A DNA stretch of 41,318 bases, taken from the IMG/VR virus record IMGVR_UViG_3300020045_003089, positions 1 through 41,318 of that record; one strand, written 5' to 3'. The translations under genes were made by a program, and so were the position numbers. Below are positions 1 to 41,318 of this stretch, piece by piece. Origin of the DNA: a virus (lineage: Duplodnaviria; Caudoviricetes). Numbering within the stretch: position 1 is the stretch's first letter; each line of letters begins with the position of its first letter. The notes below the pieces were generated by a model. It was not told where the DNA came from, made no database searches, and saw nothing but the letters and a program-made list of their open reading frames with translations.

Positions 1-121
1 TAGAACTGAGAATAATCTAAAAGGCTGGGACGGTGGAAGAAGAAGGAGAGAGGTATTAAAGCTCATCCACTTTAAAAATAGAATTATCCACAGATAAGGT
101 ACTGTTTAACAAAAGAATATA
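1..121. repeat. Terminal direct repeat, copy 1 (circular-assembly overlap)
   Basis: 1-121 is identical to 41198-41318; ORF 40968..41294 reads through it. Confidence 0.97.
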
Positions 122-128
122 GTATAAT
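84..128 (+). promoter_or_regulatory. Putative promoter of the replication operon with upstream DnaA box
   Basis: Perfect TTATCCACA at 84-92; TATAAT at 123-128. Confidence 0.65.
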
Positions 129-138
129 AGGTGTATTA

Positions 139-233
139 GAGGGAAGCCTCGGGTGAGTATAAAAGGACATTCAAAGACACAGGGAGTGTCCTGAAATACC
201 GCAAGGTCTTTTCGGTACTCACCCTGTGTTTTT
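139..233 (+). ncRNA. Structured 5' leader (three-way junction plus pseudoknot) upstream of the initiator gene
   Basis: Pairings 139-142/147-150, 151-160/215-224, 164-172/184-192, 198-200/205-207 with GCAA tetraloop; loop 173-181 complementary to 225-233. Confidence 0.6.
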
Positions 234-238
234 ATTTT

Positions 239-994
239 ATGGAGAAAGAACTATCTATAGAAAAACCAGATGAATTAAATAAAGTAACGGAAATACTTGG
301 TTTTTTAGCCGAGCATAATATATTCGGGGTAGAGCAACTCGAGGAATTACTAGAGCCTACATTTTTCGCAATAATCCCCTTAGAGATACTTGAAGATATA
401 AATCTTTCAGCTAATTCTAAGTTACTCTATGCGGAGATTTGTGCATTATCTAGGCGTTCTGGAAAGTGTTTTGCGACTAATGAGTATATCGCTAAAAGAC
501 TGGGATTATCTAAAAGAACCATACCAACTCTACTTAAAGAATTAAAAGAAAGAGAATTAATAAGTGTGCATATAAAAGCACATAGTGGGGGGACGTTCAG
601 AGACATTAGGGTATCGTTTAATAACGATGGGGGGGGTCGTCAAAGAGCGAGGGGGGGCATCGCTAAAGAGCGAGGACATAATAGAAATAGACAAAGAGAA
701 ATTGACAATAAGATTAATACTAGCGACTCCGTCGCAAAAGTAATGAAAGTATTCGAGCAAGTAAATCCATCCATTAAGAGGATGTATGGAAATATTACAC
801 AGAGGAAGTCGGCGGATAACCTCATAAGTCGATTTGGAGTGGATAATGTGTTAAAGGCCGCTCAAGTTGCAGTCAACCTCCTTGAAGTAAAATATTCCCC
901 AAAAATAACTACGCCCTACCAGTTAGAGACTAAATGGGCTGAATTGGTCGCATTTGTTAAACAAAATAAACCTAGAAACCAAGTGATTTTATGA
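239..994 (+). CDS. Phage replication initiator (HTH_36-like winged helix, lambda-O-like layout)
   Basis: FAIIP..ILED.NLSANSKLLYAEI..L....GKCFATNEYIAKRLGLSKRTI..LLKELKE pattern; repeat-containing linker; helical C-domain. Confidence 0.85.
   Translation: MEKELSIEKPDELNKVTEILGFLAEHNIFGVEQLEELLEPTFFAIIPLEILEDINLSANSKLLYAEICALSRRSGKCFATNEYIAKRLGLSKRTIPTLLKELKERELISVHIKAHSGGTFRDIRVSFNNDGGGRQRARGGIAKERGHNRNRQREIDNKINTSDSVAKVMKVFEQVNPSIKRMYGNITQRKSADNLISRFGVDNVLKAAQVAVNLLEVKYSPKITTPYQLETKWAELVAFVKQNKPRNQVIL
621..675 (+). repeat. Putative iterons/origin inside the initiator gene
   Basis: AAAGAGCGAGG at 642-652 and 665-675 (23-bp period) with G-runs, followed by an A-rich stretch. Confidence 0.5.
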
Positions 995-1239
995 AAGAAA
1001 AAGTATACGCTATCGATATTATGGGCGAAAGTCTACCGACTTATGTTCTCCAGCCCGACGTAGTGAAGTTAGTCAAATCAATAAATATGGGTGTTAAACT
1101 TGTTCTTGTTGGGCAGACATTTATAAATCCATCCTCCATTAAAAGAATCCGTAGAGCCTACAACGTAGATGAAAATTCGGTAGATATCCCAGATCCAGAA
1201 CTACTCACCTTATTAGACGATAAAAAGAGACTAACTTAA
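991..1239 (+). CDS. Hypothetical protein coupled to the initiator
   Basis: ATGA overlap with the initiator stop; 82 aa. Confidence 0.75.
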   Translation: MKEKVYAIDIMGESLPTYVLQPDVVKLVKSINMGVKLVLVGQTFINPSSIKRIRRAYNVDENSVDIPDPELLTLLDDKKRLT

Positions 1240-1294
1240 GAGATGCTAAATTAAAAGAGATATGAAACTAACAAATAATTAAATAAAAGATACT

Positions 1295-1744
1295 ATGGAA
1301 AAGAAACCCCCCACAGAAATTTTAATAGATAGATTAAAAGACGATATTGATGAAAATTTAAGATTAACAAGTAGACCTATTTTTAATCCTATGACCCAAA
1401 ACACCACCAGTAGAGAGGAGAGGTTTGAGAAAGAATTTAACAGTAAATTTGGTTTTGGAATATGGGATAGCCGAGCTACTGATAAAGAGACAATGTTAAG
1501 AACACACAGAGACGAGGGTATATTTAGTAGTGATGTTTTAGAACATAGTAAATCCTTTTTTCGCAAAGAGATCAACTCTCTCCTAGATGAACTACTCTCG
1601 GAGGTGGAGGGTATGCGAAAAAAAGAATTGTGGCTATCAAGGACATATTATCCAGAGGAATTAGTAAATAGAAATGTTGCCCCGATTTATAACACCGCCC
1701 TGGAAGACGTCAGAGCCATTATCAATAATAAGAAACTAAAATGA
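1295..1744 (+). CDS. Hypothetical phage protein
   Basis: 149-aa ORF, AT-rich leader, ATGA overlap with the next ORF. Confidence 0.7.
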   Translation: MEKKPPTEILIDRLKDDIDENLRLTSRPIFNPMTQNTTSREERFEKEFNSKFGFGIWDSRATDKETMLRTHRDEGIFSSDVLEHSKSFFRKEINSLLDELLSEVEGMRKKELWLSRTYYPEELVNRNVAPIYNTALEDVRAIINNKKLK

Positions 1745-1878
1745 ATGAATTAAAAAAAATAAGAGAAGAACAACCAGTATTATTCTGGTTCACGACACTT
1801 CTAACCTTAATAGCCATGCCTCCATTAGGACTATGGGCTGTATTATTAAGTGGGGGTCTTGAAAATCCATTTGAATAA
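1741..1878 (+). CDS. Small membrane protein (45 aa, not in ORF track)
   Basis: MNELKKIREEQPVLFWFTTLLTLIAMPPLGLWAVLLSGGLENPFE; ATGA-coupled; hydrophobic core. Confidence 0.6.
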   Translation: MNELKKIREEQPVLFWFTTLLTLIAMPPLGLWAVLLSGGLENPFE

Positions 1879-1887
1879 AACCAACTG

Positions 1888-2199
1888 ATGAAACCACTTT
1901 TAGAAAAAGAAATTCAAAAACTGATACTAGATTACTTGAAGGCTAAAAAGATATTCCATTGGCGTAACAACACAGGGGCCTTTAAAAGAGATAACCACTT
2001 TTATAGATTCGGTGATAACGGAAGCCCAGATATATTCCTAGTTATTAAAGGTCAGATATACGGGGTAGAGGTTAAGAACGAAAAAGGTAAACAGAGTGAG
2101 TATCAAAAAGAATGGCAAGAAGAATTTGAAAAGGCTGGGGGTGTATATTTATTGGTCAGATCGTTAGAGGAACTACTAGAAAACTTATCAACAAATTAG
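1888..2199 (+). CDS. VRR-NUC domain nuclease (PD-(D/E)XK, resolvase-like)
   Basis: EKEIQ..ILDYL, RNNTG, GSPDI, EVK..KGKQS..QKEW motifs. Confidence 0.92.
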   Translation: MKPLLEKEIQKLILDYLKAKKIFHWRNNTGAFKRDNHFYRFGDNGSPDIFLVIKGQIYGVEVKNEKGKQSEYQKEWQEEFEKAGGVYLLVRSLEELLENLSTN

Positions 2200-2237
2200 G
2201 TATTGAATATGTAGTACAATCGTGATACACTATACTC
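2185..2237 (+). promoter_or_regulatory. Sigma70-type promoter giving a leaderless transcript, with DnaA-box variant
   Basis: TTATCAACA 2185-2193; TTGAAT 2203-2208, 17 bp, TG-a-TACACT 2226-2231; ATG at 2238. Confidence 0.6.
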
Positions 2238-2417
2238 ATGAAAAAAGAAAAGAACCTAAATATAAGATTAGATAAAGAACAAAGAAAATGGCTAGAACAA
2301 AAGGCTAAGAAGGGTCGAGTATCTATTGGAGCTTATGTGAGGTTTCTAATAGAGGTAGATATGACTGAGGCTTTATTGCAAGATGAGAAGAGATTAGAAG
2401 ACCTAGAAAAAAGATAG
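2238..2417 (+). CDS. Ribbon-helix-helix (Arc/CopG-like) regulator (59 aa, not in ORF track)
   Basis: MKKEKNLNIRLDKEQRKWLEQKAKKGRVSIGAYVRFLIE: alternating beta-strand, helix, G-x-S turn, helix. Confidence 0.8.
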   Translation: MKKEKNLNIRLDKEQRKWLEQKAKKGRVSIGAYVRFLIEVDMTEALLQDEKRLEDLEKR

Positions 2418-2455
2418 CTTATATAAAAATGAATTCAATACTTATAATAATATTT

Positions 2456-2574
2456 GGACTTACCGTGATATCTCTAGGACGGGGTAAAGCGTCCGAAGTG
2501 GATGGGCCACCTAACACTGCGACATTAATTTTTTTGACAGGATTAATAATTGTTGCAATTGGTATGGCCAGTCT
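2456..2574 (+). ncRNA. Putative structured intergenic RNA (two long imperfect hairpins)
   Basis: TGGAC-TTACC-GT..AC-GG-GGTAA..GTCCG stem; GGCCA..TGCGACA-TTAATTTT / GGATTAA..TGTTGCA..TGGCC stem, rich in G-U pairs; TATAAT just upstream (~2443). Confidence 0.4.
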
Positions 2575-2591
2575 AACCCATAAATAATACT

Positions 2592-3269
2592 ATGTCAGAC
2601 ACAAATAAAAATTCAATAAACTGCGACTCCTGCGACTCCTGCGACTCCTGCGACTCCTGCGACTACTGCGACTCCTGCTACTACTGCGACTCCTGCGACT
2701 CCTGCGACTCCTGCGACTCCTGCGACTACTGCGACTACTGCGACTCCTGCGACTCCTGCTACTCCTGCGACTCCTGCGACTCCTGCGACTACTGCGACTC
2801 CTGCTACTCCTCAAAAGGACTCCGAATGTCAGAGTATATGCTCTTTTGTCTAGGCGAGGGGAAATATGAGTCAAAAGGTGAAGGCTATCAAAAGAACTAT
2901 CGAGTATTCAACCAGCAACTCACTAAAGAAGAATGGGAAAAGGTCAAACTAGAATTACCTGTTATTAAAATCCCTCTCACAAAATGGGTAGATAAGAAAG
3001 ATATGACCGCCGACGAGAAAGAAGATCACAATGTATGGAAAGAAATTGGAGGCTATCTAAAGACAAACTCTTATGAGGATGCCTGGGCTATCTGGTGGAG
3101 CGAAGCCAAGCAGGAGGATAAGGATAAAATCTTGAATTGTAAATATTTCGATGCCAAGATTTTCACCGAAATTACGGGGATTAAGGACTTTAAGACCAAA
3201 GTTAGTTTAAGTGGGAAAACTGTAAAAGTTGAGCTTGATGGCAAGACTTACGAAGCTGTAATAAAATAA
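2592..3269 (+). CDS. Cys-x-x tripeptide-repeat protein with conserved phage C-terminal domain
   Basis: 21 C-[D/Y]-[S/Y] units, then GGYLKT..YEDAWAIWW...FDAKIFTEITGI domain. Confidence 0.85.
   Translation: MSDTNKNSINCDSCDSCDSCDSCDYCDSCYYCDSCDSCDSCDSCDYCDYCDSCDSCYSCDSCDSCDYCDSCYSSKGLRMSEYMLFCLGEGKYESKGEGYQKNYRVFNQQLTKEEWEKVKLELPVIKIPLTKWVDKKDMTADEKEDHNVWKEIGGYLKTNSYEDAWAIWWSEAKQEDKDKILNCKYFDAKIFTEITGIKDFKTKVSLSGKTVKVELDGKTYEAVIK
2622..2810 (+). repeat. 9-bp tandem repeat, 21 units of TGC-(G/T)AC-T(C/A)C
   Basis: Seen directly; consensus TGCGACTCC. Confidence 0.97.
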
Positions 3270-3274
3270 ATAAG

Positions 3275-3460
3275 ATGAAAAACTTTTTAATAGGGTTATT
3301 TATCGGATTAGGCATAGGCGTGGTTTCCATATTCGCTCAGGTCTTCGAGAAGCTTATGTGGTCGTATGTAACCCAACAGCGTGCTGAGGCTGTAATAAAT
3401 CACGGTGAGTACCTATGTAAAATTCACCCCGAAGGATATCAAACTAACTGTTCTAATTAA
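3275..3460 (+). CDS. Small protein with N-terminal TM/signal segment
   Basis: MKNFLIGLFIGLGIGVVSIFA. Confidence 0.7.
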   Translation: MKNFLIGLFIGLGIGVVSIFAQVFEKLMWSYVTQQRAEAVINHGEYLCKIHPEGYQTNCSN

Positions 3461-3477
3461 TACCCTAACAAAATAAT

Positions 3478-3696
3478 ATGACAAAACAACAAATAATAGA
3501 AAACTTAATACAAACACTAAACGAATCTGATCCGTATCGAGATGGATGGGAACATCATAAAATATTAACAAGTGTGACTATGCGAGTGTTAGCCTCATTG
3601 GGATATGACCTAGAGAGTCTAAAAGACCGTCCACTAGATCACATGGGGGCCGTAAGTCTGGTTTGTCAGCGGGCCCCCGCCATTTTAATAATTTAA
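3478..3696 (+). CDS. Hypothetical protein
   Basis: 72-aa ORF with A-rich leader. Confidence 0.6.
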   Translation: MTKQQIIENLIQTLNESDPYRDGWEHHKILTSVTMRVLASLGYDLESLKDRPLDHMGAVSLVCQRAPAILII

Positions 3697-3758
3697 GTTG
3701 TCCACTTTATTTCACATAGATTTAATGCTATTATTCATATAAATATTCCTCAAATCTC

Positions 3759-4568
3759 ATGGAAAAAATAAAAATAGGTATACTCTGTATTTGTCTAAAT
3801 GAACCTTACTGGTCTTTTGCTAATGAGATGCTATGGGGGTTAAATACATTTTTTCTAAAAAAATACCCAATAAAAGATAAGTATTCTATTGAATTCCTAT
3901 TATGGTCGGACATGCCGATAGAGAGCTTCCCTATAGGTAAAGTTTTCCCAACAGAACCAATTGAGTGGCCCATGCCAACTTTAATGAGATACCACCTCTT
4001 TCTTCAACAGGAGGAATTACTAAAAGATTTTGATTATTTATTTTATATTGATGTAGATATGAGGATAACAGATTGGATCGGGGAGGAGATACTATGTGAT
4101 GGACTAACCGCCGCACAACACCCTATGTATGCGTTAAGGCCACAATACCAACCTCCATATGAGCCAAATCCTAATTCTAAAGCCTATATCCCACGACCAG
4201 GAAGAATAGTTGAAGAAAATGGCAAAAGAAGTTTTGACCAACTTTACTATGCAGGTGGATTTCAAGGAGGTAAAACCGAGGATTTTATTAAGGCTATGAA
4301 AGTTATGAGAAAGAATATAGATGATGATTTTAATATGAATTATATTGCTAGATGGAATGACGAATCCCATTGGAATAGATATCTTTTTGATGTCCCACCT
4401 AAAACAGTATTGAGCCCCTCGTATATCTACCCCGACTCTCTGATAGCTGAATATTATGTAAAGATATGGGGTAAAAATTACTCACCTAAAATAATGACCT
4501 TAACTAAGAAATTCACTACAAATACTGAGGACGGAACAAAAATTAGAGAACAATTAATGACAATGTAA
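3759..4568 (+). CDS. Glycosyltransferase family 6 (ABO/alpha-1,3-Gal(NAc) transferase-like)
   Basis: WPMPTLMRYH, DYLFYIDVDM (DXD), YYAGGFQGG, ARWNDESHWNRY, LSPSY.YP. Confidence 0.93.
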   Translation: MEKIKIGILCICLNEPYWSFANEMLWGLNTFFLKKYPIKDKYSIEFLLWSDMPIESFPIGKVFPTEPIEWPMPTLMRYHLFLQQEELLKDFDYLFYIDVDMRITDWIGEEILCDGLTAAQHPMYALRPQYQPPYEPNPNSKAYIPRPGRIVEENGKRSFDQLYYAGGFQGGKTEDFIKAMKVMRKNIDDDFNMNYIARWNDESHWNRYLFDVPPKTVLSPSYIYPDSLIAEYYVKIWGKNYSPKIMTLTKKFTTNTEDGTKIREQLMTM

Positions 4569-5251
4569 TGATAAACCCACGTATAACAGTCGGTATCCCC
4601 TGTTACGATCAAGCACAGTATCTAGTAGATGCGATCGACTCTGTTTTAACTCAGACCGTGGGGCCTCATGAGATTATAGTCTGTAACGATGGTAGCCCAG
4701 ACAATACTAAGGATATTATCAAAAATTACCCACAGGTTAAGTATATTGAGCAAGTTAATAAAGGGTTAGCATCGGCTCGTAATAGTATAATCATGAATAT
4801 GACTGGGGATTACCTACTCCCTCTTGATTCAGATGATATGATGATGGAAAATTGCATAGAAAAAATAACTGAAGTTATCGAGAAAACCAATGCTGATATA
4901 GTTGCACCGTCCTTTAAGTGCTTTGGCAAGCATACGGATCAAGTTATATTGATGCCAAATCCTAGATTAGAAGATTTTAAATCTGGTAATAGGATAGGTT
5001 ATTTTTCAGCAATTAAAAAGGAAGTGCTCCTGGAGGTCGGAGGGTATAATCCCAAGATGATCTGGGGATGGGAAGATTATGATCTTTGGTTCGATCTACT
5101 AAAGAGAAGTAAGGAAATAATTACAATTCCCGAAGTGCTTATGCTTTATAGAACAAAAGAGCGTTCAATGATAAATGTAGCCAATGAGCACGGAGATGAA
5201 TTGTGGCAACAAATTCATAAGAATCATCCTGATGTCTTTACTCAAAAGTAA
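4568..5251 (+). CDS. Glycosyltransferase family 2 (GT-A)
   Basis: IPCYDQ, NDGSPD, NKGLASARN, PLDSDD, GGY...WEDYDLW. Confidence 0.93.
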   Translation: MINPRITVGIPCYDQAQYLVDAIDSVLTQTVGPHEIIVCNDGSPDNTKDIIKNYPQVKYIEQVNKGLASARNSIIMNMTGDYLLPLDSDDMMMENCIEKITEVIEKTNADIVAPSFKCFGKHTDQVILMPNPRLEDFKSGNRIGYFSAIKKEVLLEVGGYNPKMIWGWEDYDLWFDLLKRSKEIITIPEVLMLYRTKERSMINVANEHGDELWQQIHKNHPDVFTQK

Positions 5252-5747
5252 ATTTGCAAAAATCAGACTTAGGGATAATAAGGGTTTATTTGTTAATGTT
5301 ACCAAGAAACAAACTCCAGAAGAGTTAAAAGAATATAGAAGCAAATATTATTATTTAAATAAAGAAAGAATTAATAAAATGGCTTTAGAATGGGGAAGAA
5401 GAAATAAGGATAAAAGAAGAATTTCTAAAGACAAGTGGCGGGCCAAAAATCAAGAATTAACTAATTTTTATAGTAGAAATTACCATTACAGAAAAAAGTT
5501 ATCCACTGGACGGCACACTTTAAATGATATAAGATTACTTTATACAAGGTTTCCGATTTGCCCCTACTGTAATTCTAAAAAATCCAATACAATTGACCAT
5601 GTAATCCCATTAAGCAGGGGTGGAGCAAATGATATATTTAATTTAGTTGCTGTTTGTGTAAGCTGTAACTCTAAAAAGAAAGATAAAACATTATGGGAAT
5701 TCTATCCAATTTTAGCAATGATGTGGGACAGAATTAATCGTTTTTAA
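5232..5747 (+). CDS. HNH endonuclease inserted in the glycan cluster (start probably 5232 rather than 5184)
   Basis: CPYC..TIDHVIPLSRGGANDIFNLVAVCVSCNSKK; basic helical N-terminus. Confidence 0.9.
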   Translation: MSLLKSKFAKIRLRDNKGLFVNVTKKQTPEELKEYRSKYYYLNKERINKMALEWGRRNKDKRRISKDKWRAKNQELTNFYSRNYHYRKKLSTGRHTLNDIRLLYTRFPICPYCNSKKSNTIDHVIPLSRGGANDIFNLVAVCVSCNSKKKDKTLWEFYPILAMMWDRINRF

Positions 5748-6325
5748 TGCAAAATCCCGACATAATATTTGGCCGTCTCGGCAATCGCATGTTTCAAGGT
5801 GCTTTTCTATATGCTGAGTCTAAGCGTAGAGGCACGGATTTCTATTTTCAAGATCCAGTCTATTTTAAGGATTACGAAGATGACATTAAAAAACTCTTTG
5901 GTGATGGTATAGGCTATCTTTCTCAAGTGGGTATCCATATTCGTAGAGCTTCAAATCCTATTAATCCTCAAGAACCTAAATACTCAGAGAACCCTTTTTA
6001 TGTAAATCTAAGTGACACTGACTATTACGAACGAGCGATGGCAATGTTTCCAGGTGAAAAGTTTTTAGTATTTTCCGATGACCCAGAATGGTGCAAAGAG
6101 AAGTTCAAAGATAACCCCGATGTTCAGGTTATGGAAAAGGGTAACGAGATAGAAGATTTTAACTTATTAGCAAGCTGTAAGGATTTAATAATCGCAAATA
6201 GTAGTTATTCTTGGTGGGCCGCCTTCCTTTGTCCGAATGAATCTAAAAGAATAATAGCCCCGAAAAATTGGTATACAGACAAAAAAGAAAGAACTAAAAT
6301 CCCAAAATCATGGATACAAATTTAA
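5747..6325 (+). CDS. Glycosyltransferase family 11 (alpha-1,2-fucosyltransferase-like)
   Basis: GRLGNRMFQ, HIRR, YYERA, FSDDPEWC, IIANSSYSWWAA. Confidence 0.92.
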   Translation: MQNPDIIFGRLGNRMFQGAFLYAESKRRGTDFYFQDPVYFKDYEDDIKKLFGDGIGYLSQVGIHIRRASNPINPQEPKYSENPFYVNLSDTDYYERAMAMFPGEKFLVFSDDPEWCKEKFKDNPDVQVMEKGNEIEDFNLLASCKDLIIANSSYSWWAAFLCPNESKRIIAPKNWYTDKKERTKIPKSWIQI

Positions 6326-7233
6326 AATGTTTAGTCTTAGGTAGTTCAGGCTTTATAGGCTCAAATTTAGTCAAAAGGCTTAAAGGGGAAGGGCACTTTG
6401 TCGTAGGAGCAGACATTGAAAAGCCTAAGTATTCAGTAGGGGACTCTTTTATGGTGGGTGATTTAAAAGACCCTAAGTTTTGCAATGAAGTATTTAATCA
6501 ACCTTTCGATAGAGTTTATCAGTTGGCGGCTGACATGGGTGGTGCGGGCTTTATATTTACTGGCGAAAACGACGCTGAGGTAATGCATAATTCTGCTTTA
6601 ATAAATTTAAATGTTGCAGATTGGGCGAGTCGGACAGGAGTAAAAAAACTGTTCTTCTCCTCATCTGTGTGTGCTTACTCAATTGAACAAGTTAAACAAA
6701 AAATCAAAGAAGAAGACATCTACCCCGCCAACCCAGATTCAAATTATGGGTGGGAAAAAATATTCTCGGAAAGACTTTATGAAGCATATGCTAAAAACAA
6801 GGGTCTTAACATTAGAATTGCGAGATTTAATAACTGTTTTGGCCCTTTTTGCACCTGGGATGGTGGACGAGAAAAATCACCTGCTGCGATTGCTAGGAAA
6901 TCTCTCACGCAAGACCCAATAGAAATTTGGGGTGATGGTAAGCAAGTCAGAGAGTTTATATACATAGATGATCTCCTGGATGCTATTGAAATAATAATGC
7001 AGAACCCCTATACGGGTCCGATAAATATAGGTCCAGATGAATCCTATACTATAGATGAGCTAGTAAGGATGGTCACCGATAAAGAGATAAAACATATAGA
7101 TGGACCAGTAGGACTTCAAGTTAGACTTACAGATAATACTAAAATTAAATCTCTTGGCTGGGTTCCTAAAGTCTCAGTTAAGGACGGAATGAATGAATTA
7201 AAAGAATGGATAAAAACACAAATCCCAAAATAA
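6310..7233 (+). CDS. NAD-dependent epimerase, GDP-mannose 3,5-epimerase-like
   Basis: GSSGFIG, VYQLAADMGGAGFI, YGWEK, GGREKSPAA, IWGDGKQ.REFIYIDD. Confidence 0.88.
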   Translation: MDTNLKCLVLGSSGFIGSNLVKRLKGEGHFVVGADIEKPKYSVGDSFMVGDLKDPKFCNEVFNQPFDRVYQLAADMGGAGFIFTGENDAEVMHNSALINLNVADWASRTGVKKLFFSSSVCAYSIEQVKQKIKEEDIYPANPDSNYGWEKIFSERLYEAYAKNKGLNIRIARFNNCFGPFCTWDGGREKSPAAIARKSLTQDPIEIWGDGKQVREFIYIDDLLDAIEIIMQNPYTGPINIGPDESYTIDELVRMVTDKEIKHIDGPVGLQVRLTDNTKIKSLGWVPKVSVKDGMNELKEWIKTQIPK

Positions 7234-7236
7234 GTT

Positions 7237-7854
7237 ATGAAAAATAACCCACGTTTGAGCATCGCTATCCCAGTATATGATATGAAATTCTCAGCCTCTT
7301 TCATTAAGAGATTAATGCAATCTTTAGAGATGCAAACATTTCAAGACTTTGAAATAATTATTACATCAGACGGGAAGATGGCAGAAAACACTAATAGTGC
7401 TATTAAAAAATGTAAAGGAGAAATTATTAAAATAATGTTTATGGATGACTACTTAGCCCATAAGGATTCCCTAAAAAATATAGTGGATGGTTTTAAAGGG
7501 GGCTGGCTCGCGACAGGATGTTTACATAACCCAAATGGAGGCGAGGAACTATTTAATCCGCATCCACCTAGCTTCCATGGGATATTTGATAATCAGAATA
7601 CTATTGGCTCACCATCCGTAATAGCTTTTGAGAATAAGGACCCCTTATTATTTGACGAGAATATGAGCTGGGTATTAGATATCGATTATTATAGAAGACT
7701 ATACGATAGATATGGAGCCCCGACCTTATTAGATACTATGGACGTAGTTATCGGGGTTGGTGAGCATCAGGCCACACATATCTTAACCGACGAGTATAAA
7801 TCATCAGAACATAATTATTTAAATAAAAAATATGAAAACAATACCAGTCTGTAA
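7237..7854 (+). CDS. Glycosyltransferase family 2-like (compact)
   Basis: SIAIPVY, QTFQDFEIII, NTNSAIKKCKGEIIKIMFMDDY, IGSPSV, FDENM.WVLD. Confidence 0.85.
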   Translation: MKNNPRLSIAIPVYDMKFSASFIKRLMQSLEMQTFQDFEIIITSDGKMAENTNSAIKKCKGEIIKIMFMDDYLAHKDSLKNIVDGFKGGWLATGCLHNPNGGEELFNPHPPSFHGIFDNQNTIGSPSVIAFENKDPLLFDENMSWVLDIDYYRRLYDRYGAPTLLDTMDVVIGVGEHQATHILTDEYKSSEHNYLNKKYENNTSL

Positions 7855-8911
7855 GCCAACATTCGATGAGCAAACTAAAAAAGAGTTATTAGAGGTCTTA
7901 GATTCTGGCTGGGTTGGGCAGGGACCAAAGACTTATGAGTTTGAGAAGAAGTTTGCTGAATATGTGGGAGCTAAGTATTGTGTGATGACTAATTCTGCTA
8001 CTTCCGCCCTAGATTTGAGCTTGAAAGTCTATAACATAAAAGGTGGAGAGTTGATTACGACTCCTATGACATTTGTTTCGGATGCAATAGTTGGTGAGTG
8101 GAATAGTATGGATGTGACTTTCGCAGACATAGACGAAGATTCACTTTGTATTGATCCAGGAGCTATTAAAATAACACCAGAGACCAAAGCTATAATTGCT
8201 GTTGATTCACACGGCAGGTTGGCTGATATAAAAGCGATTAAAGCTAAATTTAATGGCTTAGTTATTGAGGATGCCGCCCATGCCTGTTATACGCCTGGAG
8301 CTGGTGAACATGCAGATATAACAATATGGAGTTTTCAGGCAGTTAAGACACTCCCAATCTTCGATGGTGGAGCTATAACTACTAATGATGAGGCAATTTA
8401 TAAGAAACTTAGAACACTAACTTGGTTAGGAGTAGAAAAGACTACATTTGAGAGGGTATCTGATAGAGGCTACAATTGGCAATATGATATTACTCAAGCA
8501 CAGGGCATCAAGGCCTACATGACTGATGTACAGGCTGTTATTGGCTTGGGACAACTAAGAAGACTTGAGAATATGAATGAGAAGAGAAGAGATATACAGG
8601 CACGCTATAGTAAAGCCTTTAAGGGTAAACCGTGGTTTAAGGAACCGGAATTTTCCCACACGGTTCAATACTATACTCCTCAATTTGAAAATAGAGACGG
8701 ACTTTTTAGTCATTTAGCAGATAAAGGTATATCAACTTCTGTCCATTTCCAACCGCTCTCAGAGACAACTTACTGGAAAAAAGCTGTCAAAAATCCATTA
8801 CCAGTAACAGATAGAGTATGGAAGAAATTATTATCATTACCATGTCATAATGCTTTAACTGACGAGGAACAGGAATATATAATAAAACAAGTAATAAATT
8901 TCTATGAATAG
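7832..8911 (+). CDS. DegT/DnrJ/EryC1/StrS sugar aminotransferase
   Basis: SGW..GP...FE..FA, NSATSAL, IEDAAHA, SFQAVK (PLP lysine), DGGAITT. Confidence 0.95.
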   Translation: MKTIPVCKPTFDEQTKKELLEVLDSGWVGQGPKTYEFEKKFAEYVGAKYCVMTNSATSALDLSLKVYNIKGGELITTPMTFVSDAIVGEWNSMDVTFADIDEDSLCIDPGAIKITPETKAIIAVDSHGRLADIKAIKAKFNGLVIEDAAHACYTPGAGEHADITIWSFQAVKTLPIFDGGAITTNDEAIYKKLRTLTWLGVEKTTFERVSDRGYNWQYDITQAQGIKAYMTDVQAVIGLGQLRRLENMNEKRRDIQARYSKAFKGKPWFKEPEFSHTVQYYTPQFENRDGLFSHLADKGISTSVHFQPLSETTYWKKAVKNPLPVTDRVWKKLLSLPCHNALTDEEQEYIIKQVINFYE

Positions 8912-9533
8912 GATATTAATAACTGGGGGAACTGGTAGATTGGCCTTTGAACTTAAAAAACACCTTGAAGGCGAATATGTTGGGATTGAACATTGGGATT
9001 TAAGAGAAGCTATTCCAGTTAAAGACTATGATTTAATTGTTCATATGGGGGCATATACAGATGTAGTAAAAGCAGAGAGTGAATCAAGAGATTGTTTCAT
9101 GACTAATACTTTTGGAACTTTCAATCTCCTACAAAATTATGCAAATACACCAGTTATATATATATCGACTGAGTATGCAAGGAATCCTCTAGGTGTGTAT
9201 GCTAAAAGTAAGCGTTGGGCCGAGGAGATAGTAAAAGACCATTCTGCACCATACCTAATATTAAGAACTTCTTTTAAGCCAACACCTTTCCCATTTCCAA
9301 AAGCATATATAGATCAATATACGCAAGGTGACTCGATAGACATAATTGCAGAAATACTAGCTAAAAGAGTTAAAGATTGGGATAGGAAGACATCACTATT
9401 TGAGTATCTAGGTACAGGTAGGAAGACAATATATGAGATGGCAATAAAAACTAGGCCTGATGTAGTGGGTAATTCAGTAGATGAATACAATCAAAAGATT
9501 GGTAAAAATCTAATTCCCTATGACTATGAATAG
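8904..9533 (+). CDS. RmlD-like NAD(P)-dependent sugar reductase (SDR)
   Basis: ITGGTGRL, AYTDV.KAE, YISTEY, YAKSK, LILRTSF. Confidence 0.88.
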   Translation: MNRILITGGTGRLAFELKKHLEGEYVGIEHWDLREAIPVKDYDLIVHMGAYTDVVKAESESRDCFMTNTFGTFNLLQNYANTPVIYISTEYARNPLGVYAKSKRWAEEIVKDHSAPYLILRTSFKPTPFPFPKAYIDQYTQGDSIDIIAEILAKRVKDWDRKTSLFEYLGTGRKTIYEMAIKTRPDVVGNSVDEYNQKIGKNLIPYDYE

Positions 9534-10701
9534 TATAACATTAGAACAATTATTCAAAACACCAAGAATGGGTCATGCACCTTTAGACAATGTAAATAGT
9601 GTTGAAGGCTTATATTCTTTGATTTACTATTATTTTAAGCCTGACTTTAAGATCGTTGAGGTTGGATCATTTCAAGGAGTCTCAACTATGTTATTCTCTA
9701 AGTTTGTTAATACTGTTTATAGTGTGGACTGCTATGACTATAAGGTCCCAGATACTGGTCGCATCCCATCACATGACCAGTTATTCATAGATGCCGAGGA
9801 TATCTTTATACAAAGGACCAAGGATATTAAAAACATTGTTAAAATTAAAAAGTCTAGTTTAGAAGCATCAAAAGAATTCCCAAATAAATCCTTAGATGCT
9901 GTCTATATAGATGCAGAGCATGACGAAGAAAGCGTTAGGTCGGATATCAAGGCGTGGCTCCCTAAGATTAAATTTGGGGGTTATCTATGTGGCCATGACT
10001 TCTATCTTTCGCATATCCAAAAGATTCTTAATGAGGAGGGTTTTCAGAAGATAACTAGGTCTTCGGATAGCTCTTGGCTAGTCCAGATCCCAACAGTTAG
10101 CCTAGTAGCAGTCGCTTCGACAAAGGTTAGGGAGACTATAGAAGCCCTACGAAAGAGTAGAAGGCAGATGGATTTTAATAAAATTAAACTATTTACGCAC
10201 GAAGATATATTTGACCCAGATATTGAAGTTATTAAAATTGAGGAACTTGACTATAAGGGCTATAATGAATTTATTGCCTGTCGCCTATGGTCATACATAG
10301 ATACAGACTTTATATTATTAGTCCAAAATGATGGCTATGTACTGGATGGGTCTTTATGGACTGATGATTTTCTAAAATATGATTATATAGGAGCACCTTG
10401 GCCTATACCTAATGATGACAAAACATATAGGACCCCTGACGGGAGATTGGTTAGGGTGGGTAATGGTGGCTTTAGTCTTAGGAGTAGGGGGCTGTTAGAA
10501 GCTCCCCATATTCTAGGTTTAAAGTTTAGTGACGAAGGTACAGGTTATTGGCATGAAGATGGATTCATCTGTGTTCATCATAGGCAAGAGTTAGAAGAGC
10601 AAGGTATTAAGTTTGCACCAGTAGAATTAGCGGCTAGATTTTCAACTGAGTTAACTGTCCCTGAAACCGTAAAGAGCTTCGGTGGACATAAATACATATG
10701 A
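9520..10701 (+). CDS. Class I SAM methyltransferase (Methyltransf_24-like) fused to DUF5672-like GT-A domain
   Basis: VEVGSFQGVS, VYIDAEH, GGYLCGHDF; then LLVQNDGY, YDYIGAPW, VGNGGFSLRS, HEDGFIC. Confidence 0.88.
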   Translation: MTMNSITLEQLFKTPRMGHAPLDNVNSVEGLYSLIYYYFKPDFKIVEVGSFQGVSTMLFSKFVNTVYSVDCYDYKVPDTGRIPSHDQLFIDAEDIFIQRTKDIKNIVKIKKSSLEASKEFPNKSLDAVYIDAEHDEESVRSDIKAWLPKIKFGGYLCGHDFYLSHIQKILNEEGFQKITRSSDSSWLVQIPTVSLVAVASTKVRETIEALRKSRRQMDFNKIKLFTHEDIFDPDIEVIKIEELDYKGYNEFIACRLWSYIDTDFILLVQNDGYVLDGSLWTDDFLKYDYIGAPWPIPNDDKTYRTPDGRLVRVGNGGFSLRSRGLLEAPHILGLKFSDEGTGYWHEDGFICVHHRQELEEQGIKFAPVELAARFSTELTVPETVKSFGGHKYI

Positions 10702-11459
10702 TTATAGGGGTTTTTCATCAAGGAAGTGGGCTCGGCAACCAACTACATCGCTATGTGGCGACTAGGGTTGGAGCTGCTGACTTGGGTGTGGATTATGGGA
10801 TGTTCTACAATCCAGATGATTCAGGCAAGGAAAAGGGTTTTAAAGGTTCTGGGTTTATTTTAAATAAACCTTTTATTATTGGGGTATCATGGTTACAAAA
10901 TATAAAGTATTGGGAAGAAAAAAAAGTTATTGAAAATGGGGTAGATATTAGAAGCTACGACCCCGAGTTTAACTTTATCGAAAATAATATGGTTATTGAT
11001 GGCGAGTTCCAAGACGAAAGGTACTGGGAACACCGAGAGAAAGAAGTAGACGAATGGCTAAAAGTAGCACCCCTAGAAATACCAGACAACTTGTGCGTGA
11101 TTAGCTTTAGAGGTGGTGAGTTTGCCTTATACCCTGATCTATTTCTAACTCCTGAGTATTATGATAAAGCCATAGCTAAAATGCGAGAGATTAACCCAGA
11201 TATGTTGTTTGAGATACATACTGATGACCCAGTATTAGCTCATCAATTCTTCCCTAATTTTACAGTAGTTCACGATATAGGATTAAACTGGCGTTCGATG
11301 AGATACGCAAAATATGCTATAATAGCTAATTCTTCTTTCTGTATTCTCCCTAGGTGGTTAAGAAATGGCGTGACAATTGCCCCTAGATATTGGGGTAGAA
11401 GGAATACAAAAGTCTGGTCATTACCACAAAATTATTATAAACGCTTTATATATATATGA
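10698..11459 (+). CDS. Second, divergent GT11-like glycosyltransferase
   Basis: GSGLGNQL, GEFQDERY, FRGGEF, YYDKAI, TDD, IIANSSF. Confidence 0.8.
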   Translation: MIIGVFHQGSGLGNQLHRYVATRVGAADLGVDYGMFYNPDDSGKEKGFKGSGFILNKPFIIGVSWLQNIKYWEEKKVIENGVDIRSYDPEFNFIENNMVIDGEFQDERYWEHREKEVDEWLKVAPLEIPDNLCVISFRGGEFALYPDLFLTPEYYDKAIAKMREINPDMLFEIHTDDPVLAHQFFPNFTVVHDIGLNWRSMRYAKYAIIANSSFCILPRWLRNGVTIAPRYWGRRNTKVWSLPQNYYKRFIYI

Positions 11460-12094
11460 TCCAATTTATAGTAAGTAGATACAATCATGACATAAGCTGG
11501 TTGGCCGAATATGCTCAAAGTATTGTTCTGTATGACAGAAGTGAGCAACCTATTCCAGGCTCAATAATAGTCCCTAATTTAGGCTCTGATATATTAGATA
11601 AGCTTCACTATATAGTTACTAACTATAACAATCTACCCGATGTAGGAATCTACACAAAGGCCAATCTCTTCAAATACATAACGAAAGAAGAATTTAATAG
11701 AGTGAAAGACAATAAAGAATTCACGCCACTACTGACCATGAACCATAAGGAGACTAAGTATGATGGCGCACCTGAGTATGTCCAAAGACATGGCACAGAT
11801 AAAGATGTTAGCTACTATAAGGATGGTATATACTGGGAGCTAAATAATGGTTGGTATTTAAATGAGCATCCAGTTAGGAACGACCCTAAAGAGGTAATGC
11901 AAGCTGTAGGCATAGATAAAATGGAGTATGTCCCATTTGCCCCAGGTAGTAATTATATTCTTACAAAAGAAAATATTAGAAAGCACCCAGTTGAATATTA
12001 CATTAAACTCTATAACTATTTAAATTGGGCCGTATATCCTGGGGAAGCTATGATAATAGAGCGTGGACTATACACTATATTTAAACCTAGCTAA
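11456..12094 (+). CDS. DUF3431-like protein (putative glycosyltransferase-related)
   Basis: VSRYNHDISWL, PNLG, L.YIV.NYNNLPD, FAPGSNYI..KE.I, IER. Confidence 0.75.
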   Translation: MIQFIVSRYNHDISWLAEYAQSIVLYDRSEQPIPGSIIVPNLGSDILDKLHYIVTNYNNLPDVGIYTKANLFKYITKEEFNRVKDNKEFTPLLTMNHKETKYDGAPEYVQRHGTDKDVSYYKDGIYWELNNGWYLNEHPVRNDPKEVMQAVGIDKMEYVPFAPGSNYILTKENIRKHPVEYYIKLYNYLNWAVYPGEAMIIERGLYTIFKPS

Positions 12095-12099
12095 CTTAC

Positions 12100-12870
12100 A
12101 TGATTATTGACGTTATCACCTACAATGGGGAAGAAGAATTATTTGAAATAAGGTATAATATACTCAAGGACTATGTTGATGAGTTTAGGGTTATTGAGTT
12201 TGACAAGACATTCAGTGGGGAGCCTAAAGGCCCCGTATTCACTCAAAATTGGCCTAAGGTGAAGAGTTACTATATGACTGAAGACATATGGTCTAAGTAC
12301 ATAGAATTAGCCAAATCTAGCCCAAATACTGAATATGGGAAGGGGGCAGAGCATTGGGTGAGAGAATTTTGTCAGAAGGAATCTATAAAAGATTGTCTCA
12401 CGGATTTAAAGAGTAAAAATATTGTTTATGTAGGGGATTGCGATGAGATACCTAACCCCTTATTTATAATGGACGAGGATTTACCTATTAAGCTAAAGTT
12501 AAAAGTGTATAGTTATTACCTTAATAATAGATCTACTGAGCAATTCTGGGGGACCCTTGTAGCCAGGTATTCTAATATAGAAAATAATTGTCTGAATCAC
12601 CTTAGGACTAACACCAAGAAGACAGATGATGACTATGGCTGGCACTTCACAAGCATGGGGGGTTATCAAAAGGTAAAGGATAAGCTTGAGGCTTCATATA
12701 CAAGTGACTCTTATGCTAACCCTTATGTATTGGACAACTTATATGATAATATGCAAGATAATAGAGACTTTCTAGGCAGAGACTTCGCGTATAAGATAGA
12801 CGAAAGTTGGTGGCCTAAATATCTGATAGATAATAGAGATAAATATAAGCACTTATTAAAACATGAATGA
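12100..12870 (+). CDS. GT17-like (beta-1,4-GlcNAc transferase-like) glycosyltransferase
   Basis: D...YNGE..LFEIR, VDEF..IE...TFSG.PK, W.RE..Q, GDCDEIP, GWHFTSMG. Confidence 0.85.
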   Translation: MIIDVITYNGEEELFEIRYNILKDYVDEFRVIEFDKTFSGEPKGPVFTQNWPKVKSYYMTEDIWSKYIELAKSSPNTEYGKGAEHWVREFCQKESIKDCLTDLKSKNIVYVGDCDEIPNPLFIMDEDLPIKLKLKVYSYYLNNRSTEQFWGTLVARYSNIENNCLNHLRTNTKKTDDDYGWHFTSMGGYQKVKDKLEASYTSDSYANPYVLDNLYDNMQDNRDFLGRDFAYKIDESWWPKYLIDNRDKYKHLLKHE

Positions 12871-13150
12871 GGACATAAATCAAGAAGAAATTACTGAGAA
12901 ACAGTCAAGTAACAGACCTTGGTTATTTCAACCTGGCAAGTCAGGTAATCCAGGGGGTAGACCAAAAGGTTCAAAGTCATTAAAGACTTATGCTCAGGAG
13001 ATGTTAAGAGATATGACAGATGAGGAGAAGCTTGAATTCATGAGAGGACTTGATAAGAAGATTATCTGGGAGATGGGAGAAGGTAAAGCAAAACAAGACT
13101 TAGATTTAAGTGGAGAAGTCACAACTAAAATAATATCTGTAGATGAATAA
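12863..13150 (+). CDS. terS: Terminase small subunit (DUF5681-like motif)
   Basis: WLFQPGKSGNPGGRPKG; directly upstream of and overlapping TerL. Confidence 0.75.
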   Translation: MNEDINQEEITEKQSSNRPWLFQPGKSGNPGGRPKGSKSLKTYAQEMLRDMTDEEKLEFMRGLDKKIIWEMGEGKAKQDLDLSGEVTTKIISVDE

Positions 13151-14516
13151 TGGGGAAATCATCAAATTCTCAGAACTCACTAAATTCTTTGCAAAGCAAC
13201 AGGAAGCTCTTGAAGCGTCGAAGAGATTTAAATTTGTGTTATTTGGCGGTTCCGTCGGCAGTGGTAAGTCCTATTGGTTACGATGGTCATGCCTATATTG
13301 GCTTATTAAATACCACGCGAAGTATAATATTAAAGGCATACGAGCTGGGTTATTCTGTGAAGACTACCCATCATTAAACGATAGACATTTAACTAAGATA
13401 AAGTTTGAGTTCCCTAAATGGCTAGGGACTTGGAATGAGCAGAGAAAAGAATTTACATTAGCTCCCGAGTATGGTTCTGGGATATTAGCATTTAGAAACT
13501 TAGATGAACCAGAGAAATATTTATCTGTAGAGTTTGCAGTGATAGCTATAGATGAGATAAATAGGAATCCAAAGACAACATTTGATATGTTACGCTCTAG
13601 GCATAGATGGCCTGGAATAAAAGATACAAAGTTCCTTGCTGGCTGTAATCCTTTAGGTGAAGCCTGGGTAAAGAATATGTGGGTTAAAAGATTATTCCCA
13701 CCTAATGAGAAAGAGCAATACGAGTTTGTTTATGTTCCAGCTTTACCAACGGATAATCCTCATTTACCACAAGAATATTATAAAAGCTTAGAGTCTCTAC
13801 CGGATAACCAAAGGAGAGCTTATTTAGAAGGCAACTGGGATGCTTTTGATGAAGGCGTAGATGAGAAGGGTTATACTCGTTTAATATCTGATAGGGAGTT
13901 ACAAGCTAGTTATACAAACGAGACTGAACATGCTGGGTATGTAATTGGTGGTATTGATCCCGCCGCTGGAGGAGACAATTCAGCTATTGCAATTAAATCA
14001 GCTAATCTATTAGAGATTGCCTTTAACCAGAGACTCCAGGACACAATGGATTTAGTTGGTCAAGCTATAGAGGCTAATAGAAAGTATAAAGTTGATTATT
14101 GGGTTATAGACAAGACGGGTGTAGGGCAAGGAGTTTATGATAGGTTAAAGGAGCTTGGCTATAATGTTAGGGGCGTGTCTTTTGGTGAGAAGAGCGAAGA
14201 TGAACAGTACCAGAATTTAAAAGCAGAATGGCATTTTAGATTAAGAAAATGGGTATTAAGTGGTGGTAGGTTAAAGCAGGACTATGGTTGGAATGAATTA
14301 GAAGTGGTAAAATATAAACACAAAGATAGCAAGATCATAATACAACCCAAGGAAGAACTATTTAAAGATGGTATCCCGTCACCCAATTGTGTGGATGCCG
14401 CAGTTCTGACTATGGTTTTGAATGATCAATCAATTAAATCTGCTCGTGTCATAAAGCAAATGATGGGTAGAGAATTTCATGACCAAACAAACAAAATCTG
14501 GAGAAACGAAAATTAA
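13143..14516 (+). CDS. terL: Terminase large subunit
   Basis: Walker A GGSVGSGKS, Walker B IAIDE, GCNP coupling motif, DNPHL, nuclease GIDPA/IDKTGVG/DA. Confidence 0.96.
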   Translation: MNNGEIIKFSELTKFFAKQQEALEASKRFKFVLFGGSVGSGKSYWLRWSCLYWLIKYHAKYNIKGIRAGLFCEDYPSLNDRHLTKIKFEFPKWLGTWNEQRKEFTLAPEYGSGILAFRNLDEPEKYLSVEFAVIAIDEINRNPKTTFDMLRSRHRWPGIKDTKFLAGCNPLGEAWVKNMWVKRLFPPNEKEQYEFVYVPALPTDNPHLPQEYYKSLESLPDNQRRAYLEGNWDAFDEGVDEKGYTRLISDRELQASYTNETEHAGYVIGGIDPAAGGDNSAIAIKSANLLEIAFNQRLQDTMDLVGQAIEANRKYKVDYWVIDKTGVGQGVYDRLKELGYNVRGVSFGEKSEDEQYQNLKAEWHFRLRKWVLSGGRLKQDYGWNELEVVKYKHKDSKIIIQPKEELFKDGIPSPNCVDAAVLTMVLNDQSIKSARVIKQMMGREFHDQTNKIWRNEN

Positions 14517-14940
14517 CATAGAGAACTTACAGAAGATTGAACGTGGTGATGGTGTGCATATTGATAGTGATACTAAATATGATTACGCTGGTAATTTTGA
14601 AGCTCATAGTGAACCGTTAATTGATTCAGGTACAGGTAAAGTAGTATCAATCAGAACTTTCACTTTTAAGATGAATCCCTTAAAACTAAAAGAAAGACCA
14701 CCAGATAAACAGACACTTTTCAATGCTCATGCTAAGCAAATCACAACTATTCTTTGGGGAGATGGCTTAAGGCCACTAGAAGAAGTTAATCCTCGTGTTA
14801 TAATTAATAAAAATATCGGCATATATCAAATATTCGTTCCATGTGAACCAAAGCCAGGCGTGATGGTTGTGGATGAAGTAAAGAATCTATCAGCCGAATT
14901 AGCTAAAAACAATAAAAGTAAACTCGTGAAACGTAATTAA
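14479..14940 (+). CDS. Hypothetical protein between TerL and portal
   Basis: 153-aa ORF, TAATG-coupled to the portal gene. Confidence 0.7.
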   Translation: MTKQTKSGETKINIENLQKIERGDGVHIDSDTKYDYAGNFEAHSEPLIDSGTGKVVSIRTFTFKMNPLKLKERPPDKQTLFNAHAKQITTILWGDGLRPLEEVNPRVIINKNIGIYQIFVPCEPKPGVMVVDEVKNLSAELAKNNKSKLVKRN

Positions 14941-16859
14941 TGGAGACACTACAAGAAATCCAAAGTAAGTACCAAGAATCATTTGAATTTTTAGAAGCTC
15001 GCAAACGAAGGCAAGTAGCCCAATTAGTTCTTCTAAATAATCTAAATCGTGGTGATCAGAATATAGCCTCGACACTTCTAGTTACGCTATTTAATCGTAT
15101 TATGTCTTCTCTCTATGATGATAAGATGCAGATTAAGTTCTTACCATCACAAGGTATTAAGCAACAACAGCTTAACTCGTATAACTCATTAGCTCAGTCT
15201 GATTATCTAGAGATGGGTAAAGCTAAGCTGGATTATGATTGGAACTGGGATTCTTTATTCTTTGGTCGCGGATATATAGAGACACTAAGGTTTAATAAGA
15301 AAAGAAAGATCATGGAGCCAGCAGTTATTAATCCATTAGCTTTTGGTTACGATCCTTATTTTGAAGAAGTTCAGGACTGGCGATATTATTGGAAATGGGT
15401 AACGAAAACTAAATGGGAACTAAAGAAATTAATCAAAGCTAAGGTTATTACTGGTATTAGCGACCCAAGCGAGATTGAGTCTGGTATTGAGGCATACATT
15501 TGGGAATATAAAATCAAAAGAGATCAAGCTAAAAAAGCTGTAGCTCCAGCTAGTGATACTCAAGCAGGAGATGTTTTTCAGATACTTGAATACTATGGCT
15601 ACGATGATAAAGGAGATAAGTGTGTATATTGGATAGATAAAGGCTTCACAAAGATTCTTTTCAAACAGAAGTTAGATCTAATGGACGGTGAGCAAATAGT
15701 CGCCCCCGATGGACAAACCATAGAAACAGGTTCTAAATGGCCTATCGTTATTAAGGAGGCATTTCGCGAGCCCCACTCATCACTTACTTTCTCAGTAGCT
15801 GATTTACTAGAAGATAAACATAGGGCAAAGAATGTTCTACTTAATCTTGCTTTTATAGCCGCTAAAGATAAAGCTAACCCAACCTATTTATATAATCCAG
15901 ATAAAGTTAAAGATTTAACTCAGTTTTTCTCAAGACAAATAAACCAACATATACCAGTAGATGACGTAATAGATGCAGTTGCACCTCTAAACAAAGAGAA
16001 TCCATTAGATCCAGGCCTACTACAGTTTATTACTATGATGCAACAAGAGGCCAACGAACCTTTAGGTACAGGTGTTACATTGCAACCTATGAAGAATAAA
16101 ACTTCTAATACTGCTACCGAAGCATCTATAGACCAACAGTTAAATGACATAGCCCAATCTCTACAATCAAAGGTTATGCAATTTGGTGAGGCTGAGTTCT
16201 GGTCACATTGGTTCCACAGGTATAAGAAGTATGGCCCAGAATTTGGATCAAAGTTATCAAATATAGTTGGGGTCAAGAACATAAAAACAGAGGAAGTAGA
16301 GATGCAAGACTTTCAAACTGAATTCCCACCTGGAGTCCTTGTCTATTCAGCAAAGGAAGCAGAGTTTAAGGAGTTAGTTCTTAGGAGAGATTTAATAAGT
16401 GTTTATCCACAATTAGCTCAAACAATGGGATTAGACGGAATGAGAAACTTTAACAAACATGTATTCATGCCTAAGTTTTTACAAGATCCCTCACTTGTAG
16501 AAATCATGTTCCCAGATACTATAGATGAGATGAAGGCTCAACAAGAGAATGAGCAACTAGCACAAAATCAATATCCTAAAGTAGATGAGACAGATGATCA
16601 CTTATCCCATATCTACACTCATTACTTAACTCAGCCTAAAACTCTAGCCGTATGGTTCCATATTGCAGAGCATGAGAGTTTGTTAGACAAACAAAAAAGT
16701 GCTATGATGCAAGCAGAGCAACAAGCTATGCAAGACCAACAAGGAGAAGGTCCACAAAAAACAAATTCAAAAACTATAAATAAAGAGCGTCTTAATCCCA
16801 AGAGTGCGGCAACGCCTCTTAAAGCGGAGATGCAAAACGCTCAACCAACAACAGCATGA
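14940..16859 (+). CDS. Portal protein (P22-like podovirus type)
   Basis: 639 aa after TerL; WDSLFFGRG, DP, TATE motif, Q-rich C-terminal tail. Confidence 0.88.
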   Translation: METLQEIQSKYQESFEFLEARKRRQVAQLVLLNNLNRGDQNIASTLLVTLFNRIMSSLYDDKMQIKFLPSQGIKQQQLNSYNSLAQSDYLEMGKAKLDYDWNWDSLFFGRGYIETLRFNKKRKIMEPAVINPLAFGYDPYFEEVQDWRYYWKWVTKTKWELKKLIKAKVITGISDPSEIESGIEAYIWEYKIKRDQAKKAVAPASDTQAGDVFQILEYYGYDDKGDKCVYWIDKGFTKILFKQKLDLMDGEQIVAPDGQTIETGSKWPIVIKEAFREPHSSLTFSVADLLEDKHRAKNVLLNLAFIAAKDKANPTYLYNPDKVKDLTQFFSRQINQHIPVDDVIDAVAPLNKENPLDPGLLQFITMMQQEANEPLGTGVTLQPMKNKTSNTATEASIDQQLNDIAQSLQSKVMQFGEAEFWSHWFHRYKKYGPEFGSKLSNIVGVKNIKTEEVEMQDFQTEFPPGVLVYSAKEAEFKELVLRRDLISVYPQLAQTMGLDGMRNFNKHVFMPKFLQDPSLVEIMFPDTIDEMKAQQENEQLAQNQYPKVDETDDHLSHIYTHYLTQPKTLAVWFHIAEHESLLDKQKSAMMQAEQQAMQDQQGEGPQKTNSKTINKERLNPKSAATPLKAEMQNAQPTTA

Positions 16860-17284
16860 GTAACTACGCCCCCCAAATACCAAGAGATACAGGAGGAGCC
16901 CCTAAATATGCGTATGGGCCAGCCAAATTATCTCTAGCTTCGAACAATAAAGAGAATGCCGCTGCTTCCTCGATATTACTATTAAATAACCAGACAACTG
17001 AGATGGAGATTACCCCTACAGCTACCTCGGCTTTTAAGTGGCTATCCCAAACTGTTATAGATTCTTCCGTCGCAGGTACAAGTGTTATTACTATCGCTGG
17101 TAGTTCCAATTTTGATTTTATAGTACCAGCCAATGAGACACGTAGAGTCGTCGTGCCCCAGGTAGTAACATCAAATGAAACAAGTATAGCTGCTGCACAG
17201 CAGAAATTCGGTTTAGCACCAGGATTAGCCATGAAGACCGTAGTAGCTGCTGGCGTGGGTAGTGTACTAACAGTCCAATTATAA
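16856..17284 (+). CDS. Putative virion (decoration-like) protein
   Basis: Ala/Ser/Thr/Val-rich beta protein after the portal; 5 S-[VI] motifs. Confidence 0.65.
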   Translation: MSNYAPQIPRDTGGAPKYAYGPAKLSLASNNKENAAASSILLLNNQTTEMEITPTATSAFKWLSQTVIDSSVAGTSVITIAGSSNFDFIVPANETRRVVVPQVVTSNETSIAAAQQKFGLAPGLAMKTVVAAGVGSVLTVQL

Positions 17285-17286
17285 TT

Positions 17287-17457
17287 ATGGCAAAAAAGAG
17301 TATAAAAGATTTAGATATAATACTTTCTGAGGCAGATGACGTTGAGATTAAGTCACCAAAGAAAGATATATCTCTAATCGATATTAATTTCGGTAGAGAA
17401 GATTTAGACAAGTTGAGGGATAAAATTAACGAGATAATAAATGTCATCAACAAATAA
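17287..17457 (+). CDS. Small hypothetical protein (56 aa, not in ORF track)
   Basis: MAKKSIKDLD...FGREDLDKLRDKINEIINVINK; tight operon spacing. Confidence 0.7.
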   Translation: MAKKSIKDLDIILSEADDVEIKSPKKDISLIDINFGREDLDKLRDKINEIINVINK

Positions 17458-17611
17458 ACAAGACATAGTTACACCGAAGCAGATAGTAGAAGCAAAGAAA
17501 GCTAAAGAGCCAGTTAAACCAGAAAAACCGCATCATACAGGTAAAGGCACGAGAGCTAGACTGAATACTGCAGCAGAAAAGATGTTTTATCAGAGTAAGT
17601 TTTCTAAGTAG
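17441..17611 (+). CDS. Small basic protein (56 aa, not in ORF track)
   Basis: MSSTNKQDIVTPKQIVEAKKAKEPVKPEKPHHTGKGTRARLNTAAEKMFYQSKFSK. Confidence 0.55.
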   Translation: MSSTNKQDIVTPKQIVEAKKAKEPVKPEKPHHTGKGTRARLNTAAEKMFYQSKFSK

Positions 17612-17623
17612 TACCCACAATTA

Positions 17624-17719
17624 AATCCTCGAAGAGATTAGGGGGGCCGATCAGCCTACTAATGGGTTTGTCGAGGATTCCTATTAGTAGGCTACCCGAC
17701 CTCCTTAATGGTCGGTTTT
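17624..17719 (+). ncRNA. Structured intergenic element with pseudoknot and alternative terminator/antiterminator folds
   Basis: 14-bp stem 17653-17666/17680-17693; its loop 17671-17679 complementary to 17624-17632; 17637-17646/17700-17709 competes with CCGACC/GGTCGG-TTTT hairpin 17696-17719. Confidence 0.6.
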
Positions 17720-17766
17720 GCCTTATAGATGGTCGAGTATTAACCAATTAATATAACAATAAAAAT

Positions 17767-18291
17767 ATGGGATTCAGATTACCTTTAAAGACAGTGTTAG
17801 ACGTAAATAATAGTACAGTCAATGCTACCGGCCCAGCTTCAGTAGCAGGCGGAGTTGCACATACATTTACTCTTCCACAAGATGCAGATAGTGTTATCGT
17901 AAAGCTTCAAGCTTCAGTTTTAGCTGGTGGCGTATCGGCTACTCTACAAACTACTGATGACGGTGGTTCAACTTGGTATGATGTTGGTCGAACTAGTATA
18001 GTTTCAAATGCAAATGGAACTACAGCTGATTGGCTCTCAGTACCAGTAGCAGGATTTGGATTCAATTCAACAGTCCAAACCCAAACCAGTGCATTGGGCT
18101 CTACTAATACCGCGATAGCTCTTAATGCTACCGGGTCAGCAGCTGCCTCAACACTTGGTTCAAAGCAACTTTCAGGACTTCCGATGTTGTCTCAGTATGG
18201 TAGGATCTTTCTTAGATATACTAACGCTGTTACGTCTATCTTAAGTGAGAGAGTTACCGTTTCGACAAATAGCCAGTCAGGGAATAACTAA
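17767..18291 (+). CDS. Putative virion protein (beta-sandwich, decoration-like)
   Basis: Ser/Thr/Ala/Gly-rich; LQTTDDGGSTWYDV Asp-box-like motif; 6 S-[VI] motifs. Confidence 0.7.
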   Translation: MGFRLPLKTVLDVNNSTVNATGPASVAGGVAHTFTLPQDADSVIVKLQASVLAGGVSATLQTTDDGGSTWYDVGRTSIVSNANGTTADWLSVPVAGFGFNSTVQTQTSALGSTNTAIALNATGSAAASTLGSKQLSGLPMLSQYGRIFLRYTNAVTSILSERVTVSTNSQSGNN

Positions 18292-18659
18292 TGAATAATT
18301 CAAAAATCGTCGTAAATAGTTTAGAAGAAGATAATGTAAACCCTCACCTAGACCTTGAGAAGAAAAGAGGGGAGATAATACAGGTTATCGAGGCTATTAA
18401 TGGAGTTACCACTAGTGAAGATTGGAGGAAATTAAAAAGACTATTACTTGATGGGGTAGTTATAACCTTAGAAAAGCAATTAGTCAGCGAAACCTCTAAA
18501 TCAGATATCAATTTACCAGAAGTTTATAGGTTACAAGGACAACTCGCCTGGGCTAAAAAATATACAGACCTAAAGAAGTTATCCGAATGGTTTAAGTACC
18601 AAGTAGAAAATATTAACAAACAAATAAATGAACACAACCCGAGGGACGGAGCCCTCTAA
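18291..18659 (+). CDS. Hypothetical helical head-region protein
   Basis: DWRKLK, YRLQGQL; position upstream of the scaffold. Confidence 0.7.
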   Translation: MNNSKIVVNSLEEDNVNPHLDLEKKRGEIIQVIEAINGVTTSEDWRKLKRLLLDGVVITLEKQLVSETSKSDINLPEVYRLQGQLAWAKKYTDLKKLSEWFKYQVENINKQINEHNPRDGAL

Positions 18660-18996
18660 TGCTCCAGTGAATAGAAGATTTCTTGAACGACAGGGTGCGC
18701 AGACAGTTCCATCATCACATCGTTTAGGTGTGATACGAGGTGGTATTTGTGATAAGTGTGGGGTACTCGATCAGAATATCCCATCACAATTTCAGTACCA
18801 ACTATGTGAACACTTTAGAGGTTTAGGAGAAATTAGGTGTAGTTATTGTGAAGACACAGTAAATAACACCGACGTTGTCCTTCACTCTATAATTCATGTA
18901 GCCGAGCATCCAGATAATCCCGATAAGGTGATTGCCTGGTGCAACTCATATGGCTGTTCTGCTAAACACGAAGCTCGCTTCAAAGTAAGCCGATAG
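18628..18996 (+). CDS. Cys/His-rich putative zinc-binding protein
   Basis: CDKC, CEH, CSYC, C....C..KH. Confidence 0.7.
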   Translation: MNTTRGTEPSNAPVNRRFLERQGAQTVPSSHRLGVIRGGICDKCGVLDQNIPSQFQYQLCEHFRGLGEIRCSYCEDTVNNTDVVLHSIIHVAEHPDNPDKVIAWCNSYGCSAKHEARFKVSR

Positions 18997-19088
18997 CTTC
19001 AAATCATGTTTCTTTCTAGTCAAAAGTAAACATCGTAATAAAAGACTAAATCTCAAGATGAGAATCGCCCCTCATGTTGACGTAAAAT

Positions 19089-19559
19089 ATGGCTGAAGAA
19101 TACGATATAGACTTAGATCAGGATGTTGAAAAAGAGCATCCTGTTGATAAAAGATTAACAAAGGCTTTTGAGAAAATAGGTTCTACAGAGAAAGAGCTAA
19201 ACGAAGAAAGGAAGCTTAGAGAAGCGGAAGCGCAAAAAAGTGCTGAGCTTCAAAAGGAAAGAGATTTTTACGCAGGTTTCACCGATATTATATCTACTCA
19301 TCCAGAGGCTAAAGACCATAAGGATGATATCTTAGCGAAAGTTAAGGGTGGATATAGTGTTGAAGATGCAACCTTCGCCGTCTTAGGTAAAGCTGGTAAG
19401 CTCAGTCAGCCCCAACCAATAGTGGATAATCCTGCTGGAGGTGCGGCTACGATTACTCAGACTAGCCAAGGACAAAAAACTCTTGATAGTATGTCTCGTG
19501 AAGAAAAACGAGCTAAGCTTTTAGAAGCAGAGAGTCGTGGTGATATCTCGATGTCCTAA
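19089..19559 (+). CDS. Capsid scaffolding protein
   Basis: Acidic coiled coil directly before the capsid gene; C-terminal MSREEKRAKL helix. Confidence 0.8.
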   Translation: MAEEYDIDLDQDVEKEHPVDKRLTKAFEKIGSTEKELNEERKLREAEAQKSAELQKERDFYAGFTDIISTHPEAKDHKDDILAKVKGGYSVEDATFAVLGKAGKLSQPQPIVDNPAGGAATITQTSQGQKTLDSMSREEKRAKLLEAESRGDISMS

Positions 19560-19579
19560 TTTTCAAAAGTTTTAAAACT

Positions 19580-20665
19580 ATGCCAGTAACAGTAAGAGGC
19601 ACTGGATGGGGTGGCGCAACTACCCTTACATCAGAGCTTTTAACATCATACATCTCAGATGAGATTAAGGTGTTAGAGCCTGAACTCCAGTATGCTAGAT
19701 TAGGTAAAAGGAGAGATGCCCCAAAGGGGTATGACAGAATAGTCTTCCCACAGACTAACCAGGTTCCAGTTAGAATTAATGTATCTATGGCCACCACAGG
19801 TGGACCAACTGCCGTAGCCGGTGGTGGTTCTGTCTGGGGTGCTACAGGTTCAATCCAAGGAGGTGCAACAGCTACTGCTCCTGGATTCCCAGTATCATCT
19901 ACTGAAGGTGTCGCCGCTATAACAGAAGGAACAAACCCGTCTTCAATAACATGGGGTGCTACTTCATATAGCTCAGGCCCTGCTCAGTATGGTATCTTGA
20001 TTCAGATTTCCGACCTTTTAGTTCATAACTCAGCTATCGAGACCATTGATGCTTGCACTATGCAAGTTAGAAATGCTCTTGCTAGATTAGTTGATACTTG
20101 TCTTCAGACCGTAGCAAACGGTGGAACTAATGGTGTTGTATATTCAGGCAATAAGACCACAAGAGCTAGTCTTGGTTCAGGAGACACTATTGCTCAATCA
20201 GATATGAATAGAGCATATAAGATTCTTGCATCTTCAAACGCTGCAGGTGCTAAGTATTTCGATGGAAATTACTTTGCCGCAGTGATCCACCCACAAGTAG
20301 AATCAGACCTTATGTCTAATACTGCTTCAGGATCATTTGTAGATGTCGGCAGATATACTTCTGTTGATGACCTAAGATCAGGTAAAATGGGAGATTATAG
20401 AGGTATTAGATACCTTAGAAGTGCATACCAGAATTACTTCAACTCAACAGTTGCAGTATTTCCAACCACTGTCTTAAGTGCTGATTCATTTGGATGGGGC
20501 TACTTCCAACCACCAACTCCAACTTTAGTTACGACTCCAGATTCTAATAATGCTTTGAACCTTTACACTTCAATCGGAGGTAAAGTCACTCTTGGTGCTA
20601 CTAGATTCGAAGACAGTATTGGTACTGTCAGAATCGCTAGGGTTGAGTCAGCAATAACTAACTAA
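19580..20665 (+). CDS. Major capsid protein (HK97 fold, N4-gp56-like family)
   Basis: PKG..IVFP, ITEG..P, QYG...ISD, AVIHPQV..DL, G.YRGIRY. Confidence 0.9.
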   Translation: MPVTVRGTGWGGATTLTSELLTSYISDEIKVLEPELQYARLGKRRDAPKGYDRIVFPQTNQVPVRINVSMATTGGPTAVAGGGSVWGATGSIQGGATATAPGFPVSSTEGVAAITEGTNPSSITWGATSYSSGPAQYGILIQISDLLVHNSAIETIDACTMQVRNALARLVDTCLQTVANGGTNGVVYSGNKTTRASLGSGDTIAQSDMNRAYKILASSNAAGAKYFDGNYFAAVIHPQVESDLMSNTASGSFVDVGRYTSVDDLRSGKMGDYRGIRYLRSAYQNYFNSTVAVFPTTVLSADSFGWGYFQPPTPTLVTTPDSNNALNLYTSIGGKVTLGATRFEDSIGTVRIARVESAITN

Positions 20666-20714
20666 TAATTAGTTTCCTCAGAGCCTTTATAGGCTTTGGG
20701 CTAAATTAATTATT
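20663..20714 (+). terminator. Hairpin/putative terminator after the capsid gene
   Basis: TAATAATTAGTTT..AGAGCCT-TTAT-AGGCTTT..AAATTAATTATTA inverted repeat. Confidence 0.65.
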
Positions 20715-20721
20715 AAATAAC

Positions 20722-21420
20722 ATGGCCGTACTATTATCTGATGTCCTAGCATTTGCCAGAACCCAAGCCCAAACTGATTCCAATGGTATAACTGATGCCA
20801 ATGGTATTATATTTGCAAATGAAGCCCTTTCAGACTTTAGAAGAAGACTTGTAGATACTGGCGTTGATGCAGGAACAGTGACTGAGTTTGTCCAAGAAGG
20901 TACTGTGGGAACCGGTATATATACTTATCCTACAAACCCTAGCGTTCTATTCCTTAAGACAATAGAGCTAAACTATGTAAACACTACCCCAGCCGACAAG
21001 GTGACGGCTACGCAACTTGATGTGTCTAATCTCCCCGCTAATAAATCCGTAGGTTGGATAAGAGCTAATGCTAGCCCATCTAGCCCGTATTACGATGATA
21101 GGGGTGATAGATATGAGATATTCCCTACACCAACAGCCGCACATAATGTGACTTCAATAGCCACACTCTTCTATTTTGCTAAGCCTAATGACTATACCGC
21201 CGTCGCAAATTCTATCGCCTATCCCGAAACGCTCGACTACAGAATACTAGGATGGAGGATTGCCTCTAATTACCTATATTCGCTCGGCAAGGTAGAGGAG
21301 GGATCAATAGTAAACCAAAGATACGAGGAGAGAGTTAAACAATTAATAGCCACACTATCTCGAGGAAGCCAACAGCCTATCCAGGCTACCCCAATACAAG
21401 ATAGTGGTTGGGGTTACTAA
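20722..21420 (+). CDS. Head-tail adaptor-like protein
   Basis: After the MCP; FANEAL helix, GTVGTGIYTYP, EIFPTP, Y..KP pattern. Confidence 0.72.
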   Translation: MAVLLSDVLAFARTQAQTDSNGITDANGIIFANEALSDFRRRLVDTGVDAGTVTEFVQEGTVGTGIYTYPTNPSVLFLKTIELNYVNTTPADKVTATQLDVSNLPANKSVGWIRANASPSSPYYDDRGDRYEIFPTPTAAHNVTSIATLFYFAKPNDYTAVANSIAYPETLDYRILGWRIASNYLYSLGKVEEGSIVNQRYEERVKQLIATLSRGSQQPIQATPIQDSGWGY

Positions 21421-23036
21421 TGCCACAAGAAGTAAAGACAATCACTGTTACAAACTTTGGAGGGCCGTTAACCCGTAAAGATGACGGGGATATTGATAGT
21501 GGTTTAGCAAAGTTTGATACTTCATGGGGTTACGACCCCTATTCTAAACCAGGTGAATTAACATGGTTTGAGCAACCTACAAGCATACTAAGCCTTTCGG
21601 CTGATAATGGTCCTGTAGTAGCTATGAAATCTAGGTCAGAGAGTGGCGAGAATATAGTTTATGCTGTCGCAAGGACAACGTCATCTCCAAAGCTCTATAG
21701 GATTGAAGTAAACGATAATAGCACGTCTAACCCAAACTTTGACACCGCATCGGTCATTAGTACACTTACACCTTTGGATAGCCTCTTTGATGCAGATATG
21801 GTTTTCTATGGCTCAACTGAAAAGATATTCTTTAAAGGTGATGGTAGAGTAGGTAAGGTTAATTTTAATGGGTCTTCTCCAACTTCAATTGCTGGGGCTA
21901 CTGATTTTAATGGTAATGGGGGGACATTGTTTTTAGGTAATATATTCTTTGCTAATAATAATAATATAGCAAAGATCGACTCTACGGAGCTACTAGTAAA
22001 TTCTTCTGTCTTAAGTCCAGCTCTTCCTAAAGGTCTCACAGTACGAGATTTAGATGTCACACCTGATGGTAATTATCTTCAGATCACCGCTTCGAGGTTA
22101 TCTAATCAGAATCAATTTAATGGCGCAGCTATAGATGTTAGCTCATCAAATGCAGTAGACTCATATAAATATTATTGGAATGGCATTGACAGTGGCGCAA
22201 CTGCTACTGAAACTTTTGAGGGGTTAGCTTTAACAGCTAGTCAAACATTTCAAGGTAAGAACTATGGTTTTGGCTATGACCTTAATGGCGCAGGTATTTA
22301 CGATGGTTCCCAAAAAACTATAACTCTCTCTAAATCTTGGTCTCCACAAAAGAATGCTACGTTCTCTATAGGTAATGTGCTAGGTTTTGTGACCCCAGAG
22401 TATGAAGAAGCAAATACGCGTTTTACAGCCTCTATATTCTTTAATGGACAGTATGACGAAGAGACACCTAAGGGACTATTCCGACTACTTCGGCACCCAG
22501 CTCAGATTAATGATGACATTGTTTCAATACCCGCTGCATTGCCCGTATCAAATCTTCTCTATGTACCGAGAATCTATGACTATGCTAATAATATCGGCGG
22601 AAGATCTAAAATCTATTACTCTACAGTAGAAGAGAATGATGATTCACCGTCAGGTAGGCTAAATAAGCTATGGCGATTTGAGACTAAACCTACTGGTCAA
22701 GGAAGTGTTGTAGCTGGAGTATATGAGACACAAACTCAAATGTTCTCAAAGAAAATGGCTGTTAAAGAGATACGCCTCTACACTGAACCTCTGAAAGCTA
22801 ATAACGATTTTATAATCGATTTAATAGGTTCAGGTGGTAGTGTCATGGCAAGTGGTAGTCAAAGGTTTGTTGTAGGTGCAAGTAGTATCGCTACGGGAGC
22901 TGATGTTGTTATGTGGAATCCTGGTATAGCACCAACATATGCATTAGGAGTAAGGATTACGAATTCATCTGTCACAGGAAGTGCTAACTGGACAGCTAAA
23001 AAACTTGAGATAGATGTCGTACCAGGCGGTAAATAA
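21420..23036 (+). CDS. Tail nozzle / stabilization-like beta-propeller protein (start probably 21420)
   Basis: ~540 aa beta-rich; N-terminal NFGG, C-terminal YETQ..K..KEIRL; follows the adaptor. Confidence 0.68.
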   Translation: MPQEVKTITVTNFGGPLTRKDDGDIDSGLAKFDTSWGYDPYSKPGELTWFEQPTSILSLSADNGPVVAMKSRSESGENIVYAVARTTSSPKLYRIEVNDNSTSNPNFDTASVISTLTPLDSLFDADMVFYGSTEKIFFKGDGRVGKVNFNGSSPTSIAGATDFNGNGGTLFLGNIFFANNNNIAKIDSTELLVNSSVLSPALPKGLTVRDLDVTPDGNYLQITASRLSNQNQFNGAAIDVSSSNAVDSYKYYWNGIDSGATATETFEGLALTASQTFQGKNYGFGYDLNGAGIYDGSQKTITLSKSWSPQKNATFSIGNVLGFVTPEYEEANTRFTASIFFNGQYDEETPKGLFRLLRHPAQINDDIVSIPAALPVSNLLYVPRIYDYANNIGGRSKIYYSTVEENDDSPSGRLNKLWRFETKPTGQGSVVAGVYETQTQMFSKKMAVKEIRLYTEPLKANNDFIIDLIGSGGSVMASGSQRFVVGASSIATGADVVMWNPGIAPTYALGVRITNSSVTGSANWTAKKLEIDVVPGGK

Positions 23037-23037
23037 T

Positions 23038-24387
23038 ATGACACAAGAAGATATAAAACAACTTATTCTTGATACGATAAAAGAGTATAACAAGGCTGGT
23101 GTCTTTACTGACCGTAAAACTATAGATACTCCTACAGATGCTTTATCCCCAGTAAATAAGAAATATATTGATGATTTAACTTTTAATGATTTAGCTGATG
23201 TTACAATTACTTCAGGTGCTCAAGGCGATTTAATCTATTGGAATGGAAGTGCATGGGTAAACTTGGCCCCTGGAGAAAATGGACAATTTCTAAAAACTCA
23301 AGGTTCTGGGTCTAATCCTATCTGGGATGATGTTGCACTATTTGGGGATGCTTCAGATGGTAACGCGAGTATTACTGGAGCGACTACTCTATCGAGGGAT
23401 ATGTTCTATGACGACCTAACTATTAGTAGCGCAGGGATTTTAAATACTGCTAGTTTTAGGATTTTTAGCAATAATTTACTTAATAACGGTATTGTAAGAA
23501 ATAACGGAAATAATGGTTTTAATGGAGAAAATGGGAAAACTAATGATATATCTGAGGGTCCAGCCGACGGAGGAGCGGGCGGTGCATCAGTGGTGTCAGG
23601 TTCACTATCGGGCGGTCTTAGTGGAGTAGCAGGGGGAAATGGTGGCTTAGGAGTTTCTGCTGATACGGTTGGTAATACTGGTTCAAATGGTGTTGCTGGA
23701 GCTACTGTAACTAAAGGACTTGGAGCAATAGGTGGTGGCAAAGGTTCGGGAGGAGCATCATCAATTTTAGGTAATGGCGGTTCAGGTGGAATTGCTGGAT
23801 CGGGTAAGGCGGCAGGTGGTGGTGGTAGTGGCGGAGGAGAAGGATCAAAATCAGGCACTGTGTTTAATGCTCCTAGAACATTTCCTAGTGCTTACTTTCT
23901 TATGGATACTCAGCCATCAATAGTAACTCTAAATGTATCTGCTGGCTCCGGTTCTGGGGCTGGTGGTGGATCAGGCGGTGGTGCGGTAGGCGGAGGTGGC
24001 CACTCAGGTGGTGGTGGTGCAGGAGGAGGAAGCGGATCACCAGGGGGAATAGTAGCTATATTCTCAAGGAATATCACTAACAATAGTAGTATTCAATCTC
24101 TCGGTGGGAACGGAGGTAATGGTGGAGATGGTGGAGATAGTGTAAACACTGGATCTCAAGCTCATGGTGCTGGTGGCGGTGGTGGTGGAGGTTCAGGTGG
24201 TTCAGGGGGAGTAGTAATTTTACTTTATCGAACTCTGACAAATAATGGTATAATATCTGCAGCTGGTGGATCTGCTGGATCAGGTGGGAGTGCTGGAACT
24301 ACAGCTGCTAACGCTAGTGTTGCAAGTGATGGTAGAAGCGGTTCAGTAGGATACACAGGTTCAGTATTTTCAATTCAACTTTCTTAA
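23038..24387 (+). CDS. Glycine-rich tail/fibre protein (start probably 23038)
   Basis: LADVTI...GDLIYWNGSAWVNL, FGDASDG, long GGxGG tracts. Confidence 0.8.
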   Translation: MTQEDIKQLILDTIKEYNKAGVFTDRKTIDTPTDALSPVNKKYIDDLTFNDLADVTITSGAQGDLIYWNGSAWVNLAPGENGQFLKTQGSGSNPIWDDVALFGDASDGNASITGATTLSRDMFYDDLTISSAGILNTASFRIFSNNLLNNGIVRNNGNNGFNGENGKTNDISEGPADGGAGGASVVSGSLSGGLSGVAGGNGGLGVSADTVGNTGSNGVAGATVTKGLGAIGGGKGSGGASSILGNGGSGGIAGSGKAAGGGGSGGGEGSKSGTVFNAPRTFPSAYFLMDTQPSIVTLNVSAGSGSGAGGGSGGGAVGGGGHSGGGGAGGGSGSPGGIVAIFSRNITNNSSIQSLGGNGGNGGDGGDSVNTGSQAHGAGGGGGGGSGGSGGVVILLYRTLTNNGIISAAGGSAGSGGSAGTTAANASVASDGRSGSVGYTGSVFSIQLS

Positions 24388-24388
24388 T

Positions 24389-26257
24389 ATGGCAACTTAC
24401 GACTATACAAAATACAGCAAAGTTAAAAGCCCGACTGGGTATGATATCTATGAGGGTTCAAATAAACTCTCTTATGAGCAAGCCAAGCCGATGTTTTCAT
24501 CGGGCTTTAATGTTGATTTTATTAAAGAGGGCCCAGCCCCACAGGCTATAAGTCCAACTCAACCAATATCTCAACCGCAAAGTCAAATGCCCACAGGTGC
24601 TCCTGCGAGTATGCCAGCGCAAACAGGCTTAAGTAAGGTATCAACTCAAGGCGTGGGTCCTGATGGTAAACCTATCTATGATGTTTTTGCAGGTCAAGAA
24701 CATATTCAGGATCCTAATGATCCTAGACTAAAGGGCGTGAACATAGATCACTTGCCAGTAGGCCAAGCTCCTCAAGGATTTAAGAGTAAATTCCAGGAGG
24801 GTTTTGAAAAAGCTCAGGGTGCTGGCTTAGGTAACGTATCGGATGCAAGTCAAGGGAGAAAAGTAGTCTCTGACTACACTGAACTAAAGAACGATACAAA
24901 GGCTCTGGGATTCTTACAAGGCGATGAATTTTTTACCAATCTCACTAAAACATTCCAGGAGTTCACTAACCCTATAAATCAGAGAGCTTCTCTAGCTGAT
25001 ACATATAGCCAGATGATAAAGGACTCTGGTATTGAGGCTATGGATATGGAGCTTATTAACACTAAGAATATTATTGAAGGATCAGAGGAAGATATTAGAA
25101 CAGAGATTACCAAAGCGGGCGGTTTTGCTACGGAGTCCCAGGTACTAGCTATGACAAACTCCCGTAATAAGCAGTTGATTAAGAATTACAACACACTCTT
25201 AGATACTAGAAATGCTAAGGAGAAATATTTAGATACATTAATTGGATTAGAGTCACAAGACAGAGAAGCAGCCGATCAGAGATTCGAGCAAGCCTTTAAT
25301 ATGCAGATGCAAATAGCAGACTATGGCATAAAGATGCAGAAGAATGCCGTTGACGGGATAAGTCGTCTAAAAGATACGATCGGTTGGAGCGGTATTTATG
25401 AAGCTACCCAGGGCGACCCCTACGCCGTGTCTCTAATAGAAAAAGCTTATGGCCTACCAAGCGGAGGCTTAACTATAGCCGCACAGCAAGATTACGACGC
25501 ACAATATCAAGCTGAGATAGATAGATCATTCGAACTTGAGGAAAAGAGTCTTGGAATAGCTAACCTAAAGAGCCAGATAGCAGATAGAGGGATTCAAACC
25601 GAGTTAGACAGAAGACGTACTGAAAGCCAACTCGCTACAGACGCAGCACAAAGGAATAAGATATATAACGACATAAATAAATCTATGTCTACCGGTCAAC
25701 CAGTTGTAATATCAGCCACTAACCTAGAAGATACAAAGAATAATCTATCTACCTTATTTTCAAGTGATAGTATACCAGCAGCATTAAGAGGTCAGGCAAG
25801 TAAAGCATTAAATATAGTTAATAAGCTCAATGAAATGGTTAAAGATAACCCAGGAGGTAATTTTGCTGGGGGTAGATTTAGAAGTGCCTTAGCTCCATTT
25901 ATACCTGGTAGTCTTGAGCCAAAGTTCCAGAAATTAAAAGCAGATGAAGCTAAGATAAGACAAGATTTAGTCACATATATAACTGGTGCAGCCTACACTA
26001 ATTTACAGGCTGATGATGTAAACAAGTTAATACCTAGAAGCCAGCTATATGATGGCCAGAATAGAGAAAGAATAAACAACCTTGCCAATACAATCATGGG
26101 TGATCTTGAGGCGGGCCTTATCGCCTCTGGAGTAAATGCTCAGTTACCAAGGTTTAATGATTTATTTAGTCTAAGTAGTGATGAAGTTAATAACCTGATG
26201 AATCAACTTTCCCCAGACCAAAAGGTACTATTACAAAGTTCTGGTCTAATTAAATAA
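24389..26257 (+). CDS. Internal virion / DNA-ejection-like protein
   Basis: 622 aa, Q/A-rich helical, podoviral position. Confidence 0.6.
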   Translation: MATYDYTKYSKVKSPTGYDIYEGSNKLSYEQAKPMFSSGFNVDFIKEGPAPQAISPTQPISQPQSQMPTGAPASMPAQTGLSKVSTQGVGPDGKPIYDVFAGQEHIQDPNDPRLKGVNIDHLPVGQAPQGFKSKFQEGFEKAQGAGLGNVSDASQGRKVVSDYTELKNDTKALGFLQGDEFFTNLTKTFQEFTNPINQRASLADTYSQMIKDSGIEAMDMELINTKNIIEGSEEDIRTEITKAGGFATESQVLAMTNSRNKQLIKNYNTLLDTRNAKEKYLDTLIGLESQDREAADQRFEQAFNMQMQIADYGIKMQKNAVDGISRLKDTIGWSGIYEATQGDPYAVSLIEKAYGLPSGGLTIAAQQDYDAQYQAEIDRSFELEEKSLGIANLKSQIADRGIQTELDRRRTESQLATDAAQRNKIYNDINKSMSTGQPVVISATNLEDTKNNLSTLFSSDSIPAALRGQASKALNIVNKLNEMVKDNPGGNFAGGRFRSALAPFIPGSLEPKFQKLKADEAKIRQDLVTYITGAAYTNLQADDVNKLIPRSQLYDGQNRERINNLANTIMGDLEAGLIASGVNAQLPRFNDLFSLSSDEVNNLMNQLSPDQKVLLQSSGLIK

Positions 26258-26261
26258 AAAT

Positions 26262-27623
26262 ATGGCACTAACAGAAGCACAATTTAATCAGCTTAAACAG
26301 GCATTAGAACAAAAGAAAAAAGGTGGCTATCTTGAGCGTGTTGGTCAAGGTATAAAAGAGACGGCAACCAACCTAGGTGAAGATTTACAATATCAAGCCG
26401 AGATGGCTAGTAAAGCTCCCACACTAGGGGGTAAAGCCTTAGCTCTCGGTAGAGGAGGATTAAGGACTACTGGAGCCGTTGCAGAGGCTGCTTTAACACC
26501 TTTAAACGAAGCTCCTGGTATAAAGCAAGCCACAGAGTTTATAGGAGGAAAATTAGCTCAGACTACACCTATTCAAAAATTTCAAGAATGGTCACAGAAA
26601 CATCCTGAAGCAGCAAAGGATATAGAAAACGTTTTAGATATAACGGCCTTATTTGGGACTGTTCAGGCTGGTAAACAACTTGCGCAAGGAGCACAAAAAG
26701 CTGGTCAAGCTACAATGCAAAGTGCAAAGTCTGGTTTACAAAGTGGTAAAGAATTAATTAATAAAGGGAAAACAGCTCTTCAACCACCTCTACCCACTCC
26801 TAAGAAAGCTATGGGTGAAATCCTCCAGGGTAAGAGTAAAGATATTAAAACTGGTTTTAATGCCTTAAAAAATGTAGATACAACGGGGGTAAAAACCTAC
26901 CCAGAATTATTAAGTAAAGTTGAGGGTTCTATTAAAAATTTAGCTACCAAGGTGGATGATACATTAGATGATACGACCCAGCTAGGATTAGATAAACTAA
27001 AACTTTCAGGTAAGACTAAAGCTGGGGAAGCTGTAAGTGTGGATTATGTTAGTCGAGCCCTTAAAGACCTAAAAGAGCTGTATACATCTGTTGGTGACGA
27101 TATTGCTACTAAAAATATAGATGACCTAGCTAAACAAATTCAGACTACTGGTATGACAAGGAAAGCTGTAAATGACCTAGCAAAGACTTATGGACAAGAA
27201 TTTAAAGAAAAAGCCTTCAGTAAAACAGGTGATGCTTTAACGTCCGTCAATGCCGTAAAACTAGAGAATACTAGAGAAGCCCTAAAGATGATAGCTAGGC
27301 AAGGACCAGGTGGCAAAGTGGCTAAGTCATTTGATAAATCAATGTCATCACTATATAGGGTAAGAGATTTAGTTAGGAAGAATGTAGAAGCAGTTAATAA
27401 GCTTAACCAGAAGATCCAGGAGAGAGGATTATTAGAGAAATTTGGTCATGCAGTGACTAAGTATGGAGACATAGCCACGGGGGGGACCATTAGAGGTTTA
27501 GTAGGTGGCCTATTACCAAGAGGAGTGGGAAATAAAGTAATGAACGCCCTAGACTTAGAACAGATGCTTCAGAGAAATTTAAAAATAATAGAGCAGAGAT
27601 TAAAGAAAATACCTAGTCGTTGA
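26262..27623 (+). CDS. Internal virion / DNA-ejection-like protein
   Basis: 453 aa, A/G/K-rich helical. Confidence 0.6.
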   Translation: MALTEAQFNQLKQALEQKKKGGYLERVGQGIKETATNLGEDLQYQAEMASKAPTLGGKALALGRGGLRTTGAVAEAALTPLNEAPGIKQATEFIGGKLAQTTPIQKFQEWSQKHPEAAKDIENVLDITALFGTVQAGKQLAQGAQKAGQATMQSAKSGLQSGKELINKGKTALQPPLPTPKKAMGEILQGKSKDIKTGFNALKNVDTTGVKTYPELLSKVEGSIKNLATKVDDTLDDTTQLGLDKLKLSGKTKAGEAVSVDYVSRALKDLKELYTSVGDDIATKNIDDLAKQIQTTGMTRKAVNDLAKTYGQEFKEKAFSKTGDALTSVNAVKLENTREALKMIARQGPGGKVAKSFDKSMSSLYRVRDLVRKNVEAVNKLNQKIQERGLLEKFGHAVTKYGDIATGGTIRGLVGGLLPRGVGNKVMNALDLEQMLQRNLKIIEQRLKKIPSR

Positions 27624-27738
27624 AACTATCAATAAAGCCAAGCCCATAGCCAATAAGAGGTAATAGAAGCAACCAAGGAAAGGCTATAAATAAACCAATA
27701 GTTCCAATAAGCACCATAATATAACCTAATATCTTCAT
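27613..27738 (-). CDS. Small antisense membrane protein (41 aa, not in ORF track)
   Basis: MKILGYIMVLIGTIGLFIAFPWLLLLPLIGYGLGFIDSFND fills the gap between two + genes; TATATT-like -10 just upstream. Confidence 0.65.
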   Translation of the reverse strand: MKILGYIMVLIGTIGLFIAFPWLLLLPLIGYGLGFIDSFND

Positions 27739-27752
27739 ACCCAATATATACA

Positions 27753-28382
27753 ATGTTAAATCAACCAAGTCAACCTAATAATCCACAGCGAAGGCCACGA
27801 GATATAGTGGCTGGTTTAGCACAAAAGACTCAACAAGTCCTACGTAGACCAAAGGAGATTGTTTCTGGCTTACTTAACACCAAGATGTCTACTGTTAATC
27901 AACAGCTAGACCAAGTTCCAGTCTTAGGCCAGGTAAGACAATTCAATCAGAAATATATAAATCCACCTCAACCTCAACAGGATAAAGTCTTTAACATGGC
28001 CACTAACTTTGGCCCAGCAAGCATGGGGAAGATTGCTCCAAAAGCTATGAATCGTATAGGAGAACTTTTACCAGAAGAAAAAATATTACCAGGAATTAAA
28101 AGTACACTTAAGAATCTCGGAGGACTCGTAAGTAAGGCTAGTAAAGAACAAGCTGATGAACTAATGGAACTATCTAATAGATTGAGAAGAAAGAACTGGT
28201 CTGCGGAAGATTTAGAATATGCAGAAAATCTAGTTAGAAACAATACTCCTCAGAGATTAACTAAGGGATTTACAATTGAAAGATTAGGTCAGGCTAAAGA
28301 TAATACGGTAGAAAAATTAAAAGAGTTCTATGGCAAAACTAGAAGAGGTTTTGGCACAGGAGCTGGCAGAGGTAAAAAATGA
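27753..28382 (+). CDS. Hypothetical (possible ejection-related) protein
   Basis: 209 aa, Q/P/K-rich. Confidence 0.6.
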   Translation: MLNQPSQPNNPQRRPRDIVAGLAQKTQQVLRRPKEIVSGLLNTKMSTVNQQLDQVPVLGQVRQFNQKYINPPQPQQDKVFNMATNFGPASMGKIAPKAMNRIGELLPEEKILPGIKSTLKNLGGLVSKASKEQADELMELSNRLRRKNWSAEDLEYAENLVRNNTPQRLTKGFTIERLGQAKDNTVEKLKEFYGKTRRGFGTGAGRGKK

Positions 28383-28383
28383 C

Positions 28384-28659
28384 ATGGAATTAAACGACCA
28401 GTTTACAATATTAACTGCAATAGCTGGTATCATCACTGGTTTTTTCGCTCTAGTGAGGTACATAGTCTCAAAAGTGGGTGGTATGCATAAAGAGTTATTA
28501 GATCATTTGGAGAAGAAAAATGGTATTATTGAGAGAATATCAAAGGAATTTTCACATACACTCTCAGAGACTATGAGAGAAAATAATCTAGCTATAAATG
28601 GCATGAAAAAGTCGGTAGATGAACTTAATTTATCTTTAGTAAAAAAAAAGTTAAAATAA
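28384..28659 (+). CDS. Single-TM plus coiled-coil protein (holin/spanin-like; start probably 28384)
   Basis: FTILTAIAGIITGFFALVRYIV followed by a coiled coil. Confidence 0.6.
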   Translation: MELNDQFTILTAIAGIITGFFALVRYIVSKVGGMHKELLDHLEKKNGIIERISKEFSHTLSETMRENNLAINGMKKSVDELNLSLVKKKLK

Positions 28660-28663
28660 TACT

Positions 28664-28996
28664 ATGAACCCAGAAGAACTACAACAAGATATGACTCCAG
28701 ATGAATCAGCGGCTGTTCTGAGCCTTATTACTGAAATGAGCCAGGGATTGATGCCACAAGCTCCCCAGGATGACGCTCAAGGCTCTATTATTGCCCCAGG
28801 TGAAGAGATGCCACAAAAACAGGGTAATATGGCACAGAAAAAGAAAGAACCTACTGTAGAGCCAGATAACGACGAAGAAATGGGCGAGGAATTAGAATCC
28901 ATTAAAGACGAGATAGCCTCATTAAGAGACGAGATTAAAGAAGCTTTAAGTGAAACTTCAGAAGAAACAGAAGAAGAAAAAGCCGATGGCCAATAA
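28664..28996 (+). CDS. Acidic hypothetical protein
   Basis: 110 aa, E/D-rich. Confidence 0.65.
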   Translation: MNPEELQQDMTPDESAAVLSLITEMSQGLMPQAPQDDAQGSIIAPGEEMPQKQGNMAQKKKEPTVEPDNDEEMGEELESIKDEIASLRDEIKEALSETSEETEEEKADGQ

Positions 28997-30722
28997 AGAT
29001 AAACTAAAATTATTATTAGATAAGTTAAGTGAGCTAGAGAATTCCTTACCAGGAGGAGAAGTTTTAGGTATGGCGGATAGGATTATAGATGAGAAATACA
29101 AAGAGATAACCTCTAAGGTAAAAGAAGACTCGTCTATTAAGATGTTAGGCGAGATAAGCGGTAAGATTAACCGATTTAAGAGAGATTTTAATCTTAAGCC
29201 TATTCTAAAGCAGTTAGATGATTTTCAGGCGCTATTTGATCAGATGCACGAGTCTATTGTCTCTCAATTTGAGGAGACATCGCAGTCATCAGAAAACACT
29301 AGAAACGAGCTGGAAAGTCTTATAAAAAGTTCTAGCGAGAATTTGACTAAGATGACAGCTAAAGAATTAAAAGCTGTTCTGCAAAGGCTCGATAGCCTAG
29401 AAAATCAATTCTCATTTGAAAGCGAAGGCTCTAAGAATGACAAAAAGAGCCTTAAAGAAGTCATCGATGGACTAGAAAGTAAACTTACTAGCCTAGTAGA
29501 TGATTTTAAAAAATCCAGTACCGAGAGCCAGGGTAATAGAGCAGATATTGAATCAAGACTAAAAGAACGTGGCGAATCCATCACTAAGTTACAAGAAGAG
29601 CTAGAGACATTACGCAAAGACACTATGTCCAAAATAGCAGGTCTTGGTGGCGGAAGTATGAATCGACAGATTAATGTCAATTCTTCTGTCATGTCTTCTA
29701 AGTATACGGATATTAACTTCCAACAAGGAGGTAATATTGGCTGGTCAGTATCAGATGACGACACTAATAAAAGAGTGAATATACGAGCGTCAATCCTAGC
29801 AGGAGGTGGCGGAGCGGGAACACCTGGCGGTAATAATACGGAAATTCAATTTAACGATGGCGGTAGTTTTGGTGGAGCTTCAGTTCTAGGTTGGGATAAA
29901 AATGCTTCTATATTATCACTTGGTAGTGGTTCAGCTAGGAAATTCCAGATATTAGCTAGGGGAGGGACAAATGACCAAGTATTACATTTATGGAATTCCA
30001 GTGTCACATCTACTTTTATATTTCAAGTTACGGGTCCAGCCTCTAGTGATACTAATACTGGTAAGGCCTTCGCTTTCATTGTTGAGGGTGATGCAAACGC
30101 TAGAGGTGCATTCTATACTGATGGGAAATATGGTATGGGACCAGGTTCTGCTACTAGAGATGTTTTTTTCTCGAGACCAGCAGGTGGTACTTTTAGAATT
30201 TCTAGTGATGCTGTTCTAGGTGGTGCTAATCTTCATGTAACATCGAGTATCGCAACTGGAGTTCAAGGTTCAGTAACTGGAGCCTTAGTCTTTAATGGTA
30301 GGACCAGTCAAAATGTTAAAATACAACCAGCTTCAATAGCGGGCAATTGGACTCTTACCTTACCGAGCGTTGCGGGTAGTACGGGTCAATATCTTCAAAC
30401 CGATGGCAATGGTACCACTCAGTGGGCTTCGGTAGCTTCAGGTGGGGTTAGTCGTACCGTCAGCGTTCTGTCAGTCAGCTCCACTCTAGCGGCCAGCGCT
30501 GGAGTGGATTATGTTTTCTTCCCAAATGTTGGCATTAATTTAACTCTACCGACAGCTATTAGTAACACTAATAGATATTCTATTAAGAATATGTCGGCTT
30601 CCAGTATTTTAGTCTCAGCAGCTACAGGTCAAAATATTGATGGTAATACAGATATAGTTCTTTCAACTCAATATGCAGCGGTCGACCTAATGAGTAATAA
30701 CAGTGTTTGGGGAATATTCTAA
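28986..30722 (+). CDS. Tail fibre-like protein: N-terminal coiled coil plus beta-rich fibre (start probably 28986)
   Basis: GTPGGNNTEIQFNDGGSFGG, LTLP..AG..GQYLQTDGNG..W, LTLPTA...RYSIKN fibre repeats. Confidence 0.8.
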   Translation: MANKDKLKLLLDKLSELENSLPGGEVLGMADRIIDEKYKEITSKVKEDSSIKMLGEISGKINRFKRDFNLKPILKQLDDFQALFDQMHESIVSQFEETSQSSENTRNELESLIKSSSENLTKMTAKELKAVLQRLDSLENQFSFESEGSKNDKKSLKEVIDGLESKLTSLVDDFKKSSTESQGNRADIESRLKERGESITKLQEELETLRKDTMSKIAGLGGGSMNRQINVNSSVMSSKYTDINFQQGGNIGWSVSDDDTNKRVNIRASILAGGGGAGTPGGNNTEIQFNDGGSFGGASVLGWDKNASILSLGSGSARKFQILARGGTNDQVLHLWNSSVTSTFIFQVTGPASSDTNTGKAFAFIVEGDANARGAFYTDGKYGMGPGSATRDVFFSRPAGGTFRISSDAVLGGANLHVTSSIATGVQGSVTGALVFNGRTSQNVKIQPASIAGNWTLTLPSVAGSTGQYLQTDGNGTTQWASVASGGVSRTVSVLSVSSTLAASAGVDYVFFPNVGINLTLPTAISNTNRYSIKNMSASSILVSAATGQNIDGNTDIVLSTQYAAVDLMSNNSVWGIF

Positions 30723-32803
30723 TGGCATTACTTTATAGAGGAATAGATACAATGGGTCTTACGAAAGACTTAATGCGACAAGCTGATCCTACCACTCGAA
30801 TGGACAACCATTTAGGTACTATTCATACTGACTTTCCGACAGTTAACTTAATAGGTATCTCATTTGTAAATAACACTCAGGCTGAGACTGCAACTGCCGG
30901 TGTATCAGCTTTTAACGAGGAACCCTGGACTCGTAAAAATAGGTGGATGGATAAAATCCATGCTCTTGGGATGAATGTATTAGATAGAGCAACAGATTGT
31001 ACATTCGAGGGTTTATACGATTTTTCAAAAGTCGATAGACGAAATGGAAATAGATATACCTATTTTGCTACACCTATAACAGATAATTTTGATTCAGATG
31101 CGAGTCGTGACCATGGCTATGGCTTAACTTCAGCGGCTGGTAATATCTCAACTAATTACTTGACCTCTCACCAGGCAAGTAATAGTTGGTCCATAGTCTC
31201 AGATGAACTTACGGGTCCAGCGGCTAGTGGTTGGGTAAGGACAATTCTTTTTAATGCAAATAATCTAGGGAATTTAACAGCCACGGCTCTAGTTAAAAAA
31301 GTTGGACATCAGCAGTTAGTAATCAGAGCAACTACCGATTCGAACTTTCCTGGCTATGGTTTACAGATGAGAGATACAAATGTTCTCCGTATCGAAAGAC
31401 CTGGCTTAGCTAGTCTAGGCGAAGTCCCAAAAACTTGGGTATCAGGTGAATATTATTGGTTAAAACTCCAAGCGATTGGGTCAGCTATTAAGGGGAAAGC
31501 TTGGGCAGCTGCATCTGGAACAGAAACTTTTGAAGCAGGTCAACTAACAGAACCTGGTACTTGGGATATAGAGGTTACGGACACAACCTATCCAAGCACT
31601 GGGACACGATATGTAGGATTTTCTGGTGAGTCTGATACTGGTAAATTTAGATATCTATATATCAAACCTGAAAAAGACTCAAATACATGGTTGGCTCGCT
31701 ATTTAGATAAAGTTGTCGAGAATATGAGCCATTATCAATCTGGCGATATCCTATCACCTTACCCAGAAGCAACAGCTCACTACCCCCTAACTAATGAGGG
31801 TACATATGTTAGATTTTTTTCTGATGTCAATTACTGTGTTACAAGACTAGGGGTGGAAAATGGGAAAACCTTAAAGGGTGGATTTGTTGGTCATCTGTTC
31901 ACTGCCGCTCTACAGGGTACTTTTAATTCTCTTTATACAACCGTTGGAACAGCTACTTATGACCACTATGGAACATCAATAGGAAGAGGAAAAGTTTTTG
32001 GTTCATTCTCTAATGATAGTGGAGCGGCGGGAACACAAACCTACACTGTCCCTACCTCTATCACCGAGGATGCTACTAATAGGCAAGACTTCATACCAGA
32101 AAAAGTAGCCTATAATAAACAGATAAGAGTTAATGTGACTGATAAGGGTACTGGTAGTTTGACTATGACTATACATGGTCCCGACGGAAACCCTGTTAAA
32201 ATGTACGACAATACTGACCTGTCTATATCTAATAATAGCTATCAAGCAACTATAACTAATGGCAATTTAGTAGTTGGATGGAATGACTTTTTAATTGATT
32301 GGGTAAACTTAGATACTGACCAAACACACCACTTCCATTTAACATCTTCAGACGGAACAGTGGTTGTAAAGACGACAACTGCGGGTGATCTAAATACTTG
32401 TTCCTGTATTGGCTATAAGTGGCATGCCACACCCGAAGCTTATGAGATTGACATTAGAAACATGTATCTAAAAAGTGGAGTCCCTCAGTTTATTCAGGAA
32501 TGGGGGGATTACTGGTCAACTAATGCTTCCCTAACTGATCCAGTATTAGATGAAGCAGAACATACACAGTATCTAACTGACTTCTATACAATGTTACAGA
32601 GATTAGTTGACGACGGGATTTTGGTTGGGTTTAATTACTGGAGATCAGGCTTTGGCGTAGAGGGTATATATAACAACGCTTCCGGCCCTGGTTATACCTA
32701 TACTCTCCAGTATAATGGAGAGCCATTGCAAGACTTCTTTAATGCTAATACTGAGATTCCGCCCGACGTAGTGATAAGTTATTTTGCTTTTGTTTTTTCG
32801 TAA
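30722..32803 (+). CDS. Tail-associated glycoside-hydrolase-like protein with inserted beta-sandwich domains (start probably 30722)
   Basis: GIDTM..TKD, W.DKIH..G.NV..R, PYPE, FIQEWGDYW, LVGFNYW resemble a clan GH-A barrel; lectin-like insert YWLKLQAIGSAIKGKAW. Confidence 0.55.
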   Translation: MALLYRGIDTMGLTKDLMRQADPTTRMDNHLGTIHTDFPTVNLIGISFVNNTQAETATAGVSAFNEEPWTRKNRWMDKIHALGMNVLDRATDCTFEGLYDFSKVDRRNGNRYTYFATPITDNFDSDASRDHGYGLTSAAGNISTNYLTSHQASNSWSIVSDELTGPAASGWVRTILFNANNLGNLTATALVKKVGHQQLVIRATTDSNFPGYGLQMRDTNVLRIERPGLASLGEVPKTWVSGEYYWLKLQAIGSAIKGKAWAAASGTETFEAGQLTEPGTWDIEVTDTTYPSTGTRYVGFSGESDTGKFRYLYIKPEKDSNTWLARYLDKVVENMSHYQSGDILSPYPEATAHYPLTNEGTYVRFFSDVNYCVTRLGVENGKTLKGGFVGHLFTAALQGTFNSLYTTVGTATYDHYGTSIGRGKVFGSFSNDSGAAGTQTYTVPTSITEDATNRQDFIPEKVAYNKQIRVNVTDKGTGSLTMTIHGPDGNPVKMYDNTDLSISNNSYQATITNGNLVVGWNDFLIDWVNLDTDQTHHFHLTSSDGTVVVKTTTAGDLNTCSCIGYKWHATPEAYEIDIRNMYLKSGVPQFIQEWGDYWSTNASLTDPVLDEAEHTQYLTDFYTMLQRLVDDGILVGFNYWRSGFGVEGIYNNASGPGYTYTLQYNGEPLQDFFNANTEIPPDVVISYFAFVFS

Positions 32804-32824
32804 AAATAGTATAATTATATAAAT

Positions 32825-33628
32825 ATGGCATACGATCCATTTCCATTAGGCCAAAAACCTATGAGTTCATCCAGAGGTGTAGTAATAGCCTCTGACCAAT
32901 CACCAGTATCAGTAACTGGTACTCTTTCAGTTTTAGGAACCGTCCCTACAACTCAAAGCGGTATTTCAATCACTTCGATGTTCAGCGTCACCCCATCGAG
33001 TGTCCAAGTTGGAGCCTCTATATTCGGTCAACTACCAGGTGGTACTGCGTTATTAGGTTCAGTCGCTGTATTACAAGGAACTAATCCTTGGAATATTAGT
33101 TCTATCTATGGAAACATAGGTGGCTCGGTACTTTCTCAACAAATGGGTACTCGTACTACATCAGTCGTTGGTAGTATCCCTTCAAGCCTACTTACTGGCA
33201 ATTATGGCTTTAGAAACGATAACGTCGCCTCTTTCTTGGGAGGTAATCTAAGTTGGAATCAGATCGCCACCGATTCGGCAGGAAGGACACTTTCAAAACC
33301 TTTCGCAGCTGAAGAAGCAAGAGTTGAAGGTTATCATTCGGTCGTTAGTACGAGCGTGACTACCTTAGTTGCTGCGGCTGGAACAGGATTAAGGAATTAT
33401 ATAACTGATTTCTTTATTGTAAATAGTGGAGGCGTAACTACACCTATAACCTTTCAAGACGGGGCAGGTTCTATACTAGGTTATACAATCGCTCCAGCCT
33501 ATGGAGGTTCAAATGCAACTAATATTACTACCCCCATTAGAACAGGTGCCAACGCAAGTTTTGACTTCGTGCCTACCTTTGCGTCTTCGATAATTTATGC
33601 AACGGTAAAAGGATATAAAGCACCCTAG
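32825..33628 (+). CDS. Ser/Thr/Gly-rich virion protein
   Basis: LGQK.M..S..VVIASDQS, QGTNPW, LVAAAGTGLRNYITD; 15 S-[VI] motifs. Confidence 0.75.
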   Translation: MAYDPFPLGQKPMSSSRGVVIASDQSPVSVTGTLSVLGTVPTTQSGISITSMFSVTPSSVQVGASIFGQLPGGTALLGSVAVLQGTNPWNISSIYGNIGGSVLSQQMGTRTTSVVGSIPSSLLTGNYGFRNDNVASFLGGNLSWNQIATDSAGRTLSKPFAAEEARVEGYHSVVSTSVTTLVAAAGTGLRNYITDFFIVNSGGVTTPITFQDGAGSILGYTIAPAYGGSNATNITTPIRTGANASFDFVPTFASSIIYATVKGYKAP

Positions 33629-33631
33629 ACA

Positions 33632-33934
33632 ATGATAAATTGGAGATTACAACTAGAATTAAGAAAAACTGATGATGTTATTCAAGGGCTTCCGAAAAAT
33701 AACCTTTTATCGAGGATTATTTTAACAGAATATATGGACGTACCTAATATGAAAGCATATGATATCTTATTTAAGAATAAAACAGATATGACAGATTTTT
33801 TTGATAAGTTTAAAACTTTTATCTCAGGTAAAGATATACACGGAAGAATTAGTATACATTCTTGTAATCACGCTGATAATGAACCAGGGAAAGAAGATTG
33901 TAGTAATTTAGATTATAAAACTTTAATTTTCTAA
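33632..33934 (+). CDS. Hypothetical protein
   Basis: 100-aa ORF in tight operon. Confidence 0.65.
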   Translation: MINWRLQLELRKTDDVIQGLPKNNLLSRIILTEYMDVPNMKAYDILFKNKTDMTDFFDKFKTFISGKDIHGRISIHSCNHADNEPGKEDCSNLDYKTLIF

Positions 33935-33935
33935 T

Positions 33936-34640
33936 ATGAGTAGAAGATTCGATGGAATAGACGATTATATATCTTGTGGGGATGCAACAGCCATCCAAAA
34001 TCTTACCGTAGTAACCTACTCCTGTTGGTTTTATCTTGATGCTTTCACAACTGCTGCAGGTATGCGTATGGCTGGTAAGCTAGATTCTTTTAATATCGTA
34101 GATACGGGAGGCCCAGTTGGGTATACTAATGACACAATTCAATTCTTTTCATTTTGGAGTGGCACTGATGGCTCTTGGTACGGAGCTGATAATAGTGTAA
34201 CGACTGGAGTCTGGACTCATGCGGCAGTCACATATGATGCCTCAGCTACTACAAATTCTCCTGTAATCTATGTTAATGGTTCTCCTATATCGATTAGCGC
34301 AGGGGCAACACCTACTGGAACACACGATAATGATGGTGGAAATAATTTTGATATAGGGAATAACGCAACACCTGGTGTGAGACCATTCGATGGGGAACTT
34401 GCAGAAGTTGGATATTGGAACAGGGCATTAACAGCAGCGGAAATAACTTTACTATCTAAGGGGTACTCTCCTTTATCCATCCCTAATGGGTTAAGACTCT
34501 ATTATCCACTTAAGGGACTGTATGGGGTGGAACAAAATCTTATTGATCGATCTAATGGAACTATCACAGGAGCCGTTCTAGCTCCTAGCCCTAAGATAAC
34601 CTATCCTAATAAATTATCTCTTTTAGGCGTAGGTACATAA
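33936..34640 (+). CDS. LamG/concanavalin A-like lectin domain protein
   Basis: FDGIDDYI, TYSCWF, WTHAAVTYD, IYVNG, FDGELAEV..WNRALTAAEI. Confidence 0.92.
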   Translation: MSRRFDGIDDYISCGDATAIQNLTVVTYSCWFYLDAFTTAAGMRMAGKLDSFNIVDTGGPVGYTNDTIQFFSFWSGTDGSWYGADNSVTTGVWTHAAVTYDASATTNSPVIYVNGSPISISAGATPTGTHDNDGGNNFDIGNNATPGVRPFDGELAEVGYWNRALTAAEITLLSKGYSPLSIPNGLRLYYPLKGLYGVEQNLIDRSNGTITGAVLAPSPKITYPNKLSLLGVGT

Positions 34641-34641
34641 T

Positions 34642-35328
34642 ATGAAACTATATACACCAACTAGAAAAACAGTCTGGGGTCAGATAAATACCCTAGAAGA
34701 TTTTAAAAAACACGTAGCTAGGTCTGGGCAGTTCTTTGGTGAGGATAAGTCAGGTCCAGCTTGTGAATTTAACCCAGCTTATCCATGCGATAAGACTCTA
34801 TATCAATTCTTGGGTCTTAAAGGTCATAACGGCATAGATATCCCAGTAGTAACTGGGACAGAGATAATAGCCTCTCATAATGGAGTCGTCTGGAATACTA
34901 TAAAGGATGGTGCAGGCGGCCTCTGGGTAGAGCTATGGGACGATATGCAACTCTTAAGAACCTATTATGGACACCTCAGAGAATTTAAAGTCACTAAAGG
35001 CCAAAGAGTAAAAGCAGGAGATGTGTTAGCAATATCAAATAATACAGGGTTATCAAAAGGTCCCCATTTACATTGGGGCTTAAAGCAAACTGACGATAAG
35101 GGTAATTCCATTGAATTAAACAATGGCTTTAACGGGGCCATAGACCCTTTACCTTATCTGACGTTTTTTAAAGACATGACAGAATCAGAAGTTAAGAGAT
35201 TGTATGTGTTAGCGTTTTATAGGTTACCAGATGCGGGGGAATTAGGCTACTGGTCTGGGCGAGAGCTATTAGAGTTTTTAACGGTAGCGATTAAGGACAG
35301 GGCGGAGTTCTTAAAAGAGAATAACTGA
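34642..35328 (+). CDS. M23 family peptidase (endolysin)
   Basis: HNGID, YGHL, V..GQRVKAGD, NTGLS.GPHLH, IDPLPY. Confidence 0.93.
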   Translation: MKLYTPTRKTVWGQINTLEDFKKHVARSGQFFGEDKSGPACEFNPAYPCDKTLYQFLGLKGHNGIDIPVVTGTEIIASHNGVVWNTIKDGAGGLWVELWDDMQLLRTYYGHLREFKVTKGQRVKAGDVLAISNNTGLSKGPHLHWGLKQTDDKGNSIELNNGFNGAIDPLPYLTFFKDMTESEVKRLYVLAFYRLPDAGELGYWSGRELLEFLTVAIKDRAEFLKENN

Positions 35329-35800
35329 GCTTGTGGCGGTCCATTTTCTGATGGCAAGATTTACAGAGTTGAGCCCAAGTATTCACGTCTCTCTCATATC
35401 TGTCGTCTAAGTTGGCCCAATCAAAGTGGCGGGATTTACCAGGACAATTAATATTCCAACAAGATAGTGCAGGACCATATTTTTTAACAATCCATTTATG
35501 TGTTGAGGAATAGCCTCCACCTTTATAAGAGCGGAGTTTAGGATTAATTAAGTGTGCATGACGACATTTTAGGGAACAATATTTTTTACGATCTTTGAGG
35601 CACCTGTATGTCTTAAAAGTAGTTAGGCAGAATAAACAAACTTTAGATATACTAGAGTTTTTATAAAAATGATTATCCTCTCCAAATTTTGTCCTAATCT
35701 TAGTTAAACACTTTCTAGAGCAACAAGGTCGCCTATTGATTAGTTGGGATGGATACCTTAAAATAACGGTATTACATACTGAGCAATTTGTTTTTACCAT
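35291..35800 (-). CDS. Zn-finger plus HNH-like homing endonuclease-type protein (antisense, leaderless)
   Basis: CSVC..CSRKC, CLFC..YCSLKC, Y...HKWI...YG, DWAN, LCKSCH; TG-T-TATAAT 6 nt before ATG on the - strand. Confidence 0.8.
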   Translation of the reverse strand: MVKTNCSVCNTVILRYPSQLINRRPCCSRKCLTKIRTKFGEDNHFYKNSSISKVCLFCLTTFKTYRCLKDRKKYCSLKCRHAHLINPKLRSYKGGGYSSTHKWIVKKYGPALSCWNINCPGKSRHFDWANLDDRYERDVNTWAQLCKSCHQKMDRHKLSYSLLRTPPCP

Positions 35801-35851
35801 AAGTTAATTATAACATATGGGGAAACCATTGCAGTAATTTTTTACAACAAA

Positions 35852-36097
35852 ATGACTAAAAATTATCCAGCGTTCTTCGCCTCGTCAATTGATCCAAAGT
35901 CGTTAGCTCTTACCTGGAAAGGTATAGCTGTGGCGGTGATACCTAGCTTAATAGTAGTTGCTAGGATGTTTGGATTTGATTTGATGGAGAAAGACCTAAT
36001 AGAGATAGTAGAACAAATGACAGTTATACTATCTTCAACAATGGTATTAGTAGGTCTGTTTAGGAAGTTAGCAGTAGCTTTAGGGATATATAAGTAA
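35852..36097 (+). CDS. Holin-like two-TM protein
   Basis: SS.DPK.LALTWKG, two hydrophobic helices, GLFRK; located in the lysis module. Confidence 0.7.
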   Translation: MTKNYPAFFASSIDPKSLALTWKGIAVAVIPSLIVVARMFGFDLMEKDLIEIVEQMTVILSSTMVLVGLFRKLAVALGIYK

Positions 36098-36126
36098 TTG
36101 AAATTTTGACTAAAAAGTGCTAAGAT
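36098..36126 (+). promoter_or_regulatory. Sigma70-type promoter
   Basis: TTGAAA (36098), 17 bp, TG-c-TAAGAT (36121). Confidence 0.55.
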
Positions 36127-36132
36127 ATAAGG

Positions 36133-36154
36133 GCCTCCTTCACGGAGGCTTTTT
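36133..36154 (+). terminator. Rho-independent terminator-like hairpin
   Basis: GCCTCC-TTCAC-GGAGGC-TTTTT. Confidence 0.75.
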
Positions 36155-36580
36155 ATTGATACAAAACTAATATGGGTTCTCTGCTTGATACTTGTTGGTG
36201 GGGCTTGGCCTGTAATCGCTCAGACTCCAACTACCTCAAGTATGCCCGAACTATATGTCCGTGAGAAGTATGTTGAACTGCCTAAGAAAGTAGTGATAGA
36301 CTATGACCCAGGGTCATGCGTCTCGTTTGTTAAGTGGATAACTGGAACGCCCCAGGAAGTCTTATGGGGCAATGCTTGGGATATTAAACCTCAATACTAT
36401 GAGCCAAAGTCCGAGGGCTTAGTCCTTACTAGAGATGGTCGAGGACACATAGCTTATTATAAGCTCTACGGAGACTACCTAATATTAACCGAGGCTAACT
36501 TCATCCCAGGTCAGGTATCTACAAGAATTATATCTGTGGATAGTAAAACCATACGAGGCTACACAGACCCGATAAAATAG
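36155..36580 (+). CDS. Secreted CHAP-like peptidoglycan hydrolase (start uncertain: ATT 36155 or TTG 36185)
   Basis: SCVSFVK, WGNAWD, GHIAY, EANF (Cys-His-Glu CHAP pattern); signal-peptide-like N-terminus. Confidence 0.75.
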   Translation: MDTKLIWVLCLILVGGAWPVIAQTPTTSSMPELYVREKYVELPKKVVIDYDPGSCVSFVKWITGTPQEVLWGNAWDIKPQYYEPKSEGLVLTRDGRGHIAYYKLYGDYLILTEANFIPGQVSTRIISVDSKTIRGYTDPIK

Positions 36581-36593
36581 TGTATACTATTGG

Positions 36594-36655
36594 CAACAAC
36601 CTTTAATACAAAGGTGTTGTTTTTTCAGAAGTCCTGGCTACGGCTAGGACTTTTT
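36594..36655 (+). terminator. Two tandem terminator hairpins
   Basis: CAACAACCTTT/AAAGGTGTTG+T-run; AAGTCCTGGC-TACG-GCTAGGACTT+T-run (cUACGg loop). Confidence 0.75.
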
Positions 36656-36657
36656 GA

Positions 36658-36701
36658 TTATCCACAATACTCTTCTATTCTAGTCAAAGATATGGTATAG
36701 T
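36658..36701 (+). promoter_or_regulatory. DnaA box plus extended -10 promoter
   Basis: TTATCCACA 36658-36666; TG-g-TATAGT 36696-36701. Confidence 0.6.
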
Positions 36702-36759
36702 ATATCTAATGATTAGTTCACAAGCCAATCAGATGATACAACTAAAAGGACGCTTTTGT

Positions 36760-36792
36760 GCTCTCTTAACCAACTCGGTAGAGAGCTTTTTC
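36760..36792 (+). terminator. Terminator-like hairpin
   Basis: GCTCTCT...AGAGAGC-TTTTT. Confidence 0.55.
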
Positions 36793-36820
36793 TTTATGTG
36801 AAAAAAATATTATTAATACT

Positions 36821-36985
36821 ATGTTCACCACTAATATTGATAGGGATAGCGATACTCCTATATTACCTGAAGGACAAGAAGTTAGATGTGCCAACTGCTC
36901 ATATGAAGGACCTGGAGATATAAAGAATATTTGTTCTAACTGTGGTCAAAATACTCTTTACGTGAAAATAGAACTAGACGAATGA
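36821..36985 (+). CDS. Small zinc-ribbon protein (54 aa, not in ORF track)
   Basis: RCANCSY...ICSNCG; ATGA-coupled to 36982. Confidence 0.65.
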   Translation: MFTTNIDRDSDTPILPEGQEVRCANCSYEGPGDIKNICSNCGQNTLYVKIELDE

Positions 36986-37374
36986 ACCAAAAACAGAATA
37001 TCTCTAATCTAAAACAAAGACTATATAGGCTTAGGACAAATAACGCTAGTACCCGTAAGTATGAAAAGACTATAAACGGATTTTTAATGAGAACTTACAG
37101 AAATATGAAGTCCAGAGTTTTAGGTATTCAAAAGAAGAAGGCTCATCTATATCTTGGAAAACCATTACTAAATAAAGAGGAGTTTTATAAATGGTCCGAA
37201 AGTTCAAAAGAATTTATTAAACTATTTAATAATTGGCACAAGGCTAAATTTAATAGGAAACTCTGCCCATCGATTAATAGAGTTGACCCAGATCTAGGAT
37301 ACGAGCTGAATAATATGGAATGGATTACTCATTCAGAAAATTCTAGGTTAGGAGCAATTAAAAAACATGGCTGA
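36982..37374 (+). CDS. HNH-like endonuclease-family protein
   Basis: PSINRVDPDLGYELNNMEWITHSENS (variant of SIDRID..GY...N). Confidence 0.7.
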   Translation: MNQKQNISNLKQRLYRLRTNNASTRKYEKTINGFLMRTYRNMKSRVLGIQKKKAHLYLGKPLLNKEEFYKWSESSKEFIKLFNNWHKAKFNRKLCPSINRVDPDLGYELNNMEWITHSENSRLGAIKKHG

Positions 37375-38179
37375 AATAAAGAAACTTGTTGCCGCTTCAG
37401 ATTTTCACATTCCATTTCAAGACCCAGTTTTACTTGACCTCTTTTGCCACTTCTTAGAAGATTTCCAACCAGATATTTTTGTAATTAACGGAGACTTCTT
37501 AGACTGTGCTTCTATATCTAAATTTGATAAAGTCCCTCACCAGCACAGATTCAAAGATGATCTTGAGATAGGCAAGAGAATCCTGAGAAGATTTAGAACA
37601 ATACTACCAAATGCAGAAATATACTATATAGAAGGAAACCACAGTTTTAGACTAAGACAATATATAATACGAAACGCTCCCGAAATCTATGAGATCTACC
37701 CTACGTTACAAGAACTACTTGAGTTAGATAAATTTAATGTCACTTGGATAGGTACAAAAGAATCAGCCTCAAGATGGATTGATACATATAAAAGGTTCGG
37801 GCAGTTATATATAGGCCACTTTGATAGAGTTAATAAACATTCAGGGATGACAGCCAAGGCACTTGTAGAAGATAAAGGAATATCAGTAGCTCAGGCACAT
37901 GTCCATAGATTAGGACAATATAATAAGAGGTTAGAAAATGGTGTTCAACTAGTCGGGTTAGAGATAGGGTGTATGTGTGATTTAAATCCGAATTATGCGG
38001 GACATGCCAATTGGCAGAACGGCTGGTTAGTTGCCTATTTAGATCAAGACGGTTCAGGTAGGTTTCATCATACACTAATACATGCACTGGGTTATAGATT
38101 TTTCTTTGATGGTAAAGATTATGACTGGCATAAGTTACAAACAGTTCAACCTAGAAAATTAGAGATAGAAGTATTATAA
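37367..38179 (+). CDS. Calcineurin-like metallophosphoesterase
   Basis: SDFH, GDFLD, EGNH, H, AHVHR, GCMC, WQNG. Confidence 0.92.
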   Translation: MAEIKKLVAASDFHIPFQDPVLLDLFCHFLEDFQPDIFVINGDFLDCASISKFDKVPHQHRFKDDLEIGKRILRRFRTILPNAEIYYIEGNHSFRLRQYIIRNAPEIYEIYPTLQELLELDKFNVTWIGTKESASRWIDTYKRFGQLYIGHFDRVNKHSGMTAKALVEDKGISVAQAHVHRLGQYNKRLENGVQLVGLEIGCMCDLNPNYAGHANWQNGWLVAYLDQDGSGRFHHTLIHALGYRFFFDGKDYDWHKLQTVQPRKLEIEVL

Positions 38180-38307
38180 TAAAAAGGCAGGGAATGTTCT
38201 TTGTTGGAACTCAAAGCGTAATTCACAACTTTATTCGACAAGATTTTATTATTCTTAACATTCCGACATCGTTCTTGTCTGGGTTTTCTCTGCGTCACAC
38301 AAGAATC

Positions 38308-38338
38308 CTAAAAAACGGCTTAAAAGGCTGTTTTTTAG
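38308..38338. terminator. Bidirectional terminator-like hairpin
   Basis: CTAAAAAACGGCTT..AGGCTGTTTTTTAG. Confidence 0.7.
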
Positions 38339-38349
38339 TGTCCTAAAAC

Positions 38350-38392
38350 TTATCCACATGCTACTTGACTCTAGCATGCATAGGAGTATAAT
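38350..38392 (+). promoter_or_regulatory. Strong early promoter with DnaA box and palindromic operator
   Basis: TTATCCACA 38350-38358; TTGACT 38365-38370; TATAAT 38387-38392; CATGCTA-n8-TAGCATG (38357-38378) brackets the -35. Confidence 0.75.
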
Positions 38393-38433
38393 GGATATAT
38401 AAGGTCGAGTAATAACCAAGTATAATTAAAAAT

Positions 38434-38934
38434 ATGAAACGCAATAACAGAGGTCAATTCATTCAAGATCGTACCTTGTATGCACTGTTCTTTTTCTTAG
38501 TCTTTACAGGGTTCTTAATAGCTCTTGCGATTCTACACTTCCAACAAGGGATGCAAGGGATGAATAAGTTAGCAGAATTAACGATCATAAATCCAGTCGC
38601 TCAAGCTCGAGAAGTCCCAGATGGTAAAGAAGAGTCGGTAAGAGATCAGGTTAAAAGATTAGCTAAGAAGTATGGTAACAAATACGGAGTTAGCCCTTAC
38701 CAAATAATTAGAACAGTTGAGTGTGAATCAAAGTTTAGAAACATACAGAGTCAGGTTAGAAAACACGGTAAACAAGAAAACTCATGGGGCGTGGCCCAGA
38801 TACATTTAGACAGCCACCCAGAAGTAGAAGTTTACCAAGCCTTAGATGTCGAGTTCTCAATCGAATGGACAGCAAAACACTTTAACGATGTTGTTTGGTA
38901 CGCATACAATAAGCGAACCGACAAATGTAATTAA
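38434..38934 (+). CDS. Membrane-anchored lysozyme-like / lytic transglycosylase protein
   Basis: TM near the N-terminus; AKKYG..YGV, ECES (catalytic E), SWGVAQI, A.D.EFSIEW. Confidence 0.78.
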   Translation: MKRNNRGQFIQDRTLYALFFFLVFTGFLIALAILHFQQGMQGMNKLAELTIINPVAQAREVPDGKEESVRDQVKRLAKKYGNKYGVSPYQIIRTVECESKFRNIQSQVRKHGKQENSWGVAQIHLDSHPEVEVYQALDVEFSIEWTAKHFNDVVWYAYNKRTDKCN

Positions 38935-38935
38935 T

Positions 38936-39019
38936 ATGACAAATAAACAAGAATGGGTAGTTGCAATAGTTATCGGTCTATTTGCCGCTATCGCTATATT
39001 CGCAAATGCCATTTACTAA
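38936..39019 (+). CDS. 27-aa single-TM peptide (not in ORF track)
   Basis: MTNKQEWVVAIVIGLFAAIAIFANAIY; starts 1 nt after the previous stop. Confidence 0.55.
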   Translation: MTNKQEWVVAIVIGLFAAIAIFANAIY

Positions 39020-39191
39020 AGGCAATAAATTAGGAGAAAAGGGTCGAGATGTAAGATACAAGAATAGAAGAGAAATTATCGAAGCTCTAAGAAAATACAC
39101 CGATAAATATGAGCTTCTTAAAATGATGGAGTTCTCGACTAGCACATTAGAAGTGATATTAAACACTTTTATAAAAAGAAATAAAAACTAA
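39006..39191 (+). CDS. Small basic protein (start probably 39006)
   Basis: MPFTKGNKLG motif. Confidence 0.6.
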   Translation: MPFTKGNKLGEKGRDVRYKNRREIIEALRKYTDKYELLKMMEFSTSTLEVILNTFIKRNKN

Positions 39192-39288
39192 AAACCCCCT
39201 TTCGGGAGTCTCTAGTACTAAGTTTCCGTAACCGCACTTTTTTTGCGAAAACTAACTAGATACTAACATATTCGGGGTATAAATTAAA

Positions 39289-39477
39289 ATGATAACCCAA
39301 GAAAATATAGACCATACAATTAAGGTTCTACGAGGCGATGAACATGACTGTCCAGGTGAAGAATGTCCAATCTGTGCCGAGAGAGCCGAACTCTTAGCTG
39401 AGGAACAAGCAAGAGACGAAGAAACCACAAGATTATTAAAAGAACACTATGAAAGCGAAAATTCACATAGCCATTAG
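39289..39477 (+). CDS. Hypothetical protein with H-x-C...CxxC
   Basis: EHDCPGEECPIC. Confidence 0.65.
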   Translation: MITQENIDHTIKVLRGDEHDCPGEECPICAERAELLAEEQARDEETTRLLKEHYESENSHSH

Positions 39478-39685
39478 ACAGTACGAATTTATAGAATTCG
39501 ATATAGAGGCTAAAAATCAAGCGGAGTTAGATAAAAAGATAAAAGAGCTATCAGACCATTACCATAACTATCTAGACCCCGTAGAGGCCAAGAGAAAGGC
39601 CAATTACAAGAGATTTGAAAGGACAGATGAGGCAGAATTGGACTTAGGGCTAGAAGATGAAGACGAATTAATTAAATTAGACTAA
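39449..39685 (+). CDS. Hypothetical protein
   Basis: 78 aa; QYEFIE motif; acidic tail. Confidence 0.65.
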   Translation: MKAKIHIAIRQYEFIEFDIEAKNQAELDKKIKELSDHYHNYLDPVEAKRKANYKRFERTDEAELDLGLEDEDELIKLD

Positions 39686-39689
39686 TAAC

Positions 39690-40070
39690 ATGTTAAAAAA
39701 AGTATTTATACAACAAAAAGAAGAAGCATCATCAGGATTTGGGCCTAATAATAAGCCCTGGACTAGATATAAATATACTACCGACCAAGGCGTGTATTAT
39801 ATGTTAGACGAATTAGCGGTAGGTAAAGAATGCGAAATTGAGAGCTATATTTATACAGGTAAAGACGGCAAAGAACACACTAGTTGGAGATTACCTAAGA
39901 AGAAAGCTACTAGCGAGAACAACGATAAGTTAGATGATGTCTTGAAATATGTTAAATGGCTTGTAAGAAATGAGATGAAGAAAAGTAAAGAGGGACTATA
40001 TAACCAGAAAACAGAAGCGGTCGATCCAATAGTAGAAAGTCCAGTTAAAGATGAGGACGTGCCATTCTAA
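39690..40070 (+). CDS. Putative ssDNA-binding protein
   Basis: OB-like N-domain (G...KPWTRYK) and acidic C-terminal tip DEDVPF. Confidence 0.6.
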   Translation: MLKKVFIQQKEEASSGFGPNNKPWTRYKYTTDQGVYYMLDELAVGKECEIESYIYTGKDGKEHTSWRLPKKKATSENNDKLDDVLKYVKWLVRNEMKKSKEGLYNQKTEAVDPIVESPVKDEDVPF

Positions 40071-40072
40071 CT

Positions 40073-40399
40073 ATGGAAGATAAAATAAAACAACTCATGC
40101 ACGAAGTGGTAGTCGGTCAGTCTCCAGGTAGGCTGGCCGAGATTAACACGGAACTAAGTGCTTGGTATTCAAAGTTCGCCGACGAACTTGAAAATATCTT
40201 AGTCTTTAAAGCAGATAAATGGATGGAGTTGAGAGAAAAGACTAACAGTGATAAATCTACCGATCGCACCTGGGATTCATTAGAAGAGGGAAAGAAAGAG
40301 ATACGCCTCAGAAGTCAACTTAAATATATAGAGAAAGTTGTTAGTTCTATTAAATTACAACTAAGGATCAAGACCCAAGAAGCATATAATAATTTTTAA
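40073..40399 (+). CDS. Coiled-coil protein (possible recombination mediator)
   Basis: All-helical, 108 aa, next to the SSB-like gene. Confidence 0.55.
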   Translation: MEDKIKQLMHEVVVGQSPGRLAEINTELSAWYSKFADELENILVFKADKWMELREKTNSDKSTDRTWDSLEEGKKEIRLRSQLKYIEKVVSSIKLQLRIKTQEAYNNF

Positions 40400-40400
40400 C

Positions 40401-40952
40401 ATGCCTAGAAAATTAAACGTAATTAAAAATAGATATACAAGACTTATAGTAATTAAAGAAGTTCAAAAACACATATCTACCGGGGGAAATGCATCAAGCC
40501 AATATCTGTGCCAATGTGATTGTGGTAATGAAAAAATTATATTCCTTAGAAGTCTAGTCTCTGGAAAGACTAAATCTTGCGGATGTTTATTAAGAGAATC
40601 TTGCTCAATTAATGGAAAGAAAAGAAGAATACATGGTATGAGGTCTAAGGAGAGTGAGGGTGATAAAACTTATGAGAGTTGGAGGGCCATGAGAAGGCGA
40701 TGTTTAACGAATAATACTCGTTATAAACTGAGGGGTATAAAAATATGTAAAAGATGGAATAGTTTTAATAACTTTCTACATGATATGGGCCCGAGACCTC
40801 CAGGAAAAACGATTGACCGAATAAATAACGACGGTAATTATGAACCTTCTAATTGTAGATGGGCAACCCCTAAAGAGCAAGCTAACAATAGGCAAAATAA
40901 TAGATTAGCTATTAAGAGGGGTTGGGTTGCAAGGAGAATAAATACTAATTAA
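40401..40952 (+). CDS. HNH homing endonuclease
   Basis: RL.VI, LCQCDCGN, KSCGC, W.AM..RC, RGI.IC.RW.SF.NF..DMG.RP, TIDRINNDGNYEPSNCRWAT. Confidence 0.92.
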   Translation: MPRKLNVIKNRYTRLIVIKEVQKHISTGGNASSQYLCQCDCGNEKIIFLRSLVSGKTKSCGCLLRESCSINGKKRRIHGMRSKESEGDKTYESWRAMRRRCLTNNTRYKLRGIKICKRWNSFNNFLHDMGPRPPGKTIDRINNDGNYEPSNCRWATPKEQANNRQNNRLAIKRGWVARRINTN

Positions 40953-40967
40953 ATAATATAAATAAAG

Positions 40968-41294
40968 ATGAAATGTAAACTATGTAACGCTCTAATACTG
41001 GACAGATTTAATCGCCGGGCCGCTAAATTCTGTATTAAGTGTAAAAACAAGCATAAGGGTGATATTTATAAATTAAATAACCCCTATAAGAAGAAGCCTA
41101 AGACTAACTACGATGTCATCCCAGAGATTAAAGAAGAATGTCCAGATTGTGGAGTATGGAACGATATGCCCTTTATTCAATGCTCTAATTGTAGTTATAG
41201 AACTGAGAATAATCTAAAAGGCTGGGACGGTGGAAGAAGAAGGAGAGAGGTATTAAAGCTCATCCACTTTAAAAATAGAATTATCCACAGATAA
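40968..41294 (+). CDS. Zinc-finger protein
   Basis: Four CxxC pairs (CKLC, CIKC, CPDC, CSNC). Confidence 0.7.
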   Translation: MKCKLCNALILDRFNRRAAKFCIKCKNKHKGDIYKLNNPYKKKPKTNYDVIPEIKEECPDCGVWNDMPFIQCSNCSYRTENNLKGWDGGRRRREVLKLIHFKNRIIHR

Positions 41295-41318
41295 GGTACT
41301 GTTTAACAAAAGAATATA
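41198..41318. repeat. Terminal direct repeat, copy 2
   Basis: Identical to 1-121. Confidence 0.97.

Follow-up and report, generated by a model that had tools for sequence, protein, structure and literature searches.

The exterior virion proteins encoded in the window, the whole 41,318-nucleotide stretch of caudovirus DNA that was analysed (IMG/VR record IMGVR_UViG_3300020045_003089), are enriched in serine followed by valine or isoleucine (S[VI]). Across the phage family this dipeptide sits in a longer pattern, [AGST]-S-[VI]-hydrophobic-[GST]. From its enrichment and conservation we consider it fairly probable, though far from assured, that this motif is a selected, serine-specific tag on the capsid, predicted decoration and fibre-stalk proteins, likely an O-glycosylation acceptor for the phage's own soluble enzymes, and a multi-site variant of the mycobacteriophage system. 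The features concerned are listed in Table 1.

Table 1. Sugar-enzyme genes and virion protein genes of the window discussed in the text.
Feature	Position	Strand	Remark
GT6 glycosyltransferase (PF03414)	3759..4568	+	present in 18/18 near-complete relatives
GT2a, a GT2 (PF00535)	4568..5251	+	candidate initiating enzyme, by exclusion
GT11 (PF01531)	5747..6325	+	present in 18/18 near-complete relatives
NAD-dependent epimerase, GT2b (second GT2, 7237-7854), DegT aminotransferase, RmlD-like reductase	6310..9533	+	nucleotide-sugar and elongation block
Methyltransferase-DUF5672, GT11-like (GT11b), DUF3431, GT17	9520..12870	+	
142-aa small jelly-roll protein, predicted spike/turret-like	16856..17284	+	motif serines S39, S76, S110, S136
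174-aa jelly-roll protein, predicted cement/decoration-like	17767..18291	+	conserved motif serines S25, S50, S77
Major capsid protein (phrog_1357)	19580..20665	+	
Capsid residues 56-116, loop with insertion	19745..19927	+	putative E-loop (exterior) position
SU10-type adaptor (PF24175)	20722..21420	+	5 S[VI]
538-aa putative nozzle (by position)	21420..23036	+	9 [AGST]S[VI] sites
Gly-rich fibre-like protein	23038..24387	+	10 S[VI]
Charged N-terminal part and 355-aa fibre-like C-terminal part	28986..30722	+	
267-aa protein, motif-rich N-terminal stalk of variable length	32825..33628	+	

The S[VI] enrichment is real. The counts given in the original prediction were reproduced for the C-terminal 355 residues of 28986..30722 (16), for 32825..33628 (15), 21420..23036 (11), 23038..24387 (10), 17767..18291 (6) and 16856..17284 (5), and for the capsid protein (6). 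Pooled over these seven named proteins the 69 occurrences stand against 35.3 +/- 5.1 expected from composition-preserving shuffles (0/2000 as high). In ten exterior-type proteins picked by annotation there are 81 against 45.0 expected, and the excess survives shuffling within 10 or 20 residues (50.5 and 47.9 expected, 0/400); the remaining window proteins have 58 against 61.1. SI and SV are the two highest-ranked of the 400 dipeptides in both exterior sets, and in the ten-protein set neither the mirror [VI]S (39) nor T[VI] (45) rises above chance. Tested singly, the C-terminal part of 28986..30722 (p=0.0002), 32825..33628 (p=0.0004) and 17767..18291 (p=0.04) pass, the excess in the other four named proteins not being significant. 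The low counts set against these hold for TerL (3) and the 622-aa protein (1), the portal having 3 instead of about 2; the raw gap to portal and TerL exists, but composition explains part of it, serine content being 10-13% against their 5%. The motif is not a DNA repeat, as all six serine codons are in use; TCN and AGY codons both occur at conserved motif sites, yet also at non-motif serines, so the codon mix does not single out the sequon. Protein-level selection across unrelated folds, as originally proposed, is supported by an ordered motif that is specific for serine.

The phage family itself served to define the [AGST] and +2/+3 positions, and ratios that use them are inflated for that family. 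Two hydrophobic residues come after the motif serine, and proline, originally listed at -1, is at chance level family-wide (40 against 42). The suggestion that some copies might be N-linked is unsupported: N-x-S is not enriched in the window proteins (20 against 18.1 expected), N-x-[ST] reaches 40 against 32.3 (p=0.08), and asparagine stands at -2 in at most six sequences at any of nine conserved sites. With neither a significant excess nor conservation of N-x-S/T, N-linked glycosylation of the HMW1C/NGT-like type was rejected. Motif serine columns stand above their flanks more than other serine columns do (14 against 60 columns, p=0.005); taking all motif columns together, threonine replacement (28/140) is not clearly less frequent than at other positions (259/945).

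At the four motif sites of the 142-aa protein serine is found in 63/63, 61/63, 56/63 and 62/63 homologs and threonine in none, the flanks being just 0.51-0.62 conserved. The model of this protein gives Z 7.1-7.4 to the HFTV1 turret and PM2 spike (VIA), a range that may reflect merely the common jelly roll. The 174-aa protein has 828 homologs at 90% clustering; its model scores Z 9.8 against XepA and 6.7-7.1 against phage cement proteins (VIA), which again may reflect merely the common jelly roll, and Foldseek against the PDB returned no match at E<=0.001.

The capsid loop contains a family-specific insertion of about 40 residues, rich in Gly, Ser, Thr and Ala, which carries G-S84-V and S91-I and is missing from the closest outside capsid proteins, those of sister phages. 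All of the parsed family loops (60/60) have two to four S[VI] each, with extra sites at lineage-specific places, and five of ten outgroup loops inspected already have one S-V. The whole capsid protein has 6 S[VI] against 4.7 expected (p=0.32). A sequence search of the PDB gave no true match for it; the outgroup capsid profile matched solved capsids, but unreliably across the loop.

The adaptor and the putative nozzle show no family-wide S[VI] excess (27 against 37.8 and 68 against 73.3 expected). The window's nozzle has the highest [AGST]S[VI] count among 43 homologs; its sites are lineage-specific, and 106 of 155 nozzle sites fall in columns that no more than 20% of the 43 sequences use. The C-terminal part of 28986..30722 holds its 16 S[VI] against 6.6 expected and the N-terminal part has 3, the chance level. 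For 32825..33628 the expectation is 5.7, and homologs of this protein are 193-831 aa long with up to 43 sites.

Among 18 relatives, each 80-100% complete or full-length, [AGST]S[VI] is at least 1.5-fold above expectation in 15, the mirror ranging from 0.33 to 1.54. Three have little excess (observed/expected G026 15/12.1, G008 14/11.2, G022 24/20.1) and keep their sites only or mainly in the capsid loop. Dozens of relatives sharing 30-70% identity show the excess again. In held-out proteins with no homolog in the window, three clusters show an excess (103/63, 31/14, 14/5) and 19 of 22 show none; one representative per cluster gives 124 S[VI] against 110. Single-protein scans yielded only five outgroup records. 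There is no excess in the complete outgroup G024 (6/11.4) or in L164 (3/3.4); L165 (9/5.7) and G016 (10/6.7) are above 1 but not significant, and L120 has 7/2.2 in 256 aa. The sister phages L164 and L165 share the virion module, but where the family has its cluster they carry GT4-type genes, and their decoration homologs are Thr-rich with 0-1 S[VI]. GTDB matches are only small contigs in two unrelated MAGs. Cultured phages offered no match to the portal; in the portal tree, drawn open, the family node has 83/98.

The phage encodes its own glycosyltransferases (two GT2, one GT6, two GT11 and one GT17), which are conserved in relatives. These soluble enzymes and the nucleotide-sugar enzymes are genetically linked to virion genes, the cluster adjoining the terminase in most relatives, and GT2a, GT6 and GT11 occur together in 18/18 near-complete relatives, retained where the cluster has moved or been inverted. 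No membrane span is predicted in any enzyme of the 11-gene cluster (maximum hydropathy 1.21 against 1.96 for a control), and a family search of the window ORFs found no flippase or OTase match. Scans of 50 window ORFs (Pfam, PHROGs) detected no kinase or acyltransferase. Hypermodification of phage DNA by the glycosyltransferases was rejected, no base hydroxymethylase or oxygenase and no phage DNA polymerase being detected in the same 50 ORFs, though about half have no family and a remote enzyme is possible.

The original prediction named this cluster as the writer. Constant co-occurrence in the family favours it; against it, most of the cluster is also found in two unrelated phages where the motif is not in excess, LR756502.1 (131/132) and S-B05 (78/85). 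The 9520..12870 block is present in LR756502.1 and, without DUF3431, in S-B05. The cluster alone therefore does not predict the motif, and the reader must belong to its family-specific part. By exclusion GT2a is most likely the best initiator candidate, its close orthologs being found solely within the phage family. A scan for close GT2a outside the family gave 32 loci; five of the ten records followed up have the family capsid, G031 has the family cluster and TerS, and G034 is at 24% (8/4.7). G032 and L318 have GT2 domains at 34-38% and no scorable exterior proteins. GmaR and SunS are GT2 protein or peptide transferases. Among 46 solved sequences, the best relatives of GT2a are chain-extending enzymes, chondroitin synthase (E 7e-43) and GalT1 (E 6e-31); its profile also matches GmaR (E 4e-13) and SunS (E 4e-10), but far less well, so these matches show the GT2 fold alone. 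DUF3431 has no solved relative. In a sequence-level check for homologs of Che8 gp110 or Corndog gp38, searches with GT17, GT6, GT2a, DUF3431 and GT2b against 50,697 phage records gave no mycobacteriophage in the organism tallies.

The originally suggested comparison with GT-less phages stands in part: Pascal (7/9.0) and Kumquat (16/14.1) have no excess, but all 18 near-complete relatives carry GT2, GT6 and GT11, so the family offers no GT-less control. The link between motif and cluster rests on about one origin, and judged by the portal tree a single shared ancestry may account for it. G011 has the motif (31/17.9); its record, 60% complete, contains no GT gene.

We propose that in the lytic cycle the first sugar would be added to motif serines in the cytoplasm by an enzyme specific to the family, most likely GT2a. 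The portable block (GT2b, DUF5672, GT11b, DUF3431, GT17, DegT, epimerases, methyltransferase), with GT11 and GT6, would then lengthen the glycan step by step from nucleotide sugars and cap it. Two conserved sites per capsid subunit and three to five per small jelly-roll protein would give hundreds to more than 1,000 glycans per particle, with receptor-binding-type domains left bare. A more speculative extension, which we hold only tentatively, is that the capsid insertion is a dedicated glycan platform displaying Ser-Val/Ile acceptors, that the sequon is read by an initiator GT2 that can be swapped, and that the cassette common to unrelated huge phages and cyanophages extends the glycan; given the family activities of GT11 and GT6, these two could finish it with Fuc/GalNAc in a blood-group-like cap. 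Huge phages and cyanophages sharing the cassette show other motifs (T-G-S/G-A-T, T-G-V/I). If the platform reading is true, virion sequons could be read from sequence and matched to writers across uncultured phages.

The motif could instead be a structural signature maintained by shared ancestry, turn-Ser-Val/Ile-hydrophobic marking strand entry or subunit packing in these jelly rolls, stalks and capsid loop, with repeat expansion multiplying it in the 267-aa family and the GT cluster acting elsewhere. We regard this as possible but rather unlikely. In the models several motif serines lie at the start of or inside predicted beta-strands (S39, S136; S42, S50, S91, S157), and the two hydrophobic residues after the serine suit such a role; tandem repeats make up part of the stalks in the 267-aa family, capsid S261 and S331 fit the motif yet look structural (N/D swaps; conserved strand), S-V occurs in L120 and some outgroup capsid loops, and G026 has the enzymes with no genome-wide excess. 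Against it, the same ordered motif turns up in no fewer than five protein families unrelated to each other and also in a loop that is gappy and Gly-rich, threonine, which is likewise strand-friendly, never substitutes at the four 142-aa sites, and nozzle sites turn over among lineages. The 174-aa homologs in L164, L165 and G022 keep the sequence family of the fold with 0-1 S[VI], and no excess is seen across the virion-type proteins of four other phages, about 41,000 aa in all.

That an enzyme-read tag is written by something other than GT2a is improbable in our view. The writer might then be a different enzyme of the cluster (GT6, DUF3431 or GT17) or a cytoplasmic glycosyltransferase of the host, or the chemistry might differ, phosphorylation or acylation for instance. 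The tag-like features hold whoever writes, GT2a was assigned purely by exclusion, and motif strength does not track its identity (G026, with the full GT set and GT2a at 60%, is weak; G023, at 49%, is strong). However, GT6, GT2b, GT11b, DUF3431 and GT17 homologs occur in LR756502.1 where the motif is absent, the ORF scans offer no kinase or acyltransferase, and an 11-gene sugar cluster beside packaging genes needs an acceptor. Chance, or post-hoc choice of proteins and dipeptide, is very improbable and already largely refuted: only three of the seven named proteins are significant alone, the dipeptide could be picked from 400 and the held-out representatives are close to expectation, but the excess is replicated in dozens of relatives and in held-out families, with near-invariant serines.

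Serine glycosylation by the phage's own enzymes is the reading we prefer. If it is true, a multi-site internal sequon and a purpose-built capsid loop would make glycan-coated virions a normal design in a large uncultured family, and a short cytoplasmic serine sequon with its transferase would be a glycoengineering tool. The named residues (capsid S84/S91; 142-aa S39/S76/S110/S136) and one small soluble enzyme are directly testable in vitro. Our literature search, which covered few subscription journals, found no paper describing a phage capsid sequon.

Documented cases of virion glycosylation come from a few mycobacteriophages and concern protein termini: Che8, Corndog and Myrna glycosylate capsid and tail proteins (Freeman et al. 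2023, as cited in PMC12363180 and PMC12619734), and their sugars reportedly sit at the C-terminal ends of the capsid and tail-tube subunits (PMC12363180, PMC12619734). The system proposed here shares phage-encoded glycosyltransferases, capsid and tail proteins as candidate substrates and cytoplasmic assembly. It differs in that its candidate sites, known from sequence alone, are many and internal (capsid S84, S91) and follow one pattern across folds, and in that its cluster comprises 11 enzymes with its own nucleotide-sugar genes; a further site at a C-terminus may exist as well. General O-glycosylation in Bacteroidota, as outlined in PMC12871550, uses D-[S/T]-hydrophobic with Asp at -1 and Thr accepted, on noncytoplasmic proteins via a lipid carrier. 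Both motifs are short, a hydroxyl residue followed by a hydrophobic one, often Val or Ile. The analogy originally drawn with this sequon nevertheless fails, since the candidate substrates here are virion proteins and Asp directly precedes S[VI] at 3/77 sites (8 proteins), -1 being A, G, S or T; Thr does not serve in place of Ser, the count of D-[ST]-[AILVMT] matches chance (10, with 9.6 expected) and there is no membrane enzyme. Maf flagellin systems are described as stepwise, lipid-independent cytoplasmic O-glycosylation by enzymes without a recognised sequon (PMC12645811). The proposed system resembles Maf, GmaR and SunS in its soluble enzymes, its proposed direct transfer of monosaccharides to a structural protein and the linkage of its genes to those of the substrate, and it differs from the Maf enzymes in its short sequence motif.

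The excess of Ser followed by Val or Ile (S[VI]) in the exterior proteins of this phage is real and selected. The hand counts of the original prediction are reproduced for every protein except the portal, in which three rather than about two are found. The seven proteins that it named contain 69 S[VI], compared with 35.3 ± 5.1 expected from composition shuffles. Ten exterior-type proteins contain 81 (45.0 expected) and keep the excess under local shuffles (50.5 expected), the remaining proteins of the window are at chance level (58; 61.1 expected). Neither the mirror pattern [VI]S (39; 51 expected) nor T[VI] (45; 46 expected) is in excess. Singly, just three of the seven named proteins reach p<0.05, the whole capsid protein does not, and the 698-aa and LamG proteins of the window show no S[VI] excess. 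N-linkage, which had been left open for copies that form N-x-S, is not supported, as N-x-S occurs at chance (20; 18.1 expected).

The motif is shared across the phage family. A TerL scan retrieved 56 loci (67–86% identity), and motif context and family counts were computed on de-duplicated homolog sets. The motif serine is preceded by A, G, S or T, and followed by Leu or Ile at +2 (Leu 169 vs 59 expected) and Gly, Ser or Thr at +3 (Gly 308 vs 107 expected). Observed/expected S[VI] is 196/90, 172/107 and 207/97 in the families of the 142-aa, 174-aa and 267-aa proteins; portals (180/165) and TerL (133/125) were also counted, and adaptors (27/38) and nozzles (68/73) show no family-wide excess. 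Because homologs are not independent, these counts show conservation and not separate events. A held-out set comprised 38 exterior-type proteins without a homolog in the window, in 22 clusters. Three clusters have an excess (103/63, 31/14, 14/5) and 19 have none, including large 536–765-aa proteins that look like receptor-binding modules.

Coordinates of the features discussed
Feature	Coordinates	Strand	Description
225-aa protein	2592..3269	+	about 20 consecutive Cys-Asp/Tyr-Ser/Tyr triplets (CDSCDY-like) at the N-terminus; matches two unknown PHROGs; the repeat looks metal-binding or pentapeptide-like
GT2a	4568..5251		candidate initiating enzyme
HNH-type endonuclease gene	5184..5747		inserted within the glycosyltransferase (GT) cluster; recurrent in relatives' clusters
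GT2b	7237-7854		second GT2
142-aa protein	16856..17284
174-aa protein	17767..18291
Capsid gene	19580..20665		motif loop at residues 56-116
Adaptor	20722..21420
Nozzle (putative)	21420..23036
267-aa protein	32825..33628
Relatives' chaperonins	L061:16388-17947; L076:17310-18845		Cpn60 family, between GT cluster and terminase; similar ~510-520-aa ORFs before TerS in other relatives
G011 / L170 gene	L079:888-2960		691-aa protein without Pfam match at the usual place of the GT cluster
Outgroup G024 genes	L155:10647-12453		40-kb phage; one GT4-type and one GT2-type gene lying between those for adaptor and fibre
G026 ORF	25089		321 aa, A-T-S-T / A-S-S-T repeats

The motif serines are conserved beyond their surroundings. 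Four serines of the 142-aa protein are retained in 63, 61, 56 and 62 of 63 homologs (the 38 aligned ones are 26–53% identical to the window's protein), with no case of Thr at any of them, one of the four lies in a gappy loop, and the conservation of their flanks is 0.51–0.62. Over five protein families taken together, the motif Ser columns (14) stand out from their own flanks more than the other Ser columns (60) do (p=0.005), although pooled replacement by Thr is similar (28/140 motif vs 259/945 other). Nozzle sites turn over: a sequence has 0–9 of them, the window's protein having the most, and rarely used columns account for 106 of the 155. At locus L190 the 142-aa gene is tandemly duplicated, with four motif sites in each copy.

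In the capsid protein, about 40 residues between FPQ and EG anchors are missing from the nearest capsid proteins outside the family (53, 45, 42 and 39% identity). This insertion is Gly/Ser/Thr/Ala-rich and variable in length; from the anatomy of the HK97 fold we infer that it is the exterior E-loop. An outgroup capsid profile matches solved capsids (E 9e-7), but not reliably across the loop. G-S84-V is retained in 63 of 67 sequences and S91-[IV] in 64, and further sites occur at lineage-specific places. Loops could be parsed in 62 of the 67 sequences; the 60 family loops have two to four S[VI] each, the two outgroup loops one each. One S-V is already present in 5 of 10 outgroup loops inspected. 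The L190 loop has Cys in place of S84, a single anecdotal case (1/67); Cys can serve as acceptor for some GT2 peptide transferases.

The predicted folds of the 142-aa and 174-aa proteins are small jelly rolls (pLDDT 81 and 74), whose resemblance to turret, spike, XepA and cement proteins is middling. An exterior role would fit the position of their genes between the portal and capsid genes. S71, S76 and S110 of the 142-aa model and S77 of the 174-aa model lie in loops; S39 and S136 of the former and S42, S50, S91 and S157 of the latter are at or in strands. Capsid S261 and S331 are motif matches that look structural. We regard a structural origin of the motif as a whole as rather unlikely, and chance as very improbable. 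We lean, if only slightly, towards the motif being an O-glycosylation acceptor.

The window spans the entire 41.3-kb record. With genes for TerL, for a portal and an adaptor of the SU10 type and for a major capsid protein, it is a podovirus-like phage. Upstream of the terminase are 11 sugar genes: GT6, GT2a, GT11, epimerase, GT2b, DegT, RmlD-like reductase, methyltransferase-DUF5672 fusion, GT11b (GT11-like), DUF3431 and GT17. None of the 11 enzymes has a predicted membrane span. Other sugar genes vary among relatives (GDP-mannose dehydratase, dTDP epimerase, FkbM and C-methyltransferases, GT47-like, radical SAM), which suggests that outer glycans diversify. By eye, all 45 starts inspected are ATG behind A/T-rich leaders, and no Shine-Dalgarno site precedes these starts. 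The repeats of the G026 ORF recur in a 930-aa ORF of relative G022 and are of a kind known from Patescibacteria genomes; with the starts that lack a Shine-Dalgarno site, they give a weak hint of the host group.

Among 18 relatives that are 80–100% complete or full-length (G001-G010, G020-G023, G026, G027, G029, G030), all have GT2a, GT6 and GT11, and 17 additionally have GT2b, GT11b, DUF3431 and GT17; the genes are retained even where the cluster has been split or turned round. Enrichment of [AGST]S[VI] reaches 1.5-fold or more in 15 of the 18, and in G008, G022 and G026 the ratio is near 1.2 with capsid-loop sites still present. The cultured phages Pascal (7/9.0) and Kumquat (16/14.1), which lack GT genes, are near chance. 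With the outgroups taken into account, the contrast is not clean and rests on about one origin. Complete outgroup G024 carries GT4-type genes as well as other GT2-type genes, and has 6/11.4. Loci L164 (3/3.4) and L165 (9/5.7) share the family's virion module and have GT4-type genes adjoining the terminase. G016 has 10/6.7, and L120 has 7/2.2 in 256 aa; L120, L165, G016 and the outgroup capsid loops with S-V blur the contrast. G024 exterior proteins have an S-G and G-T excess in place of S-V/I. The G011 record, 60% complete, has the motif nonetheless.

Possession of the sugar cassette is not enough to predict the motif. The huge phage LR756502.1 has GT6, DegT, GT2b, DUF5672, DUF3431, GT11b and GT17 in an order similar to the window's, and cyanophage S-B05 has the block minus DUF3431 and GT6. 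In the exterior-type proteins of the two (30 proteins, 17,517 aa, from 640 of 642 kb read; 36 proteins, 15,402 aa, from 200 of 209 kb read) [AGST]S[VI] is not in excess (131/132 and 78/85). Other patterns occur there, T-G-S and G-A-T in LR756502.1 and T-G-V/I in S-B05. In L254, L256 and L275 of LR756502.1 the T-G-S / G-A-T / G-S-Q excess is strong (93 vs 27; 94 vs 18 expected) and owed in part to collagen-like repeats. A close GT2a is missing from both cluster regions (a 24.7% partial match in LR756502.1, none in S-B05), and all close orthologs that could be placed are within family phages. As the cassette is common to motif-less phages and close GT2a is placed only in the family, GT2a is the best initiator by exclusion. 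Its top 120 homologs come from contigs no longer than 44 kb. Among its solved relatives, however, chain extenders match best, and GmaR and SunS rank lower. We think a different writer or a different chemistry at the motif improbable.

Glycosylation of the motif serines is the likeliest reading, and every chemical step is our inference. The first sugar would be placed on the motif Ser by a family-specific soluble enzyme, the shared block would extend the glycan stepwise, and GT11 and GT6 would cap it. The loops of the capsid, the decoration proteins and the stalks of the fibres would thereby be coated in glycan.

Literature searches, judged by their listings, brought up no paper that describes a sequon on phage capsids. 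The Bacteroidota sequon depends on Asp at -1 and on noncytoplasmic substrates (PMC12871550). In this phage, D[ST][AILVMT] occurs about as often as chance predicts, and the motif is not a sequon of that type. Maf systems have no recognised sequon (PMC12645811). Virion glycans of mycobacteriophages are located at C-termini according to PMC12363180 and PMC12619734, and the proposed system would work in a manner like mycobacteriophage virion glycosylation.
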